Positions 1 through 64,000 of a stretch of DNA of 64,000 nucleotides are shown here, piece after piece; within the stretch, counting starts at the first letter, position 1; every line of letters starts with the position of its first letter. The stretch comes from Bacillota bacterium (lineage in GTDB: Bacteria; Bacillota; JAAYKD01): assembly GCA_036744005.1 (NCBI GenBank), contig DAINOJ010000012.1, positions 180 to 64,179 on the forward strand, read 5' to 3'. Below the pieces are notes generated by a model. The model saw only the letters and a list, made by a program, of their open reading frames with translations, was not told the origin of the DNA and searched no databases. The translations under genes were made by a program, and so were the position numbers.

Positions 1-1648
1 AACCGTTTAGCAAACCGGCTTCTACGGCCCGGGCCAAACTCGGCACCGCCCAGTGATTGGCGTATTGTTCTTTCATGTCGGTAAAACGATCCAACATGCC
101 GGCATCATACGTACCGGTGCCATCGTCTAAAAAGATGCGGTCCAAAATAGTAGCAATTTGCGCACGGGTTAGGCTGTCATACACGCCAAAGCGGTACGGA
201 GCCGCGGTTGTCATCCCACTCATCAAATTATAGTAGGTCAACGTCTGAATGTCGGTATGAGCCCAATGAGTTTCCGGTAAATCAATATAATCTTTTACCT
301 CTTCTTTTATCGCCAAACTTAAATCCAACGATCTGCGCAAGGTGGCAGCCGCTTCCGCCCGAGTCACCGCTTGGTCTGGGTAGAAACGAGTCGCCTTGGT
401 CCAACTAAGCCAGCTGCGTACTGCACCGTATAAGATTTCATCTTCTGCCCAATGCAAGCGAATATCGGCAAAGTCCCGATCAATGAAGTGGTCTCCACCC
501 GGTAAGGACCCAGAACCACCCAAAGCTTGCCAAAAAACAGGATCTTCTTGCCCCACAGCCCAGGCGGCATATCCTGCCAGTTTATACTTGTACATCAATG
601 CCATTTTATAGGTATACGACTCCACACTTTCGTGGTAAATGGAATAGTACCCTGGATCCAAACGTAAAAAAGGTAATAGAATGGGTTCGTCTACTCTAAA
701 CGTAGTCACATCGCTTCTCGTCACAGAATCGACCTTGTGAGTGACCTCCCGTATGCTTTCATGTGTCACAATTCGCTTCACCTGTAAGTGCCCTAACGCT
801 TTACCCATATTACTGGTCATGCTGCGCTGTAAATCGGTGTATGGTGTCTCTTTATCCAAAGTGCCTTCGCACCAAATTCGAGCATAAAAGGGAATACCCA
901 AGAGAATTTTCTTCGCTGGAATCCCTCGTTCCAATAAGTCTTCTACTTGCTCCACAACGGCATCTTCACCCGCCACCGCAGCGCCATATAAGGAGTCGGA
1001 ATTCCCGTTATAGCGAGTATAAAACATGAGCTCATAGGACATGAGCACAATATGGTCAGCATATTTCGCTAAGTTCGGGTAATCATAACTTCCGTGCCAA
1101 CCACCATTCCAGTTGTGTGGATTGGCAACCAAAGAAACACTAATATGCTTATCGGGCATCTTCTCTTTTAGCAGGCGCACGAAGTCGGTTTGTAAATCCT
1201 TTTCATCCGGACCTACGTTTTCAATATCGTAATTCACACCATCGAGATTGTATTGTTTCACTGCTGCAGCAATGTCTTCCGCCAATTGCTCACGATTGTT
1301 CAATGCAATGACGCCCAAATCAAAGTTATAACTATTGGATAAAAAGGGTACGACCTTGATTCCACGCAAATGGAATTGTCGAACCAGCTCCACATCCGCT
1401 TCTTCATATACGACCAAGCGCCCGTTCCAATCGAGCCCGAACCAGTCGGGAGAAACGTAATTAAGAGCGCCGTCGGAAGCATCGACTTCGCCTAACGGAT
1501 CGGCTACGTTAAAGATAAAGCCTAACCGTATGCTGCCTTCATCGAAGGTTGCAGCTATAAGTGGCTGCGGAAAGACCGTAACAATAAGAATGGTTAATGC
1601 CAAAAACAGAGATACTCCGCGTTTGCGGCATAGAAACGAGAAATTCAT
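1..1648 (-). CDS. Secreted glycoside hydrolase family 18-like protein with C-terminal SLH (S-layer homology) repeats; the 3' end runs off the window
   Basis: Minus-strand frame stays open from ATG 1648 to the window edge, so no stop exists and it is absent from the ORF track. The N-terminus MNFSFLCRKRGVSLFLALTILIV looks like a signal peptide. A GH18 DxxDxDxE-type motif (LDGVNYDIE) is present. SLH-like motifs (FADIRLHW..ILYGAV....FYPDQAVTRAEAAATL) occur near coordinates 60-420. Confidence 0.6.
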   Translation of the reverse strand, partial: MNFSFLCRKRGVSLFLALTILIVTVFPQPLIAATFDEGSIRLGFIFNVADPLGEVDASDGALNYVSPDWFGLDWNGRLVVYEEADVELVRQFHLRGIKVVPFLSNSYNFDLGVIALNNREQLAEDIAAAVKQYNLDGVNYDIENVGPDEKDLQTDFVRLLKEKMPDKHISVSLVANPHNWNGGWHGSYDYPNLAKYADHIVLMSYELMFYTRYNGNSDSLYGAAVAGEDAVVEQVEDLLERGIPAKKILLGIPFYARIWCEGTLDKETPYTDLQRSMTSNMGKALGHLQVKRIVTHESIREVTHKVDSVTRSDVTTFRVDEPILLPFLRLDPGYYSIYHESVESYTYKMALMYKYKLAGYAAWAVGQEDPVFWQALGGSGSLPGGDHFIDRDFADIRLHWAEDEILYGAVRSWLSWTKATRFYPDQAVTRAEAAATLRRSLDLSLAIKEEVKDYIDLPETHWAHTDIQTLTYYNLMSGMTTAAPYRFGVYDSLTRAQIATILDRIFLDDGTGTYDAGMLDRFTDMKEQYANHWAVPSLARAVEAGLLNG

Positions 1649-1795
1649 TGGAATCGCCTGCTTTCATTGTGGTTGCAATGTCTCATTTTTGCATATTCTC
1701 TCCCAGCTTGTCAAATGACAATTTTGCGACATTTCACGAAAGAAACCCTCCCATGCTCGGTAGAGCAAAGGAGGGCTCGCTTTTGCAAGGCAATC

Positions 1796-3838
1796 TTATT
1801 TGGCTATGGGTGTCACATCAATGTGCTCGTTAAACCACTTCACAATATGGTTCAAGCGATCTAAACGAAGGGTTGGTTTGCCATTACGGGATAAGTCATG
1901 GTTTGCGCCATCGAAACGGCAGAAACGAACTTCACGACCCAGTTTTTTGAGTTGGATGAAGATTTGTTCTGCTTGTTCCATGGGGCAACGATAGTCTTGC
2001 TCGCTATGGATAATCAGTAACGGGGTTTTGATGTTCTCCACATATTTCAAGGGGCTGAAATCCCACAGTTCATCCACTCCACCAAACGGAGATACATTGA
2101 GTTCGTTCTCGGTAAAGGTGTAGCCAATGTCAGAGCAGCCAAAGAAGCTCATCCAGTTGGTAATAGAACGTTGGGTCGCAGCGGCTTTGAAACGATCGTT
2201 GTGTCCAACAATCCAGTTGGTCATGAATCCACCATAGGAACCTCCGGTGACGCCCAAACGATCGGCATCAATCCAGTCCCATTTGGCTAAGGCCACATCC
2301 ACACCGGTCATAATGTCGGTGTAATCTTTGCGGCCGTAGTTGCCAATGCAAGCATAGACAAACTCTTGGCTGTAGCCATGGGAACCTCGTGGGTTCACAT
2401 ACAATACAGCATATCCTTGGGCAGCCAAAACTTGGAATTCATGGAAGAAGCCAAAGCCATACATGGTATGTGGTCCGCCATGGATTTCAACCACCATGGG
2501 GTATTTGTGTCCTTCTTTCCAACCTACCGGCTTCACCAACCACCCTTGAACATCCCAGCCATCTTCCGCTTTGTACCAGAACTCTTCGGGAACCACGATT
2601 TCGATTTCATCGGTGATATGAGAGTTCATATCGGTCAATTGAATCTCTTCTTTGGTTTCCAGGTTCAGCACAGAAACTTCGGTAATATTGGGTGTGTCGC
2701 CCCAGCCCAACGCCACCATTTTGCGATCTTCGCTGAAATCATACGCAAAAATCTGACGTTTGCCCTCGGTAACTTGGTGAATCTTCTGGGTTTTCACGTC
2801 CATATAATAGATATGGGTGGAACCATGATAATGTGCTTGAAAGTAGATGCCCGCTCTGCCTTTATCAAAGACAAAACCGTTTCCACTGTTGCCCATGCGG
2901 CAATCGGAAGCGCCGGTATCTCCAATGGGAATATCAAAATCCGCCGGGAGGATGTTCTCCGCCGGTTTACTGCCGTCGGCAGGTGCATGATAAATCTTAG
3001 CATGGGTAGCACCGGCAAATTTGCGGTCGCTGCCGGCAAAGATTAAGTGGGTTCCGCAAGGTCCCCAAACAGGACCCATAAAGGACCCTTCTTCGTGAGT
3101 AATGGCTACCGGTTCGCCGCCTTCCGCGGAAACCACATATACATCGTTTTTCCAGCCGTCCATATCGGGATCTACCGAACGGTTGCTGGTAAAGGCGATT
3201 TTGCTGCTATCGGGAGACCAGGCAATACTACCATTGTTGTAATCACCGGTGGTAATGCGTTTGGGGGTGCCACCTTTGACGTCCATCACCCAAATATGAG
3301 CGTATTTGTCGGTATCGAGGAAACCCATACCGTTCATTTTATAACGGATGCGCTCAATCACTCTGGCTTTGTCTTTGTATTGAGAAGCTAGGGCTTCTTT
3401 GTCTTTTTTCGGCAACGGGGTGCACATGACATCATCGGTATCTTTAACATCCATACGAGCGATGAAGGCGATTTTTTTGCCGTCCGGCGACCAAACCGGG
3501 TTATTGGCACCATACCGCATGGTGGTCAATTGCTGTGCTTCGCCGGCGCCGTTTTCTAAAACCCAAATCTGAGGTTCACCACTACGATTGGATACAAAGG
3601 CCACACTGCCGCCGCAAGGAGACCAACGGGGGAAAGAATCATTTTTGCCATTGGTAAACGGAGTGGGTTTCCCTTTACCGCAGGTAGGAACTTGCCACAA
3701 TTTGGATTCGTACGACTTGGTTTCTGGGTCAATGTAGGTGCCGACATAGATGATTTTCTTACCGTCCGGGGAAATTTGTGGATCTCCGGCCCATTTGATG
3801 TTCAGAAGATCTTCAATTTTCATACCGCGTTTTGCCAT
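1796..3838 (-). CDS. S9 family serine peptidase (prolyl oligopeptidase / acylaminoacyl-peptidase type) with an N-terminal beta-propeller
   Basis: 680-aa ORF with repeated WSPDGKKIAF-type propeller blades. The C-terminal alpha/beta hydrolase carries the GGSYGG nucleophile motif. Confidence 0.85.
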   Translation of the reverse strand: MAKRGMKIEDLLNIKWAGDPQISPDGKKIIYVGTYIDPETKSYESKLWQVPTCGKGKPTPFTNGKNDSFPRWSPCGGSVAFVSNRSGEPQIWVLENGAGEAQQLTTMRYGANNPVWSPDGKKIAFIARMDVKDTDDVMCTPLPKKDKEALASQYKDKARVIERIRYKMNGMGFLDTDKYAHIWVMDVKGGTPKRITTGDYNNGSIAWSPDSSKIAFTSNRSVDPDMDGWKNDVYVVSAEGGEPVAITHEEGSFMGPVWGPCGTHLIFAGSDRKFAGATHAKIYHAPADGSKPAENILPADFDIPIGDTGASDCRMGNSGNGFVFDKGRAGIYFQAHYHGSTHIYYMDVKTQKIHQVTEGKRQIFAYDFSEDRKMVALGWGDTPNITEVSVLNLETKEEIQLTDMNSHITDEIEIVVPEEFWYKAEDGWDVQGWLVKPVGWKEGHKYPMVVEIHGGPHTMYGFGFFHEFQVLAAQGYAVLYVNPRGSHGYSQEFVYACIGNYGRKDYTDIMTGVDVALAKWDWIDADRLGVTGGSYGGFMTNWIVGHNDRFKAAATQRSITNWMSFFGCSDIGYTFTENELNVSPFGGVDELWDFSPLKYVENIKTPLLIIHSEQDYRCPMEQAEQIFIQLKKLGREVRFCRFDGANHDLSRNGKPTLRLDRLNHIVKWFNEHIDVTPIAK

Positions 3839-3951
3839 ACTTCTAGTACCTCCTAATTTTATTTTGATGTGTGCATCTTGTTACTAATTCCATTAGGTCA
3901 CCCGAATTTCCTTCCGATTATGGAAATTGTTTTTGCAAGCGAAGCTTTTGC

Positions 3952-3987
3952 AAGAAAAAGAGACCCTCTTTGCTAAAAGAAGGTCTC
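3952..3987 (-). terminator. Rho-independent terminator downstream of pepV
   Basis: Imperfect hairpin GAGACC(C)TCTT / AAGAAGGTCTC at 3960-3987 is followed on the minus strand by a U-tract (plus-strand A-run 3955-3959). It starts about 10 nt after the pepV stop. Confidence 0.5.
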
Positions 3988-3996
3988 CGCCTATTT

Positions 3997-5391
3997 TTAG
4001 TGACTGTTTAAACGGATTAAGGCATGAACAATAATCTCGGTTGCCTTGAGCATTTTCTCAATTTCGATGCGTTCGTCAATGTTATGGATGTTGTTTTCGT
4101 CCCCAACAAACTCGGCACCGAACGCCACGCAATTGTCAAAATTCTTGGCGTAGGTTCCACCACCCATGGTGGCCGGTTGATTCACGGTATCCCCGGTTAT
4201 ATCGACATACACTTCACTAAGGATTTTCACTAACGGGCTATCGGGAGCAACAAACAACGGTTTACCAATACGTGCACCCTTAATCTCCAAACCACCTGCG
4301 GCAAAACTTTGTACAATGGTTTCGGCATGTGGCGTAAAATCCTGTATGGTCACCGGGAAACGAATATCAATGGTCGAAGTAATGGTGTCGTTTTCGGTGC
4401 TAATCATACCCACATTAAAGGTTAAGCGACCGTATTCATCCGAAACATCAACGCCACAATTTTCGCCGTTGTAGGCCATGCCCACACAACGATTATAGCC
4501 GTTGACAAAGGGAACATCTTCTAAGACCGTGCCTAAAAAGGCCATCATATGAGAAATGGAGTTCACACCCAATTCCGGTCTGGAGGCATGCGCTGCAATC
4601 CCTTCTAAACGCAGATGGAGTTCATTCCCACTGACTGTGACTTTCCCGTGTAATTGGTGTGCTGCCAAGTAGGCTTCAAAAGCTGCTTGAATCTTGTTGC
4701 TTTCACTACCGGCTAGCAAAACCACGTCGCAAGCGGGGCAGACCACGTTAGGAGCATTGCCACCTTTGGCAGAGAGGAGTTGAACCGAGCCTTTTCCCAG
4801 TTTGCTTCCGGAGAAGTTGGCTCGATAGGACCCTTTTTCACCAAAGGTTACCGGGAACGCCGCGTCAGGAGAAAAGGCATAATCAAATCCACCCTCTTTT
4901 TCCCGATAATACTTTACGCATTGCATGCCGGATTCTTCGTTCGCTCCCATAATGATACGAACTTCTTTGGTTAGAGGAATTCCCAATTCTTGTATGATTT
5001 TCAGAGCATATAAGCTCATAACGCAAGGACCCTTATTATCGCTCACTCCACGACCATAAATAAACTTCTCGTCACGGTCTCCACCCAAGGGGTTTTTGGT
5101 CCAACCTTCGCCTAGGGGTACGATATCGACGTGTCCTAAAACCCCAATGCGCTCTTTACCTTCGCCTGAGTGCGTATAGACTACATAATTATCTAAGTTC
5201 GTGGTTTGAAATCCCAGTCTCTTTGCCACTGCTTCGGCTTTTACAAGGGCTTCTGCCGGTCCATCACCAAAAGGTTTTCCTTCTTTGGCTTCGGTTTTAA
5301 CACTGTCTACCGCTACCAATTCAAAAATATCACGAATCATATCTTCCTGGCAACCCCAAACTTTGGCATGAACTTGCTGTTTTAAATCCAT
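3997..5391 (-). CDS. pepV: M20 family dipeptidase PepV-like (Xaa-His dipeptidase)
   Basis: 464-aa ORF with HVDIVP and GRGVSDNKGP motifs typical of M20A dipeptidases (PepV/Sapep). Confidence 0.8.
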   Translation of the reverse strand: MDLKQQVHAKVWGCQEDMIRDIFELVAVDSVKTEAKEGKPFGDGPAEALVKAEAVAKRLGFQTTNLDNYVVYTHSGEGKERIGVLGHVDIVPLGEGWTKNPLGGDRDEKFIYGRGVSDNKGPCVMSLYALKIIQELGIPLTKEVRIIMGANEESGMQCVKYYREKEGGFDYAFSPDAAFPVTFGEKGSYRANFSGSKLGKGSVQLLSAKGGNAPNVVCPACDVVLLAGSESNKIQAAFEAYLAAHQLHGKVTVSGNELHLRLEGIAAHASRPELGVNSISHMMAFLGTVLEDVPFVNGYNRCVGMAYNGENCGVDVSDEYGRLTFNVGMISTENDTITSTIDIRFPVTIQDFTPHAETIVQSFAAGGLEIKGARIGKPLFVAPDSPLVKILSEVYVDITGDTVNQPATMGGGTYAKNFDNCVAFGAEFVGDENNIHNIDERIEIEKMLKATEIIVHALIRLNSH

Positions 5392-5439
5392 AAGAACACC
5401 TCCATTGCTTTCTATCTATGAACTTTCGTTTTCATAGCC

Positions 5440-5922
5440 TTATTTATGATAGGGCAGATTTCGTTGAATACTCAGTGCCCTATATAGCTGCTCACAAAGA
5501 ATCAGTCGGCAAAGCTGATGAGGAAAAGTCAAAGGAGATAAGCAGAGTCGTGCCTGTGTTTGTAGTAGCACCTTTTCGCTTAATCCCAAAGACCCTCCAA
5601 TGAGAAAATTAACCGTAGAGAACCCGTCAACCGCTAAATGCTGCAACCACTCCGCCAATTTAGGAGAGGTCACCTCTTGTCCTTGCAGGTCCAACGCTAT
5701 AGTGAAATCACTCTTACCAACTCTCTGTAGCAACCGCTCGCCTTCCCGTTCTTTCAACTGAAGTTCCTCTTTCGCTGAAAGATGCTCCGGCGCTTTTTCT
5801 TCTTCACATTCCACAATCTGCAGCTTGGCCATGGGTTGGATTCGTTTGGAATATTCCTCTATCCCTTGTCTGAGCCAAGCATCTTTGACTTTACCAATAG
5901 CAATCATTCGAATCGTTTGCAT
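5440..5922 (-). CDS. rlmH: 23S rRNA (pseudouridine1915-N3)-methyltransferase RlmH
   Basis: SPOUT-type sequence starting MQTIRMIAIGKVKD. The start was moved to the internal ATG (M20 of the track ORF) so the gene begins after the upstream yycJ stop and has the usual length of about 160 aa. Confidence 0.85.
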   Translation of the reverse strand: MQTIRMIAIGKVKDAWLRQGIEEYSKRIQPMAKLQIVECEEEKAPEHLSAKEELQLKEREGERLLQRVGKSDFTIALDLQGQEVTSPKLAEWLQHLAVDGFSTVNFLIGGSLGLSEKVLLQTQARLCLSPLTFPHQLCRLILCEQLYRALSIQRNLPYHK

Positions 5923-5941
5923 TCTATCCTCGTTCTCCGGC

Positions 5942-6703
5942 TTACGGAGCTGCTGCGTGAATTCTAAGTTGTTGAACATCGTGCCCCGAAGTGGCTAAAC
6001 ATTGCCGCACCGTTTCCAAGGCCAATTGTGGGGTATTATTGGTTTGACTCAAGTGAGCCAAATACAATTCCTTGGTCTTTGGCGTCAAATATTCTGCCAA
6101 CAAAGTTCCGGTTTGTAAATTGGATAGATGACCCACTTGACTGGCGACCCGTTGCTTTAAATACCAAGGGTACGGTCCGTGTTGAAGCATTTGCACATCA
6201 TGATTGGATTCCAACACCACATAATCGGCCATGGTAAGGGCTTGAGGCAACCAAGGTGCAGGAATTCCCATATCGGTGGCGTAGAGCAAACACTCGCCCG
6301 AACGGCTGTGTATGAGGTAGCCCACCGGGGCAACACCATCGTGAGAAACCGGAAGGGACTGTACGGCCAAATCGCCGATGGTCATCATGTCACCAATATC
6401 CAGTGGTCGATACACATAGTTCTGGGCCTTAGGAATTTGATGGTTAATGGCGGACCAGGTTTGACGATTGCTAACCATGGTTACATCTTTGGGGAATGTT
6501 ACCGTAGATAAGGCCTTGATGTGATCACTGTGCTCGTGCGTAAAGAAACAGGCTTGCAGCTCTTTTAAGCACGTCCCAAAGGGTTTCATTCGTTGATTTA
6601 ACAGACGAGGACCAATACCGGCGTCTATGAGGATGGCCGTGTGGTTTTCCCGAACCAAACAAGCATTTCCGGTACTACCGGATGCCAATGGATAAACCTG
6701 CAT
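5942..6703 (-). CDS. yycJ: MBL-fold metallo-hydrolase YycJ/WalJ
   Basis: THEHSDH metallo-beta-lactamase motif. It sits at the distal end of the walRK-yycHI locus, as in Bacillus. Confidence 0.8.
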   Translation of the reverse strand: MQVYPLASGSTGNACLVRENHTAILIDAGIGPRLLNQRMKPFGTCLKELQACFFTHEHSDHIKALSTVTFPKDVTMVSNRQTWSAINHQIPKAQNYVYRPLDIGDMMTIGDLAVQSLPVSHDGVAPVGYLIHSRSGECLLYATDMGIPAPWLPQALTMADYVVLESNHDVQMLQHGPYPWYLKQRVASQVGHLSNLQTGTLLAEYLTPKTKELYLAHLSQTNNTPQLALETVRQCLATSGHDVQQLRIHAAAP

Positions 6704-6718
6704 ACCATGCCTTCCTCT

Positions 6719-7189
6719 CTAAAACAAAGTAAATCCCCAGCTTAAAGCGGCTATAATAAACCCTGCAACAAGGTTACCGGCAAAAACAGCAATCACTGAG
6801 GGCCAAAATTTCATCTTCAGTATGGCTGAAAGCCCTGAACCGGTCCAAACACCTGTTCCCGGCAAGGGAATCGCTACAAAAACAAACAAGCCAAAGATGC
6901 CATATTTGTCAATTTGCTGACGATGTTTCATTAATTTATGTTCTAACCAGTTGGCTACCGGCAGCATCGCCGGTGTGTGGCTTAAGTAACGAAGCAACGG
7001 TCGAAGAATGAGTAATATAGGAATGCACGGCAAACTGGACCCGATATAAGATACCCAAAAAGCAACCGGCAACGATAACCCCTTCGCCAGTCCAATGGGA
7101 ATGGCACCTTTCAGTTCAATAATAGGCAGAGCTGCAATCAGTAAAACCGAAATCTCCTGAAAGAGCAATTGCCAGAAGTTTCCTGTCAT
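6719..7189 (-). CDS. Small integral membrane protein (small multidrug-export-like, COG2426-type)
   Basis: 156-aa ORF consisting of four hydrophobic helices. It is inserted between murA and yycJ. Confidence 0.45.
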   Translation of the reverse strand: MTGNFWQLLFQEISVLLIAALPIIELKGAIPIGLAKGLSLPVAFWVSYIGSSLPCIPILLILRPLLRYLSHTPAMLPVANWLEHKLMKHRQQIDKYGIFGLFVFVAIPLPGTGVWTGSGLSAILKMKFWPSVIAVFAGNLVAGFIIAALSWGFTLF

Positions 7190-7217
7190 GAAACACCCGC
7201 CTTATCTCGCAACCCGA

Positions 7218-8474
7218 TTAGACATGCTCTCTGCGAATTTGAGCGCCTAACACCTGCAATCTTTCTACAATTCGATCATACCCTCTGTCGATGTGTTCGA
7301 CACCACTTACATAAGTGGTTCCCTTCGCGGCCAATCCTGCAATGATTAAACAAGCACCCGCTCTCAGGTTGGCAGCCGTCACCGGTGCCCCTTTATAGCC
7401 CGGAACCCCTTGTACCAAGGCGGTTTGACCATCCACTTTGATTTGGGCACCCATGTGATTCAGTTCTTCGGCGTGCCCAAACCGAGATTCATAAATCGTT
7501 TCATTAAAAATACTGGTTCCTTCTGCCAACCCCATATATGCCATGGCAGGAGCTTGCAAATCTGTTGGAAATCCCGGATGCGGTAGGGTTTTGATGTTCA
7601 CCGCTTTCGCTCGACCCGGATGAACTACTCGAACGGAATCTAAGGTCGATTCTACTTGCATGCCCGATTCACGCAACTTGGCGATGACCGCATCCAGATG
7701 CTCGGGTATGACATTGGATAATGTCACATCCCCTCCGCTTGCTGCCGCAGCAAAAAGAAACGTACCGGCTTCAATCCGGTCGGGTATGCAACTGTAGACG
7801 CAACCACCAAATTTTTTCACACCGGTCACACGGATGGTTTCGGTGCCCGCACCACGCACACTCCCACCCATGGCATTGATGAAGTTGGCGACATCTATGA
7901 CCTCCGGTTCCAAAGCGGCATTTTCCATAACGGTGACGCCGTCGGCCATGGAAGCCGCCAGCATGACATTAATCGTTGCACCCACGGTCGACATGTCGAA
8001 GAAAACATGCCCTCCTGACAGGTGCTCAGTGTTTAATTTCACTTGACCATCTTCTAAAACATAGGTTGCATTGAGAGCTTGAAATCCCTTTAAATGTTGG
8101 TCGATGGGTCTTGCCCCAATTTGACATCCGCCGGGCAGAGAAACATTGACCTTTCCTTTTTTGGCCAATAACGAGCCAAGAAAATAGTAAGATGCTCTCA
8201 GTTTCACAGCAATGTCGGAGGGTGTCTGATAAGACAAATACTCACCCTTGGCAATATGCCACTCATAAGTTCCCCGACGAGTGACTTTCATGCCAATGGC
8301 CTTTAAGATGTCAATCATGACAAAGACATCGACAATTTCTGGCAAGTTGTCGAGTACGACTTCTTCATCCGTCAATGCTGCTGCGGCCAGCAAAGCAACT
8401 GCAGAATTTTTTGCCCCGTTTACTCGCAACGATCCATGCAAAGGGGTTCCGCCCTCAATTACAATTCTATCCAT
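7218..8474 (-). CDS. murA: UDP-N-acetylglucosamine 1-carboxyvinyltransferase
   Basis: 418-aa ORF with the MurA N-terminus MDRIVIEGG..LHGSLRVNGAKNSAV and conserved length. Confidence 0.9.
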   Translation of the reverse strand: MDRIVIEGGTPLHGSLRVNGAKNSAVALLAAAALTDEEVVLDNLPEIVDVFVMIDILKAIGMKVTRRGTYEWHIAKGEYLSYQTPSDIAVKLRASYYFLGSLLAKKGKVNVSLPGGCQIGARPIDQHLKGFQALNATYVLEDGQVKLNTEHLSGGHVFFDMSTVGATINVMLAASMADGVTVMENAALEPEVIDVANFINAMGGSVRGAGTETIRVTGVKKFGGCVYSCIPDRIEAGTFLFAAAASGGDVTLSNVIPEHLDAVIAKLRESGMQVESTLDSVRVVHPGRAKAVNIKTLPHPGFPTDLQAPAMAYMGLAEGTSIFNETIYESRFGHAEELNHMGAQIKVDGQTALVQGVPGYKGAPVTAANLRAGACLIIAGLAAKGTTYVSGVEHIDRGYDRIVERLQVLGAQIRREHV

Positions 8475-8524
8475 AAAAAGAGGTCACTTCCGTTCCTAAA
8501 AATATAATCCCATTCGTGAGTAGA

Positions 8525-9439
8525 TTATCCGTGAAATAAGCGTTTGGCTGTCATGGCGTCATAATATACGGCTTGCTGATCCTGGAACATCACCCGCCAA
8601 ACCGGTTTAGCTTCCGCGATTTGCTCTGAGTTGAAAAAACTAAAATACCCAAACTGTATTTCTTTGACAACTAACCAGTTTTCACCCTGAAGCAGTTTTT
8701 GATCCCGTAAAGCGAGAATATAATCGTCTTCCAGCATGCGCAACAAAATATTGGAAGCGGGCGTCATCCATTCCACTGTGCCGATTTCTCCGACAATGCG
8801 CAAAGGATTGATGGTGCATTGCCGAACCTGATCCCCTACCACAGTCACTTCTACGCTTAAATCAAAAACCGGACGGTTATTAAAGCTTCGACAATATTGA
8901 ACCGTTTGACTCGATGATAATACACCAAGGTTCCATTGACTTTGTAAAGAGAGTCCGAAAATACTGAGTTGCAAGCGTTCTTTTAGGAATCGTTCCGCTA
9001 CCGATTGGGCAAAGTCATAGGAGATGAGGGGGGAATCTTCGGTTAAGTGGATTCCATCATTATAGTAGGTCAACAATCCGCTGGCACTTAATATGGCGTT
9101 CTCCTCGCCCGATTGAACTTGGGTAAACACATTTCCGTCATGTCCGGTAGTTTGTAGAACCTGGGGAGCTTTCCCGCTGAACAGTCGATCCAAATAATCG
9201 GACATTTGGGTTTCAGCTTTTAATTGTAAAATCGAAGCTTTGGGAATTTGGCGCGGAATGGACTGCAAAAGAGTAATCTTCTCTTCCAACAAGCGGTCTC
9301 TCACCGCAGCAATGGCTACATCTCCTCCGACACTGGCTTCCATGAGGTGCATGGGACGCAAAAAATTATAATATCCCAATACTCCGTTCAGTACCAAAAA
9401 AATCACGATGAGTACTGTTTGTGCCCGGGACCAGTTCAT
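8525..9439 (-). CDS. yycI: YycI-like WalK-regulatory membrane-anchored protein
   Basis: N-terminus MNWSRAQTVLIVIFLVLNGVL is a single TM anchor, as in YycI. It lies immediately downstream of yycH and walK. Confidence 0.6.
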   Translation of the reverse strand: MNWSRAQTVLIVIFLVLNGVLGYYNFLRPMHLMEASVGGDVAIAAVRDRLLEEKITLLQSIPRQIPKASILQLKAETQMSDYLDRLFSGKAPQVLQTTGHDGNVFTQVQSGEENAILSASGLLTYYNDGIHLTEDSPLISYDFAQSVAERFLKERLQLSIFGLSLQSQWNLGVLSSSQTVQYCRSFNNRPVFDLSVEVTVVGDQVRQCTINPLRIVGEIGTVEWMTPASNILLRMLEDDYILALRDQKLLQGENWLVVKEIQFGYFSFFNSEQIAEAKPVWRVMFQDQQAVYYDAMTAKRLFHG

Positions 9440-9468
9440 GGCATCCCCTCCTGTTATCGTCGCAGATG

Positions 9469-10857
9469 TTAGCGATTGGTGACTGCCGCCTGCATCCCCA
9501 AGTAGTCTCCATTCATCATATTATAAAACAATTTGCAGCCGTTGTAAAATTCCACAATCCAAACGGCTTGTGCCTGAGTTTGATTTTCATTAAACAAAAA
9601 TCCTTCGTAAATATCTCGTAAAGGCATTTCTTCTTGTGTTTGGTCCGGAAAGCGAATCTCCCATTGATTCCATACTCCCCACAGGATATAACTCGCACTC
9701 AGCGACAGGAATTGTCGTTGCGACGCCCCCAGAGTGGGTTCTGTAATCGTGAGAGATGTGACCAAACCCCCCTTGCTTTCCACTTGCAGGGTTCCCAAAA
9801 CATTGCGATTCCCTTCGGTCATGTAAATCGGTCTCCCATTGCTCACTAAGGTGTAGTAAGCAGCCGAAGCATTGGTGCCCACCTCCACTCCGTCAAATAA
9901 AATCTCAGACGTCTGTGGCCATAATTGCATGGCATTGAGCTTTTTGCTCATCGCTTGTATGGGTTGGTGATCACTACCAATTTGCTCTGCACTTTGCTTT
10001 AATTCCAATTGTGGAAATACCTTTTCCTCCTCTGATAAGCGCATAGTCCTCAACCCGTCGTAGTAAATGACCGCATTACTAATATCGGTAAAACTGCGAA
10101 TCATGGCGGTATCATCGAAGAACCGCCCGGCCAACACATCCAAATCCAAAGTGATTGGCTTTCCGCTATCTCGCGCTGCAACGTAAGGGTTTTGACGATA
10201 CGAGTAGATGGGATTTGTTGCCACAAAATCGTAAGGTGTGATATCAATTTCGGTCAAAGCATAATAAACACTGTTTTGAGTGACTTCGAGAAGGTTGTAA
10301 ATAACTTCTGCTTGACTGGGCACCGGCAGACGATAAACGAGATGGTTCTCTCCATCTTCTAGTATTACGTAATCATTTTGGTATCCACTAATATAAAGAC
10401 GATTGACCATAGGTAGGTTGGTTTCTTCCCCAATCAATTCAATTTGCAAGACCTCACAGAAATGTTTTAGGGAGATGGGAGCCGGTAAGATCATGTCTAT
10501 ACCCACTTCGGCAAAAGTCCAGCTAGCTTTGTCTACTACAGTCAGATCCTTTGGATCGAGGTGTTCCAAGGTTTTTAGGCTGCCTTTGAGTACCGTACTC
10601 CATATGGTTTGATAATAAGCAGAACTGGAGCGCAATAACGCCAAATCGCCATTGGGCAAATGAGCAATCATACGGGGAGGAGCGATGACGCGAACGGGAT
10701 CTTGATTCAAGCTGGTGGAAGCCGCATTCTCTTCGGGTGCTTGAACTTTTCGATAGGTGTCTTGGCTCTGGTTCATTAAGATGGTAAATTGCCATAAACT
10801 TATAGCAACCAAAACGATAAGCAACGGCGTACGGATTCTCTGCAAAATACGTTCCAT
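9469..10857 (-). CDS. yycH: YycH-like WalK-regulatory protein
   Basis: The call rests on position after walK. Its N-terminal TM anchor is RIRTPLLIVLVAISLW. The start was set to ATG 10857 (M15 of the track ORF), which overlaps the walK stop in typical coupled fashion. Confidence 0.55.
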   Translation of the reverse strand: MERILQRIRTPLLIVLVAISLWQFTILMNQSQDTYRKVQAPEENAASTSLNQDPVRVIAPPRMIAHLPNGDLALLRSSSAYYQTIWSTVLKGSLKTLEHLDPKDLTVVDKASWTFAEVGIDMILPAPISLKHFCEVLQIELIGEETNLPMVNRLYISGYQNDYVILEDGENHLVYRLPVPSQAEVIYNLLEVTQNSVYYALTEIDITPYDFVATNPIYSYRQNPYVAARDSGKPITLDLDVLAGRFFDDTAMIRSFTDISNAVIYYDGLRTMRLSEEEKVFPQLELKQSAEQIGSDHQPIQAMSKKLNAMQLWPQTSEILFDGVEVGTNASAAYYTLVSNGRPIYMTEGNRNVLGTLQVESKGGLVTSLTITEPTLGASQRQFLSLSASYILWGVWNQWEIRFPDQTQEEMPLRDIYEGFLFNENQTQAQAVWIVEFYNGCKLFYNMMNGDYLGMQAAVTNR

Positions 10858-10859
10858 GG

Positions 10860-12800
10860 CTATATCTCCGCTCCGAAGTGCTCGGGCTTGGGGAACCATA
10901 TCCGCACCGTTGTTCCAAATCCATATTCGCTGTCCAAATGTATGCGCCCACCATGACTGTCTACAATTTGGCGAGCAATGGATAAGCCCAGTCCATTTCC
11001 ACCTCGTTCTCTTGAACGAGCTTTATCCACCCGATAAAAGCGTTCGAATAACCGAGCCATTGCCTCTTTGGGGATACCTATCCCAGTATCCTCAACCACA
11101 ATTTCATTACCTTCTTCTCGAGCGGTTAAGGTAAGGGTAATTCTGCCTTTGGCGGGAGTGTACAAATTGGCATTCGCCAAAATATTAATGAGCACTTGTT
11201 GAATTTTATCTTGCGCAGCGTAGATTTTAACTTCGCTTTCCGGCAGTAGTATGCTAAAGTCCTGCTCTTTTGAAGCAAATTGAGGGCTCATGACGTCGGC
11301 AACGTTACGTACAATTTCCTTCAGGTCTTGGATAAAGTATGGTTCGCGTTTAGAAATGCTGTCCAAACGAGTCAAATACAGAAGATCGTTTACCAAACGA
11401 GTCATGCGGTCGGTTTCGTTGATGACAACACCCAAAAAGCGTTGAGCCAGCTCCGGTTCCTCCAATGCGCCATCTTTTAAGGTTTCTACATAGGTTCTCA
11501 CCGTGGTTAAAGGAGTGCGTAGCTCGTGAGAAACATTGGCAACGAAATCGCGGCGCATTTCTTCCAGTTTGTTTTCTTCTGTCATATCCAGCAATACTAT
11601 AACCACCCCGGAGCATTCATTGCTTCTTGTGGAAAAAGGTGCAGCATGTGAGCGCAAAATCAAATCCTCTGCTTCCTGCTGACTTACTTTCACCTCTTTG
11701 GTTACTGTCTCGTTTAACATCAGTGCCTGTCTCCAGGCAAAATCGTAGGTGTCAGGTGGTAACAATTCGTCTAAAGGTCTGTTGGTCGTTTCACCGGAGA
11801 TACGAAACATGGCACTAGCAGCTGGATTCATATGGATGATTTGACCTAGATTGTCAATCGCAATGACACCCTCTGTCATAAAGTTCAACATCGCTTCCAT
11901 TTTGCTTTTTTCATCCGCAATTTCTTCCAAAGTATCGCGCAACCGCAGAGTGAGGGTGTTAAACGTTTTTCCCAGTTCACCAACCTCGTCTTCCGATTGT
12001 ATATTGATTTGACTGTTAAAGTCACCCGCTGCCATTTCTTTCGCTCTTGCGTTGAGGACACGAACCGGGCCGGTAATGGTGCCTGCTAGTCCGGAAGCAA
12101 CCAAGGCGATGATGATCATAGAGCCAAAGGTCGCAGCGACCACCAAAGAACGGACATGACCTAAATTGCTGGCAATGCCACTGATTCCACTTTCAACGTA
12201 AATCAACCCGAGTATGGTCCCCTCATAGCTCACCGGAAACGTGAGAATTTTCATATCCTGAGTGGTTTTGTCCGGCTTTACATATTGAATTCTGGTTTCT
12301 TTGGATTCTCCGCTCAAAAGGGTTTGATTCAATAACGAATAATCTACAAATTCCAAAACATTGATACCTACAGTTTTCGCAACGGGTTTCAAATCGGAAT
12401 CCAGAACTGCCAGTTGAAAACTATCTCCCTGAGTCTCTCGCTCCAACGGAGCGGAAGCCCGAACTAAAATGCTGAGATTTTCCTGTAACACCACCATGGT
12501 TGCTGCAAAATCATCTCGCTGCTTCTGCAAAGCTGCTAGTGCTGCCGGTGAATAGGCTTCATCGGCTTTCATCTCTGTGATTTGACGGTCTAAATCCTTG
12601 AGCGTGCGATCGCGTAGCAAAAATTCCCGGGCCGAGAATTGCAGGGGAAATGTTGCCTGCTCCATGGTCCGGGTATGCGTTTCGTTATAAAAGCTTTCCA
12701 GGCTAACCCATAGATATAGCCCTATAAAAAGCATGGCTGCCATCATGAGGAATAACATAATCACAATCATGCGACTGCGGATCGATTTAAACCAACTCAT
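10860..12800 (-). CDS. walK: Cell-wall-homeostasis sensor histidine kinase WalK
   Basis: 646-aa ORF with two TM segments around an extracellular loop, then HAMP, PAS, a HisKA H-box (SHELRTPLTT) and HATPase_c N/G boxes. It sits directly downstream of walR. Confidence 0.85.
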   Translation of the reverse strand: MSWFKSIRSRMIVIMLFLMMAAMLFIGLYLWVSLESFYNETHTRTMEQATFPLQFSAREFLLRDRTLKDLDRQITEMKADEAYSPAALAALQKQRDDFAATMVVLQENLSILVRASAPLERETQGDSFQLAVLDSDLKPVAKTVGINVLEFVDYSLLNQTLLSGESKETRIQYVKPDKTTQDMKILTFPVSYEGTILGLIYVESGISGIASNLGHVRSLVVAATFGSMIIIALVASGLAGTITGPVRVLNARAKEMAAGDFNSQINIQSEDEVGELGKTFNTLTLRLRDTLEEIADEKSKMEAMLNFMTEGVIAIDNLGQIIHMNPAASAMFRISGETTNRPLDELLPPDTYDFAWRQALMLNETVTKEVKVSQQEAEDLILRSHAAPFSTRSNECSGVVIVLLDMTEENKLEEMRRDFVANVSHELRTPLTTVRTYVETLKDGALEEPELAQRFLGVVINETDRMTRLVNDLLYLTRLDSISKREPYFIQDLKEIVRNVADVMSPQFASKEQDFSILLPESEVKIYAAQDKIQQVLINILANANLYTPAKGRITLTLTAREEGNEIVVEDTGIGIPKEAMARLFERFYRVDKARSRERGGNGLGLSIARQIVDSHGGRIHLDSEYGFGTTVRIWFPKPEHFGAEI

Positions 12801-12824
12801 GGATTGTCGCCCCTTTATTTCGCG

Positions 12825-13541
12825 TTACGAGCCTTTCGGGTTGAATAAATACCCGACTCCGCGACGGGTTTCAATGTATTGGGGGGAAGAAGGGTCGATT
12901 TCCACTTTTTCACGAAGCCTTCGCACCGTGACGTCGACGGTACGACCGTCGCCAAAAAACTCAAATCCCCATACCTTTTGTAACAATTCATCTCTGGAAA
13001 ACACCCGCCCGCTGTTTTGAGCCAGGAATTTTAGTAATTCAAACTCGCGAAGGGTCAAGTCCAGTTTTTTACCAGAGCGCCGAGCTTCCACTAAATCTAA
13101 ATCAATAATCAATTCGCTAAACTCCAAACAATTGGATTGCACTTCACCGCTTGCTGTCACCGTGGGCATGCCGAATCCTTTGCTACGGCGTAAAAAGGCC
13201 TTGATTCTTGCCGATAATTCCCGGACACTAAAAGGTTTGGTAATGTAATCGTCTGCACCGGCGTTTAATCCGTTGACTAAGTCCAATTCGTTATCCTTCG
13301 CTGTTAACATGATGATGGGTATGGTCAAATCTTTGCGTAATTGCCGGCACACACTCACTCCGTCCAACTTAGGTAGCATGATGTCCAACAGAATCAGCTC
13401 CGGCTGAAATTCGGAAGCCATAGTAAGTGCGTCTTCACCATCGTAGGCAATTTCCACCCGATAACCATCTTTTTCGAGATTGTACTTAATAATCTCTGCA
13501 ATGGGTTTTTCGTCTTCCACTACTAAAATTCGTTCTGCCAT
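12825..13541 (-). CDS. walR: OmpR-family response regulator WalR
   Basis: Receiver domain (ILVVEDE..D..LLD..LP) followed by a winged-helix domain. The start was set to M10 (MAERIL...), which has the RBS AAGGAGGTG 9 nt upstream and gives a 238-aa protein. Confidence 0.9.
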   Translation of the reverse strand: MAERILVVEDEKPIAEIIKYNLEKDGYRVEIAYDGEDALTMASEFQPELILLDIMLPKLDGVSVCRQLRKDLTIPIIMLTAKDNELDLVNGLNAGADDYITKPFSVRELSARIKAFLRRSKGFGMPTVTASGEVQSNCLEFSELIIDLDLVEARRSGKKLDLTLREFELLKFLAQNSGRVFSRDELLQKVWGFEFFGDGRTVDVTVRRLREKVEIDPSSPQYIETRRGVGYLFNPKGS

Positions 13542-13604
13542 TTGGGGTAACACCTCCTTGAACTGCAAAGGTAATATTTCGCGATGCAGGGACTTCTTCC
13601 CTTC

Positions 13605-13643
13605 TTATATAAAAAACCGGCAACCTTTTCTCAAGGTTGCCGG
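13605..13643 (-). terminator. Rho-independent terminator between the M23 peptidase gene and walR
   Basis: Perfect 11-bp stem CCGGCAACCTT / AAGGTTGCCGG (13617-13643) is followed on the minus strand by UUUUUUAUAU. Confidence 0.7.
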
Positions 13644-13657
13644 ACTTTCTGCGGTAG

Positions 13658-15070
13658 TTATGGCAAATAGTAATAGGGATTGACGCGTGCACCATTGACA
13701 TGAATTTCAAAATGCAAATGCGTTCCAAAGCTATAGCCGGTATTGCCTTCAATACCAATGGCATCACCTTGCCGCACCGCCTGACCATATGAAACCAAAA
13801 TCGAACTCAAATGCCCGTAACGGGTGACATAGCCATTGTTATGGTTAATTGTCACAAAATATCCTAACCCGAAATAATCGTATCCGGCATCTGTGACAAC
13901 TCCAGAGTCCGCAGCCATAACCGTTCCACGACCATACCCGGAAGCAATATCAATACCACGATGATATCCATATTCATACCAGCCATACCCTGCGGTGACA
14001 TTCCCCCACATAGGCCAAATAAAGGTGCCTGTTCCAACTCCATAGGGGATTTGGGTTCCTTTGACGATGACTCGAGTAACGGGTTCTTGAATAATATTCA
14101 AACCCAATGAGACTCGGCTTACTTCTTCGCCGTTTTGGCGAACGATGGCAAACTCCTCTGCCTTAAGCCCGTTTTGTCCAGCCACAAGTTCTTGGACATC
14201 GGTCACATACAGGTTGTCTGAGTAACGCGTCTCGGTTTCATACGGTATGACCGATTCTTCACGAGTGGTTTCATTGGTCACAACCCCTACAATAGGTTCT
14301 GCTTGAGTAATGACCAACTGATCGCCAGGTTGCAAATAAGCCGCTTCCGGATTCTTTGCCAAGAGTTCGTCCACACTAATAGATTGAGACATCGCAATGT
14401 CCCATAAGGTGTCCCCGGCTGCAATGGTCACGACTTGTCGCTTTTCGGAACCGGAAACCATGAGTGAGGTGGCTTCGCTAATGGTTTTGATATTGCTTAG
14501 TTCAACCACTTCTCGACGAACTGTTAATTCGTCCGTGAATTGCGCTTGTAAGGTTTCGATGCCTTTGTTATTACCCGTGTAGAACATCTTAACATTATCT
14601 AATACCTGATTCACATCTGCAGACGTTGCTAAAGCAATAGAGACTTTATCGGCGACACGAATCACCGAGGCTTGGGCTTTCACCGTCACATGTTGTAGTA
14701 ACTCGGTTTTCAACTGTTCTACACTAGTTAAACTACTTTTTTGACGAATCGGATAATACGAAACAGCCGGGTCTATGACCAGTTGATAAGGTGCATCACC
14801 TTTCTTTTCAGAAAGGTAATCCTTCACAATTTGTTCCACCACAGCGGTAGAACGCACCGTTCCTATAGTTGCATCTTCTACCCGAACTTGGTAGACAACG
14901 CGTGGGAATGCGGCTCCCGCCATAATGAAGCTAGTCATTAGTACGGCGACAAGGGTATGCGCGATTCTCTTTTGCCTAGAGTAATAAGAGTAACGCAACT
15001 TTTGCCAAAGTAATTTTTGTTGATTCCAAATCGGTTGGACAATTCTCTTCTTTGCGAGCTTACGCTCCAT
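13658..15070 (-). CDS. LysM-domain M23 family metallopeptidase (membrane-anchored cell wall hydrolase)
   Basis: LysM motif (GDTLWDIAMSQSISVDELLAKNP). C-terminal M23 signature (HRGIDIA...NTGYSFGTHLHFEI). Single TM anchor. The start is uncertain: 15070 (M55) is chosen because a WalR box lies inside the longer 15232 ORF version. Confidence 0.7.
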   Translation of the reverse strand: MERKLAKKRIVQPIWNQQKLLWQKLRYSYYSRQKRIAHTLVAVLMTSFIMAGAAFPRVVYQVRVEDATIGTVRSTAVVEQIVKDYLSEKKGDAPYQLVIDPAVSYYPIRQKSSLTSVEQLKTELLQHVTVKAQASVIRVADKVSIALATSADVNQVLDNVKMFYTGNNKGIETLQAQFTDELTVRREVVELSNIKTISEATSLMVSGSEKRQVVTIAAGDTLWDIAMSQSISVDELLAKNPEAAYLQPGDQLVITQAEPIVGVVTNETTREESVIPYETETRYSDNLYVTDVQELVAGQNGLKAEEFAIVRQNGEEVSRVSLGLNIIQEPVTRVIVKGTQIPYGVGTGTFIWPMWGNVTAGYGWYEYGYHRGIDIASGYGRGTVMAADSGVVTDAGYDYFGLGYFVTINHNNGYVTRYGHLSSILVSYGQAVRQGDAIGIEGNTGYSFGTHLHFEIHVNGARVNPYYYLP

Positions 15071-15205
15071 AATAGCCAATTCAGGAGAAAGGATGTGGTC
15101 CAGGGTTCTTCTGACTTGCCGCAGTCCTTCTCTTATAAAGTTTTGAATCAAAAGGAAAGACCCCCTTTGGCGGATACGCATCAGCATGCGACATTCTGGA
15201 TTGAT

Positions 15206-15222
15206 TGTAACCTGATTGTAAT
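15206..15222 (+). promoter_or_regulatory. Consensus WalR binding site (TGTWAH-N5-TGTWAH) upstream of the M23/LysM peptidase gene
   Basis: Exact direct repeat TGTAAC ctgat TGTAAT sits about 140 nt upstream of the proposed start codon of the minus-strand peptidase gene. Confidence 0.5.
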
Positions 15223-15647
15223 GAAAAATCAAGCTTTTTGTTCTTTTTCAGTAGAGGATGATGGCTCAAAAAAATTTAACTGTCCTTGCGCTAAAATTCA
15301 GCTTATTTTCGGCGCATAAAACGCTTATACCTTAATTTTAACCGGATAAAATGAAACATCAAAACGAAATTTAGGATGTTTATGACATGATTTTTCGAAT
15401 CACAAACATGCCTACCGAATCTGCCCAGCTGTATTTATTTGTAGATTTTTGTGACATAAGCAATATGGACTCTCTCGCATACTCTGAAGAACAAAAAAAT
15501 TATCATTACAATCTGGTCATATTTCTGTAATAATTGACTTTTGATTGTTCGCCACCCCATATTTAGCTGTATTTGACTTGTGACTTCAAAAAATTTACTA
15601 TATATGGTGTTGAATGTTTATTTCCTTCCTCCACCTTGAATTTAGGT

Positions 15648-15683
15648 ATAAAAAAAGCAGAGTCATCTGAACGATGACTCTGC
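15648..15683 (-). terminator. Rho-independent terminator downstream of the tRNA-Thr/tRNA-Gly pair
   Basis: Perfect 11-bp stem GCAGAGTCATC / GATGACTCTGC is followed on the minus strand by a 7-U tract (plus-strand A-run 15650-15656). Confidence 0.7.
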
Positions 15684-15688
15684 ACTCT

Positions 15689-15763
15689 TGGAGCGGAAGA
15701 CGGGATTCGAACCCGCAACATTCAGCTTGGGAAGCTGACGCTCTACCGTTGAACTACTTCCGC
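15689..15763 (-). tRNA. tRNA-Gly (anticodon CCC)
   Basis: Reverse complement is GCGGAAGTAGTTCAACGGTAGAGCGTCAGCTTCCCAAGCTGAATGTTGCGGGTTCGAATCCCGTCTTCCGCTCCA. It folds as a cloverleaf with anticodon loop UUCCCAA, a TTCGAATCC T-arm and an encoded CCA. Confidence 0.85.
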
Positions 15764-15769
15764 ATAATT

Positions 15770-15844
15770 TGGAGCCAGTGATAGGATTCGAACCTACAAC
15801 CTACTGATTACAAATCAGTTGCGCTGCCGTTGCGCCACACTGGC
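15770..15844 (-). tRNA. tRNA-Thr (anticodon TGT)
   Basis: Reverse complement is GCCAGTGTGGCGCAACGGCAGCGCAACTGATTTGTAATCAGTAGGTTGTAGGTTCGAATCCTATCACTGGCTCCA. Anticodon loop is UUUGUAA; T-loop GGTTCGAATCC; CCA is encoded. Confidence 0.8.
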
Positions 15845-16005
15845 TTGCCTCATGGACAAGCTATAATATATCCAAAAACGTCGTATCTGTCAAGTGAGTT
15901 TTTCACTAGGACAATTTTCCATAACTTTCTTTATCTGAACCTTTCCATTAGTAACCGCTTTGTGGTATACTGTGCTTTGGATATTTGTAAAGGGAAGTGA
16001 TCTAA

Positions 16006-16746
16006 TTGAAGCGAAATCGAATTCTTTCCTGGCTCGGGTTCAGCCTAGTATTGTCGTTGCTGTTTTCCGAATCCTTTCTAGCAGCAGTCAGCCTGCGAAA
16101 GAGAGACGATTCTCTACAATTACCCGACCGTCCTGCTTTAGCTATAAAACATAAGCCGCAGCGAACTGCTCAGGATTTTTTGATGGCCGAAACCAAAGAG
16201 ACCAGCGAACATTCTTTTTTTCAAACCGCTGCCTTTATCGGGGATTCGATTACCCAAGGGTTAACCCTCTTGGAGGCCTTCGATACCCGTCCCATCATGG
16301 CCAATTTGGGCTTAACTTTAGCCAAAGCCAAAAACAACCTGGAAGATTGGAAAGCAGATCGTGTGGAAACTATTTTTATTCTCTTGGGTATTAATGATAT
16401 GACGTACTATGATATGGACATCGAAACCTATATCACTCGATACGATGATTTGCTGAGTGCACTACGAGAACGTTTTCCAACGGCCGTTCTTGTGGTTCAA
16501 TCCATACTACCTGTAGCAAGCACTTATAATCACCCCAAAATCAACAACGAGATCATCACTACCTTTAATGCTGCTTTGAAAGAATATTGTTTGCAACACG
16601 AGGTTTTGTTTGCAGAAATATGTCAACCCTTCTGTTTGGAAGATGGTAGCCTAAATCCGAATTTCAGTCCCGATGGTTTACATTTATTCTACCAATTCTA
16701 CGGAGCTTGGCTGGCTCAATTGGAGTACATCGTCGAGTATTCTTAA
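16006..16746 (+). CDS. Secreted SGNH/GDSL-type hydrolase or acyltransferase (PatB/AlgX-like candidate)
   Basis: TTG start. It has a signal peptide, the GDSIT block I motif, and DGLH near the C-terminus (block V DxxH). It lies immediately upstream of the MBOAT and DHHW genes. Confidence 0.65.
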   Translation: MKRNRILSWLGFSLVLSLLFSESFLAAVSLRKRDDSLQLPDRPALAIKHKPQRTAQDFLMAETKETSEHSFFQTAAFIGDSITQGLTLLEAFDTRPIMANLGLTLAKAKNNLEDWKADRVETIFILLGINDMTYYDMDIETYITRYDDLLSALRERFPTAVLVVQSILPVASTYNHPKINNEIITTFNAALKEYCLQHEVLFAEICQPFCLEDGSLNPNFSPDGLHLFYQFYGAWLAQLEYIVEYS

Positions 16747-16774
16747 TAGGTCTTTAGAAGAAAGGTGGTCGCAC

Positions 16775-17281
16775 ATGAGACATACTTCACGTTGGATTCT
16801 TTTTCTTGTTTTTGCCCTTTTGCTCTCAGGCTGCCAACAGACCGTCCAGGAACCACCGACGACACCAACACTCGAGCAAAATGAACCCAAATTAGGCCAT
16901 CTCGCCGAACAGTTGCTCAAAGTCGGAAAGTTCCCGGAAATGTTAGCGTTAAGCTCTTCTCGTTTAAGCAAGTTTTACGATATTGACGCCTCTCTTTTAG
17001 ACTCCTTTGCTATTTATGTTTGCGCAGAAGCGATTATCAGCGATGAAATCATTCTGGTTCGTGCCAAAAACGAATCGGATGTCAAGGATATCCAAAAGAA
17101 AATCGAGAAGCGCCTTGCCACTCAGAAAGAGAGCTTTGATAGCTATTTGCCGGCAGAAGGTGAGAAAATTGCCCAGGTTGTGTCGCATGCAAGTGGCAGA
17201 GATCTAGTCTATATTGTTTGTGCCAAAGATCAAATTGAACCACTCTCAAAGCTCATTGAACAGGCATATCAGAACAAATAA
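16775..17281 (+). CDS. Lipoprotein of unknown function (DUF4358-like)
   Basis: Start moved to ATG 16775 (RBS AAAGGTGG), giving MRHTSRWILFLVFALLLSGCQQ with an LSGC lipobox. It is about 168 aa. Confidence 0.5.
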   Translation: MRHTSRWILFLVFALLLSGCQQTVQEPPTTPTLEQNEPKLGHLAEQLLKVGKFPEMLALSSSRLSKFYDIDASLLDSFAIYVCAEAIISDEIILVRAKNESDVKDIQKKIEKRLATQKESFDSYLPAEGEKIAQVVSHASGRDLVYIVCAKDQIEPLSKLIEQAYQNK

Positions 17282-17297
17282 ATGAGGTGCAGCCCAC

Positions 17298-18704
17298 ATG
17301 GTCTTTTCCAGTTTGTTGTTTTTGTTTTGCTACTTACCGATTGTTTTAGCCACCTACTACATAATACCTCGGTCTTGGCGTAATGCTTTTTTATTTTTCG
17401 CCAGTTTGTTTTTTTATGCCTGGGGAGAACCGGTTTACATCATAATCATGTTGGTGTCAACGATTTTTGATTATTGCAATGGCTTACTCCTAGGTTTATT
17501 TGAAGGTCAAAAGCGCAAGCAACAAGCGGTGGTGGCCATGGCGGTGATTGGGAACCTTGCCATATTGGGCTTTTTTAAATATGCGGACTTTGTCCTACAA
17601 AATGTAAATTTGCTCCTTGGTTGGAACATACCTTTATTGAATATTCCTTTACCCATCGGTGTTTCTTTTTACACCTTCCAAACCATGTCGTACAGTATCG
17701 ATGTCTACCGAAAAGAAGCTCCGATTCAGCGGAATATCCTGTCCTTTGGTGCGTATGTCGTTCTCTTTCCGCAACTCATTGCCGGACCTATTGTACGATA
17801 CAAAGATATCGCCGAAGCCTTGGATCATCGAGTTGAGAACTTAGGTCGCTTTACCGAAGGCATTGAGCGTTTCATGGTCGGCTTAGTTAAAAAAGTGCTT
17901 TTAGCGAATAACATTGGCTTGTTATGGGATAAGGTAAAACTATTGCCCCTATCCGAACAGTCTGTCTTAACCTCCTGGCTAGGCATCTTGGCATTTACTT
18001 TCCAAATATACTTTGACTTTTCGGGGTACTCCGATATGGCAATTGGCTTAGGAAAAATGCTGGGTTTTGATTTTCCCGAGAACTTCAATTTCCCCTACAT
18101 TAGCAAAAGCATTACGGAATTTTGGCGTCGCTGGCATATTTCGTTGGGTACCTGGTTTCGAGAATATGTCTACATACCCTTGGGGGGGAATCGAGTTCGT
18201 TTATCCCGTCAAATGTTCAATATTTTTGCCGTCTGGGCTTTAACCGGTTTGTGGCATGGAGCCAGTTGGAACTATGTTCTTTGGGGACTTTATTACTTTT
18301 TGCTACTCATTATTGAAAAATTCTTCTTAGGGAGTTTCCTAAAACGCATACCCTCCGTTTTCTCTGTCGCTTACACGTTGTTTTTTGCCATGTTAGGGTG
18401 GGTCATCTTTGCCATAGAAGATGTTTCTCAAATCGGAACATATTTAGCAAAATTGTTCGGTTTTGGCGGCGTACCACTGGTCTCCGGAGAGGGTTTGTTT
18501 TATGCGACCGCTTATTTACCTCTTTTACTGATTTGCGCACTCGCTTCCACTCCGTTTTTTGCACGCATGCATTCCCACTTGAAAGTGACTCGACCCATAT
18601 GGTTAACCCCAGCAACCGTAGTAGTTTTAGCCTTTTCTTTTCTTTTGAGTACGGCTTATTTGGTGGATTCCACCTATAATCCCTTCTTGTATTTCCGCTT
18701 TTAG
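17298..18704 (+). CDS. MBOAT family membrane-bound O-acyltransferase (AlgI/DltB/PatA-like)
   Basis: 468-aa polytopic membrane protein. Conserved MBOAT region around FWRRWHISLGTWFREYVYIPLGGN includes the catalytic His. Confidence 0.85.
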   Translation: MVFSSLLFLFCYLPIVLATYYIIPRSWRNAFLFFASLFFYAWGEPVYIIIMLVSTIFDYCNGLLLGLFEGQKRKQQAVVAMAVIGNLAILGFFKYADFVLQNVNLLLGWNIPLLNIPLPIGVSFYTFQTMSYSIDVYRKEAPIQRNILSFGAYVVLFPQLIAGPIVRYKDIAEALDHRVENLGRFTEGIERFMVGLVKKVLLANNIGLLWDKVKLLPLSEQSVLTSWLGILAFTFQIYFDFSGYSDMAIGLGKMLGFDFPENFNFPYISKSITEFWRRWHISLGTWFREYVYIPLGGNRVRLSRQMFNIFAVWALTGLWHGASWNYVLWGLYYFLLLIIEKFFLGSFLKRIPSVFSVAYTLFFAMLGWVIFAIEDVSQIGTYLAKLFGFGGVPLVSGEGLFYATAYLPLLLICALASTPFFARMHSHLKVTRPIWLTPATVVVLAFSFLLSTAYLVDSTYNPFLYFRF

Positions 18705-18714
18705 GGAGGGTAAG

Positions 18715-19872
18715 ATGAATACAAAAACAGAAACCCTTTACAACAAACTCATTTCTCTGCTTTTTATTGGCATGCTCTTTGGGTTGACGCTTATCAACGT
18801 TTTCTGGCCATTTCAAGAATTCTCTACTTCTGAAAATCGGTTTTTGGCCAAAATGCCGGTTTTTAGCTGGAATAGTCTTCTGGAAGGGCACTTCACTACT
18901 GATTTCGAAACCTTCTTAACCGACCAGTTCCCTTTACGCGAAGTATGGGTATCGGTCAAATCCAATGCAGAACGTTTTATGCAGAAGAAAGAGAACAATG
19001 GAGTATATTTTGCTAAGGGTCGAACCCTAATTGAACGATTTGATGCTCCCAATGTGCACCAAAGCATGAAAAATCTGCAGTCTATACAGGAATTTATGGA
19101 GAGAACAACTCTACCGGTTCATGTTGGTTGGATTCCCACCGCAGCTGAAATTCAAAAAGAAAACCTTCCTACCTTTGCTTCTCCTTATTCTCAGAGTGAC
19201 TATATTGAAACCTTGCTACAAACCGAACCATCGCACGCTGCCTTTATTTCTACCGAACTTTGGCAGGGATTGCAAAGCCATAGCGAAGAACCCTTGTATT
19301 TTGCTACCGACCATCACTGGACCATGCTTGGCGCGTTTCGGTTCTATGAAACCTTAATGAGCTATTTCGGTGTGGAAGCATTGGATATTGCGGATTTTCA
19401 GCGTGAAATTGTGAGTGAAAATTTCTATGGCACTCTCGATGCTAAAGCCGGTGGTGATTATGCTCGCGCTGACCAAATAGAACGTTGGGATGTTATGGGT
19501 GATTCTACACCCCCTTTGTTTGAAGTTTCCATTCCAGATAGTCAGCACGAAGGAACTTCCTTCTATTTCCCTCATCGGCTTGAGGAAAAAGATCAATATA
19601 CCTATTATTTAGATGGCAATCATGCAGTGACGATTCTCAGAAATTTGAATCTACCACAGGGGAGACGCTTATTGCTCATAAAGGATTCTTTTGCTCATGC
19701 TCTAGCACCGTTTTTGGTGAATCATTTTTCTGAAGTTCATATGCTAGATTTGCGTTATTACAACAAAGAAGTTGATGACTATCTTGTTGATCATAAAATC
19801 GATGAGGTTCTTGTTTTATACAGCACCCGTCAGTTTGCCACTGATCCCCACTTATTCAAATTGGGAAATTAA
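18715..19872 (+). CDS. DHHW family protein (AlgJ-like O-acetyltransferase partner)
   Basis: N-terminal TM anchor and the eponymous motif FATDHHWTMLGA. It is tightly linked (10-nt gap) to the MBOAT gene. Confidence 0.75.
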   Translation: MNTKTETLYNKLISLLFIGMLFGLTLINVFWPFQEFSTSENRFLAKMPVFSWNSLLEGHFTTDFETFLTDQFPLREVWVSVKSNAERFMQKKENNGVYFAKGRTLIERFDAPNVHQSMKNLQSIQEFMERTTLPVHVGWIPTAAEIQKENLPTFASPYSQSDYIETLLQTEPSHAAFISTELWQGLQSHSEEPLYFATDHHWTMLGAFRFYETLMSYFGVEALDIADFQREIVSENFYGTLDAKAGGDYARADQIERWDVMGDSTPPLFEVSIPDSQHEGTSFYFPHRLEEKDQYTYYLDGNHAVTILRNLNLPQGRRLLLIKDSFAHALAPFLVNHFSEVHMLDLRYYNKEVDDYLVDHKIDEVLVLYSTRQFATDPHLFKLGN

Positions 19873-19883
19873 TTTAAGATTTT

Positions 19884-19902
19884 TTATAGAATCCTTCTAT
19901 AA
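19884..19902 (+). promoter_or_regulatory. Palindromic operator candidate upstream of the selenoperoxiredoxin gene
   Basis: Perfect inverted repeat TTATAGAA tcc TTCTATAA lies in the intergenic region 5' of the peroxiredoxin gene. Confidence 0.3.
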
Positions 19903-20072
19903 CAGGAAGGGTTCTTATTTATTGTTAGAGAAGAGTAACAATGCAAGAAATAAGGAGGTGGTTATTTATGCCAACAGATTTCAAGCCTGGATGCGTTCGT
20001 CCAAAGTCCTCGGTTCCTGTATCCGAGCCCATACGTGTGGAGGAAAACACCAAAAACAAGGAGGTTATTCCC

Positions 20073-20681
20073 ATGATTAAAGTAGGAGCACCTGCACCGG
20101 ATTTTGAATTGTCCGGGTATTTCCAAGGTGGGTTTAAAACCTTCCGTCTTTCCGAATTTAAAGGACAATGGGTTGTCTTATGTTTCTACCCCGGAGACTT
20201 TACCTTTGTCTGAGCGACGGAAGTATCTGCAGTTGCAGATCAATATCCCAAGTTCAAAGAGTTAGGTGTAGAAGTTCTTTCCGTTAGTGTAGATAGCGTC
20301 TACGTCCACAAAATGTGGAACGACAATGAATTGTCTAAAATGGTTGAAGGCGGCATCCCATTCCCCATGCTTTCCGATTCAGGAGGGAGAGTGGGTACGT
20401 TATTCAACGTTTATGATGCCGATGCCGGAGTAGAAAACCGTGGCCGCTTCATCATTGATCCCGATGGAATCATTCAAGGTTATGAAGTTCTGACCCCCCC
20501 GGTAGGTCGTAATGTATCTGAAACCATTCGTCAGGTACAAGCCTATCAATTGGTTCGTGAATCCAAAGGCACCAAAGCGACCCCTTCCGGCTGGAAACCT
20601 GGTAAGTCGGTGCTTAGCCCAAGTCCTGAACTGGTTGGAAACGTTTGGAAAGTCTGGAGTGTCAAAGAAGAATCCAAATAA
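20073..20681 (+). CDS. Selenocysteine-containing peroxiredoxin (AhpC/Prx1 family); in-frame UGA at 20211-20213 encodes the peroxidatic residue
   Basis: Track ORFs 19941..20213 and 20313..20681 are in one frame with TGA as the only interruption. Translation reads [38 protein letters not shown].., where the TGA sits exactly at the conserved peroxidatic Cys of the FTFVCPTE motif. RBS AAGGAGG lies 7 nt upstream of ATG 20073. A terminator follows the TAA at 20679-20681. Confidence 0.75.
20225..20240 (+). other. Bacterial SECIS-like hairpin downstream of the UGA codon
   Basis: AUCUGC-AGUU-GCAGAU (6-bp stem with a G/U-containing tetraloop) begins 11 nt 3' of the UGA. This is the expected window for a bacterial SECIS element. 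Confidence 0.55.
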
Positions 20682-20697
20682 CCCCTCTGTACACACA

Positions 20698-20738
20698 AAA
20701 AGGGTACTAGAATTGATTTCTAGTACCCTTTTATTATG
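20698..20738 (+). terminator. Rho-independent terminator (bidirectional) after the peroxiredoxin gene
   Basis: Perfect 13-bp stem AAGGGTACTAGAA / TTCTAGTACCCTT, then TTATTAT. It also abuts the 3' end of the convergent GNAT gene. Confidence 0.75.
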
Positions 20739-21276
20739 CTTTGGGATGCAGCGCTCGCCACTCCTCTTTTAATAAACCATAACTGTATAAATCATGCCGA
20801 ACGCCGTCACGCAAGACCATTTGTCTGAGAATTCCTTCGCGTTGAAAACCCACTTTTTCATACAGTGCAACTCCGGCTCGATTAAAAGGGAGAACCATGA
20901 GTTGTGCTTTGTGCAATTGCATTTCTTCAAATCCATAACGTAGCAGCTCTTGCACACCGGCTTTCCCGTATCCTTTCCCACGCATACTTCTGTCCCCAAT
21001 CCCTATGAACAACGTCGCTACCTGATTGTCTTTATCCCATTCGTCAAAACCCAGCCAGCCGATTAGTTTATCGCTCTCTTTCTCACATAAGGCAAAAACG
21101 ACAACCTCTTCGCTGCTTAAGTACCGCATCCATATAGATACCACATCGAGTAATGACATGGCTTTTGGAGGTACATAATCATAGGTGGATAGAAACTCCG
21201 TGTCTTGAAGCCAAGAGGATATTGCAGGAAAATCTTTGGTTGCCAAAGCGCGCAAATAAACTGGACTCTCCACCAT
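20734..21276 (-). CDS. GNAT family N-acetyltransferase (RimJ/RimL-like)
   Basis: 180-aa ORF with the acetyl-CoA-binding motif RGKGYGKAGVQELLRYGF. Confidence 0.8.
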   Translation of the reverse strand: MVESPVYLRALATKDFPAISSWLQDTEFLSTYDYVPPKAMSLLDVVSIWMRYLSSEEVVVFALCEKESDKLIGWLGFDEWDKDNQVATLFIGIGDRSMRGKGYGKAGVQELLRYGFEEMQLHKAQLMVLPFNRAGVALYEKVGFQREGILRQMVLRDGVRHDLYSYGLLKEEWRALHPKA

Positions 21277-21291
21277 GAGGCCACCTCCGTT

Positions 21292-22200
21292 TTATTGTTT
21301 CCAGCGTATATAATACTTCTTGAGCATTTTGATGGGGTTGTAATCCGTCTTCGCTTTTCGCAATCCGGGATCCCCTGCATCTTCCTGACGATTGACAAAC
21401 TCCATATCGGAGAAATGCGTTTCCAAAAAATGTTGGTTCAAGTAATTATAGGCCCCTCTTATGGACGCGTCGGCTTTTTCAAAATGAATAATCGCCATTT
21501 TGGGGGTTAATCGTTCACCAATGGTGAACCCGACCACCTTGTTATCGACATAAAGGGCCATACTTTCCAGACGCAGAGCCTTTAAATTGTTTAAGGTTTC
21601 GCTAATGGCTGCCTGCTCTGCTTGGAGCTCTTCGTCACATAATCCTTTGTTACAAAACCATTCTCGTAACAATGCCAAACACTGATCGTGTACTTCTTGA
21701 GAATCGATACTTTTGGTTTCGAACGAATACAGCCGTTGAAATGCATTCCAATGATTGCGTTTGTTGTGAAAACGCCGCCCGGCCAGTTGTATGAGTTCTT
21801 CAACCGAGTAAATATATTCGTCATCTGCACGATCTGTGATAAGTTCAACCCGATCCCCCATTTGTTCTTTGACATCAAGGGCAAAATACTCATCGACTTC
21901 ACCAAATAAATAATCAGTAGGTCGTTGCTGTTGTAAATACTCAATGATTTGAGGTATGTTTTCTTTCTTATAACCACAAGGCATCTGATAATATGACCCG
22001 CGTCCCTTTTTGTGGTTGATCATAATCAACATATGATCATGAACCGCAAACTCCAGAGCAGTGTAATTCCGCCAGATGTATTGGGTAGCAAAAGAGGTTT
22101 CATAGCTTTCACGTTCGTCAAAACATAAAAACGATTCGAATAAGGCTTTGTCAGAAAGACTCGGCTTCTTCCATGTCAGCATAAAATTAAGACTCCCCAT
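21292..22200 (-). CDS. DUF2156-like protein (homolog of the C-terminal aminoacyl-transfer domain of MprF-type phosphatidylglycerol lysyltransferases)
   Basis: 302-aa soluble protein whose length and pattern match the stand-alone DUF2156 family. The assignment is from memory of the family, not a search. Confidence 0.5.
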   Translation of the reverse strand: MGSLNFMLTWKKPSLSDKALFESFLCFDERESYETSFATQYIWRNYTALEFAVHDHMLIMINHKKGRGSYYQMPCGYKKENIPQIIEYLQQQRPTDYLFGEVDEYFALDVKEQMGDRVELITDRADDEYIYSVEELIQLAGRRFHNKRNHWNAFQRLYSFETKSIDSQEVHDQCLALLREWFCNKGLCDEELQAEQAAISETLNNLKALRLESMALYVDNKVVGFTIGERLTPKMAIIHFEKADASIRGAYNYLNQHFLETHFSDMEFVNRQEDAGDPGLRKAKTDYNPIKMLKKYYIRWKQ

Positions 22201-22252
22201 CCTTTTAAATCTTTGCTCATTATATCAAATAATAGTTTGCAATACAAGGTAT

Positions 22253-23785
22253 TTAACGGTTTCGGTTGTTCAGGGCTTGTAAAAAGTGCTCTTGACTGAC
22301 CCTTAAAGCAGCAATCTCTTCTGGACTAATCTCCGGTACGCCGTCTGACATGGAAATCGTAATTTTCTCTCGTATACAGAGCAACCCCGCTTCTCGGCAA
22401 AGTGCTGCAAGATCAGCTCCGCTGTATTGTGGAGTTAACTCTGCCAATCTGGCTAAATCCACATTTCTTTCCAAGGGCATCGCAGCCGTGTGAATGCGTA
22501 AGATGTCCAGACGTCCTTCTAAGTCTGGATACCCCACTTCCAAATGTAGGTCTAACCGTCCAGGACGTTTCAAAGCAGTGTCGACGCTTTGTGGTCGGTT
22601 GGTCGTACCGACGACGACAACATTGCCGCGATCGATCAAACCATCCATGAGAGATAACAGCTGAGAAACGGCCACCGCTTCATAGTTCAGTGTTACTTGG
22701 TCTCTGTTCGGTGTGAGCGCATCTACCTCATCGAATAAAATAACAGACGGGGCCTTAGCTTTTGCTTCTTCAAAGATTTTTCGTAAATTGGATTCGGTTT
22801 CACCGTGCCACTTGGAGATGAGTTCCGGCCCATTGATAAAAATGAAATGCGCTTGACATTCATTGGCCAACGCTTTCGCAATGAGCGTTTTTCCTGTACC
22901 CGGCGGACCATAGAGAAGGATTCCTCGATGGGGTGTAATACCCATATGAGTAAACAACTGTGGCATCTTTAAGGGCAACTCTACACTTTCACGCACTTGA
23001 GCAATGACCGAATCAAGACCCCCGATTTGATGATATCGCACGGGAGGGATATCTCTGTCTAATGTGCTCCCGGAGGGAAGTGCGTTTGCAACTTTCTCTG
23101 AGGTCTCGCTTCTCACCGGTTTTGATGGTGGTGCACTTCGAGAACCCGATTGTTTTTTTTCGACCCCTATGATTTGAAAACGACCTTTAACCCATCCTTG
23201 TTTATACACCCAAGATTCGTCTTTCTGAGGGTCAATGCGATTGGGTAGTTGACGTATGATATCATCAATCGCCGAGCCGTCCAAAAGAGGACAAAAGCGG
23301 GCATTGCTTTTTTCTAAGTAATAATTGATTCGCTGGCGTAGTTTAATCTTGTCCACAATAAAGATTTTGTCTTTATTCATACTGCCAAACTGGAACCATC
23401 CGAGGTGATTTGCCTCAGAAATGGGTATAAATCGGCATGGAAACAAGGGAGCAAAACCCGATGAACCGGTGGTATCACCATAACACCACTCTTTATTACC
23501 TAAGCGCAACCCTTCTTGAAAACAATCAAGGGTCTCTTGCACAGAATCGAAGGGGATTTCCACTCCGTCCAGTACATGCTGACTGCCTTTCCAATTGCGA
23601 ACCAACGACCATAAGGTGCGATAGGGTTCCAACTCCTCCGGTATCGCAAAGGTTGCTGAATATCGCAGCCCCTCTGCTCCGTTGATTTCCGTCATGTTTT
23701 TTTGACCCTGCGCAATCGCCAAAGCTTGACCCAAATTTGGGCTAATACTGGCAGGAAATAGAACCGTTAACATCAATCGGCGCAT
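22253..23785 (-). CDS. AAA+ ATPase (CDC48/FtsH-type single AAA module) with a roughly 260-aa N-terminal domain of unknown function
   Basis: Walker A GPPGTGKT, Walker B ILFDEVD and a second region of homology. ATG 23785 has a strong RBS (AAAGGAAG). The first 27 residues are hydrophobic and signal-like (MRRLMLTVLFPASISPNLGQALAIA). Confidence 0.8.
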   Translation of the reverse strand: MRRLMLTVLFPASISPNLGQALAIAQGQKNMTEINGAEGLRYSATFAIPEELEPYRTLWSLVRNWKGSQHVLDGVEIPFDSVQETLDCFQEGLRLGNKEWCYGDTTGSSGFAPLFPCRFIPISEANHLGWFQFGSMNKDKIFIVDKIKLRQRINYYLEKSNARFCPLLDGSAIDDIIRQLPNRIDPQKDESWVYKQGWVKGRFQIIGVEKKQSGSRSAPPSKPVRSETSEKVANALPSGSTLDRDIPPVRYHQIGGLDSVIAQVRESVELPLKMPQLFTHMGITPHRGILLYGPPGTGKTLIAKALANECQAHFIFINGPELISKWHGETESNLRKIFEEAKAKAPSVILFDEVDALTPNRDQVTLNYEAVAVSQLLSLMDGLIDRGNVVVVGTTNRPQSVDTALKRPGRLDLHLEVGYPDLEGRLDILRIHTAAMPLERNVDLARLAELTPQYSGADLAALCREAGLLCIREKITISMSDGVPEISPEEIAALRVSQEHFLQALNNRNR

Positions 23786-23820
23786 ACATTTCTTCCTTTC
23801 AGAAAATTTGCGATTTCACT

Positions 23821-23848
23821 TTGCAAAGTAGACATCCTTGTATATAAT
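23821..23848 (+). promoter_or_regulatory. Sigma-A-type promoter for degV
   Basis: TTGCAA followed 16 nt later by TATATAAT, about 30 nt upstream of the degV start. Confidence 0.4.
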
Positions 23849-23878
23849 AGAATGAGATTCGGCAAAGGAGAGATGAAG

Positions 23879-24712
23879 ATGAGGATACGTATCTTAGTAG
23901 ACAGTACTTGCGATCTACCCCAAGAATTCGTGCAAAAATGGAATATTGGGGTTGCACCTTTGTTTGTACAATTGGGAAAGGATAGCTATCAGGACGGGCT
24001 CGATTTAAGTGTCGATGAATTCTATCGCTGGTGCAGAACCCATACGGAATTACCGAAAACAGCTCAACCTTCTGTGGGAATCTGCGAGAAACTCATTCGC
24101 GATAGCTTGGACGAATACGATCATGTGCTGTGCATGACTATATCTTCTTCGCTTTCCGGTACCCTTCAAGCTTTCCGCATTGCCTCAGAAGCGTATGAGG
24201 GTCGAGTTACTCTGTTCGATACCTTATCCGGTTCCCTAGGATTTGCTCTACTCATACTTCACGCTGCCGAATTGATTGAGAAGGAATTCAGTATCCCGGA
24301 AATTCTCTTGGAATTACAGAATTACCGGCAACAGTTAAAAGTGATGGTGGCTCTAGACACACTGGAATATGCGGTGAAGGGCGGTCGAGTGTCTCGATTA
24401 TCTTATTTTGCCGCCAACATGCTTTCGATAAAACCTATTGTGCATGTAGACTACGATGGTTATGTCAAAGTGATTGAAAAAGCACGTAGCGAGAGTCGCG
24501 CTTTAAGATATTTAGTCAATGCCATGAAAGAAAAATACGGCAGCGCCCGTCCTCCGCGTATTGGTATCGCCCACGGCGATAGCGAAGAGCGTATGCAAGC
24601 CCTTGTGCAAATGATTCGAGAAGAACTAAACCCCACAGAGATCATTTATTCTCAAATTGGCCCAGTCATAGGAACCTATGCCGCTCCCGGTGCATTGTTG
24701 ATTGCTTTTTAG
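23879..24712 (+). CDS. degV: DegV family fatty-acid-binding protein
   Basis: Starts MRIRILVDSTCDLP.. and has DegV family length. The start was set to ATG 23879 (RBS GGAG 8 nt upstream); the longer track ORF would begin upstream of the inferred promoter. Confidence 0.85.
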   Translation: MRIRILVDSTCDLPQEFVQKWNIGVAPLFVQLGKDSYQDGLDLSVDEFYRWCRTHTELPKTAQPSVGICEKLIRDSLDEYDHVLCMTISSSLSGTLQAFRIASEAYEGRVTLFDTLSGSLGFALLILHAAELIEKEFSIPEILLELQNYRQQLKVMVALDTLEYAVKGGRVSRLSYFAANMLSIKPIVHVDYDGYVKVIEKARSESRALRYLVNAMKEKYGSARPPRIGIAHGDSEERMQALVQMIREELNPTEIIYSQIGPVIGTYAAPGALLIAF

Positions 24713-24774
24713 TTTTTTTGGCGCGAAAGAAGCCGTACTTTATATTATACACCAGATTGAAACAAGAGAAAGTC

Positions 24775-24850
24775 TTGTAGATAAATTTTTTCTATGCTAT
24801 AATAATAGAGTGAAGAAAAGCCATTCTGTTTAAAGGAGTGGCTTTTTCGC
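24775..24850 (+). promoter_or_regulatory. Promoter plus terminator-like leader hairpin upstream of the aldo/keto reductase gene
   Basis: TTGTAG, a 17-nt spacer, then TATAAT at 24775-24803. This is followed by the hairpin AAGCCATTC..GAGTGGCTT and UUUUUCGC at 24816-24850, all ahead of the RBS of the gene at 24917. Confidence 0.35.
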
Positions 24851-24916
24851 TGTACGAAGGGTTTTTTCCCGAGTAGAACGAATATTATAGTAATTAAGGA
24901 AAGGAAGTGACACTAT

Positions 24917-26059
24917 ATGCAGTATCGTCATTTTGGGAAAATTGATTTTAAACCTTCTTTATTGGGTTTTGGAACCATGCGCTTGCCTATACTCCATGGT
25001 GACAACAAACAAATTAACGAACCGGAAGCCATCCGTATGATTCGCCAAGCCATTGACCAAGGTGTAAATTATGTAGACACCGCTTACGGATATCACGGTG
25101 GACAATCAGAACTGGTTACCGGAAAAGCCTTGCTCGATGGTTATCGTGAAAAAGTCATGCTTGCCACCAAGAACCCCACCTACTTGTTAAAATCGGCAGA
25201 TCATTGGGACGAATTGCTCGAGGAACAACTTCAAAAATTACAAGTTCCCTGTATCGATTTCTACCTACAACACACTCTGGATAAGGAACTTTGGAGCGTT
25301 GCGAAAGAACATAAGGTGTGGGAACGCGCCGAAGCTGCCAAAAAAGCCGGCAAAATCAAATACTATGGTTTTAGTTTCCATGATGATTACGAGGTTTTTG
25401 AGGACATTCTCAATAGCTACGATTGGGACTTTTGTCAAATTCAATTGAACTACTTGGATACCGAACATCAGGCCGGTTTAAAGGGTCTTCAAGCTGCGGC
25501 AGCCAAAGGCCTTGGCGTCATTATAATGGAACCGCTACAAGGGGGACGTTTGGCCAATTTGCCGGAGGATATTCGCGACATGTTAACGAAAGCCGCTGTC
25601 CAACGCACTCCGGTGGAATGGGCTTTGCGCTTTTTAGCAGATCGACCCGAGGTTTCCACGGTTTTGTCGGGAATGAGCACCATGGAACACGTAAAAGACA
25701 ACCTAAGAATTTGTTCCGCTCACGATATGCAACCAGGATGCATGACCGAACAAGAAAAACAGCTGCTACAAGAAGTTTCTGATTTTTGGCATTCTAAAAT
25801 CAACATTGGTTGCACCGCGTGCGGCTACTGTATGCCCTGCCCCTCTGGGGTTGATATTCCCGGTGTATTTGCCGCTTGGAACGTTCACGCTTCTGCAACC
25901 CCGGGATCCGTTCAGCGTGCCCGAAAAATGTACAGAGAGCTCGTGGAAAAGCAGGACGATGCCAGTTTCTGCGTGGAGTGTGGTGCTTGCGAAACCGTTT
26001 GTCCGCAACACTTGCCGATCATTGAGAGCTTAAAACGCGCTCGCAGCGTTTTAGAATAA
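24917..26059 (+). CDS. Aldo/keto reductase with a C-terminal 4Fe-4S ferredoxin-type domain
   Basis: AKR TIM-barrel signatures (GFGTMRLP, DTAYGYHGGQSE) plus the C-terminal cysteine clusters CTACGYCMPCP and CVECGACETVCP. Confidence 0.85.
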   Translation: MQYRHFGKIDFKPSLLGFGTMRLPILHGDNKQINEPEAIRMIRQAIDQGVNYVDTAYGYHGGQSELVTGKALLDGYREKVMLATKNPTYLLKSADHWDELLEEQLQKLQVPCIDFYLQHTLDKELWSVAKEHKVWERAEAAKKAGKIKYYGFSFHDDYEVFEDILNSYDWDFCQIQLNYLDTEHQAGLKGLQAAAAKGLGVIIMEPLQGGRLANLPEDIRDMLTKAAVQRTPVEWALRFLADRPEVSTVLSGMSTMEHVKDNLRICSAHDMQPGCMTEQEKQLLQEVSDFWHSKINIGCTACGYCMPCPSGVDIPGVFAAWNVHASATPGSVQRARKMYRELVEKQDDASFCVECGACETVCPQHLPIIESLKRARSVLE

Positions 26060-26125
26060 CGAGGGAACCAAAAAGCTGAAAGCTCCGTCTATAATAGTAG
26101 AATTCAAAAGATGAGGAGCTTCTAT

Positions 26126-27163
26126 ATGAAAATGAAACATTTGATTACACTCCTGTTACTTAGTTTATTGGTCAGCATGATACCGATGACCGCTATGGCC
26201 GAAGTAGGAGGGACCATTACGAAAGCAATGCCAAAGCCATATTACCGTGACCTTGTCGATACATGGTATGCAGACGATGCCGCCCTTTATGGCTACCCAG
26301 ATATCTTTGCCAAAGATGCATTGTTTTCTGGCAACAATGCGATGACCCGCATGGAATTTGCCCGCTTGTTGCACCAAGCACTCGGTATCCAGATTTATTA
26401 TTTTGCCGCCACCGACATCCGAGATTTTTTTGGTGATGTGACGAACGATACGCCCGGAGCAGGCCCACTATATGATTTAGTCGTCTCCGGTATTTTGGAA
26501 TCCGCCGATTCCTTTCATCCGGACCAATCCATTAGCCGCCAAGAAATGGTGCATTGGATATTGAAGGCGCTTGATTATCGCACCGGCGGGCAATATGCGC
26601 TCATTTTAATGATGCCGGCACCGTTTGATGACGATGCCAGTATTGCTGACGAGTACAAAAATGATATCATGAAGGCCCAACTTTTGAAACTCATTCAAGG
26701 GCGGGGTAACAACCTGCTGCACCCACTTGCAGCAGCAACTCGTGCAGAGGGTGTCACTGTGGTATCTCGTTTGATGAACCAAATCCGCACTTTGCAACAA
26801 GACTTACAAGTACATGCCGAATTGAAAGAATCTGAAAACGGATTACATATGCGGCTTCTCCTGCAAAACCATACACAAGAAGAGATAGTAATTCAACACA
26901 ACAGCGGACAGAAATACGATTTCAAGTTGCTGAATCGTCAGGGAGAGATTCTTTACACCTGGTCTGCCGACAAGCTGTTCACCATGGCACTGACGCAGAC
27001 GACATTAGCACCTAATGAAACCTTGGTCTTCGAACAAATCCTTTCATTTGAATCCTATGAAGCGATCAAAGATCAAATCTACGAATTGCAGGCTTTCATA
27101 ATTGGCACCTCAGAGTTCGTAGAATTTTCTGCAAACGGCTATTCTGCATTTTTGCTTCGCTAA
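26126..27163 (+). CDS. Secreted SLH-domain protein with a C-terminal BsuPI-like (protease-inhibitor fold) domain
   Basis: Start set at MKMKHLITLLLLSLL (RBS GAGGAG 7 nt upstream); it has a signal peptide. SLH-type motifs are present (YRDLVDTWYADDAALYGYPDIFAKDALFSG.NAMTRMEFARLL). The C-terminal region resembles intracellular proteinase inhibitor BsuPI. Confidence 0.65.
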   Translation: MKMKHLITLLLLSLLVSMIPMTAMAEVGGTITKAMPKPYYRDLVDTWYADDAALYGYPDIFAKDALFSGNNAMTRMEFARLLHQALGIQIYYFAATDIRDFFGDVTNDTPGAGPLYDLVVSGILESADSFHPDQSISRQEMVHWILKALDYRTGGQYALILMMPAPFDDDASIADEYKNDIMKAQLLKLIQGRGNNLLHPLAAATRAEGVTVVSRLMNQIRTLQQDLQVHAELKESENGLHMRLLLQNHTQEEIVIQHNSGQKYDFKLLNRQGEILYTWSADKLFTMALTQTTLAPNETLVFEQILSFESYEAIKDQIYELQAFIIGTSEFVEFSANGYSAFLLR

Positions 27164-27176
27164 CGAATATCGCTTT

Positions 27177-27203
27177 GCCCCCGAGTTTTCGGGGGCTTTT
27201 ATA
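27177..27203 (+). terminator. Rho-independent terminator after the SLH/BsuPI gene
   Basis: Stem GCCCCCGA / TCGGGGGC with loop GUUU, followed by TTTTATATT. It lies 14 nt after the stop. Confidence 0.8.
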
Positions 27204-27271
27204 TTGGCAAGGAAGGATAAACATGCTATACTGACATTACGAGTACAAAAATATTGAAAGGATGATATTTT

Positions 27272-28564
27272 GTGGATGTAAAATTGCTGAAAGAGAAAGT
27301 CTGCGCCGCCATTGATGCCAATGCAGAAAAAATTATCGGTATCGGTGAATCCATTTTTGCCGAACCTGAACTCGGTTATAAAGAGTTTAAGACTGCCACC
27401 AAAGTGAAACAGGTATTCGACGAATTGAACCTTCCATATCAAGATGAAGTCGCCATTACCGGAGTCATCGCCACAGCCAAAGGCAAGGAAAAGCACGCCA
27501 AAGTAGCCCTAATGGGTGAATTGGACGCAATTGTTGCTCCCGGTCATCGTTGTGCAGACCCCAAAACAGGAGCTGCTCATTCCTGTGGGCATCATGTTCA
27601 AACGGCTTCTTTATTGGGTGCGGCCATTGGTTTGGTTCGTTCTGGCGTGATGTCAGAATTATCGGGCGATGTTGCATTCATGGCAGTTCCTTCAGAGGAG
27701 CCGGTTGAACTAGAATTTCGGAATCAGCTCATCAAAGACGGTAAAATTGCCTTCTTGGGTGGGAAACAGGAATTTATTCGCTTAGGTCATTTTGACGATG
27801 TCGACGCCATGGTCATGCAACACTCCACCGGGGGTGATAAAGTGACGGCAGGCGGAGCGGGTGGGATGGGCTTTGTCGCCAAAATCATCCATTATAAAGG
27901 CCAAGAATCGCATGCTGCAAGTCCTTCACAGGGAGTCAACGCCCTCAACGCAGCCAAAGTGGGCTTAGTTGCTGTAGACGCTGTTCGGGATACGTTTAAA
28001 GATGAAGATGGGATTCGTGTACATCCCATTATTACGAAAGGTGGAAATCTAGTCAACGTGGTCCCGGCAGATGTTCGTATTGAAACCTTTGTTCGCGGTC
28101 GAAATCTCCCCGCCATTGAAGATGCCAGCTTCAAAGTCAATCGTGCACTAAAAGCGGGTGCGGACGCTTTGGGGGCCGAAGTCCGTATCTACGATATTCC
28201 CGGTTATATGTTTGCCTTTGAACAACCAACTCTAAAGAAATTGGTACATGAAAACTTCGTCACTTTGGTTGGGGAAGAGAACATTGCCCCCGGACATGGT
28301 TTTACCACAGATGCCAACGATGTTTCGAACTTGGTTCCTACCGTTCATGCAACTGTTGGCGGCATCACCGGTGTTGCCCACAGCTCCAATTACGAAGTAT
28401 CCAATCCTCAATTGGCGTATTTGGTTGCCGCTAAGATGATGGCGATGACCGTCGTCGATTTATTGGCCAATGGAGCGGAAAACGCACTGACCATTCGCTC
28501 CGAATTCAAACCACCTTTGACCAAAGAACAATATTTAAAAGACTGGGGAAAACTCTCCCTCTAA
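27272..28564 (+). CDS. M20D family amidohydrolase (aminoacylase / hippurate-hydrolase-like)
   Basis: 430-aa ORF with a GTG start. It has the metal-binding HSCGHH motif typical of M20D amidohydrolases. Confidence 0.75.
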   Translation: MDVKLLKEKVCAAIDANAEKIIGIGESIFAEPELGYKEFKTATKVKQVFDELNLPYQDEVAITGVIATAKGKEKHAKVALMGELDAIVAPGHRCADPKTGAAHSCGHHVQTASLLGAAIGLVRSGVMSELSGDVAFMAVPSEEPVELEFRNQLIKDGKIAFLGGKQEFIRLGHFDDVDAMVMQHSTGGDKVTAGGAGGMGFVAKIIHYKGQESHAASPSQGVNALNAAKVGLVAVDAVRDTFKDEDGIRVHPIITKGGNLVNVVPADVRIETFVRGRNLPAIEDASFKVNRALKAGADALGAEVRIYDIPGYMFAFEQPTLKKLVHENFVTLVGEENIAPGHGFTTDANDVSNLVPTVHATVGGITGVAHSSNYEVSNPQLAYLVAAKMMAMTVVDLLANGAENALTIRSEFKPPLTKEQYLKDWGKLSL

Positions 28565-28569
28565 ATAAT

Positions 28570-28608
28570 AAACGGCCGCCTCTGTTGTAGAAGCGGCCGT
28601 TATTTTGG
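28570..28608. terminator. Bidirectional rho-independent terminator
   Basis: Stem ACGGCCGC / GCGGCCGT is flanked by an A-run upstream and TATTTT downstream. It sits between convergent genes. Confidence 0.8.
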
Positions 28609-28612
28609 CCTT

Positions 28613-29284
28613 TTAATTATTAGGAGAATTAATCTTATGTGCGATTAAATCCAGCATGCTTTCTTTTTGTTCATAGAAATCGATACCATCGGCAAAATAA
28701 ATCGCTTCACCAAAAATAATCTCTTTTCGATCATGATCCAGATAAATCGGAATAAACGGCAAGTGCTTGCCTGTTTTACTATAGTAATAACGCTCCAAAT
28801 ATAAAAAACCTTCGTATATACTTCTGACCTCTTTATCGGTTGAGGTATAATTTACATCCGGAAAAATCAGGACTTGCTCTCCGGACAACAGCGCCCTAAG
28901 CGTCTCTTTGATGGTTTTGAAGGATTCCATGGAGTTGCGATACACAGGAATCGCCCGCATGGAATCTAAGACATTCACCACAAATGGAGTCAACATCTTA
29001 GCGGCTATTGCTGCCTTCCAAGTAGACCAGCGAAATCGTTGTGTAAAAGTATAGCCAAAATAGTGACGATAACAAGTCACTCGATCCATGAAAACGTGAA
29101 AGACCCACGTGCGCACCGCATGGGGTAGCCATGTCATAACAATCCGAGGACCGGTCAAATTATTGTGACGACATAGCATAACACTGGGAGTAGGAAGATC
29201 ATGATCTGTACGGATTCGATACTGGGGGGTGAACCAACGAACCACCCCACGAACTGCCTTGAACAATCTGCCGTATTCGCTCAT
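28613..29284 (-). CDS. Hypothetical protein (weak resemblance to lysophospholipid acyltransferases)
   Basis: ORF start set at ATG 29284 (RBS AAGGAA 6 nt upstream); the track's longer version begins with TTG. No definitive motif was found. Confidence 0.4.
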   Translation of the reverse strand: MSEYGRLFKAVRGVVRWFTPQYRIRTDHDLPTPSVMLCRHNNLTGPRIVMTWLPHAVRTWVFHVFMDRVTCYRHYFGYTFTQRFRWSTWKAAIAAKMLTPFVVNVLDSMRAIPVYRNSMESFKTIKETLRALLSGEQVLIFPDVNYTSTDKEVRSIYEGFLYLERYYYSKTGKHLPFIPIYLDHDRKEIIFGEAIYFADGIDFYEQKESMLDLIAHKINSPNN

Positions 29285-29471
29285 AGGAAATTCCTTTCTA
29301 TCGGCTATCGATTCTTTTGCTTTCAATTCGCCTTTTCATCGATTTTTTCCTTGTGTCGAATGGGTAAAGAACCCGTTCGTCGTAAAGAAGAACGGTTCTT
29401 TGTTTTCCGACAATTCGAACAAGGAATTATTCGATTCAGGAAAGAATCCTTCTCTCAAGGAGGTGCTAACC

Positions 29472-30488
29472 ATGCTAGATATCCTTGCCCTCGGAGAGTT
29501 TCTTATAGACTTTACCGCTTTGTCCAACCAACAATACCAAGCAAATCCAGGCGGTGCTCCGGTGAATGTTCTCATCGCCGCCAGTTTTATGCACCGGAGC
29601 ACCGGTTTTATTGGTAAAATTGGTTCAGACTACTTTGGTGATGTATTGGCAGACACCTTAAAACAATACGGCGTATCCACTCATGGATTGAGTCGTTGCC
29701 CTCATATACCCACGACCCTCGCTTTTGTTCACTTGAATGCACAAGGAGAACGTTCTTTTACCTTTTTTCGAAATCCTGGGGCAGATACTCAGTTAGCTCC
29801 TCAGGATATGGACCCTATTTATCTTGAATCATGCCAGTTGTTTCATTTTGGTTCTTTGTCACTTACCCATTCTCCCGCAAAAGAAGCCACAGAAATGGCT
29901 CTGAAGAGGGTGCGTTCTGCTCATAAATTGGTCTCATACGACCCAAACCTTCGACCTTTATTGTGGTCTCACTTACCAGAAGAGGAATGCCGGAGACGAA
30001 TCCTCTGGGGCTTTTACCAAGCAAATGTAGTAAAAGTGAGTGAGGAAGAACTACTCTGGCTTTTTCCCGGCAAATCTCTGAGACAAGGCTTGAGCGAAGT
30101 GCATGCCATGGGACCCTCTTTGGTTTTTTTAACCTTCGGTCCAGACGGTAGTGTAGCGTCTTATATGGGAAACACGGTATATCATCCGGCATTTAGCGTT
30201 CCTGTTGTGGACACAACCGGTGCTGGGGATGCCTTTTTCGGCTGTGTGCTCGGCTTATTATGGAAAGACGACCGGCCGGTGATTTCGTTCCATATGAACG
30301 AATTACATACCATCTTACGTTACGCAAACGCGGCAGGTGCTCTCTGTTGTAGCCGATTTGGTGCAATACCGGCTATGGCTTCGGCGGATGAAATTCACTT
30401 GGCTCAACAAACTCTATCTTTAAAAGAACCCACTCGTTTCACGAATATAGATGAATGGTTAGAAACAACCGGAAAGGACCTCGCATGA
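29472..30488 (+). CDS. PfkB family carbohydrate kinase (fructokinase-like)
   Basis: Start at ATG 29472 with RBS AAGGAGGTG 6 nt upstream. N-terminal GG dipeptide region and the C-terminal ribokinase signature DTTGAGDAF are present. Confidence 0.8.
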   Translation: MLDILALGEFLIDFTALSNQQYQANPGGAPVNVLIAASFMHRSTGFIGKIGSDYFGDVLADTLKQYGVSTHGLSRCPHIPTTLAFVHLNAQGERSFTFFRNPGADTQLAPQDMDPIYLESCQLFHFGSLSLTHSPAKEATEMALKRVRSAHKLVSYDPNLRPLLWSHLPEEECRRRILWGFYQANVVKVSEEELLWLFPGKSLRQGLSEVHAMGPSLVFLTFGPDGSVASYMGNTVYHPAFSVPVVDTTGAGDAFFGCVLGLLWKDDRPVISFHMNELHTILRYANAAGALCCSRFGAIPAMASADEIHLAQQTLSLKEPTRFTNIDEWLETTGKDLA

Positions 30489-31174
30489 AACGCTCTGAAA
30501 TCAATCGGTCTATTGACCAAGCTCTAGCACTGTGTCAAGAGTACTGTATTCAACTGCCACCCTTTGCTTTCTTCACTCCTGCAGACTGGCTGCAAAAGAG
30601 CAAAGAATACGACGAGATTCGGGATTGCATGTTGGGTTGGGATATTACCGATTATGGATTAAACCGGTTCGAGGAGATTGGTTTAACCCTCATCACCTTG
30701 CGCAATGGCATAAGGAATTCTTTGGTTTACTCGAAACCTTATGCAGAAAAAATACTCATCAGCCAGGAAAATCAAGTGTGTCCCATGCATTTCCACTGGC
30801 ATAAATGCGAAGACATCATCCACCGCAATGGGGGAATCCTGATGATGCAATTGTATTCGGCCGATGCCCAAGATGGCTTATCAACCCAACCGGTGTCGGT
30901 TCAGCAGGATGGTCGTCGATATGAGGTTGCTGCAGGCACGATTTTGGAACTATTACCGGGGGAAAGCATTACCCTGCCAGCACGTTGTTATCATGCTTTT
31001 TGGGCCAAAGCCGGTCATGGACCTGTTCTCATTGGTGAAGTCTCCATGGTGAACGATGATCACAATGACAATTGTTTTCTGGAACCCATTGGACGTTTCC
31101 CCACAATTGAAGAGGATGAGCCTCCACGACACCTCCTTTGCACCGAATATCCGCGAAAGGATGGTTCTCGTTGA
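30485..31174 (+). CDS. Cupin-type sugar isomerase (D-lyxose/D-mannose ketol-isomerase-like)
   Basis: Metal-binding cupin motif MHFHWHKCEDIIHRNGG; length about 229 aa. The start overlaps the kinase stop (ATGA). Confidence 0.55.
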   Translation: MKRSEINRSIDQALALCQEYCIQLPPFAFFTPADWLQKSKEYDEIRDCMLGWDITDYGLNRFEEIGLTLITLRNGIRNSLVYSKPYAEKILISQENQVCPMHFHWHKCEDIIHRNGGILMMQLYSADAQDGLSTQPVSVQQDGRRYEVAAGTILELLPGESITLPARCYHAFWAKAGHGPVLIGEVSMVNDDHNDNCFLEPIGRFPTIEEDEPPRHLLCTEYPRKDGSR

Positions 31175-31869
31175 GTATCTTAAAACCTTCGTTACCTACG
31201 GATCTTCGCACCGTATTCACCTTGAGTGAGTCTTTGGAACGCTATCAGCGTGATGACGAGTTGGTGGAGAACTCCCTGTTCCTTCAAGAGAAGTGGCCAA
31301 TCAGACTTTATACCCCCATTTCGGTACAGGCTTGCCTGTTTCGTAAATGTGATTTCTCTTTGTCTCAATTACATAAAGCTTCTTTTCGTCACGTGGTCTT
31401 CGAACACTGCGATTTTTCAAATGTAATGTGGACAGAATGTCGGTATGAACGAGTCGAGTTTCGCCAATGTAAATTTATGGGTAGTGTCTTCAGTGCGGCA
31501 CTCTGGCGTCATGTATTGTTTGAAGAGATCTCTGGGGAATACTGTAGTTTATCTGGCGGTGACTTCGATAAAATACATTTCAAACAGTGTTCTGTGACCA
31601 ATAGTTCTTTCAGCGATTGTAAATGGAAGCAGGTTCAGTTCGATAAAACCGATTTGACATCATGCGAGTTTCTGCACACTTCCCTAAAAGGAGTGGATTT
31701 ACGGGATTGCCAGTTAAATGGGATACGTTTAGCGGGACCCGAATTGCGAGGTGCGATGGTTACCTCACTACAGGCGGTTGAATTATCTCGCTTTTTGGGT
31801 CTGGAGATCAACGATGACCCAATTATCTGCAAAGTCCGACACGATTTTCGAAGTAGAAACCCGTCATAA
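31171..31869 (+). CDS. Pentapeptide-repeat protein
   Basis: Tandem A(D/N)LxX-type pentapeptide repeats (CDFSN, CKFMG, SFSDC, LRDCQ and others). Start tentatively placed at TTG 31171 (RBS AAAGGATGG; TTGA overlap with the upstream stop). Confidence 0.65.
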   Translation: MSILKPSLPTDLRTVFTLSESLERYQRDDELVENSLFLQEKWPIRLYTPISVQACLFRKCDFSLSQLHKASFRHVVFEHCDFSNVMWTECRYERVEFRQCKFMGSVFSAALWRHVLFEEISGEYCSLSGGDFDKIHFKQCSVTNSSFSDCKWKQVQFDKTDLTSCEFLHTSLKGVDLRDCQLNGIRLAGPELRGAMVTSLQAVELSRFLGLEINDDPIICKVRHDFRSRNPS

Positions 31870-31933
31870 AATCCCATAGAATTAAAATGATAGAGTCTCT
31901 TTGTTGGCATAATTAAAAAATGGAGGTAGAAAC

Positions 31934-34849
31934 ATGAAGTTACGGAAAATGTGGCTCAACATCAATGGCGTCAACCGTATTTTTATCTGCAATCCGGAAA
32001 AGGATTCTTTAGCCGATGTTTTGCGGCGTATCGGTCTAACAGGCACCAAAATCGGATGCGGAACTGGGGTTTGCGGCTCCTGCTCTGTGATTCTCGATGG
32101 GGAAGTCATTCGTTCTTGTGTGCGAAAAATCAAAACGGTCAAAGAATACAGCAAAATTATCACCATTGAAGGAATCGGTACCCCTACCTATCAGCACCCC
32201 TTGCAAGTAGCATTCATGAATTGCGGTGCAGTCCAATGTGGTTTTTGTTCCCCAGGATTCATTGTCGCTGCTTATGCTCTCTTAGAAAAGAACAACAATC
32301 CCTCCCGTAACGAAGTACGTCAATGGTTCCAAAAGCATCGCAATATTTGCCGTTGCACCGGGTATAAGCAAATCGTCGACGCGGTCATGGCCGCTGCCAA
32401 AGTCGTTCGCGGTGAAGCTACCATCGATGAGATTACCTTCCAATTGCCGGAAGACAACGAATACTACGGCAAACCTCTTGTTCGCCCCAATGCTTTGGCT
32501 AAGGTAACCGGTACTGCCGATTATGGTGATGATCAGGAATTAAAAATGCCTGCGGAATCCTTACATGCCGTTATGGTACAACCCCGTGTGGCGCATCACG
32601 CTAAAATACTAAAAATAGATACAGAAGAAGCTTCCCAAATGCCCGGAGTCGTCAAAATCGTGACTCATAAAGAATTGAAAGAAGCCGGCGGCACCAATGT
32701 GATGGCGGAAGGTCAATTCCACGAAAGAACCACGGTTATGGTACCTAGCCGCAAAGTGTTATGTGAAGATCGAATTTATCGTTATGGCGATGCTGTTGCC
32801 GTTGTGGTGGCGGACACCAAAGATCATGCCCGTGCTGCTGCAGAAAAGGTAAAAGTAGAAATCGAACAACTTCCTGAATACTTGAGTTATTTGGAAGCCG
32901 TTATGCCCGATGCCATACGCATTCACGAAGATACCCCCAATATTTTCTGTGTTCAGCCCACTCTGAAAGGTGTAGGGTTGGAAGATCCCAACAAAGTAGC
33001 AGAAGTCATTGATGATTCTGTTTATAGTGTGGAGGGAAGTTTCCACTCTACCCGCGAACCCCATCTTTCTGTTGAAGGCGATACCATTCAGGCTTACTTT
33101 GATGAAGAGGATAATTTAACCTTCCAATGCAAATCCCAGGGTGTTTATTCCTCCTTAGGTCGTATTGGTGACTCTTTGGGCGTTCCCAAAGCCAAAATGC
33201 GCATCATTATGAACCCTACCGGTGGTTCATTTGGCTGGTCCACGAATGCCGGGGATTTGGTCTTAGCCGGTGCTGCCGCCGTTGTCACCAAAATGCCGGT
33301 TGCACTTTCCATGACCTATGAAGAGCATCATCATTACAGCGGGAAACGCTGCCCCTCTTATTCCAACGCTCGTTTGGCTTGCGATGCTGCCGGGAAAATC
33401 ACAGCAGCAGAGTTTGATTTTGGATACGACCATGGTGCTTATTCTTGGGGTGGAGACGACTTAATCACCAAACCGGCACGATTTGCTTTCTTCCCTTATA
33501 GCATTCCCAATGTAGCCGGATTATCAAGAATTGCCAATACCAACCATAACTATGGTACTGCATATCGTGCTTATGGCTCACCACAAGCATATACAATGGG
33601 CGAGGCCATGATGGATCTGCTTGCTGAAAAAGCAGGTATCGATCCGTTTGAGTTCCGTTGGAGAAACATTGCCAGAGAAGGCGAAACCAATATCAATAGC
33701 TATCCGTTCCGTCAATACCCCATGGAAAAAATCATGGAAACCATGAAACCTCATTACGATCGAGCTGTAGCCGAAGCGAAAGCTGCGACAACACCTGAAA
33801 AACGTCGAGGAGTCGGCCTTTCATGGGGTGGTTTTAACGTAACAGAAGGTGGTACCGATAAAGCGACAGTAGCCCTTGAGATTGCTCCAAATGGTATGTT
33901 CTACAAGTATGATACCTACCAAAACTTGGGACAGGGCGGAGACATCGGCTCTTTAATGCTGACTCTTGAAGCGTTAAAACCATTGAAGGTAAAGCCGGAC
34001 CAAATACGTCTGATCCAAAACGATACGAAGATCTGTCCGGATAGCGGTATGTCGGGTGCCAGCAGAACCCATTTCATGAGCGGTAACGCCACGAAAATTG
34101 CCGGAGAAAAACTCATGGATGCCATGAGAAAGCCCGATGGAACTTATCGAACCTATGAAGAAATGGTCGCCGAAGGGCTACCGACCAAGTATGAAGGGAC
34201 CTTCTCCAATACATCCATCCCCGGGCTATGTCGATTAGATCCCAACACGGGAATCGGTGATCCCACTCCGGCTTATACTTACATTTTAAATATGGCAGAA
34301 GTGGAAGTCGATACTGCTACTGGGAAGACAACTGTGCTTCGCTTTACTGCTGTTGACGATGTAGGTAAAATTGGCAACATTGATGCCGTAAACGGTCAGG
34401 CTTATGGCGGTATCTCTCATGCAATTGGTTTTGCCTTGAGCGAAAATTATGATGATGTCAAAAAGCATACCAATCCCTTGACCAGTGGAGTACCCTATAT
34501 TCTGGATATTCCCGATGAAATTGAAGTCATTCACTATGAACGTCCCGATGAAGCAGGTCCCTTTGGATCCTCTGGTGCTTCTGAGGCCTTCCAATCTTCT
34601 GGTCATGTTGCCGTATTGAATGCCATCCACAACGCTTGCGGTGTTCGTATTTACGAAATGCCCGCTACCCCAGAGAAGGTCAAAGCCGGTCTCGAAATTC
34701 TGGCTAAAGGCGGCAAAATTCTGCCAACCAAATACTTCCTTGGCTCTGATCTCTATGAAGAGCTAGAGAACATCAAAGCCAACCCTGTCAAAGTCGGGGC
34801 TGAAGATTACTTCGTGCCGTTGGGTACCGGAGCAGAAAAATTCTTCTAA
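31934..34849 (+). CDS. Xanthine dehydrogenase family molybdenum hydroxylase with fused N-terminal [2Fe-2S] domains and a molybdopterin-binding catalytic domain (no FAD domain)
   Basis: 971-aa ORF. N-terminal plant-type ferredoxin cluster motif CGTGVCGSCSV and second cluster motifs CGFCSPG..CRCTGY are followed by aldehyde-oxidase/XDH a/b hammerhead and Mo-cofactor-binding regions. RBS GGAGG is 7 nt upstream. Confidence 0.85.
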   Translation: MKLRKMWLNINGVNRIFICNPEKDSLADVLRRIGLTGTKIGCGTGVCGSCSVILDGEVIRSCVRKIKTVKEYSKIITIEGIGTPTYQHPLQVAFMNCGAVQCGFCSPGFIVAAYALLEKNNNPSRNEVRQWFQKHRNICRCTGYKQIVDAVMAAAKVVRGEATIDEITFQLPEDNEYYGKPLVRPNALAKVTGTADYGDDQELKMPAESLHAVMVQPRVAHHAKILKIDTEEASQMPGVVKIVTHKELKEAGGTNVMAEGQFHERTTVMVPSRKVLCEDRIYRYGDAVAVVVADTKDHARAAAEKVKVEIEQLPEYLSYLEAVMPDAIRIHEDTPNIFCVQPTLKGVGLEDPNKVAEVIDDSVYSVEGSFHSTREPHLSVEGDTIQAYFDEEDNLTFQCKSQGVYSSLGRIGDSLGVPKAKMRIIMNPTGGSFGWSTNAGDLVLAGAAAVVTKMPVALSMTYEEHHHYSGKRCPSYSNARLACDAAGKITAAEFDFGYDHGAYSWGGDDLITKPARFAFFPYSIPNVAGLSRIANTNHNYGTAYRAYGSPQAYTMGEAMMDLLAEKAGIDPFEFRWRNIAREGETNINSYPFRQYPMEKIMETMKPHYDRAVAEAKAATTPEKRRGVGLSWGGFNVTEGGTDKATVALEIAPNGMFYKYDTYQNLGQGGDIGSLMLTLEALKPLKVKPDQIRLIQNDTKICPDSGMSGASRTHFMSGNATKIAGEKLMDAMRKPDGTYRTYEEMVAEGLPTKYEGTFSNTSIPGLCRLDPNTGIGDPTPAYTYILNMAEVEVDTATGKTTVLRFTAVDDVGKIGNIDAVNGQAYGGISHAIGFALSENYDDVKKHTNPLTSGVPYILDIPDEIEVIHYERPDEAGPFGSSGASEAFQSSGHVAVLNAIHNACGVRIYEMPATPEKVKAGLEILAKGGKILPTKYFLGSDLYEELENIKANPVKVGAEDYFVPLGTGAEKFF

Positions 34850-34936
34850 AAACAAACATCAACCACCGTTGGGGAGGGGATGCTTTACCCACAATGGGCG
34901 AACATCTCCTCCCTCCCCCATATAAAGGAGGATACG

Positions 34937-37126
34937 ATGCGCGAATTTCAAGAAATTCTCAAAGATTGTTTACGTGACGAACCTCCTTTTTGTACATCGG
35001 TTTGTCCATTTGACTTAGATATTCGAGATTTTATCGTTAAGTTACAACGAGGTAGTTTCAACGGAGCATTTCGTTTGTATCAGAATACAGTGGGATTCCC
35101 TGGAATTGTTTCTAAAATTTGTCCCCATCCCTGTCATAACGCTTGTATTCGTAAACAAACCGATGAAACGATTGATTTGCAACGACTGGAACAAGCTGCT
35201 GTATCTTTTGCGAACAATACCACGCCAAACCGTTATTTCTTGCCGGCAAAAGGAAAGAAAATTGCCATTATTGGTGCAGGTCTGGGTGGTTTGGGAGCTG
35301 CTTTGCGTTTAACCGCCAGAAAATATGACGTTGAGATGTACGAAAAAAGCTCTCGACTTGGTGGAAGTCTCTGGAATCTGCTACCCCCTGAAGATTTTCT
35401 ACCCGATATTCAAAAACAATTTGAAAACGAGCAGTTCACCATTCACTTCAATACAGAGATAACTTCTTTCAATCAAATCTCTGCCGATGCCATATTGATT
35501 GCCACCGGTTCAAAGGGACCTACCTTTTCAGATCAACCGGGTGTGTTTCGGTGTGCAACCGGTCACCCTGTAGAAGCGCTTGCTTCAGGATTGGTTATGG
35601 CCGGTGCTATAGAAGGATTTTTGAAATCCGGAGTGATGCGTTTGCCGGAACCAAAACCACCCACTCGTTTGGTCATGGACCCACAGTTCATTCATCCCTT
35701 GCCGAGTACACTTTCACCCAATGGAACACTCAGCAAAGAGGAAGCTATTACAGAATCTCGAAGATGCCTAAAGTGTCAGTGTGATGCTTGTATACGCCAC
35801 TGTGACTTAATGAAGTTTTACGGGAAAGCTCCAAAGCGTATCGAAGAGGAAGTGGAGATCACCATTCATCCCGGCACATTAGATGGAAACGGAACCGTGG
35901 CGACACGACTCATCGCCACTTGTAATCATTGCGACGTTTGCAAGCTCGTTTGTCCTCAGGGCATCGATACCGGGGCGTTCTTGTTACAAAGTCACCGTGC
36001 CATGGAAGAAAAAGGAGCCATGCCTTGGGTCTTCCACGAGTTTTGGTTAAGAGATATGAACTTCTCCAATGGTGAGGAAGCTGCTGTTCGTTTTCAACCG
36101 CCAGGATACTCAGCCTCCCCTTGGATGTATGTACCCGGCTGCCGTTTAGGTGGCAGTGACCCGAATTATGTGTTACATAGTTATGAATACATGCTTCAGG
36201 AAGCCCCCAACACCGCGTTGTTGCTGAATTGTTGTGGTGCACCGGCTCTATGGGCAGGGCAGCAACCGGTTTTTGAACAGACATTGAATCAAATCCGTGC
36301 AGATTGGATCTCGTTTGGAAAACCCACTGCTGTTTTTGCTTGTAGTACGTGTCAAAGAATCTATGGAGATTATTTACCGGAGATTCCCGGGGTTTCCATT
36401 TTCGAGTGGATGAACGAGCGTCATTATACCCCACCCCTAAAGGAAAATCTTCCTGTATGTGTCTTTGATCCTTGTCAATCGGCGGGACACCCGGAAATAC
36501 AGCAAGCGGTTCGCGATTTGGTCCGTCGGAGTGGTCACAACATTGCTCAAGAATTGGATCTTCCTCTATGCTGCGGCTGGGGGGGGCAAGTTTCCATTGC
36601 AAATCCAAAATATTTTGAAGGCGTGGTTCGTAGTCGGAGTGCGGATAGTACTCTTCCCTATGTGACGTATTGCGCCAATTGCCGAGATGTATTTGCCTCT
36701 TCTGGTAAATCTGCCTTTCACATCTTTGACCTATTATTTAGATTAAACCATACCCCCGAATCCTCAGCCGAGTTGCGTGGCGCGCCCAGTCCCAGCTTAT
36801 CTCGGCAAAACCGACGTCAATTAAAAACGCAGCTGTATCAACGTTATTTTGGGGAGGAATGGAAGATGTCTCAACCTCAACTTCGCTTACTCATTCGGGA
36901 AGAACTTAAGGAGAAACTGAATCGTTCCATGATACTTATCGAAGATTTGGAATCCGTGGTGGCTTATTGCGAGAAGACCGATGCTAAAATTCAGCATTCC
37001 GATGGTAGCTTTTCCGGGTATTTAATGATTGGTCAAATGACGTTTTGGGTGCAGTATCGCCTTTGTGATCAGGGGTTCATCTTGGAAAATGCTTATTGTC
37101 ACCGGATGCAGATTGGAGAGTCTTAA
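34937..37126 (+). CDS. Multidomain oxidoreductase: GltD/DPD-like FAD-binding module, two 4Fe-4S ferredoxin motifs and two C-terminal CCG domains (HdrD/GlpC-like)
   Basis: N-terminal Fe-S region (CTSVCP...CPHPCHNAC). FAD dinucleotide fold (KIAIIGAGLGGLGAA). 4Fe-4S motifs (CLKCQCDACIRHC and CNHCDVCKLVCP). CCG motifs (LLLNCCGAPALW, LPLCCGWGGQ). Start at ATG 34937 with RBS GGAGG 5 nt upstream. Confidence 0.7.
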   Translation: MREFQEILKDCLRDEPPFCTSVCPFDLDIRDFIVKLQRGSFNGAFRLYQNTVGFPGIVSKICPHPCHNACIRKQTDETIDLQRLEQAAVSFANNTTPNRYFLPAKGKKIAIIGAGLGGLGAALRLTARKYDVEMYEKSSRLGGSLWNLLPPEDFLPDIQKQFENEQFTIHFNTEITSFNQISADAILIATGSKGPTFSDQPGVFRCATGHPVEALASGLVMAGAIEGFLKSGVMRLPEPKPPTRLVMDPQFIHPLPSTLSPNGTLSKEEAITESRRCLKCQCDACIRHCDLMKFYGKAPKRIEEEVEITIHPGTLDGNGTVATRLIATCNHCDVCKLVCPQGIDTGAFLLQSHRAMEEKGAMPWVFHEFWLRDMNFSNGEEAAVRFQPPGYSASPWMYVPGCRLGGSDPNYVLHSYEYMLQEAPNTALLLNCCGAPALWAGQQPVFEQTLNQIRADWISFGKPTAVFACSTCQRIYGDYLPEIPGVSIFEWMNERHYTPPLKENLPVCVFDPCQSAGHPEIQQAVRDLVRRSGHNIAQELDLPLCCGWGGQVSIANPKYFEGVVRSRSADSTLPYVTYCANCRDVFASSGKSAFHIFDLLFRLNHTPESSAELRGAPSPSLSRQNRRQLKTQLYQRYFGEEWKMSQPQLRLLIREELKEKLNRSMILIEDLESVVAYCEKTDAKIQHSDGSFSGYLMIGQMTFWVQYRLCDQGFILENAYCHRMQIGES

Positions 37127-37127
37127 A

Positions 37128-37331
37128 ATGGAACAGAAAACAGAAAAAGAACCCTTAATCTGCCATCGATGTCAGATGCCATTAATGGAAACGAAAACTT
37201 TTTTCAAGTATCTGGGTCACAGTTTTCATACCGATATCCCTACCTGTCCCAAATGTGGATTGGTTTATATTTCTGAAGCATTGGCGAAAGGACGCATGGC
37301 CCAGGTGGAACAGGAATTGGAGGACAAATAA
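37128..37331 (+). CDS. Small YgiT-type zinc-finger protein
   Basis: 67 aa with CHRC...17...CPKCGLVY, matching the MqsA-N-terminal/YgiT zinc ribbon pattern. RBS GGAGAG is 7 nt upstream. It begins 2 nt after the upstream stop. Confidence 0.5.
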   Translation: MEQKTEKEPLICHRCQMPLMETKTFFKYLGHSFHTDIPTCPKCGLVYISEALAKGRMAQVEQELEDK

Positions 37332-38626
37332 TGCCCGAGATACTGCGTCATACCTATAGCCTTTGTCCGGTATGTCAAAAAAAACTGGAAGCCGTTTATG
37401 TCCGTCGAGACGTTGCGGTATGCTTTGAATTAATTTGCCCAACACATGGCTCCTTTTCCACTCCGGTCTGGTATAATCGTGTCAGCGGAGCTGCCTGGAC
37501 AAATGTAGAGGACGAACTGACCGTTCCTCCACCCTGCCCGGATGCCTGTGGGTTATGCCCGGAACATCGCCAGGATACCTGTTGTGTCGTTTTGGAAATC
37601 ACCAAACGTTGCAACCTTACTTGTCGTTTCTGCTTTGCCGATGGAGGCAAAGGGGAGGATGTACCATTTGCCAACTTGCAACAAGCGTTTGCCGACATGG
37701 TGAAACAATCCAAAACTTTGGTACAGCTTTCGGGAGGAGAACCGACTCTGCGAGAGGATTTACCTCTAGTCATTGAAGCGGCAAAAAAAGCCGGCTTGCT
37801 GTATGTGCAACTCAACACCAACGGGTTGCGCTTAGCAGAAGATCCTGCTTACGCCATACGTTTGGCGAATGCGGGTTTATCTTTTGTCTTTTTGCAATTT
37901 GACGGTCTTTCTTCTTCGGTTTATGAGTCACTGAGAGGGCGCGACCTTCTCGAGTTAAAAAAACAGGCCATAGCCCATTGCAATGATGCTGGCTTAGGAG
38001 TCACCTTGGTGATGACAGTGGTTCCCGGTGTTAACGATCAGCAAATCGGTGATGTTTTACAGTTTGCTTGGGAACAATCTCCGGTCATTCGGGGTGTTAA
38101 CTTACAACCTGTTAGCTACTTTGGTCGCACTCCCAATTCCACCTCTCCTTTTGAACATCTTACCCTAGATACCCTAGCAGAAGAAATCGAAAAGCAAACT
38201 CACGGTGTTATTCCATCATCGAAACTTTTTCCAGCTCAGAATGATCATCCCTTATGCGGATTTCACGGAGACTTCGTGATCACATCAGAAGGTTTGCCGA
38301 AAGCGCTTTCGATGCCATCCAAAAAATGTACTTGTGGTAAAGGCTTAGTTTCTTCGGTTCCCAAACGCGAATTTTTGGCCAGAAGATGGCAAAGGAAACC
38401 TTCCATCTTTGACGGGAACCAAACACACCAAAGTCATGATTTGTTTGATTTGGAGTATTTTGCTCAACGAGTTCAGAGCCATGGTTTCACGATTACAGCA
38501 ATTTCGTTTCAGGACGCCGAAAATCTTGATTTGGAGCGCTTACAACGATGCCGTTTACATGTCTATGACCAAGGACGCATGATTCCTTTCTGTGCCTATT
38601 ATTATACCCCTCGGAGGTTGTTATGA
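37331..38626 (+). CDS. Radical SAM enzyme with an N-terminal zinc-ribbon/Cys-rich extension
   Basis: CX3CX2C motif RCNLTCRFC. MoaA/NifB-like core motifs (SGGEPTL, NTNGL). An N-terminal CPVC...CPTHG plus CPDACGLCPEH region; additional C-terminal cysteines. Confidence 0.8.
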   Translation: MPEILRHTYSLCPVCQKKLEAVYVRRDVAVCFELICPTHGSFSTPVWYNRVSGAAWTNVEDELTVPPPCPDACGLCPEHRQDTCCVVLEITKRCNLTCRFCFADGGKGEDVPFANLQQAFADMVKQSKTLVQLSGGEPTLREDLPLVIEAAKKAGLLYVQLNTNGLRLAEDPAYAIRLANAGLSFVFLQFDGLSSSVYESLRGRDLLELKKQAIAHCNDAGLGVTLVMTVVPGVNDQQIGDVLQFAWEQSPVIRGVNLQPVSYFGRTPNSTSPFEHLTLDTLAEEIEKQTHGVIPSSKLFPAQNDHPLCGFHGDFVITSEGLPKALSMPSKKCTCGKGLVSSVPKREFLARRWQRKPSIFDGNQTHQSHDLFDLEYFAQRVQSHGFTITAISFQDAENLDLERLQRCRLHVYDQGRMIPFCAYYYTPRRLL

Positions 38627-39243
38627 GTGTGCGCGAATCAACACCCGATTGTTTGAGACCGGGTGGTCTTACTCTAACTGAACTGGGTATTCTTCAATGT
38701 GGGTTTCACGAAGGAGCTACTTTGGCAGATATTGGTTGCGGAAACGGAATCACGGTTGAGTATTTACTACGAAAAGGATATATGGCATATGGCGTAGATT
38801 TGCATGCCAAATCTCCATACATACGAGGGGATGCCGGTCAATTGCCATTTGACAATGAATCCATGGATGGTTTGCTCTACGAGTGTAGCTTTTCCAAGAT
38901 GCAACACACCGATCAGGTTTTAGCGGAAGCTCGCCGTGTCTTAAGCAAGAAAGGAAAACTTTTGCTGAGTGATTTCTATGCACGCGGTGTTTCAGCCGAT
39001 TTTCAAGGGTTATTAGGTCGGGTTGAGAGCGCGGATGAGATTCAACAACGTTTTCGAGCAGCCGGATTTCGTCTTACGTATTGGACCGACGCCAGTCAGG
39101 ATGTACTGCAAACGTTTGGACAACTCATTTTGAACCACGGCTGCATAGAAACGATTCTCGGTGCGAACCGAGAACAAATGAAGGCGGCTAAGTGTGGGTA
39201 CTTTTTATCCATATGGGAGGTTGAGCATGTACTCGGGAATTGA
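38623..39243 (+). CDS. Class I SAM-dependent methyltransferase
   Basis: Motif I DIGCGNG and overall Methyltransf_11-like pattern. Its start overlaps the radical SAM gene stop. Confidence 0.75.
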   Translation: MSVRESTPDCLRPGGLTLTELGILQCGFHEGATLADIGCGNGITVEYLLRKGYMAYGVDLHAKSPYIRGDAGQLPFDNESMDGLLYECSFSKMQHTDQVLAEARRVLSKKGKLLLSDFYARGVSADFQGLLGRVESADEIQQRFRAAGFRLTYWTDASQDVLQTFGQLILNHGCIETILGANREQMKAAKCGYFLSIWEVEHVLGN

Positions 39244-40378
39244 AAACTGGATTCTGAAACGATGTGGCTTAGCCTCTTTTCAAGACCTAGAAGATTGGCA
39301 GCAGGATCAATTGGCACGACAAACAGACTATGCCAAGCGCTCCTTGTTTTATCGTAACGGGTTGAGAGGTTTTACTACATCCGACGATCTTCGTTCCAAC
39401 CCCTTACAGTTCCTATGTATACCTCCTAAAGAAGTATCCCGAATTACTACCTTACCCACTTCAGGTACCAGCGGCGTCTCCAAAAGAGTTTTTTTCTCAG
39501 AAGAAGACCTTCAACTGACCGTAGAGTATTTTCATGTCGGCATGCAAGAGCTCATGGCTCCACAACAAAAAGCAGCGATATTTATGCCGGGAGCAACACC
39601 TGGGAGTGTAGGTGATTTGTTAATTCAAGCTATTGAAGGCTTTGGAGGAGAAGCTGCCGCGTACGGGTTCATACGAAATCCTTATGATGCTCAAATTCAG
39701 GCCGCTGATGCCGACTGTTTATTGGGGCACCCCATACAACTATTGACCTTGTCCCGTATCGCTCCTCACTTACGTCCCAAATCGGTTTTATTGACCGGCG
39801 ATCCTGTCCCTGCTTGGCTAATAACCGAAATGGAACAAACTTGGAGTTGTCGTATCCACCCTCATTACGGTCTGACAGAAAGCGGCTTTGGTTTAGCCGT
39901 CCGCGGAAAAGATGGCTATGGCGAACAAATATGCCATCCGTTTATTCGATTAGATATTATGGATCCTCAAACCGGTACGCTTGTACCCGATGGCGAGTGG
40001 GGTGAAATCGTTTTATCTACATTAATGCGCCAAGCGATGCCACTACTTCATTATCGCACCGGGGATTGCGGTCGCTGGCTTCCCGATACCTATCCAAAAC
40101 GGCTTGATATCCGACAAAGTCGCATACAACAGCCACAGTTAGAGCGCAACTTCACCATTCACCATTTAGACCAAGCGGTCTTTTCGATAAAAGATGTTTT
40201 CTACTATACGGCAACGTTGAAAAAAGAGGGATTACTTCTTACCATTGACTCCCCAGCAGAGTATCACGATATTTCGGTGGCGTTGAAAAACGTATTACAC
40301 CTTTCTATTCCTTGGCACATTGAGAAAAAAAAGATGCTTTGTGAACCAGGGAAACGAAAGATTGCAATAGAAGAATAA
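39227..40378 (+). CDS. PaaK-like adenylate-forming enzyme (phenylacetate-CoA ligase / coenzyme F390 synthetase family)
   Basis: AMP-binding P-loop TSGTSGVSKRV. Start at ATG 39227 with RBS GGGAGG 6 nt upstream. Length is about 383 aa. Confidence 0.7.
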   Translation: MYSGIENWILKRCGLASFQDLEDWQQDQLARQTDYAKRSLFYRNGLRGFTTSDDLRSNPLQFLCIPPKEVSRITTLPTSGTSGVSKRVFFSEEDLQLTVEYFHVGMQELMAPQQKAAIFMPGATPGSVGDLLIQAIEGFGGEAAAYGFIRNPYDAQIQAADADCLLGHPIQLLTLSRIAPHLRPKSVLLTGDPVPAWLITEMEQTWSCRIHPHYGLTESGFGLAVRGKDGYGEQICHPFIRLDIMDPQTGTLVPDGEWGEIVLSTLMRQAMPLLHYRTGDCGRWLPDTYPKRLDIRQSRIQQPQLERNFTIHHLDQAVFSIKDVFYYTATLKKEGLLLTIDSPAEYHDISVALKNVLHLSIPWHIEKKKMLCEPGKRKIAIEE

Positions 40379-40390
40379 GGAGGAGAAATC

Positions 40391-40705
40391 ATGGAATTCA
40401 AAAACGCTACGGTTGTAGCAAAAGCGAATATCTACTTCGAGGGCAAAGTAACCAGTCGAACCATTTTTACCGCGGAAGGTGTGAAGAAAACTTTAGGAAT
40501 CTTCTTGCCCGGAGAATACCGTTTTCAGACGGGAGCCGAAGAGCTTATGGAGATTTTAGCAGGCAGAGTAGATATTCGTTTGTCCGGAGAACAAGTGTAT
40601 ACCCTCTATACTGCAGACACACACTTCAACGTTCCAGCGAATTCATTTTTTGACTTAAAAGTCTATGAAGTCACCGATTATTGCTGTACTTACTTGGAAG
40701 CATAA
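40391..40705 (+). CDS. ppnP: Pyrimidine/purine nucleoside phosphorylase PpnP (DUF1255 cupin)
   Basis: 104 aa with NIYFEGKV...GEYRF.T...E.M.I..G...DW..Y.AG..F.VP..S.F.L.V.E.T.YCC.Y pattern matching YaiE/PpnP. RBS GGAGG. Confidence 0.75.
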   Translation: MEFKNATVVAKANIYFEGKVTSRTIFTAEGVKKTLGIFLPGEYRFQTGAEELMEILAGRVDIRLSGEQVYTLYTADTHFNVPANSFFDLKVYEVTDYCCTYLEA

Positions 40706-40793
40706 CGGTCATCATGAACCCGGCAGACATCTGCCGGGCTCTTACAAGCAATCGTTATGTTTTCAAATACCATTCGAAGAAAGGAGACCTTCT

Positions 40794-41759
40794 ATGAGAA
40801 CCGGAGCTGTTATTGTTGCCGCCGGCTTGTCTTCCCGAATGAAGTCCTTTAAACCTCTGCTTCAGCTAGCTGGATCCACGGTCATCCGTACTGCCATTGA
40901 AACCTTGGTTGCAGCCAATGTTTCTCCGATTATCGTTGTAACAGGCCGAGATGCAGATTTATTGCAGCGACATTTGGTGAACCTTCCGGTACAATGCATA
41001 TATAATAAAGATTATGCTACAACAGATATGTTTTTCTCTGCGAAGCTAGGTATGAAGCAAATCCGCACCCTTTGTGATCGATTTTTCTTCTTACCGGTCG
41101 ACGTTCCTCTGTTCTCCAAACGAAGTTTATTGACGATGATGGGCTACTTTGACTATTCTCGGTCCGAAATATTGGTTCCCTCTTATAAAGGACAGGAAGG
41201 TCATCCGGTCCTAATGGACGCTATGCAGATTGATGAGTTGCTAAAAGATTCTGGAGAACAAGGTCTTAAGGGCGCTTTGGAACGGTTAACCAGCCATAAA
41301 GAAGTATTGGAGTTACCGGATGCCGGGACGATAATGGATGCCGATAAACCGGAAGAGTACCAACAATTGAAGCGCTATGCTGCCAATATGGCGCAGGCAG
41401 ATCCGTTAACATTGCAATTGGATGTGACGATTTTACGGAAAGAACCGTTTTTTAACAAAACATTTGCGCGTCTCCTCCGTGCAGTGGAACGAACTCAGTC
41501 CATTCGGCAAGCTTGTCTTCTGCAGCATATCTCTTATTCCAGTGGTTGGAAGCAAATAAAAATGGCGGAAAGCCAGTTAGGCTTTCGTTTGGTGGATAGT
41601 CAGCAGGGTGGACAAAAAGGCGGTCAAACACACTTAACCGAACAAGGATCGGAGTTTTTGAACACATACACCTCTTATCATCTTGAATTAGAACGATTAG
41701 GCGAAACCCTTTTCAGGGATAGATTTCAACAATTTCTGGAGTTAGAGGAAGCAAAGTAA
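40794..41759 (+). CDS. MocA-like molybdenum-cofactor cytidylyltransferase fused to a C-terminal ModE-type winged-helix HTH domain
   Basis: N-terminal MobA/MocA NTP-transferase motif (GAVIVAAGLSSRMKSFKPLL). The C-terminal region matches the ModE N-terminal DNA-binding domain (ISYSSGWKQIKMAESQLGFRLVDSQQGGQKGGQTHLTEQG vs ISYKSAW...GGKGGGGAVLT). Start at ATG 40794 with RBS AAGGAG. Confidence 0.7.
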   Translation: MRTGAVIVAAGLSSRMKSFKPLLQLAGSTVIRTAIETLVAANVSPIIVVTGRDADLLQRHLVNLPVQCIYNKDYATTDMFFSAKLGMKQIRTLCDRFFFLPVDVPLFSKRSLLTMMGYFDYSRSEILVPSYKGQEGHPVLMDAMQIDELLKDSGEQGLKGALERLTSHKEVLELPDAGTIMDADKPEEYQQLKRYAANMAQADPLTLQLDVTILRKEPFFNKTFARLLRAVERTQSIRQACLLQHISYSSGWKQIKMAESQLGFRLVDSQQGGQKGGQTHLTEQGSEFLNTYTSYHLELERLGETLFRDRFQQFLELEEAK

Positions 41760-41772
41760 TGGAGGAGGACGC

Positions 41773-42864
41773 ATGATACAACATCTCTTCTTACAAGGTC
41801 CTTCGGGGATTGGAAAATCCACCGCGTTGCTTCGTGCTTTACAACAAAGTGCTCTTCCCGTCGGTGGTTTCTTGACCCAACGATTGTTCCGCCAGGGAAG
41901 ATTATACGGATATGCTATGATTCCTGCGGAACAAGCAACTCGTGTGTATGATGATGCCACATACGAAAATCCATCTTGTTTTTTGAAAGCGGAAGCCGGT
42001 CAATTAACCTTTGACTCAACCCGATTCTTGACCGACTTTCTGAGCTTCACTTCTCATGGCTCCATATTGCTGTTGGATGAAATTGGCGGAGCGGAGTTGA
42101 TGATACCGGAAATCCGTCAAGCAATTCAATTGGTATTGGAAAAGCCCATCCCTATCTTAGGTGTATGGAAATCTCGGGAAAACCTACTTCACATGATACA
42201 TCACGGAAAAGCTCCTATTGAATTGTTGTCTTATCATCAAGAAATGGAACGACTACTATCTTCTCAAAAACAAACCTTACTGTTAGATGGTATACCAAAT
42301 GATGCAGAGTTATTGCGGTTCATAAGAAGTAATGGCCTTAGCAAAGACTTACCTGGGCGGTCCTTTTGCATGGAGCGATTATCCAATTGCTCAGAAGCCA
42401 TTCGCAAGCATTGTCTACTGGTCGCCAAAACAACAGAAGCCCTTTGCTTTGCCTTCTCTGCTAAGGATCCGGAAATGCTTCTTCAGGCGGCGCTACTCCA
42501 CGATGTCGAGCGCCACAGTCCTCATCATGATCAGAAATTAGCCCAAGAAATGGTCGAAGCCGGATACATTAGGTTAGCTTCATGTATTCGACAGCATATG
42601 CATCTACAAGAGGAGTTCTATCATTGCGACGAAGCATTGCTTTGGCTAGCCGATAAATGCTGCTTGGAAGACCAACTTGTACACCCGAAAATTCGCTTTG
42701 AAGAAAGTATCCTACGATATGGGCCGACAGACCGCATAAAAAAGAATCTAAGGGCTTTACAATCCTTTGCACTTTCGGATCAATGGGATCCGAAGAAATT
42801 ATTCCTTCAAGGAGGTTCCTATGAAAACAATCTTTTCCGCCTTACTGAAGACGCTTGCAGTTGA
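41773..42864 (+). CDS. P-loop NTPase (THEP1-like) fused to an HD-domain phosphohydrolase
   Basis: Walker A LQGPSGIGKST and Walker B LLLDEIG. The C-terminal HD motif is LLHDVERH, with a further His/Asp. RBS GGAGGAGG. Confidence 0.65.
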   Translation: MIQHLFLQGPSGIGKSTALLRALQQSALPVGGFLTQRLFRQGRLYGYAMIPAEQATRVYDDATYENPSCFLKAEAGQLTFDSTRFLTDFLSFTSHGSILLLDEIGGAELMIPEIRQAIQLVLEKPIPILGVWKSRENLLHMIHHGKAPIELLSYHQEMERLLSSQKQTLLLDGIPNDAELLRFIRSNGLSKDLPGRSFCMERLSNCSEAIRKHCLLVAKTTEALCFAFSAKDPEMLLQAALLHDVERHSPHHDQKLAQEMVEAGYIRLASCIRQHMHLQEEFYHCDEALLWLADKCCLEDQLVHPKIRFEESILRYGPTDRIKKNLRALQSFALSDQWDPKKLFLQGGSYENNLFRLTEDACS

Positions 42865-43822
42865 AGATGCTGTGTTGGTTACCATTGTCGCAGGCTCTGG
42901 TTCTACTCCCCGCGGTGCAGGTGCAGCGATGGTAGTGAAAAAGGAAGGGCGCGTTACAGGTACCATAGGTGGTGGTGCTGTGGAATACAAGTCTCAGCAA
43001 TTGGCCATAGAACTTTTGCTGCAAAAATCGCATGGACAAAAGGAATTTCTCCTGACTCCCAATCAAGTCGAAGACCTTGGCATGGTTTGTGGCGGAGATG
43101 TTCGAGTGTATTTTCGCTTTTTTTCAAAAGACAATATCTCTGAGAAACTTTTTATTGAAACCGTACTACAACGCTTTCATAAAGATGAAGACAGTTGGTT
43201 TCTAATGGATCTTCCACACAATCTTTTGGGTTTATATTCTGTTTCAGAAGGGTTTCAGGGATTCACGATTCCTGAAGAGCAACTGAAAGATCTTCTGCGC
43301 TTCAAAGCAGTAGAAAAAAGTGGCATCTATGCTCATCCTTTGAAATCAAGTGGCAAAGTAGTGGTCTTTGGCGGGGGGCATGTTGCACAAGAGTTGATTC
43401 CAATTCTTACTCAGGTGCATTTTACGTGTTATGTCTATGACGACCGACCTGACTTTGTTACGGAATCTTTGTTTCCTCAAGCAGCCGCACGAATCTTGGG
43501 CTCATTTGAGCAAATAGATCAATATGTTGACTTACAGGAGTGTGATTATGCCGTCGTGATGACTCGTGGTCACTCGTATGATTACATTGTTCAAAAACAG
43601 CTACATCGTCGTCCCTTAGCTTACTTGGGTATCATAGGAAGTCGTAAGAAAATGGCTACCGTCTTTGAACGTCTGAGAGAAGATGGCATCTCACAAGACC
43701 AACTCGCTACCGTGTATACCCCCATTGGACTACCGATAAAAGCAGAAACACCCGCGGAAATCGCTGTATCCATTGCTGCCGAAATGATTCGTGTACGGGC
43801 AGAACGGAAAGAACGATCATGA
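42821..43822 (+). CDS. XdhC/CoxI family molybdenum-hydroxylase cofactor-insertion accessory protein
   Basis: XdhC N-terminal (VTIVAGSGSTPRGAGAAMVV) and Rossmann-like (VVFGGGHVAQEL) segments. Start at ATG 42821 with RBS GGAGG 6 nt upstream. Confidence 0.8.
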   Translation: MKTIFSALLKTLAVEDAVLVTIVAGSGSTPRGAGAAMVVKKEGRVTGTIGGGAVEYKSQQLAIELLLQKSHGQKEFLLTPNQVEDLGMVCGGDVRVYFRFFSKDNISEKLFIETVLQRFHKDEDSWFLMDLPHNLLGLYSVSEGFQGFTIPEEQLKDLLRFKAVEKSGIYAHPLKSSGKVVVFGGGHVAQELIPILTQVHFTCYVYDDRPDFVTESLFPQAAARILGSFEQIDQYVDLQECDYAVVMTRGHSYDYIVQKQLHRRPLAYLGIIGSRKKMATVFERLREDGISQDQLATVYTPIGLPIKAETPAEIAVSIAAEMIRVRAERKERS

Positions 43823-44841
43823 CCAACCATCGAAAATCTTTATGGTTGTTACTATCCTTTACACTTTTATTGTTCGCCTTGATCTTATTGTCCTTTTTAC
43901 TGGGTCGCTATCCGATTTCTCCCATGGAGTTATTCCGCACAGTTGGAGAGCGCATACTACGCACAAACCAATCCTTGAATCGTCCCGTGACAGCGACCGA
44001 AACCGTTCTATGGAACATTCGTTTACCTCGTGTGTTAGCCGCTTGTTTTGTCGGTGCGTGTCTTTCGGCGGCAGGGGCTGCTTATCAAGGCGTCTTTCAA
44101 AACCCTATGGCTTCTCCTGATATTCTTGGTGCAACCGCCGGAGCTGCCTTTGGTGCAGCATTTGCCATCCTCATGGACTTTAGTCAAACCGGTATTGTCT
44201 TATCTGCCTTCTCCTTTAGTATCGTTGCTGTTGCATTGGTTTGGATGGTAGGGCAACGAGCCAGAGGGAGTCGTGTCTTAGGATTGATTTTATCGGGTAT
44301 CATGATTGGTTCTTTGTTCTCTGCAGGGACATCCTTTATCAAACTGGTTGCAGATCCTCAGGACCAGTTGCCGGCTATTACATATTGGCTCATTGGTAGT
44401 CTTGCAGGTGTTCAGCAAACCGATGTGATGTTTGTAAGTCCGATCATGATCCTTGGTTTACTGACTTTGCTGTTAGTTCGTTGGCGAATCAATTTACTAA
44501 CCCTGGGCGACGAACAGGCTCGTGCTTTGGGTGTCAATGCCCAAAGATTACGGTTGGTGGTGATCCTTTCTTCCACTTTAATCACCGCTTCTGCTATATC
44601 GATTAGTGGGATGATTGGCTGGGTTGGTTTGGTGATACCTCATTTATCTCGACGGTTAGTTGGGAGTAATTATCGTTACTTAATGCCCTTATCTATGATT
44701 TTTGGAGCAGCCTTTCTTTTAGCGGTCGACAATGTATCACGCACACTCATGACGACAGAAATCCCCATAGGAATTCTGACTGCCGTGATTGGTGCACCCT
44801 TCTTTCTTTTCCTAATGACACAAAAGGAGGGAACGATGTGA
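43819..44841 (+). CDS. FecCD-family ABC transporter permease (metal-chelate/cobalamin type)
   Basis: 340-aa polytopic membrane protein with the FecCD signature region. Its ATG overlaps the XdhC stop (ATGA). Confidence 0.85.
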   Translation: MTNHRKSLWLLLSFTLLLFALILLSFLLGRYPISPMELFRTVGERILRTNQSLNRPVTATETVLWNIRLPRVLAACFVGACLSAAGAAYQGVFQNPMASPDILGATAGAAFGAAFAILMDFSQTGIVLSAFSFSIVAVALVWMVGQRARGSRVLGLILSGIMIGSLFSAGTSFIKLVADPQDQLPAITYWLIGSLAGVQQTDVMFVSPIMILGLLTLLLVRWRINLLTLGDEQARALGVNAQRLRLVVILSSTLITASAISISGMIGWVGLVIPHLSRRLVGSNYRYLMPLSMIFGAAFLLAVDNVSRTLMTTEIPIGILTAVIGAPFFLFLMTQKEGTM

Positions 44842-45623
44842 GTATTCTTGTCAAACATCTATCTTTTTCATATCACTCTCATCCTGTTCTGAACGATATC
44901 TCCTTTCATGTAAACACCGGAGAAATCCTAGCATTATTGGGCCCCAATGGGGTTGGGAAAAGCACTCTATTTCACTGCATCCTTGGCATACAACCAGATT
45001 ATTCGGGCTCTATATGGATTCATCATCAAGAAGCCAAGCGATTGTCGGCAAAAGCCTTAGCATCACAGATCGCGTATATACCACAAATACAGAAAACAGC
45101 TTTTCATTACAGCGTCTTGGATATGGTTCTGATGGGTACTACCGCTCAGTTGCAGTTGTTTCAGCAGCCTGGACCCTTGGAACTGCAACGAGCACGGGTT
45201 GCCCTAGAACGCTTTCGTATCTCACATTTAGCTCATCGCGAGTTCGATCGACTGAGTGGTGGAGAATGCCAGCTAACACTCATTGCTAGAGCGGTCGCTC
45301 AAGGGGCAAAGATTCTTCTACTGGATGAACCCACAGCCAGCTTAGATTATGGTAATTCCCATCGAGTGATGGAAGAGATCTATCAATTGCGTGATGAAGG
45401 GTATACCATTTTATTCTCTACACATGACCCGAATCAAGCACTTACCTATTCCAATTCGATTTTAGCTTTACATGAGGGAGAAGTTGCTGCCTTTGGCCTG
45501 ACAGAGCAAGTTTTGCAGGCAGATCTCATGGAAAAGCTCTATCAAATTTCCGTCTCATTTGAACAAATCGGCAATATACAGAAGAAAATCTGTATTCCGT
45601 TGCCGCGAAAGGAAGTATTTTAA
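44838..45623 (+). CDS. ABC transporter ATP-binding protein (FepC/BtuD type)
   Basis: Walker A GPNGVGKST, ABC signature LSGGE, Walker B LLLDEP. GTG start overlapping the permease stop. Confidence 0.85.
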   Translation: MSILVKHLSFSYHSHPVLNDISFHVNTGEILALLGPNGVGKSTLFHCILGIQPDYSGSIWIHHQEAKRLSAKALASQIAYIPQIQKTAFHYSVLDMVLMGTTAQLQLFQQPGPLELQRARVALERFRISHLAHREFDRLSGGECQLTLIARAVAQGAKILLLDEPTASLDYGNSHRVMEEIYQLRDEGYTILFSTHDPNQALTYSNSILALHEGEVAAFGLTEQVLQADLMEKLYQISVSFEQIGNIQKKICIPLPRKEVF

Positions 45624-45624
45624 A

Positions 45625-46671
45625 TTGAAAAAACTACTTGTACTCTTTCTAGTCCTCGCTTTGTTTATGAGTGGTTGTAATACCACAGCTCCTGAGGTTC
45701 TAAAACCCCTTCCAACTACCCAGACCTTTACCGATTCGAGCGGTCGAAGTGTTGAGCTTCCTTTAGAGGTTACACGAATTGCAGCATCCGGGTCCATGGC
45801 TCAAATGTTTTTATTTGCGCTTTGTCCAGAATATTTGGTTGGTCTTGCTTCTCCTTGGAGCCAGGAAGCAGAAAAATACATTCAAACGGAGTATTATAAA
45901 CTGCCTGTACTAGGGCAATTTTATGGAACCGGCACACTAAACATGGAGGAAGTTGTCAAAACAGCACCTCAAGTGATTATTGATGTAGGGGAAGCCAAGA
46001 AAAGCATTGTTGAAGATATGGATTCCATTATGAAACAAGTGAATATTCCCACCATCCACATTGAAGCAACAACGGAGACTACTGCTGATGCCTATCGCCT
46101 ATTAGGAAAACTACTCAATCGCGAAGAAAAAGCGGAAAAGCTGGCTAGTTATATTGAAAAGACATTACAGCAAGTGAATAAGACCGTTAGTACCGTCGAG
46201 AAATCCTCTGTACTTTATCTCTTGGGCAATAATGGGCTGAATGTTTTAGCAAAGACATCTTTCCATGCAGAAGTTATTGACCATGTTTCCAATAACGCCG
46301 CAATCATAGAACAACCTTCTTTTAAAGGTTCGGGTAACGAAGTGGACTTTGAACAATTACTGCTCTGGGATGCCGATGTGCTCTTAGTTGCTCCCGATAG
46401 TATTTACGATGAAATTATCCAAGATGCAAGTTGGCAACAACTTCGTGCAGTCCAGAATGGACAACTATATCGGGTTCCCAGTGGACCTTATAATTGGATT
46501 ACCAATCCTCCTTCTGTCAATATTTATCTTGGTATGTTATGGCTAACCGATTTGCTTTACCCAGAAAATGTGGAGTATGACTTATTCAAAGAAGTCACCG
46601 AATATTATCGCCTTTTCTATGGTCATGAACTAACTTTAGAGGAGTTTACATCATTAACTGCACATCCATAG
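45625..46671 (+). CDS. TroA/BtuF-class periplasmic-binding lipoprotein of the ABC importer
   Basis: TTG start giving MKKLLVLFLVLALFMSGC with lipobox. RBS AAAGGAAG is 9 nt upstream. Class III SBP size and pattern. Confidence 0.7.
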   Translation: MKKLLVLFLVLALFMSGCNTTAPEVLKPLPTTQTFTDSSGRSVELPLEVTRIAASGSMAQMFLFALCPEYLVGLASPWSQEAEKYIQTEYYKLPVLGQFYGTGTLNMEEVVKTAPQVIIDVGEAKKSIVEDMDSIMKQVNIPTIHIEATTETTADAYRLLGKLLNREEKAEKLASYIEKTLQQVNKTVSTVEKSSVLYLLGNNGLNVLAKTSFHAEVIDHVSNNAAIIEQPSFKGSGNEVDFEQLLLWDADVLLVAPDSIYDEIIQDASWQQLRAVQNGQLYRVPSGPYNWITNPPSVNIYLGMLWLTDLLYPENVEYDLFKEVTEYYRLFYGHELTLEEFTSLTAHP

Positions 46672-46815
46672 AAAACTCCTACATAAGGTGGTCACAGAGA
46701 CTTCTTTCGTCAAGGTCGTACATTACGTTTACTACATATATTAGATGAAGATTGCACATTCCGTTCTCCTATGATAAAGTATGCATATTAGAAACATTGA
46801 AAGGAGAGCGTTCCT

Positions 46816-47370
46816 ATGGGATCACCACTTCGATGCCCTTGGGCGATGGATCCGTTTTCTATGGAGTATCATGACCATGAATGGGGAAAACCCAGTCATG
46901 ACGACCGGCATTTATTCGAGCTATTGATACTGGAAGGTTTTCAAGCAGGATTAAGTTGGGTTACTATTCTTAAGAAAAGAGAAGCTTTTCGAGAAGCTTT
47001 TGATGGGTTTGACCCTGCTGTCATTGCAAAGTATGACGAGGAGAAACTCAGCTCGTTCATGAAAAATGAGAAAATTATCAGAAATCGTTTGAAAATTGCT
47101 GCTTGTGTCGCCAACGCTCGTGCTTTTTTGAAAGTTCAACAAGAATTTGGAAATTTCGATACCTATATTTGGTCTTTTACTAACGGTATAGCGATGGATC
47201 CAAAGTGGGAATCTAGCCAAAACGTTCCCACAGAAAGCGAGTTGTCACGTACCATCAGTAAGGATTTAAAGAAAAGGGGCTTTCGGTTTGTTGGTCCTAC
47301 GATCATATATTCCTATTTGGGAGCCATTGGTGTCATTAACGACCACTTGATTCAATGTGAGTTTCGTTAG
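46816..47370 (+). CDS. tag: DNA-3-methyladenine glycosylase I
   Basis: RCPWA...YHDHEWGKP and the Tag-family pattern; 184 aa. Confidence 0.85.
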   Translation: MGSPLRCPWAMDPFSMEYHDHEWGKPSHDDRHLFELLILEGFQAGLSWVTILKKREAFREAFDGFDPAVIAKYDEEKLSSFMKNEKIIRNRLKIAACVANARAFLKVQQEFGNFDTYIWSFTNGIAMDPKWESSQNVPTESELSRTISKDLKKRGFRFVGPTIIYSYLGAIGVINDHLIQCEFR

Positions 47371-47394
47371 TACAATTCGTTAGGAGGGGTCCAT

Positions 47395-47931
47395 TTGTCT
47401 AATATTTGGCACGACTTAGAAGAATCCCGTGTGAAACAACAAGACTTCATTGTTGTCGTTGAGATTGCAAAGAACAGCAAGAAGAAATATGAGTTAGATA
47501 AAAGTACGGGTATGATTGTCCTTGATCGAATTCTCTATACTTCAACCCATTATCCTGCAAACTATGGATTTATTCCCCGAACCTATGGTGAGGATCATGA
47601 TCCCCTGGATGCTCTCGTATTATGTTCCGAAGCATTGGACCCTTTGGTTTTGGTTCGTTGTTATCCCATCGGTGTTGTGCTTATGGAAGACGATGGTGCC
47701 AGAGATGAGAAAATCATTGCTATTCCTTTTGGCGACCCTGCTTATCGGGAGTATAAAGATATACACGATTTACCCGCTCATATTTTTCGAGAAATGCTAC
47801 ATTTTTTCAATGTCTATAAGGATTTGGAAGGGAAAAAGACCATTGCAGATCATGTTCTCGGTCATGAAGAAGCAGAACGTTTCATTGGAGAAGCCATTGA
47901 ACGGTACAAAACCGTGTTTACAAAGCAATAA
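47395..47931 (+). CDS. ppa: Inorganic pyrophosphatase (family I)
   Basis: TTG start with RBS GGAGGGG. Conserved YPANYGFIPRT and DGD/DHDPLD active-site motifs. Confidence 0.9.
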   Translation: MSNIWHDLEESRVKQQDFIVVVEIAKNSKKKYELDKSTGMIVLDRILYTSTHYPANYGFIPRTYGEDHDPLDALVLCSEALDPLVLVRCYPIGVVLMEDDGARDEKIIAIPFGDPAYREYKDIHDLPAHIFREMLHFFNVYKDLEGKKTIADHVLGHEEAERFIGEAIERYKTVFTKQ

Positions 47932-47932
47932 A

Positions 47933-47963
47933 CGAAGGGCTCACCTTAACGGTGAGCCCTTCG
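47933..47963. terminator. Bidirectional terminator between convergent ppa and gyrA
   Basis: 13-bp GC-rich stem CGAAGGGCTCACC / GGTGAGCCCTTCG with a 5-nt loop, immediately after the ppa stop and just 3' of gyrA. Confidence 0.6.
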
Positions 47964-47975
47964 TTAACGATATCA

Positions 47976-50423
47976 TTATTCTAAATCGGGTTCTTCTTTT
48001 GCACCAACTACTTTGGCTAACCCTATGACTTGGTCCTCTTCGTCCATTTTCATAATGGTTACACCTTGAGTCGTTCTGCTCATTTGGGAGATTCCTGAAA
48101 CGGAAGTGCGAATAATGATTCCATTGATGGTAATGACCATGACGTCGTCACCTTCTCGAACCATACGCACACCGGCAATAGGTCCAGATTTTTCTGTCCT
48201 TCTCATTAAATATACACCCTTGCCGCCACGGCTTTGACAACGGTATTCTCTTATCGGGGTTCGCTTGCCAAATCCATTTGTCGTGATTACCAACAAATCG
48301 GCATCATCATTCGCCACTTCCATGGCGATTACTTCATCGTCTTCGCTAAGTGTAATCCCTCTAACACCGGTCGTCGCACGGCCCATGGGTCGGACATCGG
48401 TAGCGTTAAATCGAATCGCACTTCCTTCTTTGGTAGCCAAAACAATGTCGTCCTTGTCATCCGTAAAACGAACACCAATGAGATCATCTTCATCATTCAG
48501 TTTAATCGCTTGGATTCCACCTTTGCGAATATTCAGGTATTGATCCAATCCAGTTTTCTTAACAGTGCCCATACGAGTGCTGAAGATGAGGAACTTATCT
48601 TCTTCGAAATCTTTCACCGCGACAACAGCGGTGATTTTTTCTTCGTTCTCAATATTGAGTAAGTTGATAATATTGGTTCCTTTTGCTTGGCGACTGGCTT
48701 CCGGTATTTCATATACTTTGCTCTGGAATACCTTGCCTTTATTGGTAAAGAAGAGCAAGTAATGATGGGTTGTTGTAATGAAGAGGTTTTCTACAAAGTC
48801 TTCATCTTTTGTACCCATTGCTGTAACACCTTTACCACCTCTTCTTTGACTTCGATAAGTAGTGGAAGGAAGACGCTTAATATACCCTTGGTGAGTCAAA
48901 GTGACCACCACTTCTTCTTCTGCAATGAGATCTTCAATATTGAGTTCACCTTGGTCCGGAACAATTTCTGTGCGGCGGTCATCACCAAACTCCTCGCGAA
49001 TACCGCGCATTTCGTTTTCAATGACTTGTTTCAATTTTTCAATATCGGCTAGAATTTCCAATAGACGACTGATTTCAGCCATGACTTCTTTATACTCGGC
49101 TTCTAATTTGTCGATTTCCAAATTTGTCAAGCGACGCAACCGCATATCCAAAACAGCAGTTGCTTGGCGATCTGAGAAACCAAATGTTTCCATGAGTCGG
49201 GGTTTTGCTTCGGTATCATCTTTAGAAGACCGTATGATACGTATAACTTTATCGATATTACTAGCGGCAATACGTAAGCCCTCTAAAATATGGGCTCTTT
49301 CTCTCGCTTTTCGTAATTCGAATTCTGTTCGGCGAGTCACTACAACTTTTTGATGTTCTATATAATTCTCGAGAACTTCTTTTAGATTCAGTGTTCTCGG
49401 TTCGTCGTTGACCAATGCCAACATGATGATACCAAAGCTCTCTTGCAGCTGTGTATGTGCATAGAGTTGATTTAATATCACTGCCGGTTTCGCATCTCTG
49501 CGAAGCTCGATGACGATTCGCATTCCATCCCGGTCTGACTCGTCTCTTAAGTCGGTGATTCCATCAATTTTTCTGTCTCTAGCCAAAAAGGCAATTTTTT
49601 CTACTAATTTCGCTTTATTGACCTGATATGGCAATTCATTGACAATGATTCGGGTTTTCCCATTTTGCATCCGTTCAAAACGGCTGCGTGCACGCATGAC
49701 TACAATACCTCGACCTGTGGTATAAGCACTACGAATTCCCTGCATACCCATAATGATTCCGGCCGTAGGAAAGTCGGGACCTTTTATATGTTTCATTAAG
49801 TCTTCAATAGAGGCTTCCGGGTTACGCAATAACAATAAAGCAGCATCGATGATTTCCCTTAGATTATGAGGTGGTATGTTTGTCGCCATACCCACCGCAA
49901 TTCCGGAAGAACCATTGGCTAATAAATTTGGGAACCGGCTGGGTAGAACTTTGGGTTCCGTTTGTGAGCTATCATAGTTCGGGATAAAATCTACCGTATC
50001 TTTTTCGATATCCCGCAGCATTTCGTTGGAAATTTTACATAATCTAGCTTCCGTATACCGCATTGCTGCAGCCGGATCTCCATCGATCGAACCAAAGTTA
50101 CCATGACCATCTATGAACGGATAGCGTTGATTAAAATCCTGAGCCATGCGGACTAAGGTATCATATATAGCGACGTCGCCATGAGGATGGTATTTACCCA
50201 TGACGTCTGCAACCGGTCTAGCTGATTTTCGATACGGACGATCGTAGGTTAAGTCGGAATCATACATCGCATAAAGAATACGACGATGAACCGGCTTTAA
50301 GCCATCTCGTACATCCGGAAGAGCTCGGCTAACGATAACGCTCATGGAATATTCAATATACGACTTTTTCATTTCATCTGCTAAATCAACAGGAACAATC
50401 TTACCATGAATGAATTCATCCAT
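47976..50423 (-). CDS. gyrA: DNA gyrase subunit A
   Basis: 815 aa. Active-site region [10 protein letters not shown] and the conserved GyrA N-terminus. Confidence 0.95.
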
Positions 50424-50441
50424 TTGCTAAACTCCCCCTTT

Positions 50442-52394
<1,953 letters not shown>

Positions 52395-52523
52395 TTAACT
52401 AATATATTATAACAAAAAATAGGGTATTGTGCAAGGGTCATCCCTTGCTTAGGTTCGCTTATATAAAATAAGGTACAAGTACAAGAACGATAGTACTTTA
52501 ATAGCACTAGACGCAGTAGAGTA

Positions 52524-52687
52524 TGTGGATAGTGTGGATAAAAAAATCTCTACATATATATATGAGTTTTTTTACCTGTGGATGAAATTGTGATACCTAC
52601 GAAAAAACGGTGGATAACTTTTAAATCCCTGTGTTCTGTTTTGGATAACTAGTACAATGAACAAGTTATCCACATAGCTGTCCACAG
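52524..52687. repeat. Secondary DnaA-box cluster upstream of gyrB
   Basis: Perfect 9-mers TGTGGATAA (52533-52541) and TTATCCACA (52666-52674). One-mismatch boxes at 52524-52532, 52577-52585, 52609-52617 and 52640-52648; TGTCCACAG at 52679-52687. The surrounding sequence is AT-rich. Confidence 0.6.
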
Positions 52688-52744
52688 AAATTGTGCATAA
52701 GTTGTTCCTTGCAATAAGAAAGCTCCGCAATAACGGAGCTTTCT

Positions 52745-52972
52745 TTATTCATGAAGTAACTCGTTGATGTCTCCACAGCGTTTGTATAAAGTCGTACTGG
52801 CTATGACTGAGGGGACCAAGCAGGTGCGGGTTAAAACACAGGATTTTATTTTTGTTTTTCCGATTTTTTGCGGTAGAGTGGAAAACAGTGGAGACCGACA
52901 GGTTGACAAATCAAAGATCCCGATGATTTCGCGAATCTCAGAATTGCTGTTTTGTCCAAGGTGTAAATACAT
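52745..52972 (-). CDS. remB: DUF370-family protein (YaaB/RemB-like) between recF and gyrB
   Basis: 75 aa starting MYLHLGQNSNSEIREIIGIFDL, which matches the MYIHLG....I.GIFD N-terminus of RemB. Its position is syntenic with Bacillus recF-remB-gyrB. Confidence 0.55.
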   Translation of the reverse strand: MYLHLGQNSNSEIREIIGIFDLSTCRSPLFSTLPQKIGKTKIKSCVLTRTCLVPSVIASTTLYKRCGDINELLHE

Positions 52973-52991
52973 GATTATACCTAACTTTCAA

Positions 52992-54089
52992 TTAGTTTTC
53001 TTTCGTCTGTATTCGCCCTTCTTGTATGCGAATCACTTTACCATGTAACCCGCTTAATACGGGTGGCATCGCTGTAGAACTGATAAAAGTTTGTCCCATG
53101 CTTTTCAAGGCTTGAATCAAATGATGTTGTCGTTCGGCATCCAGTTCAGAGAGAACATCATCCAAAATGATAATCGGTTTTTCTCCGGTGGTTGTTTCCA
53201 TAAGCTGAGCTTCGGCTAATTTTAAAGAGAGTACGACACTTCTCTGTTGCCCTTGTGAACCATATTGTCTTAAGGTTTTCTCGTTCAGATAAACAATAAA
53301 ATCATCGCGATGTGGACCTATGAGACTGGTTCGGCGTAACAGCTCTTCTTTGGTTTTCTCGCACATTTGCTGATATAATTGATTTGCTAACTTTGAATGT
53401 TCGATATTGTTGTCCACGGCTCCCTGATAGGAGAATCGAAGTAGCTCTGTAGAATGTAAAATTGATTGATGAACGGCAGCATGTTTTTCTAACTGCTGTA
53501 AAATCTGTTTTCGCTTCTGTATTATTGAACTACCATGTTCGGATAATTGCTGGTTATAGATGTCCAATAAAGTGGCTTCTGGGCGTTCTTGTTTGAGAAA
53601 AGCATTCTTTTGGTGTAAAACTAGAAAATATTGCCCAAGATGATGCAAATAGGAAGGAGATATTTGTGAGATGGCAATATCGAGAAAACGCCTGCGGATG
53701 GAAGGATCCCCTTTGACCAGTTCTAAATGTTCCGGAGCAAAAAACACTACGTTTAGCTGTCCCAGCAAAGAGGCCATTTTGGGTTGAAGAATTCCGTTGA
53801 TACGAACGATTTTTTTGCCTTGTCGATTGACATGAAGTTCCAACAAATCGTTCGTCGCCTTCTTTTGTACAAGACCTTTGATATGATAACCCTCTTCTTG
53901 CCATAGAATCATCTCTTGATCACGGGAAGTGCGATGAGAACGTCCGGTTGCCAGCAAATGACAAGCTTCCAGCAGATTTGTTTTCCCTTGCGCATTCGAG
54001 CCAATCAGTAGGTTTACGCCAGGATCGAAATCTACTTCTAGGGTTAGATAATTGCGAAACGTCACAAGGGACAAATGCTTCAGCTTCAT
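52992..54089 (-). CDS. recF: DNA replication and repair protein RecF
   Basis: Walker A GSNAQGKTNLLEA and the SMC-like signature. Start set at ATG 54089 (MKLKHL...), directly after the yaaA stop; the track's TTG extension was rejected. Confidence 0.9.
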   Translation of the reverse strand: MKLKHLSLVTFRNYLTLEVDFDPGVNLLIGSNAQGKTNLLEACHLLATGRSHRTSRDQEMILWQEEGYHIKGLVQKKATNDLLELHVNRQGKKIVRINGILQPKMASLLGQLNVVFFAPEHLELVKGDPSIRRRFLDIAISQISPSYLHHLGQYFLVLHQKNAFLKQERPEATLLDIYNQQLSEHGSSIIQKRKQILQQLEKHAAVHQSILHSTELLRFSYQGAVDNNIEHSKLANQLYQQMCEKTKEELLRRTSLIGPHRDDFIVYLNEKTLRQYGSQGQQRSVVLSLKLAEAQLMETTTGEKPIIILDDVLSELDAERQHHLIQALKSMGQTFISSTAMPPVLSGLHGKVIRIQEGRIQTKEN

Positions 54090-54313
54090 TTTTTTGAGAC
54101 CGGTATCATTTTCCAAGTGCCAATGGTAGATAATTGAACAATATCATCCGCCCGAAGCTTTCGACCCCGTCGATTTTCCGGTTCTCCGTTGACGAAAACA
54201 TCTTCTTCTGCTAAAAATTGCTTTACCTGGCCACCACTTTCCAAAATATTCAATACTTTGATCATTTGGCCCAAAGTAATATATTCACCATGAAATTGAA
54301 ATTCTTGTTGCAT
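54086..54313 (-). CDS. yaaA: S4-domain RNA-binding protein YaaA
   Basis: 75-aa S4-like protein between dnaN and recF, as in other Firmicutes. Confidence 0.75.
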   Translation of the reverse strand: MQQEFQFHGEYITLGQMIKVLNILESGGQVKQFLAEEDVFVNGEPENRRGRKLRADDIVQLSTIGTWKMIPVSKK

Positions 54314-54324
54314 AGAGTTCTCCT

Positions 54325-55449
54325 TTACTGTGATAAACGGATGGGGGATAAGAAACCGGTAAATTTGTCGTCGCCTACACCATAAAGGATACCGGCTGCC
54401 AGACTGCCTGCTAATTCGAAACGAACCATTTCACATTCTAGATTTCTTAGAATATCGAGTAAGAACCGACCATTAAAGCCAATAGTAAGATCTTCTCCGG
54501 TTTTTTCAACAGGAATTTCTTCCAATAATTGTCCCAGTTCCGGAGAATTCGCAGAGATAATGAGGAGTTGGTTTTCAAATTGCATGCGCACAATGTTGGA
54601 TCCGCGATTGTCATCCCGAGTAATCAACAAACTACGTTCAATGCTGTCAATCAGGTTTTTGCGAACGACGAGAATATGACTATTTGGCACTTTGCGCATG
54701 AGGTCTTTCGCACTTTTGAAGGGATATTGTCCATCGATTAATCGAGTTTGTAAAGTGATTCGATCGAGTTGTACGCTCATGTGATTTTGAGTAAAGCGCA
54801 AGGTAATTGGAGTATCCACCGAATCCAACAACTTCTCTAACTCTCGAATACAAGGATTTGGAATAATGCATTCAAAATCCTCATCGGCGGCCGACACTTC
54901 TAGCACATATTCTGCTAGTCGAAATCCATCCATTGCCAAAACACGGTGACCGTCTCCACCGAGTTTCAGTAACATACCAGTCATGACCGGTCTTGCTTCA
55001 TCTTGAGATATGGCATAACTGACTTTACCAATGGCTTGTTTCAGTATGTTTTGTGGAACAGACCAACTTCTCTCGGTGGGCATCGCTTGCGGTAAGGGAA
55101 AATCCATTGGATCCATGCCACGCAATTCCAGTTTGATTTGATTTCCGGTTAGTTTAACGGAATACGAGTCGGGGCTCATGTTCATGGCGATGAGCCCTTC
55201 CGGCAAACGACGGATTAAATCGGCTAAAAAGCGAGCCGGTAAAACGATTTGACCATGCTCTTCCACTTCTGCTCGAACTTTAACTTGTAGTGAGAGCTCT
55301 AAATTGGTCCCAGTGATTTCCACTGTTTGGCTATCTAATGTTTTAATTAGCAAACCCGTGACGGCAGCTTGGGGATACTTGCTGGGAGCAATGCGTTGAG
55401 CCAATGAGACGCCAAATAGTAAATCTTCTCGGTCAAATTTTACAATCAT
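54325..55449 (-). CDS. dnaN: DNA polymerase III beta sliding clamp
   Basis: 374 aa with a three-domain clamp pattern. It lies immediately downstream of dnaA. Confidence 0.95.
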   Translation of the reverse strand: MIVKFDREDLLFGVSLAQRIAPSKYPQAAVTGLLIKTLDSQTVEITGTNLELSLQVKVRAEVEEHGQIVLPARFLADLIRRLPEGLIAMNMSPDSYSVKLTGNQIKLELRGMDPMDFPLPQAMPTERSWSVPQNILKQAIGKVSYAISQDEARPVMTGMLLKLGGDGHRVLAMDGFRLAEYVLEVSAADEDFECIIPNPCIRELEKLLDSVDTPITLRFTQNHMSVQLDRITLQTRLIDGQYPFKSAKDLMRKVPNSHILVVRKNLIDSIERSLLITRDDNRGSNIVRMQFENQLLIISANSPELGQLLEEIPVEKTGEDLTIGFNGRFLLDILRNLECEMVRFELAGSLAAGILYGVGDDKFTGFLSPIRLSQ

Positions 55450-55473
55450 GGTGTTTCCCTCTTTCTTACGTCT

Positions 55474-56814
55474 TTATAGTTGGATCTGCTGAATCATTTC
55501 TTTAATAAAACGATCTAGCTTGGTATCACTGCTCCGCATTTCGTCGATTTTTTCAATGGCGTGCAGAACAGTAGCATGGTCGCGTCCACCAAACGCTTCT
55601 CCGATTTTCTTTAAAGAAGTGTCGGTCATGGAACGAGACAAATACATAGCCACTTGACGGGGGAAGGCAATATTCTGAGCACGAGTTTTCGCTTTCAAAT
55701 CGGAAATGGTAATACTATACTGGTGCGCTACGACTTCCTGGATAAGATCAATCGTAATCACTTTGATTTTTTGGGAAGAGAGGGTATCTTTTAATGTATC
55801 GTTAACAAAGTCAATGTTGACGGTTTGTCGCATCAATAACGAACGGGCATTGACTCGCAAAAGTGCTCCTTCCAGTTCGCGAATATTGCTTTTGATGTTT
55901 GTAGCAATAAAATACAAGACATCATCGGAGACATTCATAAACTCTTCTTTGGCTTTTGCTTGTAAAATGGCTACTCGGGTTTCTAAATCCGGAGGTTGAA
56001 TATCGGTAATCATTCCCCACTCAAAGCGGGTGCGAATTCTCTCTTCTAGGGCAGGGATTTCTTTAGGCGGACGATCACAGGCAATAACAATTTGCTTCTT
56101 TGCATTATAAAGTGCATTGAAGGTATGAAAAAACTCCGTTTGGGTTTCTTCTTTTTTCGAAATGAATTGTATGTCGTCAATGAGCAATAAATCAACATTG
56201 CGATATCGTTCACGGAACTCTCTGGTGGTATCATTACGTATAGCAGAGATAAATTCGTTTAAAAAATGCTCAAAGGGTATATAAACGATTCTCGCCATAG
56301 GGTTATTTTTATAGATATGATTTCCAATGGCGTGCATCAAATGAGTCTTTCCAAGACCGACTCCACCATAAATAAAGAACGGATTATACGTTGTTCCCGG
56401 GGCTTCGGCAACCCTTAACGAAGCGGCATGAGCAAATTCGTTGGATTTTCCCTTAACAAAACGTTCAAACGTATATTTCGGGTTCATGGCATTATACGGC
56501 ATATCTAAAGGAGAGAGATCTGTGTTTTCGGTTACTTCAAACAAATCGGGTTCGTCTTCTCCACCAGACATGGGAGCAATGATTTCTACTTGTAAGGAGA
56601 GTCCCGTGGCTTCTCTTATGGTGTCTCGAATGGTTTTGCTGTAGTTTTCCTGGATAAATTTTTGCAAGACCGGATCGGAGCTGTTGAGTATGAGCGTGTC
56701 ATCCACTAAACTAACAGGAAACAAACGAGTAAAGAAGGTGTCAAAGATAAATTTTTGTAATCGAGGTTCCAGCTTTTTCAAGGTCACCTGCCAAATAGTA
56801 CTCAAGTCGTTCAT
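55474..56814 (-). CDS. dnaA: Chromosomal replication initiator DnaA
   Basis: AAA+ Walker A GGVGLGKTHLMHA and the C-terminal DnaA box-binding signature. Start set at ATG 56814 (MNDLSTIWQ.., RBS AAGGATGA), giving 446 aa; the track's TTG extension was rejected. Confidence 0.95.
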   Translation of the reverse strand: MNDLSTIWQVTLKKLEPRLQKFIFDTFFTRLFPVSLVDDTLILNSSDPVLQKFIQENYSKTIRDTIREATGLSLQVEIIAPMSGGEDEPDLFEVTENTDLSPLDMPYNAMNPKYTFERFVKGKSNEFAHAASLRVAEAPGTTYNPFFIYGGVGLGKTHLMHAIGNHIYKNNPMARIVYIPFEHFLNEFISAIRNDTTREFRERYRNVDLLLIDDIQFISKKEETQTEFFHTFNALYNAKKQIVIACDRPPKEIPALEERIRTRFEWGMITDIQPPDLETRVAILQAKAKEEFMNVSDDVLYFIATNIKSNIRELEGALLRVNARSLLMRQTVNIDFVNDTLKDTLSSQKIKVITIDLIQEVVAHQYSITISDLKAKTRAQNIAFPRQVAMYLSRSMTDTSLKKIGEAFGGRDHATVLHAIEKIDEMRSSDTKLDRFIKEMIQQIQL

Positions 56815-56851
56815 GGTTGCATCATCCTTGCTATTTCTTAATGAAAAAAAG

Positions 56852-57122
56852 ATATCCACAATAACGGTTGACTTCAAAGAATCAGACCAGGGAGTTTTCC
56901 TCCGAACTATCCACGATGTGTTTATAAAATGTGGATAACTTTTGAGTGTTTTCTTGCTTCTTTCGAGAGTTAAATGTGGATAAGAAGGTCAATAAGCACC
57001 TATATTGAAGAAAAGCTCTGATTTTTGCGCAATATGAGAGCGTTTTTTCGGAAAAAAGACGGGTTATGAACAAACTTGTCCACCTATGTGGATAACTCGA
57101 AGAGAAATGACACTTATCCACA
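56852..57122. repeat. oriC DnaA-box cluster between dnaA and rpmH
   Basis: Perfect boxes TGTGGATAA at 56930-56938, 56975-56983 and 57087-57095, and TTATCCACA at 57114-57122. Near-matches at 56852-56860 and 56907-56915. AT-rich stretches follow at 57130-57260. Confidence 0.75.
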
Positions 57123-57217
57123 TCCCATCGTCCATATATTAACATAGGACGGGGTAGTTATCAACACCTTTTTCCTCAACCGCTGTGGGTAAGTTTATAA
57201 AAGAGAAAGCGAAATGA

Positions 57218-57246
57218 TTGACAGCATTGATTTTTTCGATTATAAT
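57218..57246 (+). promoter_or_regulatory. Sigma-A promoter for the rpmH-rnpA operon
   Basis: Consensus TTGACA (57218-57223), a 17-nt spacer, then consensus TATAAT (57241-57246), about 75 nt upstream of rpmH. Confidence 0.55.
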
Positions 57247-57323
57247 GAACTTCATACTATGTCATTGCCATCATGCTTGTTTGATAACCTCAAACGAGTG
57301 GTAATAGAAGGAGGTGTCCGACA

Positions 57324-57458
57324 ATGCTGAGAACATTTCAGCCCAATGTACGAAAAAGAAAAAAAGATCATGGTTTTCGTAAAAGAATGTCATCACACGG
57401 GGGTCGCTTAACCATCCGCCGCCGTCGCCTGAAAGGCAGAAAAATATTAACTGCGTAA
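57324..57458 (+). CDS. rpmH: 50S ribosomal protein L34
   Basis: Too short for the ORF track. Translation [44 protein letters not shown] matches the L34 consensus. RBS GGAGG is 9 nt upstream. Confidence 0.9.
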
Positions 57459-57486
57459 AAAGGCCACTTGGGTGGTCTTTTTTTCC
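57459..57486 (+). terminator. Rho-independent terminator/attenuator after rpmH
   Basis: AGGCCAC uugg GUGGUCU hairpin (one G-U pair) followed by UUUUUUU. Confidence 0.6.
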
Positions 57487-57586
57487 ATGTTCGCAAGAAT
57501 CTATAGGGACCCATGTTTTCATAGGTCCCTTATTCGTGTGAAACAAGGAGCAAAGTTTAAGCCACGATGGGGAAACAGGTGATGAT

Positions 57587-57949
57587 TTGAAAAAGCGCTG
57601 GATTCGATTACAAAAGAACCGTGATTTTCAAAAGGTATACGAAAAAGGGCGTTTTTTTGTTCATCCTAGTTTAGTTTTATATCTCTTAAAACGTCCCGGT
57701 ATCAATAATGGACGAATTGGCTTTGCTGCCGGAAAAAAGATCGGCAATGCGGTGCAACGCAATCGAGTGAGGCGCCAATTAAAAGAAGTGGTTCGACTTT
57801 ATGGTAGACCGGATTATTTTAGCGACTGTGATATTATCGTCATGATTCGCAAACCGGCATTGGATGGTCGGTTTCATGATATTCGGGAAGCGTACACATA
57901 TTGTGAGAAGAAGGCCATTTCGTGGTTAAAAAGCAATAGTAAAGCATAG
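57587..57949 (+). CDS. rnpA: Ribonuclease P protein component
   Basis: TTG start; 120-aa basic protein with the RnpA pattern (RL.K..DF..V...G) and the conserved position after rpmH. Confidence 0.85.
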   Translation: MKKRWIRLQKNRDFQKVYEKGRFFVHPSLVLYLLKRPGINNGRIGFAAGKKIGNAVQRNRVRRQLKEVVRLYGRPDYFSDCDIIVMIRKPALDGRFHDIREAYTYCEKKAISWLKSNSKA

Positions 57950-57958
57950 GTGAATGTG

Positions 57959-58168
57959 ATGAAAGGCGTTTTATTGAGCGGAATTCGGATGTATCGGCAA
58001 TATATCTCTCCATGGAAAGCTCCAAGTTGCCGATTTCAACCGACCTGTTCTTTATATGCCTATGAAGCCATTCAAAAATACGGAGCTCTGAAGGGCTCGT
58101 GGTTAGGAATGAAGCGCATATTGAAATGCGGCCCTTGGCATCCGGGTGGATACGACCCGGTTCCATAA
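57959..58168 (+). CDS. yidD: Membrane protein insertion efficiency factor YidD
   Basis: YidD signature [19 protein letters not shown]. Start set at ATG 57959 (RBS AGGTGA). Confidence 0.8.
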
Positions 58169-58244
58169 GGATTTGGAATCTTTCGAACGATTGACCTCGT
58201 TTGTAATAGATATATTTCCCTGCTTTTGCAGAGAGGAGCATGTT

Positions 58245-58910
58245 ATGAGCCAGATTATGAATGCAATCACTGAGATTGCTCAGGTGGCACTGGATTGGTG
58301 CTTTTCCATTACCGGGAACTATGGATTAGCCATTATCTTATTTACAGTTATTTTCACCGCTTTGTTAACCCCGACTCGAATTGCTTCGGTAAAACAAAGC
58401 AAAGCAACGCTTTTGTTGCAACCCCAGCTAAACGAGATTAACGAGAAGTTTAAAGGAAATCCAGAAAAAATTAACGCAGCCACCCAAGAACTGTGGAAAA
58501 AGTATGGCATCAATCCCTTGGCGGGTTGTTTACCAACGTTATTACAGTTACCCATTTTTATTGCTGTTCTATCTGTTTTTAGAAATATCTCTTTTCCAGA
58601 AGGACCTGCAAGTGCATTCTTGTGGATTAGCAACTTAGCAGAAATCGATCCATATCGAATTTTGCCAATCCTAGCAGGCGTGGCTTCTTATTTACAGTCT
58701 TGGGCTTCCGGATTAACGAAAGATCCCAAACAAAGAACAACCGTTATGATGATGCCGGCGATGATGACTTGGATTTGCTGGAGTCAACCGGCCAGTTTAG
58801 GAATTTATTGGGCAGTCAGTCAATTAGCTTATATGGCTCAAAGCTTAATTGTAGGACGATTTATCACAGTGTCACCTATTGCGGAGGAAAATGCCGATAC
58901 AAAAAAATAG
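58245..58910 (+). CDS. yidC: YidC/Oxa1-family membrane protein insertase (short Gram-positive form)
   Basis: Start at ATG 58245 (RBS GAGGAG 6 nt upstream). Five-TM YidC core with the conserved GCLP..LQ.PIF region; 221 aa. Confidence 0.85.
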   Translation: MSQIMNAITEIAQVALDWCFSITGNYGLAIILFTVIFTALLTPTRIASVKQSKATLLLQPQLNEINEKFKGNPEKINAATQELWKKYGINPLAGCLPTLLQLPIFIAVLSVFRNISFPEGPASAFLWISNLAEIDPYRILPILAGVASYLQSWASGLTKDPKQRTTVMMMPAMMTWICWSQPASLGIYWAVSQLAYMAQSLIVGRFITVSPIAEENADTKK

Positions 58911-58943
58911 GTTTCGCTTTCTTAGAAAGGATGATGTGACATC

Positions 58944-59897
58944 ATGCGTTCAATCGAAAAAAAAGCGAAGACGGTAGACGAGGCCATTTGGTCCGGTCTG
59001 CAAGAACTGCAACTCAACAGAGACCAGGTTCGGGTAGAGATTATTGAACCAGGCAGCAAAGGGTTTTTGGGCTTAGGTGCGAAAGCGGCACATGTTCGCT
59101 TAACTGAAGTGCAAAGTGAAGAGAAAGTTTCCTTTGCAGAGATGATTAAAGCAGATTTGAATATGAGTATGAAACCAGAAGAACGTGCACCGGAAAAGAA
59201 AGCCGCACCGGTAAAACCCATTCCCCCTAAACCAGAAGTAAAACCGGCGATTTCTGCTCTTCCTCAAGAGAAGATTTCTCCTAAAACAGAAAAAGAACCA
59301 CCGATTTACGAAAAAATCGAGAACAAATCTCTTCGCCGAAACAAAACCAATACACGACCGGAAACCAGCTCAAGACCACCCATGCGTCGAGATCATAAAC
59401 GAATATCCCGAACCGAAGATGAATCTTGGCCAATTCCAATCGAAGAAGCACCGAAGAAGGCATATGAATTTGCGGACCAGCTCATTCAAGCCATGAAACT
59501 GAAGTGTAAAGTGAATGTCAGAACCGACGAAGATGGCATTTTTGTCAATCTATCTGGGGATGCAGATGATTTGGGTATGTTGATAGGCAAGCGGGGATCT
59601 ACATTAGATGCTTTCCAGTATTTATTGACGGTCGTGGTGAATCGTGGAAAAGATGACCACGTTCGTGTAACCTTAAACGTTGGAGATTATCGTAAACGAC
59701 GGGAAGAAACCTTATTGAGATTAGCGCAACGGTTGGCAGGTGAAGTGGAACAAAGCGGTAAATCCGTCGCATTGGAACCTATGTCACCGAGGGAACGTCG
59801 CTTGATTCACATGGCTTTACAAGAGCATGCCGGAGTGTATACCGAATCTGCCGGCGAAGACGCATTCCGTCATGTAGTGATTTACAAAAGAGTATAA
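58944..59897 (+). CDS. jag: Jag/KhpB RNA-binding protein (Jag_N, KH and R3H domains)
   Basis: N-terminal Jag_N, a Lys/Pro-rich linker, a KH region (LIGKRGSTLDAFQYL) and a C-terminal R3H domain. Syntenic with yidC. Confidence 0.85.
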   Translation: MRSIEKKAKTVDEAIWSGLQELQLNRDQVRVEIIEPGSKGFLGLGAKAAHVRLTEVQSEEKVSFAEMIKADLNMSMKPEERAPEKKAAPVKPIPPKPEVKPAISALPQEKISPKTEKEPPIYEKIENKSLRRNKTNTRPETSSRPPMRRDHKRISRTEDESWPIPIEEAPKKAYEFADQLIQAMKLKCKVNVRTDEDGIFVNLSGDADDLGMLIGKRGSTLDAFQYLLTVVVNRGKDDHVRVTLNVGDYRKRREETLLRLAQRLAGEVEQSGKSVALEPMSPRERRLIHMALQEHAGVYTESAGEDAFRHVVIYKRV

Positions 59898-59928
59898 AAA
59901 CGCGCTCCTGCTTGAGGGGCTGCAACCA

Positions 59929-59960
59929 AAGCATAGCGTGTGTAAACTAGCTATGCTTTT
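59929..59960 (+). terminator. Possible terminator after jag
   Basis: 9-bp stem AAGCATAGC / GCTATGCTT with a 12-nt loop, followed by a short UUUU run. Confidence 0.4.
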
Positions 59961-60001
59961 CTCATCCTTAATGAGAACGTGATAAAGAAAGGTAGGATCC
60001 T

Positions 60002-61387
60002 ATGTGGACATCCATAGAAACCATTGCGGCAATTTCAACCCCGCCCGGAGAAGGTGGAATTGGAATTATTCGCATCAGTGGAGCTCAAGCATTACCGACC
60101 GCTATGAAAATACTTAGGATCCCTGGCTTAAAGAATCAGACCATGAAACCCAGAGTGGTTTATCACGGGTATGTTATGGATCCTGTTGCGTTTAAAAAAG
60201 TAGATGAAGTGATTTGTTTTTACTTTCAGGCTCCACACAGTTATACGGGTGAAGATATCGTTGAGATTCAGACGCATGGGGGTATTGTAGTTTTACAGAA
60301 CGTGCTAACAATGCTATTGGATCAAGGCGTCACCGCTGCAGAAGCAGGTGAGTTTACAAAACGAGCGTTCCTAAACGGAAGATTGGATTTAACTCAAGCC
60401 GAAGCAGTTATGGATTTGATTCAAGCGAACAGTAGTGCCGGAGCGGCACAAGCGATGAATCAGTTGGATGGGCTCTTGGGCCGTTTTATCCGAAAAGCAA
60501 TTACAAGAATCCTACATCTCATTGCTTCGATTGAGGTTAGTTTAGATTTCCCTGAAGATTATGATGCCCTCGATAGCGATGCCATGCTACAAGTATTGGA
60601 TGATTTGATGGCACAACTTCAAGAGTTAGCAGATACTGCACAGCAAGGAAGAATCATTCGGCAAGGGCTAAAAGTGGTCATCGCGGGTAGACCCAATGTT
60701 GGGAAATCATCTTTGCTTAACAGCCTTTTAGGAGAAGATCGGGCGATAGTGACCGCTCGAGCCGGAACAACTCGGGATGTCTTGGAAGAGAGATTACAAT
60801 TAGAAGGGATTGTCGTGCGCCTTATTGATACAGCCGGTCTGCACGAAAGTGAAGACGAGATTGAACAATTGGGCATGGCAAGAACGAGAGCAGCGATTGA
60901 ATCTGCAGATTTAGTGCTTTGGGTCATGGATGCTAACGAAGTCCTGCAACCAGAAGACTACGAATTAGCAGAAATGATTCGAAAGAGATCCATGATTCCG
61001 GTTATGAATAAAACGGACTTATCCGATGGTAGAGAACTGGCGGAGTCCTTACATCGATTGGGTATACCACACAGGCCGGTCTTCATTGCGGCAGCTCAAG
61101 GTCAAGGACTAGGGGACTTACGAGAAGCCATACGACAAGAGGTTTTCTCGGGAAAAGCGGTAGCCAATAATCAGCCGGTATTGACAAAGCTTTGGCATCA
61201 AGAGAAAGTAGCAAAGGCAATGGAGCAATTGCTTCTGTGTAAAACGGCGGTGGAAAGTCATTGGCCTGAAGACTGCTACGTCATCCATCTTAGGGATGCT
61301 TATTTGGCGCTAGCTTCCATTGTTGGTGAAACTGCCTCTGAAGATATTATTCAAACAATTTTTGAACAATTCTGCGTAGGGAAATAA
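60002..61387 (+). CDS. mnmE: tRNA modification GTPase MnmE
   Basis: 461 aa. G1 motif GRPNVGKSSLLN, G3 DTAG, and the C-terminal CIGK tetrapeptide. Confidence 0.9.
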   Translation: MWTSIETIAAISTPPGEGGIGIIRISGAQALPTAMKILRIPGLKNQTMKPRVVYHGYVMDPVAFKKVDEVICFYFQAPHSYTGEDIVEIQTHGGIVVLQNVLTMLLDQGVTAAEAGEFTKRAFLNGRLDLTQAEAVMDLIQANSSAGAAQAMNQLDGLLGRFIRKAITRILHLIASIEVSLDFPEDYDALDSDAMLQVLDDLMAQLQELADTAQQGRIIRQGLKVVIAGRPNVGKSSLLNSLLGEDRAIVTARAGTTRDVLEERLQLEGIVVRLIDTAGLHESEDEIEQLGMARTRAAIESADLVLWVMDANEVLQPEDYELAEMIRKRSMIPVMNKTDLSDGRELAESLHRLGIPHRPVFIAAAQGQGLGDLREAIRQEVFSGKAVANNQPVLTKLWHQEKVAKAMEQLLLCKTAVESHWPEDCYVIHLRDAYLALASIVGETASEDIIQTIFEQFCVGK

Positions 61388-61399
61388 GGGGTGTCCGGA

Positions 61400-63277
61400 A
61401 TGAATTATGACTATGATGTTATTGTGGTTGGTGCCGGGCATGCCGGATGCGAAGCTGCTTTGGCCGCTTCAAGAATGGGCGCACGCACTTTAATATTTAC
61501 GATTAGTTTGGATTTTATAGCACAATTACCCTGTAATCCGGCTATGGGTGGACCGGCTAAAAGCCATTTGATTCGGGAAATCGACGCTTTAGGTGGCGAA
61601 ATAGGACGCGCAACAGATGCTTGTTCCATACAAATGCGGAGATTAAACACCAGCAAAGGGCCCGCGGTGCAATCCTTAAGAGCCCAAGTGGATCGTGTCT
61701 TATACTTAAGATATATGAAACAGGTTCTAGAAGAACAGGACAATTTGACCTTAAAGCAAGGAATGGTAGAAGATTTATTGGTGGATCATGGTCAAGTCTA
61801 TGGAATTCGGACGGAATTGGGATTACAATTTACTGCTCCAAAAATAATTCTAGCGACAGGTACATTCCTTATGGGGAAAATCATCATCGGAGAGCATCAG
61901 GAGAGTTCTGGACCAGACGGGTTAAAACCCTCTCAGAAGCTAAGTCAGAGTTTGAAAGATCTACGGTTACCCCTTAGAAGGTTTAAGACGGGAACACCGG
62001 CTAGAGTGGCTGGAAAGTCCTTGGATTTTAGTAAAATGCTCGAACAAAAGGGAGAAGAATACCCTTTAAAATTTAGTTTTGAAAGCAAATATCCCAGTCT
62101 CCCCATGCGAAGTTGCTGGTTGACTTGGACCACCGAGGAAACACATTCCATTATTCGCGATAATATTCATCGTGCTCCCCTGTTCTCTGGCGCAATTGAG
62201 GGGACCGGTCCTAGATATTGTCCTAGTATAGAAGATAAAGTGATGCGTTTCCGTGATAAAGAGAGGCATCAGCTGTTTTTGGAACCGACAGGAATGGAAA
62301 CTGACGAAATGTATGTTCAGGGTATGTCGACTAGTTTACCCATAGACATCCAACTTTCTTTTTTGAGATCCATACCGGGGTTAGAGAACGTGGAGATGAT
62401 GCGTCCGGGATATGCCATTGAATACGATTGTATCGACCCATTGGAACTAAAAGCGACTTTAGAAGTTAAAAGCATACCAGGTTTATATTCAGTAGGACAG
62501 CTAAATGGGACTTCAGGATATGAGGAGGCAGCAGCACAAGGATTGGTAGCCGGAATCAACGCGGTGTTGTCATTGAGAAATCAAGAAGCCTTTGTTTTAT
62601 CTCGTTCACAAGCCTATATTGGAGTTCTTATTGACGATTTGATTACCAAAGGTACGAATGAACCTTACCGCTTGATGACCGCTCGGTCTGAATACAGACT
62701 TTTACTTCGGCAAGACAATGCGGATCGCAGATTAACAGAAGAGGGATATCGATTGGGCTTGATACACTTAGAGCGATATCAACAATTCAAAGATAAAATA
62801 CGCATCGTTGATGAGCAAATCGAGAGAATGGAGAAAACGTATCTTCCTCCCAGTGAACAACTAAATCAAGCTTTAGAAAAGGCGGGAACGACTCCGCTGG
62901 AACATGGAGTATCGTTGGCAGCGCTATTACGCAGACCGCAACTCGACATTCAGTTTGTTTTACCCTTTGATCGTGTTTTATCGACGCTGCCTTTGGATGT
63001 TTTGGAGCAAATTGAAGTAGAAGTTGTGTATTCCGGCTACATTCGACAACAAATGGAACAAGTGGAACGACAGAAGCGCATGGAAGGTGTAGCACTTTCG
63101 GAAAACATTGCGTATGAAGACATACATGGAATCTCTAAGGAAGCACGAGAAAAATTGCTTCGAGTGAAGCCGCGCAACATTGGTCAGGCTTCCAGAATCT
63201 CGGGAGTCAGCCCAGCCGATATATCGGTATTGATGATTTGGTTGGAACAGCAGCGGCGAAAAGGAGAAATCATATGA
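61400..63277 (+). CDS. mnmG: tRNA uridine 5-carboxymethylaminomethyl modification enzyme MnmG
   Basis: FAD-binding [16 protein letters not shown]. Start set at ATG 61400; the track begins at an upstream GTG. Confidence 0.9.
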
Positions 63278-63993
63278 AAGAGGATATTGTCGCTAAGTTT
63301 AAGCTGGGAGCAGCAGTGTGGGGTATTGATTTACAGGAAAAACAACTACAACGTTTTTCCATATACTTAGATTTTCTCTTGCAATATAACGAAAAGGTCA
63401 ATTTAACTGCTTTGACAGAAGAAGAAGAAGTGATGGAGAAGCATTTTCTCGACTCGTTGTCTGTCATGCAAGTTGCACCGCTGCGACCTGGGATGTCGTT
63501 GATTGATATTGGAACCGGTGCGGGATTTCCGGGAGTACCGCTGTTAATCATGGAACCCAATATTCAATTGACACTTTTAGACTCCTTAAAGAAACGATTG
63601 AATTTTTTAGAAGAGTTGCTAAGCAAATTGGACTTAACGGCTCATTTGGTACACCATAGAGCCGAAGATGGAGCACATAATGCCTTATATCGAGAAAGAT
63701 TTGACCTCGCGGTTGCCAGAGCAGTTGCTCCCTTGCCGGTATTGCTGGAATACTGTTTGCCGTATGTGCGCTCAGGGGGACGCTTTTTGGCGATGAAAGG
63801 ACCTTCGCTCACTGAAGAACTAGCCGTTTCACAAAACGCTCTACACCTGTTAGGTGGGAAAGCAGAGCGGGATTGTTGTTTTCAATTACCTTTCAGTGAA
63901 CAAGAACGAAGATTGCTACTTGTGAAAAAATTGAGGCAAACACCGGCCAAATATCCCCGAGCCGCCGGAGTGGTAAAGAACAAACCGCTTTGA
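63274..63993 (+). CDS. rsmG: 16S rRNA (guanine527-N7)-methyltransferase RsmG
   Basis: Start at ATG 63274 (RBS AAGGAG 7 nt upstream; ATGA overlap with mnmG). SAM-binding [11 protein letters not shown]. Confidence 0.9.
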
Positions 63994-64000
63994 AAGGAAA

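Follow-up and report, generated by a model that had tools for sequence, protein, structure and literature searches.

A PrxU-family peroxiredoxin gene with a probable UGA-encoded peroxidatic selenocysteine and a covarying SECIS hairpin

Gene structure and genomic context of prxU

Two open reading frames (ORFs) at 19941..20213 and 20313..20681 share one frame in the 64-kb stretch of DNA analyzed here (hereafter, the window). Translation of 19941-20681 gave one internal stop, TGA 20211-20213, confirming an earlier note that had described two same-frame ORFs separated by this codon. A single frame spans 19968-20681 on the forward strand, and the TGA is its sole interruption (Table 1). No further stop occurs in the read-through frame, as that note had also held, and the gene is 100% identical in four independent metagenome assemblies, with the exact fragment present on 38 contigs. 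In GenBank, the two halves are separate proteins (MPM89699.1 and MPM89700.1), the C-terminal one named "Selenocysteine-containing peroxiredoxin PrxU" and the N-terminal one "hypothetical protein"; the splitting by automatic annotation that had been foreseen has taken place.

The start codon is most likely 19968, rather than 20073 or 19941. Most relatives carry a Shine-Dalgarno-like motif ahead of the long start, and gene callers on independent assemblies likewise begin the 81-amino-acid N-terminal fragment at 19968. The ATG at 19941 is not conserved, the closest relative (L008) having ATT at this position. The ATG at 20073, from which the gene had initially been delimited, did not hold up as the only start; it was retained as a conserved internal ATG, and 19968 is conserved too.

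A hairpin resembling a terminator follows the preceding gene, and prxU ends with a terminator of its own; prxU would be transcribed as a monocistronic unit bounded by these two hairpins. No conserved partner gene was detected beside prxU: no neighbor family occurred in more than 7 of 80 loci. A glutaredoxin lies upstream of prxU in one lineage only. When all six frames of the window were scanned for in-frame TGA codons with a minimum of 45 open codons to either side, prxU was the only credible selenoprotein gene. The neighboring "radical SAM (seleno)protein TrsS" was rejected as a selenoprotein: its ORF contains no TGA ahead of the terminal one, and read-through of that last codon left the HMM score unchanged (475.2 bits both ways).

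The encoded protein matched the NCBIfam equivalog NF040737 (peroxi_PrxU, 233 profile positions, cutoff 270) at 385.4 bits in its long form (positions 2-232) and at 373.9 bits when the short form was scored alone (positions 35-232), which upholds the likeness to PrxU proposed earlier. The next family after PrxU, AhpC (TIGR03137), reached 175 bits, under its cutoff of 272. Pfam matches were to AhpC-TSA, Redoxin and 1-cysPrx_C. Three features specific to the PrxU family are present and are invariant or nearly so in relatives, namely the Cys of the G-C-x-R-P arm, the Cys of VLCFYP and a Thr-Pro replacing Cys-Pro.

Table 1. Sequence features of the prxU locus (window coordinates)
Feature	Position	Strand	Details
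Shine-Dalgarno AAGGAGG, long-form start	19952..19958	+	9 nt 5' of ATG 19968; also in L008
prxU coding sequence, full	19968..20681	+	237 codons including predicted Sec82; stop TAA 20679-20681; translation and NF040737 match
Cys9 (TGC), N-terminal arm motif G-C-x-R-P	19992..19994	+	Cys in 77/77 relatives (TGT 39, TGC 38)
Internal in-frame Shine-Dalgarno AAGGAGG	20058..20064	+	8 nt 5' of ATG 20073
Internal ATG (Met36), candidate start of 202-residue short isoform	20073..20075	+	ATG in 76/78 loci
Cys72 (TGT), VLCFYP strand	20181..20183	+	10 residues ahead of Sec; Phe in Prx2 and AcePrx-1
UGA, predicted Sec82 (Sec47 in short-form numbering)	20211..20213	+	Peroxidatic residue of P-x3-T-x2-U, FTFV-U-ATE
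SECIS hairpin (predicted)	20225..20240	+	Stem 20225-20230 with 20235-20240; apical loop AGUU 20231-20234
Thr205 (ACC) at canonical C-terminal resolving Cys position	20580..20582	+	KATPSGW versus EVCPAGW in 4fh8
Intrinsic terminator	20698..20732	+	15-bp stem, then T-rich tail; 17 nt past stop codon

Conservation of the UGA codon and the downstream hairpin

Across related species-level genomes, the codon is TGA in 79 of 80, and the carriers include Clostridia, Desulfobacterota, Spirochaetota, Nitrospirota, Acidobacteriota, Fibrobacterota and Cloacimonadota. The earlier view that a selenocysteine (Sec)-containing peroxiredoxin is rare is at odds with this distribution; the TGA form is widespread. 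All four closest relatives (85-93% amino-acid identity) retain TGA rather than TGC or TGT, which counts against the recent nonsense mutation that the note had kept in view. The best match among GTDB representatives was a 93%-identical uncultured Eubacteriales MAG, and none was 100% identical. Compared with L008, pN/pS was 0.060 upstream of the TGA and 0.059 downstream (synonymous sites near saturation), so that purifying selection is equal on either side of the codon. These patterns indicate that the UGA is ancient and is no lesion.

If the locus were a pseudogene, created by a recent TGY-to-TGA mutation or left as a relic after loss of the decoding machinery, only a truncated N-terminal peptide would be made. 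The two separate ORFs shown by gene callers and GenBank agree with such an origin, as does the result that no selA, selB, selD or tRNA-Sec was found in the window (ARAGORN, Rfam and Pfam labels of called genes). However, the near-universal TGA and the matching constraint on both of its sides speak against decay, as does the identity of the independent assemblies. The terminator is placed after the full-length ORF, and the SECIS stem and loop described below are perfectly intact here, yet decayed in Cys forms. We consider a pseudogene very unlikely.

The SECIS-like hairpin that the note had placed 11 nt after the UGA was confirmed (AUCUGC-AGUU-GCAGAU, 6-bp stem), with 17 nt between the UGA and the loop (20214-20230). 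By itself the hairpin is modest (20 nt, -7.3 kcal/mol, z = -3.3, 1 of 200 shuffles equally stable), and in 66 nt of context its stability is unexceptional (z = -1.7). Bacterial SECIS elements have an apical loop of 3-9 nt, a stem of 4-16 bp, a G at loop position 1 or 2 with G or U as the next base, a UGA-to-loop spacing of 16-37 nt and a minimum free energy of at most -7.5 kcal/mol (PMC13188914). The window hairpin agrees with this description in its 4-nt loop, its stem length, its G followed by U, its paired N1-N2 and its spacing. Against the energy limit, the value is -7.3 kcal/mol for the 20-nt hairpin alone and -9.5 kcal/mol for the 40 nt from the UGA, which include a lower stem. Rfam scans at gathering and permissive thresholds matched no SECIS family; the only matches were two tRNAs elsewhere and weak chance matches of miRNA models to the terminator hairpin.

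All 79 sequences compared carry the hairpin in register, with pairing in 98.6% of cells versus 37-70% in slid controls, and RNAalifold recovered the same structure. Its covariation score was 0.443 versus 0.129 for shuffles, a value reached by 0 of 500 shuffles. Pair 15-30 occurs as UA (42), AU (20), CG (14) or GC (2) and pair 18-27 as GC (45), AU (22), UA (10) or CG (1), none of them broken; the G and U of the loop never vary. The compensatory changes, the unbroken varying pairs and the invariant loop G-U together identify the hairpin as a bacterial SECIS, and we regard this comparative evidence, over folding energy, as decisive.

A hairpin could also arise simply because the peptide E-[VI]-S-A-V-A-[DE] is conserved, with no RNA element involved. 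The peptide is indeed well conserved, several bases of the stem occupy codon positions 1 or 2, and one Cys form (L092) still has all six stem pairs. Nevertheless, the covariation falls at synonymous third positions: the third base of Ser and that of the second Ala occur in all four Watson-Crick combinations, and the third base of Val/Ile pairs with that of Asp/Glu, both pairings unbroken in 78 distinct sequences. The loop-closing pair 21-24 likewise joins two third positions, whose covariation is perfect (AU 46, GC 32), with none broken. Four Cys-form homologs with the same peptide retain 5/6, 3/6, 6/6 and 4/6 stem pairs, and their loops read GGUA, CUUG, GAUC and GGUC; three of the four break pairs or lose the loop G-U, which indicates that the hairpin is relaxed in Cys forms. 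An origin in the peptide alone is highly improbable.

Among the closest 120 database proteins, 108 show Trp at the Sec position, because gene callers read the TGA as a sense codon; for P0055, the DNA has TGA, and translation with table 11 fails to give the deposited protein. Reading of the TGA as a standard amino acid (Trp or Gly, code 4 or 25), which those Trp residues would favor, has next to no probability, given that 6 of the 35 large ORFs in the window end in TGA, that the five Trp codons of prxU are all TGG, that the hosts cover many standard-code phyla and that a peroxidatic Trp would be expected from peroxiredoxin chemistry to abolish catalysis.

Considered together, the comparative data argue that 19968-20681 is a single functional PrxU-family gene of the thioredoxin-fold Prx1/AhpC class, with a peroxidatic Sec encoded by UGA and a SECIS (probability roughly 0.92). 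In the proposed recoding, the UGA would be decoded as Sec by virtue of the mRNA hairpin downstream, whose apical loop, N-G-U-N', would offer its invariant G-U to SelB carrying Sec-tRNA(Sec), as in the established bacterial SECIS mechanism.

Active site, N-terminal arm and internal start

In alignments with the Prx1-type structures 4fh8 and 7kj1, the U aligned with the peroxidatic Cys, so the TGA falls exactly where the earlier note had put it in an AhpC/Prx1-type protein. The absence of the canonical resolving Cys was likewise verified. Where typical 2-Cys enzymes have a C-terminal resolving Cys in an (E)VCP motif, the window protein reads KATPSGW; the site in 7kj1, a mutant chain, reads EVSPAGW, and almost all of the closest 120 database homologs have [AV]TP[SA]GW. 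Cys72 is invariant in alignment A3 and in every locus listed. With both Cys9 and Cys72 invariant in the family, a one-residue mechanism does not follow from the lost C-terminal Cys. The non-2-Cys mechanism drawn from that loss was therefore not sustained, these two residues remaining candidate resolving residues.

Cys9 lies in an N-terminal arm whose Pro (of G-C-x-R-P) is, like the Cys, present in 77 of 77 relatives, whereas third codon positions in the arm show near-maximal entropy. This combination implies translation of the arm and selection on its protein sequence. The arm is also found in Cys-form members of the PrxU family and is thus not specific to the Sec form. In the long form, it may be laid out as M-x4-8-G-C-x-R-P followed by a disordered linker of 27-34 residues, which would keep it tethered. 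In the searchable literature, we found no description of the arm or of the internal start; the NF040737 profile covers the arm, so curators have at least seen it.

The internal ATG at 20073 has its own strongly conserved Shine-Dalgarno sequence. In 65 of 78 loci, GGAGG stands no more than 17 nt ahead of this ATG, versus 2.1% of downstream coding windows. The two conserved ribosome-binding sites suggest a long (armed) and a short (armless) isoform. We propose, tentatively, that PrxU across many phyla might consist of two such isoforms, the arm Cys of the long one resolving or protecting the Sec and the short one corresponding to the classical 22-kDa PrxU.

Catalysis is expected to begin with the Sec82 selenolate, held in the P-x3-T-x2-U pocket with the conserved family Arg, which by peroxiredoxin chemistry would reduce H2O2 or an organic hydroperoxide and become selenenic acid. 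Since Thr205 replaces the resolving Cys, Sec82 would be recycled either by a direct reductant or by one of the other invariant Cys residues. We favor the latter as the likelier route: Cys9, on the flexible N-terminal arm, or Cys72 would form a selenenylsulfide that thioredoxin could reduce.

Relation to known systems and implications

A Sec-containing peroxiredoxin, PrxU, was reportedly described by Söhling et al. in 2001 from Eubacterium (Peptoclostridium) acidaminophilum. The window protein resembles it in its equivalog-level profile match, its Sec in T-x-x-U and its lack of a canonical C-terminal resolving Cys. The Sec47 of the short form also matches the U47 numbering reported for that 203-residue protein. 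The two differ in source, the window gene coming from uncultured Clostridia/Eubacteriales of anaerobic bioreactors and wastewater, and in the gene model, which here adds an N-terminal arm of 35 residues bearing an invariant Cys; the reference protein of 203 residues is not known to have this arm. Sec-peroxiredoxin is listed among the experimentally supported prokaryotic selenoproteins and ranked fifth by frequency among bacterial selenoprotein families in a survey from 2006.

The best PDB matches were of the Ancylostoma AcePrx-1/Prx2/AhpC type (124-158 bits over residues 38-226). With the typical 2-Cys Prx1/AhpC enzymes (AcePrx-1, 4fh8; human Prx2, 1qmv/7kj1; Salmonella AhpC, 1n8j), the window protein shares the fold class, the YP-x-DFTFV-[C/U]-x-TE segment, the GRF-IDP motif and a 1-cysPrx_C-like C-terminal region. 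It departs from them in having Sec for the peroxidatic Cys, Ala for the next Pro, Thr205 for the resolving Cys, Cys72 for Phe and the additional N-terminal arm.

GGUC is the loop of the Escherichia coli fdhF SECIS and is among the SECIS loops of the relatives. Compared with the bacterial consensus (the Zhang and Gladyshev model, PMC13188914), the window hairpin has the same N1-G-U-N2 loop with pairable N1 and N2, lies likewise in coding sequence directly after the UGA, and agrees in its spacing and in an upper stem of 6-7 bp. It differs in its AGUU rather than GGUC loop, in the lack of an obvious bulged U in the stem and in its modest energy when folded alone.

Mammalian selenoprotein MsrB1 relies on a resolving Cys that only the Sec form has (PMC1278935) and offers an analogy, in that it too is a Sec enzyme without the resolving Cys of its Cys-type relatives, in which another, N-terminal-proximal Cys could form a thioredoxin-reducible selenenylsulfide. 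Unlike MsrB1, which has an unrelated fold and reaction, PrxU shares its candidate Cys9 arm with Cys forms.

The PrxU family is already known, and GenBank labels this exact C-terminal fragment PrxU. Because the family is also common in anaerobes, the gene is real but ordinary, and the main finding is nothing new in kind, Sec-peroxiredoxin having been known since 2001 and being widespread in anaerobes. Proper annotation would replace the present two fragments with one selenoprotein gene, 19968..20681, carrying a transl_except for Sec at 20211-13. The Trp-for-Sec miscall in most public homologs is a systematic artifact that is relevant to the mining of metagenome protein catalogues, and the comparative set is an unusually clean example of SECIS covariation. 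Presence of the gene makes it very probable that its host decodes Sec. The Cys arm and the conserved internal start are candidate features of the family that could account for recycling of the enzyme in spite of the missing C-terminal resolving Cys.

Reading frame and gene layout

The prxU locus (19968-20681, + strand) is one open frame lying between two hairpins (see the table), and its sole interruption is the TGA at 20211-20213. Mechanical ORF listing returned the same pair, 19941..20213 and 20313..20681, that the earlier note had described, and the read-through translation ends at TAA 20679-20681. The ATG at 19941 is unconserved, being ATT in the closest related locus (L008). The ATG at 19968 follows a perfect AAGGAGG with a spacing of 9 nt, and gene callers begin an 81-residue N-terminal fragment at this ATG. 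We conclude that 19968-20681 is very probably (about 0.92) a single functional PrxU gene in which UGA is read as selenocysteine (Sec). Confidence is no higher because our view of the host's Sec machinery covers only the 64-kb window, within which no sel genes, tRNA-Sec, or second selenoprotein gene was found.

A perfect palindrome, ATTGTTA-N8-TAACAAT (19921-19942), follows the upstream terminator-like hairpin and precedes the prxU ribosome-binding site. L008 keeps the palindrome's core (TGTTAGAGAAG..TAACA) despite saturated synonymous sites between the two genes. The palindrome is a candidate operator or promoter element.

Features of the prxU locus and its genomic surroundings
Feature	Position	Strand
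walRK/yycHI-like genes	~8500-13600	
Terminator-like hairpin after upstream gene	19888-19915	
Internal in-frame Shine-Dalgarno, perfect AAGGAGG	20058-20064	+
Strong intrinsic terminator after prxU	20698-20732	
DVU-type cluster: molybdopterin aldehyde oxidoreductase (1151 bits)	31934-43822	
DVU-type cluster: 'diclust_near_Sec' oxidoreductase; DVU_1557-family redox protein	31934-43822	
DVU-type cluster: radical SAM '(seleno)protein' TrsS (475, just under cutoff 490)	31934-43822	
DVU-type cluster: DVU_1556 methyltransferase; DVU_1553 AMP ligase; XdhC-like maturation factor	31934-43822	
DVU-type cluster: DVU_1551 NTP transferase, split over two ORFs	31934-43822	
gyrA, gyrB, recF-like, dnaN, dnaA, rpmH, rnpA, yidC, jag, mnmE, mnmG	47976-63277	

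The genes at 47976-63277 mark the chromosomal origin region, which places the window at the replication origin of a Firmicutes-type chromosome. The window also holds a complete DVU_1551..DVU_1559-type cluster, whose TrsS has no Sec codon. In one sewage-metagenome lineage, a divergent gene for an 87-residue glutaredoxin lies ~350 nt upstream of prxU (L088 385-648, L089 386-649) and could encode a reductant partner there. This neighbor is absent beside the window prxU, and no neighbor is conserved across the best 80 loci from at least 597 genomes with relatives.

Conservation of the UGA and its downstream hairpin

Four independent metagenome assemblies carry an identical prxU gene with the same TGA, and exact fragments were found on 33-38 contigs. 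A search of one genome per GTDB species, aligning the region downstream of the TGA, detected relatives in at least 597 genomes. When the best 80 of these were checked for TGA or another codon, the TGA that the earlier note had read as Sec was present in 79, with hosts spanning Clostridia, Desulfobacterota, Spirochaetota, Nitrospirota, Acidobacteriota, Fibrobacterota, Cloacimonadota, Caldithrix-like bacteria, and others. In the eightieth (L070, 2701-3120), prxU is 5′-truncated: just the region past the active site is present, joined to unrelated, stop-filled sequence, and the locus is a truncated gene copy or else a chimeric assembly. Relative to L008 (93% amino acid identity), pN/pS was 0.060 upstream of the TGA (46 codons) and 0.059 downstream of it (150 codons), with synonymous sites near saturation. 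Protein-level selection has therefore been long-lasting and the same after the UGA as before it. Reassignment of TGA in the genetic code is ruled out, since 6 of the window's 35 large ORFs terminate in TGA and prxU encodes its Trp residues by TGG.

The hairpin AUCUGC-AGUU-GCAGAU was recovered where the earlier note had placed it, at 20225-20240, 11 nt past the UGA. In a gapless alignment of the 48 nt from the TGA (window plus 78 relatives), the hairpin keeps its register throughout. Two stem column pairs occur in all four Watson-Crick combinations and are never broken (columns 15-30: UA 42, AU 20, CG 14, GC 2; columns 18-27: GC 45, AU 22, UA 10, CG 1). The outer loop positions covary perfectly (A..U 46, G..C 32), and the inner two are always G and U. 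Paired cells amounted to 98.6%, versus 37-70% with the 3′ partners slid by 1-3 columns, and the covariation score was 0.443 versus 0.129 ± 0.013 in shuffles (0 of 500 as high). RNAalifold returned the same six pairs. Because the covariation falls on synonymous third positions (in Ser, Ala, Val/Ile, and Asp/Glu codons), the peptide cannot be the source of this signal. The folding energy was −7.3 kcal/mol for the hairpin alone (z = −3.3) and −9.5 kcal/mol with the lower stem. Bacterial SECIS elements are constrained in loop size, a G then U in the loop, paired N1/N2, and a UGA-to-loop distance of 16-37 nt (PMC13188914); the hairpin agrees in loop size, loop G-U, and N1/N2 pairing, and its distance is 17 nt. 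Rfam held no model matching the hairpin. Judged from these sequence comparisons, the hairpin at 20225-20240 is a SECIS.

As a control, we examined four Cys-form homologs encoding the same peptide (L090-L093). In this small sample, pairs are broken in three (5/6, 3/6, and 4/6), and the loop G-U is lost in two of the four, as CUUG on a broken stem (L091, 3/6) and as GAUC on the full stem (L092, 6/6). Such relaxation, though seen in few homologs, is in the expected direction. These decayed or partial copies are consistent with Sec-to-Cys conversions of different ages.

N-terminal arm and internal start

In all but one relative with enough upstream sequence, the frame is open back to a Met preceding G-C-x-R-P. 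Across phyla (L008-L087) the pattern is M-x4-8-G-C-x-R-P(TGGPVGE) followed by a variable linker to the catalytic domain, with 27-34 residues from the Cys to the internal Met; the consensus outside Firmicutes is GCARPTGGPVGE. The arm Cys (Cys9, 19992-19994) is present in 77 of 77 relatives (TGT 39, TGC 38), as is the Pro, and the Arg is present in 76 of 77 with both CGN and AGR codons in use. Entropy is close to its maximum at third codon positions, and the first two positions hardly vary, a pattern that marks the peptide as translated and under selection. By this codon pattern, the 35 residues encoded at 19968-20072 are a real arm and no spurious extension. Cys-form members of the PrxU family have the arm too, and it is therefore a family trait with no specificity for the Sec form. 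AlphaFold2 modeling of a Cys-form homolog gave the linker pLDDT <50 and the first ten residues an average of ~75, with a beta-bridge at residues 3-4, hinting that the arm motif may dock on the catalytic domain.

The codon for the internal Met (20073) is ATG in 76 of the 78 loci, and GGAGG precedes it by 5-11 nt in 65 of 78; in the coding sequence further downstream, only 2.1% of 17-nt windows from these genes contain GGAGG. The codons of this internal site strongly favor AAG-GAG-G over AAA-GAA, whereas the preference is opposite elsewhere in these genes (for the Glu ending the arm motif, 36 GAA against 18 GAG). This bias suggests that selection acts on the RNA and therefore that the internal ribosome-binding site is real. 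The purified Eubacterium acidaminophilum protein, reportedly of 203 residues with Sec at position 47, matches the short form (82 − 35 = 47). Together, the two starts suggest that prxU may yield a long and a short isoform.

Family membership, active site, and proposed mechanism

For profile comparisons, Cys was put in place of the internal stop. The protein matched Pfam families AhpC-TSA, Redoxin, and 1-cysPrx_C, and the NCBIfam equivalog NF040737 'peroxi_PrxU' (cutoff 270) with 373.9 bits from ATG 20073 and 385.4 bits from ATG 19968 (profile positions 2-232 of 233); the AhpC equivalog (cutoff 272) gave only 175 bits. The best solved-structure matches were Prx1-type 2-Cys peroxiredoxins (AcePrx-1 4fh8, human Prx2, tryparedoxin peroxidases, and AhpC), none covering residues 1-37. 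In these alignments the stop falls exactly on the Cys of DFTFVCPTE, bearing out the proposed peroxidatic position, and KATPSGW aligns to EVCPAGW with Thr205 in the Cys place, so the canonical resolving Cys is indeed absent. The non-2-Cys mechanism deduced from that absence does not follow, as two other invariant cysteines are present: Cys9 and the family-specific Cys72 in VLCFYP, where Prx2 and AcePrx-1 have Phe. A few Sec-codon relatives (P0081 and P0098) keep the canonical resolving Cys, in ACPAGW or ACPSGW. In P0036 the Sec position is occupied by Gly (FTFIGATE), perhaps through a different recoding call or a mutation.

Deeply conserved cis elements for Sec recoding, PrxU membership, and a Prx1-type active-site motif are established here. 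From established knowledge, SelB with Sec-tRNA(Sec) would bind the loop G-U and decode the UGA, and the selenolate would reduce hydroperoxide, becoming selenenic acid. Cys9 on the flexible arm, or Cys72, might then attack the selenenic acid to form a selenenylsulfide, which thioredoxin would reduce. A loose precedent is MsrB1, a selenoenzyme reliant on its own distinctive resolving Cys (PMC1278935).

The prxU sequence of the window stands in GenBank as a C-terminal fragment named 'Selenocysteine-containing peroxiredoxin PrxU' (MPM89700.1) and an N-terminal 'hypothetical protein' (MPM89699.1). Sec-peroxiredoxin was reportedly described in 2001; the prxU observation is correct but, given that description and the GenBank name, already known. 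Sec-peroxiredoxin is included among experimentally supported prokaryotic selenoproteins and was the fifth-ranked bacterial selenoprotein family in a 2006 genome survey. Only two features might be new: the Cys-bearing N-terminal arm and the conserved start inside the gene. Among the 120 best proteins listed, the Sec position is Trp in 108 and Cys in 10, the Trp arising because, on short metagenome contigs, gene callers translate TGA as sense. For P0055 this is confirmed: its DNA has TGA (L088 1001-1723), and the table 11 translation differs from the deposited protein. Trp in place of Sec in public PrxU proteins is thus a systematic annotation artifact.

Follow-up and report, generated by a model that had tools for sequence, protein, structure and literature searches.

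The 13 genes at 31934-46671 of the window (the 64,000 nt stretch of a Bacillota contig that was analysed) form a genuine gene cluster, which is probably an aldehyde oxidoreductase (AOR) operon of the Desulfovibrio MOP type, with a neighbourhood like that of D. vulgaris DVU_1551-DVU_1559 and the mechanism proposed below. All 13 genes are on the + strand, with open reading frames at the coordinates given here, and they overlap or are tightly packed.

Judged by its sequence, the 971 aa product of the first gene (31934-34849) belongs squarely to the Desulfovibrio MOP-type aldehyde oxidoreductases, a characterised family whose members carry molybdopterin as molybdopterin cytosine dinucleotide (MCD). 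It scores 1151 bits against NF045668 (molybdopterin-dependent aldehyde oxidoreductase; cut-off 1100) and aligns over its full length, at 795 bits, with the crystallised D. desulfuricans and D. gigas enzymes (PDB 1DGJ and 1SIJ/1VLB, respectively). Its C-terminal G-x-G-E motif also aligns at the Glu (PFGSSGASE here, PFGASGVGE in the comparator). A single polypeptide includes the Pfam domains Fer2, Fer2_2, Ald_Xan_dh_C and MoCoBD_1/2, namely two [2Fe-2S] domains and the Moco domains without an FAD domain, and no FAD subunit of the enzyme was found by Pfam or NCBIfam anywhere in the operon. As originally predicted, the enzyme belongs to the xanthine oxidase family, lacks FAD and has its FeS and Moco parts fused. 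It ends in a C-terminal tail of ~50 aa that is kept across phyla but is not present in the 905-912 aa Desulfovibrio enzymes. An identity of the xdh, nicotinate or purine-hydroxylase type was rejected, as every such NCBIfam model was far under its cut-off, and the earlier view that this is not one of those classical clusters holds. However, the suggestion that the system is undescribed does not, as the enzyme passes NF045668 and the accessory neighbourhood has already been modelled in NCBIfam. The original prediction had named a characterised family with a known neighbourhood as the finding that would count against it, and this is essentially what the match to 1DGJ and 1SIJ/1VLB and the Desulfovibrionaceae loci described next represent.

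Eight accessory genes here match curated NCBIfam models that were built around the D. vulgaris DVU_1551-1559 neighbourhood, for which there are models for DVU_1551, 1553, 1555, 1556 and 1557, the XdhC-family AOR maturation factor and TrsS. Matches to NF045663, NF045645 and NF045667 are above the cut-offs, while NF045646, NF045666, NF045664 and NF045665, the last split between two genes, are the best matches yet slightly under theirs. The DVU_1555-type C_GCAxxG_C_C gene is not in this window, and is found in 28 of the 50 AOR loci. These loci come from a sample of 80 genome loci found via TrsS, 50 of which include an AOR (defined as at least 50 % identity). Among the 50, the gene for the FeS/CCG partner is present in 49, where it adjoins the AOR gene, the zinc ribbon in 43, and the methyltransferase and the ligase in 38 each, these counts being lower bounds as many loci end at contig ends. 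Conservation of the neighbourhood, a check suggested with the original prediction, is evident: the complete six-gene core was found in 32 loci, and its order and strand are the same in every one of them. The cluster occurs in taxa that include Bacillota, Bacteroidota, Acidobacteriota, Synergistota, Spirochaetota and Ca. Vecturithrix. The Desulfovibrionaceae loci contain the same families, and one AOR there is 89 % identical to the 1DGJ protein.

Start codons were picked from the ribosome-binding site and from where the family models begin. The open reading frame of the second gene opens with an ATG at 34880, 30 nt after the AOR gene, but 34937, which leaves a gap of 87 nt, has the better ribosome-binding site and agrees with the beginning of the family model. 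The next junctions are, in order, +1, -1 (TAATG), -4 (ATGA, where the methyltransferase start overlaps the TrsS stop), -17 and +12 nt. The last six are +88 nt, between the PpnP and MocA-HTH genes, then +13, -44, -4 (ATGA, where the permease start overlaps the XdhC stop), -4 (where the ATPase gene, which starts with GTG behind a ribosome-binding site, overlaps the permease gene) and +1 nt. The true start of the MocA-HTH gene is probably the ATG at 40794, which also has a ribosome-binding site. The packing originally described, with gaps of 0-30 nt or overlaps throughout, applies to 11 of the 12 junctions if the 34880 start is used, but not to the ~88 nt between the PpnP and MocA-HTH genes nor, if 34937 is the start, to the first junction, which is then of similar length. 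Scans of the operon for promoters and terminators did no better than shuffled sequence. All 13 genes are found in the same order in one other locus (L001), with proteins that are 50-95 % identical, and the ten operon genes covered by a contig with 90 % DNA identity (L081) are likewise in unchanged order, so the arrangement is not due to chance.

The second gene (34937-37126) encodes an FeS/FAD/CCG oxidoreductase that scores 680.7 bits against NF045663 ('diclust_near_Sec'; cut-off 530). Its Pfam domains are Fer4_20, NAD_binding_8/Pyr_redox_2 (an FAD-type Rossmann fold, short at ~160 aa), Fer4_17 (a 4Fe-4S dicluster) and CCG, and the N-terminal 150-200 aa resemble an NfnB/GltD-type electron-transfer module. 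The 67 aa Cys4 zinc ribbon encoded by the third gene (37128-37331) scores 86.5 bits against NF045645 (cut-off 60) and 92 bits against PF24292. Because its match to an MqsA-like model reaches only E = 0.0013, these model scores favour placing it in the DUF7479 / DVU_1557 family rather than calling it YgiT; apart from this name, all of the earlier domain calls were reproduced with Pfam and NCBIfam. Nitratidesulfovibrio termitidis (L082) has DUF7479 as a C-terminal extension of its FeS/CCG oxidoreductase and, given this fusion and the NfnB/GltD-like N-terminus, the oxidoreductase is likely to be the electron-transfer partner of AOR.

The next gene (37331-38626) encodes TrsS (431 aa, Cys form), a radical SAM protein published by Haft & Tolstoy, 2025 (as cited in PMC13188914). 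It scores 475 bits against NF045646, just below the cut-off of 490, and has Zn_ribbon_HMPTM and Radical_SAM domains. It aligns end to end with its homologues, in which the Cys/His motifs are invariant, and it lies within an AOR-linked clade of the TrsS tree. Derived TrsS clades from which AOR was lost are instead paired with ArsR regulators, CobW-like metallochaperone GTPases and MbdU-like DUF5714 proteins. The DVU_1556-family class I SAM methyltransferase (38623-39243) scores 173 bits against NF045667 (cut-off 155) and matches Methyltransf_11, and the DVU_1553-family PaaK-like adenylate-forming ligase (39227-40378) scores 285.7 bits against NF045666 (cut-off 300), matches AMP-binding and has PaaK structures as its best PDB matches (54 bits). 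For these three genes 'uncharacterised' is a fair description, but 'undescribed' is not.

The product of the gene at 40794-41759 combines a MocA-like Moco cytidylyltransferase domain with a ModE-type HTH. It matches NTP_transf_3 (102 bits), the N-terminal half of NF045665 (197 bits), TIGR00637 (ModE_repress) and HTH_1, and scores 127.6 bits against TIGR03310 (MocA; cut-off 186). The following gene (41773-42864) encodes a fusion of a THEP1-like P-loop NTPase_1 with an HD phosphohydrolase, with matches to PF03266 (54.8 bits) and, weakly, to HD/HDIG, and its HD part scores 74 bits against the C-terminal half of NF045665. In this DVU_1551 model, MocA-like and HD domains are combined, whereas here they are carried by two genes. 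A stand-alone NTPase_1 gene is found directly upstream of a FecCD permease gene in three loci (L086, L089 and L090). The XdhC-family Moco chaperone and insertion factor (42821-43822) matches XdhC_CoxI and XdhC_C, and scores 277.7 bits against NF045664 ('XdhC family aldehyde oxidoreductase maturation factor'; cut-off 350). The earlier argument that MocA and XdhC indicate an MCD cofactor with dedicated maturation is supported, as MocA, XdhC, MoCF_biosynth and ModE-HTH genes recur in AOR clusters; the presence of MocA-like and XdhC-like genes here speaks for a step devoted to making MCD and inserting it. The PpnP-family cupin (40391-40705), annotated as a pyrimidine/purine nucleoside phosphorylase, scores 115 bits against PF06865 and 66 bits against NF007875, under the cut-off of 143, and a homologue adjoins the AOR cluster in 12 of the 50 loci.

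The last three genes encode an ABC importer, consisting of a type II (FecCD/BtuC-fold) permease (43819-44841), an ATPase (44838-45623) and a substrate-binding lipoprotein (Peripla_BP_2; 45625-46671). The best solved homologues of the permease are HI1471 (MolB; 234 bits), then HmuU (170 bits) and BtuC (119 bits), and that of the ATPase is HI1470 (MolC; 150 bits). The binding protein has a signal peptide with the lipobox LFMSGC and matches PF01497, and its highest-scoring PDB matches are three structures whose ligands are unknown, with MolA (HI_1472; 49 bits, C-terminal part only) coming next. MolBC-A (HI1470/71/72), a molybdate/tungstate importer, is the best functionally characterised solved homologue of all three subunits, and molybdate or tungstate would be our best single guess for the substrate, though a tentative one. 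There is not far from an even chance that the importer carries a corrinoid, a metal chelate or a metal other than these, its adjacency to AOR then being unrelated to Mo supply. The match of the binding protein to MolA is weak and partial. Permease and binding-protein relatives at 55-65 % identity, which are uncharacterised but nearer than MolBC-A, occur in several contexts not linked to Mo: together with CobW, DUF364, NTPase_1 and a methyltransferase in modules that are conserved (L087, L092 and L093), beside a CobN-type chelatase (L091), or beside the corrinoid activator RACo (L088), where the binding protein is annotated as corrinoid-binding. Relatives of the binding protein at 50-58 % identity are found with CobW/DUF364 and in other contexts. 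However, in addition to the MolBC-A homology, translation of the importer genes is coupled to that of XdhC, the relatives that come nearest, with at least 60 % identity, are all within AOR clusters (L001, L003, L081, L086 and probably L090), and in L089 a more distant relative adjoins both a TOBE/Mop gene and MoeA. Only a few lineages, which are close relatives, have the importer.

In the mechanism that we favour, AOR would convert aldehydes to carboxylates at a Mo centre with MCD, and the two electrons would pass via the two [2Fe-2S] clusters to the FeS/FAD/CCG oxidoreductase and the DUF7479 zinc ribbon, leaving these for a thiol/disulfide-type or other low-potential acceptor. The MocA-like domain would use CTP to convert Mo-MPT to MCD, which the XdhC-like protein would hold and insert, with the HD and NTPase_1 domains as nucleotide-handling accessories. 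The ModE-type HTH may provide local regulation, possibly Mo- or cofactor-responsive, and the importer would be a lineage-specific, translationally coupled addition that supplies metal. From their context, we infer that TrsS (Tes/HMPTM-like), the DVU_1556 methyltransferase and the DVU_1553 ligase serve maturation or partner-making for AOR and not catabolic steps.

It is possible, but unlikely, that TrsS and the methyltransferase, perhaps with the ligase and the redox proteins, modify the pterin cofactor, or that TrsS installs a labile Mo ligand that is lost in aerobic purification, in which case MOP-type AORs would have a non-canonical cofactor state in vivo. The TrsS zinc ribbon is named after the archaeal hydroxymethylpterin dimethyltransferase, a name that JGI gives to some homologues, and TrsS is distantly related to MoaA and tightly linked to a pterin enzyme and MocA/XdhC across phyla; the pairing of AOR-less clades with metallochaperone-type genes is also consistent with this role. 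However, the 1.28 Å D. gigas structure (1VLB) reportedly contains standard MCD and no protein modification, and D. gigas AOR is active without a sulfido ligand. A stable modification should have been seen, since the crystallised D. desulfuricans AOR has a close relative in the same module. The standard MCD of the D. gigas structure also counts against the maturation role proposed above for the TrsS trio.

More doubtful again is a separate small-molecule or lipid pathway, in which AOR oxidises a pathway aldehyde, the ligase activates the acid, and the methyltransferase and TrsS C-methylate or C-C couple an alkyl chain. Possible products are a lipid, a thiol cofactor or a metallophore, and in the last case the metal complex could enter via the ABC importer. 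The order aldehyde, acid, acyl-adenylate makes natural enzymatic sense, and AOR clusters repeatedly contain DUF364 ('heavy-metal chelation'), FecCD importers and a second aldehyde dehydrogenase. The match of TrsS to the tetraether synthase GDGT-MAS/Tes (7TOL) reaches 231 bits (E = 1.6e-67), and bacterial Tes homologues have been proposed to be membrane-spanning-lipid synthases (PMC8941075). However, TrsS is under the cut-off of the Tes model (296 against 450 bits), the conserved core contains no lipid-synthesis or carrier-protein gene, the cluster is always accompanied by Moco maturation genes, and the importer is confined to few lineages. Desulfovibrio is not known to produce membrane-spanning lipids.

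The organism uses selenocysteine, as originally predicted, since the PrxU gene is genuine, with an in-frame TGA at 20211-20213, but PrxU says nothing about the operon enzyme. The further suggestion of a selenium-dependent Mo hydroxylase, with a labile Se ligand on Mo and purine, nicotinate or other N-heterocycle substrates, is highly improbable despite the XdhC-like and MocA-like genes: no operon protein matches the SDMH markers YqeB (TIGR03309) or YqeC (TIGR03172), AOR scores 371 bits against Se_dep_XDH (TIGR03311; cut-off 830), the enzyme passes the aldehyde oxidoreductase model but is far under the cut-offs of the XDH, PucD, 4-HBCR and nicotinate-type models, all operon genes encode full-length Cys forms with no in-frame TGA, and no TGA aligns to Cys among the homologues in the 80 loci. 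Some TrsS and C_GCAxxG_C_C family members in other organisms are selenoproteins, according to NCBIfam names and PMC13188914, and selenium in the AOR neighbourhood, where present, is selenocysteine in accessory proteins and not a Mo ligand. The operon, with its catalogued but uncharacterised helper set, represents a further case of a known system rather than a new selenium-dependent one.

The operon comprises 13 genes, all on the plus strand, between 31934 and 46671 in the window. Start codons were picked using the ribosome-binding site and the position at which the family models begin to align. Gene 1 (31934-34849) encodes the aldehyde oxidoreductase (AOR; NF045668), and is followed by genes for an FeS/FAD/CCG oxidoreductase (gene 2, 34937-37126, in an ORF that opens at 34880; NF045663), a zinc-ribbon protein named as a DVU_1557 family redox protein (gene 3, 37128-37331; Pfam DUF7479), the radical SAM protein TrsS (gene 4, 37331-38626; NF045646), a DVU_1556 family methyltransferase (gene 5, 38623-39243; NF045667) and a DVU_1553 family AMP-dependent CoA ligase (gene 6, 39227-40378; NF045666). 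Next are PpnP (gene 7, 40391-40705; Pfam/NCBIfam), a MobA-like NTP transferase fused to a ModE-type HTH (MocA-HTH; gene 8, 40794-41759), a P-loop NTPase_1 domain fused to an HD domain (NTPase_1-HD; gene 9, 41773-42864) and XdhC (gene 10, 42821-43822; NF045664). The last three genes encode a type II ABC importer, made up of a FecCD-type permease (gene 11, 43819-44841), an ATPase (gene 12, 44838-45623) and a substrate-binding lipoprotein (SBP; gene 13, 45625-46671). Every operon protein received a confident family or domain assignment, and the domain assignments made for all 13 genes in the original prediction were each reproduced by Pfam and NCBIfam.

The successive junctions are 87 (or 30), +1, -1, -4, -17, +12, +88, +13, -44, -4, -4 and +1 nt, with the permease start overlapping the XdhC stop. 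Hence, the description of 13 tightly spaced plus-strand genes is correct except for one junction of about 88 nt, and for a second if the later start of gene 2 is right. A scan of 31000-47500 for promoters and terminators returned the same counts as shuffled sequence, so a single transcript is neither favoured nor disfavoured. No Moco riboswitch or other RNA element was found, as the only Rfam matches in the whole window at the gathering threshold are two adjacent tRNA genes (15692-15844, minus strand), and a permissive RNA-family search of 29000-47500 gave no relevant match. The flanking genes are unrelated, namely an amidohydrolase, a sugar kinase, a lyxose/mannose isomerase and a pentapeptide-repeat protein upstream, and Tag glycosylase and a pyrophosphatase downstream. 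The region 47976-63993 spans the chromosomal origin region, with gyrA, gyrB, recF, dnaN and dnaA on the minus strand (47976-56877) and then jag, mnmE, mnmG and rsmG on the plus strand. These genes (gyrA to rsmG) were recognised by N-terminal sequence motifs only. The sign of the GC skew switches at approximately 52-56 kb.

AOR is a single polypeptide containing the Pfam domains Fer2, Fer2_2, Ald_Xan_dh_C, MoCoBD_1 and MoCoBD_2, and no operon protein matched an FAD domain or subunit (FAD_binding_5/CO_deh_flav_C). It scores 1151 bits (cut-off 1100) on NF045668, 'molybdopterin-dependent aldehyde oxidoreductase', with residues 5-921 aligned to model positions 2-905, and 795 bits over its full length against the crystallised Desulfovibrio desulfuricans and Desulfovibrio gigas enzymes (1DGJ; 1SIJ/1VLB). 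The glutamate of the C-terminal G-x-G-E motif is aligned (PFGSSGASE in the window AOR against PFGASGVGE in 1DGJ), and the catalytic glutamate near the C-terminus is Glu869 in D. gigas. Judged by sequence, AOR is a member of the MOP-type molybdopterin-dependent aldehyde oxidoreductases. MOP enzymes are aldehyde-oxidising proteins with molybdopterin cytosine dinucleotide (Mo-MCD) and two [2Fe-2S] clusters, and the structure of the Desulfovibrio MOP was reportedly the first to be solved in the xanthine oxidase family. Mo-MCD and aldehyde oxidation are also predicted for the window AOR, and the MocA-like and XdhC-like genes in the operon provide indirect support.

Other assignments within the xanthine oxidase family were rejected on NCBIfam scores, namely xanthine dehydrogenase (XdhA model, 285 bits, cut-off 780), purine hydroxylase (PucD, 236 bits, cut-off 784), 4-hydroxybenzoyl-CoA reductase (4-HBCR alpha, 258 bits, cut-off 995), aerobic CO dehydrogenase (CODH, 176 bits, cut-off 950), PaoC (173 bits, cut-off 1180) and nicotinate hydroxylase. 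As the models for these types fall far below their cut-offs, the original prediction was right that the cluster is unlike the xdh, nicotinate and purine-hydroxylase types.

The D. gigas and D. desulfuricans enzymes (MOP/MOD; 1VLB, 1SIJ, 1DGJ) share with the window AOR the two [2Fe-2S] and Moco domains, the lack of FAD, and the same families of adjoining accessory genes. However, the window AOR is only approximately 43-45 % identical to the Desulfovibrionaceae enzymes, and its host is a Gram-positive, Eubacteriales-like organism, unlike the hosts of the Desulfovibrio MOP. It also extends further at the C-terminus, with a tail of about 50 aa (…KYFLGSDLYEELENIKANPV…G.EKFF; 34694-34846, residues ~921-971), which is conserved right to its end in homologues from Bacillota, Bacteroidota, Synergistota, Acidobacteriota and others, whereas the 905-912 aa Desulfovibrionaceae enzymes of the crystallised branch do not have it. 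The tail may be a docking element.

Curated NCBIfam models (NF045663-NF045669, NF045645 and NF045646) are available for the DVU_1551-DVU_1559 neighbourhood of Desulfovibrio vulgaris, where DVU_1559 is the D. vulgaris Aor (PMC10920352). Gene 2 (680.7 bits on NF045663, cut-off 530), gene 3 (86.5 bits on NF045645, cut-off 60) and gene 5 (173.2 bits on NF045667, cut-off 155) score above the respective cut-offs. TrsS (475.2 bits on NF045646, cut-off 490), the ligase (285.7 bits on NF045666, cut-off 300) and XdhC (277.7 bits on NF045664, 'XdhC family aldehyde oxidoreductase maturation factor', cut-off 350) score below them, the model in each case being the best match and matching over the full length. 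These three were grouped with AOR-linked orthologues by synteny and by the TrsS tree. The 'DVU_1551 family NTP transferase' model (cut-off 315) matches two separate genes, with its N-terminal half on gene 8 (197 bits) and its C-terminal half on gene 9 (74 bits). Thus, the DVU_1551-type fusion of NTP transferase and HD domains is not found as one gene here, and both domains are present but arranged otherwise.

The window includes the AOR, FeS/CCG oxidoreductase, DVU_1557 ribbon, TrsS, DVU_1556, DVU_1553, MocA-type, HD and XdhC families of the DVU_1551-1559 neighbourhood. It differs from that neighbourhood in the fusion of MocA to a ModE-type HTH and of HD to an NTPase_1 P-loop domain, and in the addition of PpnP and the three-gene type II ABC importer. 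A further difference is the DVU_1555-family C_GCAxxG_C_C gene, which was found in 28 of 50 AOR-positive loci from other genomes (see below) but gave no match in the 64 kb window when six members were used as tblastn queries (E < 1e-3). In two relatives' loci this gene lies between PpnP and MocA-HTH (L003, 13411-13839; L086, 5094-5522), and at the same place the window (40706-40793) and a third locus, L001, have an 88-nt gap. Its absence from the window looks like a lineage-specific loss. The operon belongs to a known, catalogued neighbourhood. What is lineage-specific is that the importer and PpnP have been added, that MocA is fused to the HTH and NTPase_1 to HD, and that C_GCAxxG_C_C has been lost.

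MCD is made from Mo-MPT and CTP by MocA, and the cofactor is bound and inserted by XdhC proteins, as for PaoABC and XdhABC of Escherichia coli. As in those systems, a MobA-like NTP transferase (MocA-related) and an XdhC-family protein are encoded beside the window enzyme. However, both the MocA-like protein (127.6 bits on the MocA model TIGR03310) and the XdhC-like protein fall below the equivalog cut-offs, the MocA-like protein is fused to a DNA-binding domain, and HD and NTPase_1 domains accompany them in the window, with a histidine phosphatase in relatives.

A genome scan seeded with the TrsS alignment yielded 80 loci, which were screened by tblastn with the 13 window proteins, AOR being counted at ≥50 % identity. 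AOR was present in 50 of the 80, and the taxa include Bacillota, Bacteroidota, Acidobacteriota (Holophaga), Synergistota, Spirochaetota and Ca. Vecturithrix. Cultured relatives include Sporobacter termitidis DSM 10068 (L074) and Cuneatibacter sp. NSJ-177 (L043). Among these 50 loci, the FeS/CCG partner was found in 49, the zinc ribbon in 43, and the methyltransferase and the ligase in 38 each. These are minimum counts, since many contigs break off within the cluster. Wherever all six core genes were found (32 loci), their order and strand were the same. After the core, MocA-like and XdhC-like genes were each found in 13 loci and PpnP in 12. Clustering of ORFs also revealed recurrent neighbours that have no counterpart in the window, namely a DUF364/DUF4213 'heavy-metal chelation' protein (10 loci), a P6C-dehydrogenase-like ALDH (9 loci), a membrane protein fused to NTPase_1 (7 loci), a stand-alone ModE-type HTH (6 loci), MoCF_biosynth, and DUF5714, which is related to MbdU.

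For the crystallised branch, the 1DGJ sequence, rebuilt from its alignment to the window AOR, was used as the query and the contexts of two matches were inspected. The same set of families surrounds AOR in Nitratidesulfovibrio termitidis (L082) and in a Desulfovibrio with an AOR 89 % identical to 1DGJ. The order in these Desulfovibrionaceae is MoCF_biosynth, AOR, FeS/CCG oxidoreductase, DUF7479, methyltransferase, C_GCAxxG_C_C, TrsS, AMP ligase, XdhC (seen in N. termitidis), MocA+HD and histidine phosphatase, and the cluster genes are homologues of the window genes (29-57 % identity by tblastn). In N. termitidis, DUF7479 (DVU_1557-type) forms the C-terminal part of a 912-aa fusion with the FeS/CCG oxidoreductase (12839-15577 in L082), which argues that the two proteins work together. 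The large subunit falls in a characterised family and is encoded amid the genes that accompany this family, so the cluster does not qualify as an undescribed system, which the original prediction had considered possible.

In the literature on the D. vulgaris locus tags DVU_1553, DVU_1556, DVU_1557 and DVU_1559, only DVU_1559 (Aor) is named. The D. gigas genome paper contains no description of the mop neighbourhood, and searches found no literature linking Desulfovibrio aldehyde oxidoreductase with a radical SAM protein and XdhC, and no experimental data in the open literature on the Tes-like radical SAM protein, methyltransferase and PaaK-like ligase of these clusters.

The best characterised solved homologue of all three importer subunits is the type II molybdate/tungstate importer MolBC-A of Haemophilus influenzae (HI1470/HI1471/HI1472). 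The best solved homologue of known function for the permease is HI1471 (MolB; 234 bits, compared to 170 for HmuU and 119 for BtuC), and the best characterised solved homologue of the ATPase is HI1470 (MolC; 150 bits). For the SBP, three structures with unknown ligands score first, followed by MolA (HI1472; 49 bits), to which the similarity is partial. The window importer is linked to a molybdenum enzyme operon. However, its closer, uncharacterised relatives are found in CobW/DUF364, CobN or RACo contexts.

Among the 80 TrsS-seeded loci, the permease and SBP are found together only in L001 and L003, and L015 contains an SBP-like gene (40 % identity). SBP homologues with ≥60 % identity are in AOR clusters (L001, L003, L081, L086 and probably L090), while those with 50-58 % identity (permease 62-65 %) are outside AOR clusters. 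A metagenome scan with the SBP recovered one locus, L081 (an ERZ1645189 contig of 15.5 kb), a near-identical relative that adds no new context. It has 90 % DNA identity to window 38234-53765, its genes are collinear with those of the window from TrsS to past the importer, and it is thus from a close relative of the window organism sampled elsewhere.

In Desulfitobacterium, Desulfosporosinus and Anaerocolumna (L087, L092 and L093), importer relatives with 55-65 % identity are part of a conserved, apparently uncharacterised module in which CobW, an ABC ATPase, DUF364/DUF4213, a methyltransferase and NTPase_1 lie beside the FecCD-ABC-SBP genes. A link between the methyltransferase and NTPase_1 of these modules and those of the window was rejected, as tblastn at 1e-4 detected no similarity in these three loci. 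Among further importer relatives, the one in L091 has a CobN chelatase as its neighbour, that in L089 has NifH/NifDK-like genes together with MoeA and a TOBE protein, and that in L088 has RACo. Given these mixed contexts, molybdate or tungstate is the best single guess for the substrate of the window importer, but a tentative one rather than a conclusion.

The possibility that the enzyme is selenium-dependent had been raised. With the selenium-dependent Mo hydroxylases (the YqeB/YqeC/SelD trait) the window system shares membership in the xanthine oxidase family, an accessory protein of the XdhC type and a selenium-using host. Selenium use by the host was borne out. The window encodes a genuine selenoprotein peroxiredoxin, PrxU (ORF 20070-20681, plus strand), with an in-frame TGA (20211-20213) in the motif FTFV[U]ATE and, with U replaced by C, a score of 373.9 bits on NF040737 (cut-off 270), and this confirms that the organism uses selenocysteine. 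However, the markers of the selenium-dependent Mo hydroxylases, YqeB (TIGR03309) and YqeC (TIGR03172), do not appear among the matches listed for the 13 operon proteins and 17 flanking window proteins scanned (the best 25 families for proteins with more matches). The large subunit scores only 371.3 bits on the model for the selenium-dependent xanthine dehydrogenase (TIGR03311, cut-off 830.45). A search for selenocysteine recoding in homologues of the 13 proteins in the 80 loci returned alignment-edge artefacts only, with no TGA aligned to Cys, and the operon genes contain no recoded TGA. These results give no connection between selenium and the window Mo enzyme, and the selenocysteine in PrxU does not bear on a Se ligand on Mo. 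What is supported of the reading offered in the original prediction is MCD maturation involving MocA and XdhC, whereas novelty and selenium dependence are not.

TrsS, which has thousands of homologues, consists of an HMPTM-type zinc ribbon and a radical SAM core, with a weak match to MoaA, and its Cys/His motifs are invariant across 17 diverse members. TrsS appears as a selenoprotein family, credited to Haft & Tolstoy 2025 (mSystems 10:e0141724), in a 2026 review (PMC13188914), and WP_327020591.1 is a selenoprotein TrsS. The window TrsS is the Cys form, an uninterrupted ORF of 431 aa that aligns end-to-end with homologues. An N-terminal zinc ribbon, a radical SAM core and auxiliary Cys-rich motifs are shared with the tetraether synthase Tes/GDGT-MAS and with the archaeal hydroxymethylpterin dimethyltransferase, the source of the Pfam name Zn_ribbon_HMPTM. 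TrsS matches GDGT-MAS (7TOL) with 231 bits (E = 1.6e-67), but only the N-terminal ~310 residues align well and the C-terminal half differs. TrsS is encoded in the setting of a molybdenum enzyme rather than of lipid synthesis, and its identification as the tetraether lipid synthase Tes (NF045702) was rejected (295.8 bits, cut-off 450).

A neighbour-joining tree of 73 TrsS sequences, each marked with its context, has the AOR-linked forms in a basal, paraphyletic position, and the DUF5714-linked forms are nested inside them, as is a derived, AOR-less clade with an ArsR regulator and a CobW-like GTPase before TrsS. This pattern favours metal-centre biology over catabolism. In the eight loci of the AOR-less clade (L008, L009, L013, L017, L019, L024, L025 and L033; TrsS at ~10001-11300 in most), the CobW-like GTPase precedes TrsS in all eight and an ArsR-family metalloregulator is present in at least five. 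One database protein (P0058) is a fusion of TrsS and DUF5714.

With the enzyme family, the domain content of the 13 genes and the synteny across phyla, including the crystallised branch, established here, roles can be proposed for the remaining proteins. The FeS/FAD/CCG protein together with DUF7479 would be the electron-accepting partner of AOR, based on adjacency in 49 of 50 loci, the fusion in N. termitidis and the NfnB/GltD-like N-terminus of the FeS/CCG protein. The ModE-type HTH may provide local regulation, and the importer may supply metal. The trio of TrsS, methyltransferase and ligase could act in maturation or in making a partner, and this is the weakest step in the scheme. The 1.28 Å structure of the D. 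gigas AOR reportedly shows unmodified MCD, which makes a stable modification of the cofactor unlikely. The trio could instead install a labile ligand, modify a partner protein, or make a small molecule for redox or metal binding.

A more far-reaching proposal is that the trio, with the zinc-ribbon and C_GCAxxG-type redox proteins, constitutes a new maturation chemistry for MOP-type AORs, and we consider this improbable. It could take two forms. Either the Mo-pterin centre receives a labile modification or ligand that does not survive aerobic purification, or a small-molecule thiol or redox cofactor is made specifically for the CCG-domain partner. If the proposal were true, a textbook molybdenum enzyme would have undiscovered cofactor or partner biology, and many of the 'bacterial Tes homologs' would not be lipid synthases.

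The conserved molybdenum-enzyme context itself suggests the latter. The 'bacterial Tes homologs' (E < 1e-50) have been proposed as brGDGT synthase candidates (PMC8941075), and the window TrsS falls within this limit. As AOR-linked TrsS passes the thresholds for Tes homologues yet is found in a molybdenum context, caution is needed when such homologues are used as lipid biomarkers.

Overall, the genome-scan finding is mostly ordinary, as the enzyme and most of its neighbours can be named from existing curated models. However, the near-invariant FeS/FAD/CCG oxidoreductase with DUF7479 is a concrete candidate for the acceptor of the Desulfovibrio MOP enzyme, and the trio of a Tes-like radical SAM protein, a methyltransferase and a PaaK-like ligase accompanies AOR across several phyla. 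What continues to be of interest is what the TrsS trio does chemically and which physiological partner this textbook enzyme has.

Follow-up and report, generated by a model that had tools for sequence, protein, structure and literature searches.

A zinc ribbon, a TrsS-like radical SAM protein, a methyltransferase and a PaaK-like ligase form the accessory core of a conserved cassette that accompanies molybdenum aldehyde oxidoreductases

Four coupled genes of a Bacillota bacterium, encoding a zinc ribbon, a radical SAM protein, a methyltransferase and a ligase, were shown to be the accessory core of the conserved TrsS / DVU_1551-1559 cassette, which accompanies MOP-type Mo-MCD aldehyde oxidoreductases (AORs) in strict anaerobes. 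This is not a new kind of system, since NCBIfam models cover every component (NF045645, NF045646, NF045667, NF045666 and NF045663-NF045668). To our knowledge, nobody has so far shown the roles of the radical SAM, methyltransferase and ligase genes; the sequence-only reading had named no characterised pathway for this trio beside an XDH-family enzyme, and this was borne out; that the cassette is already catalogued had escaped it. The favoured reading, to which a probability of about 0.35 is given, is that the three are maturation and not catabolic enzymes, and that their most likely target is the Glu-Asp-Lys tail of the zinc-ribbon module. New observations are that this module always stands at the C-terminus of its protein, ending in ...L-E-D-K, and that it is fused to the upstream FeS-flavoprotein in many species. 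The sequence-only reading had noted neither of these two features, which are the most telling ones. Further new points are probable fusions of the methyltransferase with the ligase, a single enzyme trio for two AOR sets, and the presence of the whole cassette in Desulfovibrio relatives of a crystallised AOR.

The window analysed is a stretch of 64,000 nucleotides (contig DAINOJ010000012.1). The four ORFs lie on the plus strand at 37128-40378 and encode the zinc ribbon (37128..37331, 67 aa), the radical SAM protein (37331..38626, 431 aa), the methyltransferase (38623..39243, 206 aa) and the ligase (39227..40378 from an ATG, or from a GTG at 39194). The final A of the zinc-ribbon TAA is the first base of the radical SAM ATG (GACAAATAATGCCC), the radical SAM and methyltransferase genes overlap by 4 nt, and the methyltransferase and ligase genes by 17 nt. 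The gene calls, motifs and translational coupling given earlier were correct, and so was the placing of the module within a Mo-hydroxylase operon, with an AOR upstream and the Moco genes for MocA, HD and XdhC proteins downstream.

The operon comprises 14 genes, those described here lying on the plus strand, and is headed by the gene for the MOP-type molybdopterin (MCD) AOR of the XDH family (31934..34849). The AOR scored 1151 bits with NF045668 (cut-off 1100), and over residues 8-920 it is similar at full length to the enzymes of D. gigas and D. desulfuricans (PDB 1SIJ/1VLB and 1DGJ, E about 1e-238). It is followed by an FeS-flavoprotein of the DVU_1558 family (D1558; 34880..37126; 680.7 bits with NF045663, cut-off 530), which has a GltD/NfnB-like N-terminus, two [4Fe-4S] clusters and two CCG motifs, with fold matches to NfnB/StnC, EtfD and HdrB. 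Downstream of the four genes lie a PpnP nucleoside phosphorylase (40391..40705; Pfam Ppnp, 115 bits), which is also found in 8 related loci, and a MocA-like cytidylyltransferase fused to a ModE/LysR-type HTH (40794..41759, the ORF opening at 40665), the N-terminal part of which matched NF045665 with 197 bits, besides matches to TIGR03310 (127.6 bits) and HTH_1. Next come an NTPase + HD phosphohydrolase (41773..42864; NTPase_1), which matched positions 197-339 of NF045665, the C-terminal part of the DVU_1551 model, with 74 bits, and an XdhC-family AOR maturation factor (42821..43822; 277.7 bits with NF045664, below its cut-off of 350, and 157.3 with TIGR02964). A 4-nt overlap couples xdhC to a FecCD-type ABC importer of permease, ATPase and binding protein (43819..46671; FecCD 301 bits, a match to ABC_tran and weak matches to IsdE/FhuD-type binding proteins).

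The zinc ribbon belongs to the DVU_1557 family (D1557). It has two CxxC pairs, CHRC and CPKC, as well as a C-terminal helix and ends in ELEDK, and its scores exceeded the cut-offs of both NF045645 (86.5 bits, cut-off 60) and Pfam DUF7479 (92 bits, cut-off 27). The earlier description as a YgiT-type zinc ribbon of 67 aa holds for the zinc ribbon, while the YgiT label was imprecise: the MqsA/YgiT antitoxin model TIGR03830 gave 18.6 bits against a cut-off of 61.8, and the 67 residues are devoid of an HTH. The NCBI name for this family is 'redox protein'. An x-E-(D/E)-K terminus was present in 56 of 56 D1557 homologues from the related loci. A profile search run exhaustively over 1.84 billion representatives retrieved 299 matches, and the endings among the best 150 of them were LEDK (100), LEEK (11) and MEDK (8). 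Throughout the matches the domain occupies the extreme C-terminus, fusions included, and a terminal Lys is found in essentially every member whose protein ends with the domain. The tail codons of the locus homologues vary freely between synonyms (GAG 37 and GAA 19, GAC 28 and GAT 27, AAA 40 and AAG 16), and all three stop codons are used, indicating that the constraint is on the protein and not on a downstream ribosome-binding site. All ten longer matches that were scanned turned out to be D1558::D1557 fusions; named fusion proteins are P0214, P0153 and P0258, and the loci L084, L085 and L089 have such fusions, too. Rather than an antitoxin-type finger, the zinc ribbon is a detachable C-terminal module of the upstream D1558, with four metal-binding Cys.

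The radical SAM protein has Zn_ribbon_HMPTM and Radical_SAM domains. Its N-terminal CPxC...CxxHG knuckles (CPVC, aa 12-15; CPTHG, aa 36-40) are followed by a CPxxCGxCxxH auxiliary-cluster motif (CPDACGLCPEH, aa 69-79), the CX3CX2C core (CNLTCRFC, aa 94-101) and a short C-terminal domain. It scored 475.2 bits with the TrsS model NF045646, 15 under the cut-off of 490, the runner-up being Tes with 295.8; its neighbourhood with the DVU_1557, DVU_1556, DVU_1553 and AOR families is the majority order of related loci. A Tes assignment was rejected, because the score lies below the 450 bits of NF045702 and the full-length Tes architecture is not covered, and so was MoaA (TIGR02668, 89.5 bits against 325; TIGR02666, 79.5 against 284). 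The AF2 model had a pLDDT of 85.6 and a TM score of 0.79 to 7TOM, and the match to 7TOL (E=1.6e-67) was confined to aa 6-308 and 381-425. TrsS is listed as a selenoprotein family in a 2026 review, which cites Haft & Tolstoy 2025. The window protein has Asn at position 304, where about 90% of its relatives have Cys. No in-frame TGA was found in any of the 80 loci, and when metagenomes were searched for a pattern with TGA in place of C304, a single chance match came up. A pterin enzyme is encoded close by; the automatic JGI labels '7,8-dihydro-6-hydroxymethylpterin dimethyltransferase' are transferred names only.

The methyltransferase is a class I SAM enzyme of the DVU_1556 family with a Methyltransf_11 domain, a DIGCGNG SAM motif and a score of 173.2 bits with NF045667 (cut-off 155). 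The adenylating enzyme has an AMP-binding domain and is assigned to the DVU_1553 family: NF045666 covers aa 16-299 with 285.7 bits, short of its cut-off of 300, and the synteny agrees. Earlier it had been called PaaK/F390-synthetase-type. Its TSGTSG P-loop and PaaK-like ANL character stood up, and conservation extends to the P-loop SG..KR, a YG.TE-like motif, the TGD motif and a C-terminal Lys. The specific names did not, since the PaaK model TIGR02155 gave 63.6 bits against 646 (aligned aa 201-300 only) and the coenzyme F390 synthetase (FtsA) model TIGR03335 gave 35.7 against 458.7. The PaaK structures 4R1L and 2Y27 likewise match only over aa ~196-302. Judged by ORF length (591-822 aa in L004, L012, L016, L028, L042, L045, L058 and L075), methyltransferase and ligase are probably fused in several species.

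The order AOR, FeS-flavoprotein, zinc ribbon, radical SAM protein, methyltransferase (MT) and ligase (LIG) is found again in about 55 of 80 loci, which represent six phyla, and is thus not a fortuitous arrangement of this genome only. Direct adjacency was counted 52 times for D1558>D1557, 44 times for D1557>TrsS, 45 times for TrsS>MT, 38 times for MT>LIG and 6 times for D1557>LIG. Carriers include the model and applied anaerobes Desulfovibrio vulgaris and Clostridium ljungdahlii as well as many gut Lachnospiraceae, Oscillospiraceae, Synergistaceae and Bacteroidales. Clustering of all locus ORFs into main families and inspection of loci revealed that Moco maturation genes travel with the cassette, and no catabolic or CoA-pathway genes that do so. 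A full cassette is also present in N. termitidis and in a Desulfovibrio MAG, the AOR of which shares 89% identity with the enzyme crystallised as 1DGJ.

In C. ljungdahlii, the clusters of which were described in 2017, there are two sets of AOR, D1558, D1557, C_GCAxxG and XdhC, together with a single methyltransferase and a single radical SAM protein in cluster 1 and a single 'adenylyltransferase' in cluster 2. One enzyme of each kind for two AOR sets argues for a role in maturation rather than for a structural or catabolic one.

If the trio matures the Glu-Asp-Lys tail, the ligase would adenylate a carboxylate, either the terminal alpha-carboxylate or that of an acyl group which would then be put on the Lys epsilon-amine. 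TrsS would functionalise an unactivated sp3 carbon by means of a 5'-deoxyadenosyl radical and its auxiliary cluster, with a C-C or C-S bond being made as in the reaction of its homologue Tes, and the methyltransferase would cap an oxygen, nitrogen or sulfur atom. This would give a group bound to the protein on a terminal arm, which would operate between the AOR and the CCG clusters of D1558, which are HdrB-like. The Tes/GDGT-MAS fold of TrsS and the ANL motifs and C-terminal Lys of the ligase are consistent with such chemistry. Against it, we know of no PaaK-type ANL enzyme that acts on protein termini, and in an AF2 model of a D1558::D1557 fusion the tail forms the last part of a helix (final residues at pLDDT ~60) and no obviously floppy arm. 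The window TrsS, with its score just under the family cut-off and Asn for a widely kept Cys, also counts against this reading. A more specific version, which we regard as unlikely, is that the tail bears a novel protein-derived prosthetic group, built by the ligase, the Tes-like radical SAM protein and the methyltransferase, that couples Mo-dependent aldehyde oxidation to the HdrB-like FeS-flavoprotein; anaerobes would then have a new modification in the style of lipoyl or diphthamide. Should the tail be modified, it would be a protein-derived cofactor of a new kind, and the Tes/HMPTM branch of radical SAM enzymes would gain a new activity. For 30 years the MOP enzyme has served as a structural paradigm for Mo-hydroxylases, and we know of no study of its dedicated partners.

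The main rival, which is judged somewhat unlikely, is that TrsS, methyltransferase and ligase serve Moco/AOR maturation and act on the pterin cofactor, a precursor or Mo-site assembly, in a step leaving no trace once the enzyme is complete; MPT or MCD might, for instance, bear a protecting or activating group transiently, until XdhC mediates insertion. Five Oscillospiraceae loci (L029, L035, L037, L040 and L046) have a divergent TrsS-MT-MocA-XdhC operon of its own, with the ligase staying beside D1557, and in L026 and L038 the genes MocA-C_GCAxxG-TrsS-MT-LIG occur with neither a nearby AOR nor a D1557 within 10 kb. Both patterns tie TrsS and the methyltransferase to Moco genes and thus speak against the tail as target, as do five TrsS-like genes that are solitary or lie beside NifX-like or CobW-like genes. 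Such neighbours occur in 8 loci each, and Desulfovibrio cassettes include MoCF_biosynth, XdhC, MocA-HD and His phosphatase genes. HMPTM/MJ0619, the founding member of the TrsS N-terminal domain family, acts on a pterin, the radical SAM core resembles MoaA, and the single trio for two AOR sets would fit here, too. However, TrsS adjoins D1557 far more often than MocA or XdhC, and the invariant terminal L-E-D-K is left unexplained. In addition, the high-resolution structures of MOP-type AORs (1VLB and 1DGJ) contain ordinary MCD without a reported covalent modification, and because they stem from cassette-bearing Desulfovibrio lineages a stable change of Moco or AOR is disfavoured. The 'tailoring of a cofactor' proposed in the sequence-only reading is therefore tenable in a transient form and not in a stable one.

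Two other proposals were weighed against the maturation of the tail. It is distinctly unlikely that the trio produces a redox cosubstrate, such as a thiol or disulfide of low molecular weight, for reduction or oxidation by D1558 with its CCG domains, and that D1557 simply serves for docking or electron transfer as a module of the rubredoxin or zinc-ribbon type. The HdrB/EtfD-like CCG pair and GltD/NfnB-like N-terminus of D1558, the C_GCAxxG_C_C putative redox proteins in 31 of 80 loci, the variable Cys-rich inserts of TrsS homologues, suggestive of sulfur or metal handling, and the NCBI name of D1557 point in this direction. Yet genes for the biosynthesis of a carbon skeleton are absent from the cassette in the loci inspected, and a docking module does not need an invariant last residue that is terminal even in fusions. 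The original proposal, that the ligase makes an acyl-/aryl-CoA or acyl-AMP from the acid that the AOR produces or consumes and that the radical SAM protein and methyltransferase modify this substrate, a small aromatic or heterocyclic compound, ahead of the hydroxylase, is very unlikely. It draws on PaaK as the closest solved relative of the ligase, on the interconversion of aldehydes and carboxylic acids by AORs, on the induction of the C. ljungdahlii cassette on syngas or H2/CO2 and on the placement of the D. vulgaris Aor in ethanol metabolism. But the PaaK and F390 synthetase scores are low, with about 100 residues aligned to PaaK, the cassette has no conserved association, in the loci inspected, with genes for ring reduction, beta-oxidation, CoA transferases or dedicated substrate transport, and the Moco maturation genes are the constant partners. 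The probable methyltransferase-ligase fusions and the single copies of the three enzymes, split between two paralogous C. ljungdahlii clusters, also argue against it.

Compared with the D. vulgaris DVU_1551-1559 cassette, all components were matched in the window, and their order is the commonest one (AOR, D1558, D1557, TrsS, MT, LIG, then MocA, HD and XdhC). TrsS (475/490), ligase (286/300) and XdhC (278/350) are just under the curated cut-offs, the C_GCAxxG_C_C gene is missing, MocA-HTH and NTPase-HD are two separate proteins in place of the single DVU_1551 protein, TrsS carries Asn in place of the usual Cys, and PpnP and the ABC importer are additional. With Tes/GDGT-MAS (7TOL, 7TOM), TrsS shares the CPxC/CxxHG knuckles, the auxiliary-cluster motif, the radical SAM core and the last 45 residues. 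In contrast, it is about 95 residues shorter than the crystallised Tes chain (431 versus 526 aa), its aligned regions skip Tes residues ~338-448, it has CDHPxCGFHG and NRxFxxRRWxR motifs of its own, and no lipid genes are nearby. With the pterin C-methylase HMPTM/MJ0619 it has the N-terminal Zn_ribbon_HMPTM domain in common. The ligase shares the P-loop, YGxTE-like and TGD motifs and the C-terminal Lys with the ANL superfamily members PaaK (2Y27, 4R1L), AjiA1 and BagE/FevW, and differs from PaaK in reaching one tenth of its cut-off and in the probable fusion to a methyltransferase. The PaaK-like ligase and the E-D-K tail are without precedent in lipoyl-lysine (LplA/LipA/E3), diphthamide (Dph2/Dph5/Dph6), the LysW carrier and mycofactocin (MftA/MftC), which have no sequence relationship to the cassette and resemble it in logic, by analogy only. 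In these systems an adenylating enzyme and a radical SAM enzyme, at times joined by a methyltransferase, act on a small domain or peptide that has an invariant terminal or lysine site, and an oxidoreductase of the disulfide or flavin type afterwards makes use of it.

The four open reading frames proposed in the sequence-only reading are real, and their coordinates, motifs and translational coupling were confirmed. On the forward strand they encode the 67-aa zinc ribbon D1557 (37128-37331, with the cysteine pairs CHRC and CPKC), the 431-aa radical SAM protein TrsS (37331-38626, with CPVC, CPTHG and CPDACGLCPEH followed by CNLTCRFC), a class I methyltransferase (38623-39243) and an AMP-binding ligase with a TSGTSG P-loop (39227, or an alternative GTG at 39194, to 40378). 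The stop codon of the zinc ribbon gene and the start codon of trsS overlap by 1 nt (TAATG), and the two following junctions overlap by 4 nt and 17 nt, respectively. The genes are included in a single forward-strand string (31934-46671), which encodes, in this order, the aldehyde oxidoreductase AOR, the FeS-flavoprotein D1558, the zinc ribbon, TrsS, the methyltransferase, the ligase, PpnP, MocA-HTH, NTPase-HD, XdhC and a FecCD-type ABC importer. Immediately upstream of the AOR gene lies a gene for a pentapeptide-repeat protein (31138-31869). Promoter and terminator scans yielded background-level signals only, and a search of the whole window with Rfam revealed no riboswitch, including the molybdenum cofactor (Moco) riboswitch; two tRNA genes (15692-15844, reverse strand) were the only matches.

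All operon proteins that were scored match NCBIfam models named for one neighbourhood of Desulfovibrio vulgaris. The scores are above the curated cut-offs for AOR (NF045668, 1151 bits versus 1100), D1558 (NF045663, 681 versus 530), the zinc ribbon (NF045645, DVU_1557 family, 86.5 versus 60) and the methyltransferase (NF045667, DVU_1556, 173 versus 155), and below them for TrsS (NF045646, 475 versus 490), the ligase (NF045666, DVU_1553, 286 versus 300) and XdhC (NF045664, 278 versus 350). The match to NF045665 (DVU_1551, cut-off 315) is split across the MocA and HD genes. A 2026 review contains the entry "Radical SAM selenoprotein TrsS, NF045646", citing Haft and Tolstoy (2025, mSystems 10:e0141724). 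A transcriptome paper on Clostridium ljungdahlii from 2017 had already described genes for AOR, a CCG-domain oxidoreductase, a four-cysteine protein and a C_GCAxxG_C_C protein, and had annotated, next to them, a SAM methyltransferase, a radical SAM protein and a putative adenylyltransferase. The module has therefore been catalogued before, and the earlier remark that no characterised pathway came to mind cannot be upheld as a claim of novelty. A literature search retrieved no experimental study of the TrsS cassette. The copy in the window is slightly divergent and adds a new member to a cassette that is already known, and defined by bioinformatics, but has no assigned function.

Several other family names were ruled out. 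The zinc ribbon, which had been described as YgiT-type, reached 18.6 bits versus 61.8 with the MqsA/YgiT antitoxin model, it is devoid of an HTH domain, and no toxin gene was called nearby. The comparisons that had been suggested for the other proteins gave scores short of the curated cut-offs, both for TrsS as MoaA and for the ligase as PaaK or F390 synthetase (at most one tenth of either cut-off).

A scan of one genome per species yielded 80 TrsS loci. A tblastn search of these loci with the proteins of the window, in which many locus contigs were incomplete, detected D1558 in 58, the methyltransferase in 57, D1557 in 56, the ligase in 55 and AOR in 49. The complete order AOR-D1558-D1557-TrsS-methyltransferase-ligase was found across six phyla, i.e., Bacillota, Acidobacteriota (Holophaga), Synergistota, Bacteroidota, Spirochaetota (Rectinemataceae) and Desulfobacterota. 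Counts of same-strand neighbours were D1558>D1557 (52 loci), TrsS>methyltransferase (45), D1557>TrsS (44), AOR>D1558 (41) and methyltransferase>ligase (38). In rearranged loci the gene set is unchanged: five loci of Oscillospiraceae have AOR-D1558-D1557-ligase opposite TrsS-methyltransferase-MocA-XdhC, and two others (L026 and L038) have MocA-C_GCAxxG-TrsS-methyltransferase-ligase. Clustering of all locus ORFs revealed C_GCAxxG_C_C proteins, which have no counterpart in the window, in 31 loci, and CobW-like GTPases and NifX-like proteins in 8 loci each. Five TrsS-like genes lacked any AOR context. The AOR of the window (31934-34849) shares 95% identity with its counterpart in the nearest genome (L001, 4571-7486), versus 50-72% for the adjoining genes; between phyla the values are 70-77% for AOR versus 34-52% for the accessory genes. 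This gap in sequence identity points to either a very strong constraint on AOR or recombination or transfer of its gene.

In 56 of 56 locus homologues D1557 ends with x-E-(D/E)-K, directly followed by the stop codon. An exhaustive profile search over 1.84 billion representatives gave 299 hits, compared with 8 proteins found by a word-based search with the 67-aa protein. Among the best 150 of the 299 hits, the last four residues were LEDK in 100 cases, LEEK in 11, MEDK in 8 and another x-E-x-K in about 12, while the remainder were mostly matches stopping before the domain end or long multi-match proteins. The domain was always located at the extreme C-terminus of the hits, and all ten longer hits that were scanned turned out to be D1558::D1557 fusions or fragments thereof; whole cassettes with such a fusion are present in L084, L085 and Nitratidesulfovibrio termitidis. 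This pattern indicates that D1557 is a detachable C-terminal module of D1558. The AF2 model of a natural fusion had a pLDDT of 79.9 and a pTM of 0.71, and a PDB search with D1557 retrieved no relative. In the window the LEDK codons, GGAGGACAAATAATG, also form the Shine-Dalgarno sequence of the TrsS gene. However, this role cannot account for the conservation: across the loci there is free variation between synonymous codons and among all three stop codons, and the tail is also retained where another gene comes next. The constraint thus acts on the protein, and the last residue of D1557 has to remain last. The databases also contain many D1558::D1557 entries that begin partway into D1558 (model positions 388-691; P0150, P0184, P0222, P0248, P0261 and P0269 of the profile search). 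These may have been truncated at contig ends, or an unrecognised in-frame UGA may have interrupted them; the short name of the NCBI model is "diclust_near_Sec".

In D1558 itself, a GltD/NfnB-like N-terminus is joined to a CCG pair resembling that of HdrB/EtfD. The ligase aligned with PaaK structures over about 100 residues only, and it retains the P-loop, a YGxTE-like motif, a TGD motif and the C-terminal lysine. The methyltransferase is a generic class I enzyme, for which the PDB gave only the generic matches MitM and MccD. In eight loci a single ORF of 591-822 aa is long enough for a putative methyltransferase-ligase fusion; the ORF caller picks the longest ORF, so that this call is one of length.

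TrsS has the family-specific motifs PSxCDHPxCGFHG, NRxFxxRRWxR and FTxTAMxFQD...CSLHV...PFC, and its relatives carry variable cysteine-rich inserts, e.g., (CCCG)n, between the latter two. Long low-complexity inserts precede the C-terminal domain in L067 (about 1160-1410), L068 (about 11050-11350), L016 and L074; they include repeated E-x-CCCG-x units and a (DC)n run and resemble a metal- or sulfur-binding tether. An in-frame TGA for selenocysteine was found in none of the 80 loci, and a metagenome pattern scan for TGA at the position of Cys304 gave a single chance hit. Cys304, located in the first motif, is present in about 90% of the homologues and is replaced by Asn or Ile in the window (Asn304; residues 304-305 at 38240-38245) and in its two nearest relatives, L001 and L002. 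The same three loci have C-x-C where CC(C) is usual, and no C_GCAxxG_C_C gene is nearby. In these three loci, the change at Cys304 and the absence of that gene could represent a coupled loss.

PpnP, a pyrimidine/purine nucleoside phosphorylase (40391-40705, forward strand), is encoded between the ligase and mocA. Its gene also adjoins the cassette elsewhere (8 related loci), on one side of AOR or the other; a putative link to the cytidine nucleotide of molybdopterin cytosine dinucleotide is possible. In contrast to Desulfovibrio, where DVU_1551 unites MocA and HD in one protein, the window has two genes (40665-42864, forward strand), for MocA with a ModE/LysR-type HTH and for a THEP1-like NTPase with the HD part. 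In other loci a histidine phosphatase is fused to MocA or directly follows it. The FecCD-type importer (permease, ATPase and lipoprotein binding protein; 43819-46671, forward strand) is coupled to xdhC with 4-nt overlaps, and its ATPase family is present in 12 related loci. BtuCD/FecCD-type importers include the molybdate/tungstate system MolABC of Haemophilus, and by analogy the importer could supply the metal of the operon. The genes gyrA, gyrB, recF, dnaN and dnaA (47976-56877, reverse strand) and yidC, jag, mnmE and mnmG (58146-63277, forward strand) mark a likely chromosomal origin region, and the GC skew, negative at first, becomes positive around 56-58 kb. The AOR operon is thus transcribed in the direction of the likely oriC, at a distance of about 10-25 kb.

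What the module does can be read in several ways. Activation of a small aromatic or heterocyclic substrate, the first option of the sequence-only reading, is improbable: the ligase scores poorly as PaaK or F390 synthetase, the loci inspected show no conserved association of the cassette with genes for CoA pathways or ring chemistry, and the genes that constantly accompany it are those of Moco maturation. In addition, C. ljungdahlii has two paralogous AOR clusters; the 2017 paper places the methyltransferase and the radical SAM protein in one and the putative adenylyltransferase, equated with the ligase by annotation only, in the other, indicating that one enzyme of each kind serves two AOR/D1558/D1557/XdhC sets. 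Production of a small-molecule cosubstrate is slightly less doubtful, but still unlikely. The second option, tailoring of a cofactor, has to be divided. A stable modification is disfavoured, since the AOR of the window is a MOP-family enzyme (matches to 1DGJ and 1VLB at E about 1e-238) and the entire cassette is present in a Desulfovibrio MAG with an AOR that shares 89% identity with that of 1DGJ. The 1DGJ and 1VLB crystal structures, at up to 1.28 Å, contain ordinary molybdopterin cytosine dinucleotide, to our knowledge without covalent modification. Transient maturation of Moco by TrsS, the methyltransferase and the ligase is a tentative alternative of some weight, which is favoured by the TrsS-methyltransferase-MocA-XdhC sub-operons.

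Maturation of the D1557 tail best explains the invariant end, the tight adjacency of D1557 to TrsS and to the ligase, the fusions and the service of one enzyme set to two AOR sets; together with the mechanism below, we give this candidate a probability of about 0.35. The ligase would first adenylate a carboxylate, which may be the alpha-carboxylate at the terminus or else an acyl group bound for the N-epsilon of the lysine. After the TrsS step described below, the methyltransferase would cap a heteroatom, and the modified terminal arm would operate between AOR and the CCG clusters of D1558. The cassette is widespread, and the terminal Glu-Asp-Lys offers a sharp experimental handle. TrsS, with its auxiliary cluster, would use the chemistry of the 5'-dA radical to functionalise an unactivated carbon, like the tetraether lipid synthase Tes (GDGT-MAS). 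TrsS is a full-length structural homologue of this enzyme (PDB 7TOL, E=1.6e-67), and its AF2 model (pLDDT 85.6, pTM 0.89) superimposes on 7TOM with a TM score of 0.79. TrsS has about 95 residues fewer than the crystallised Tes chain.
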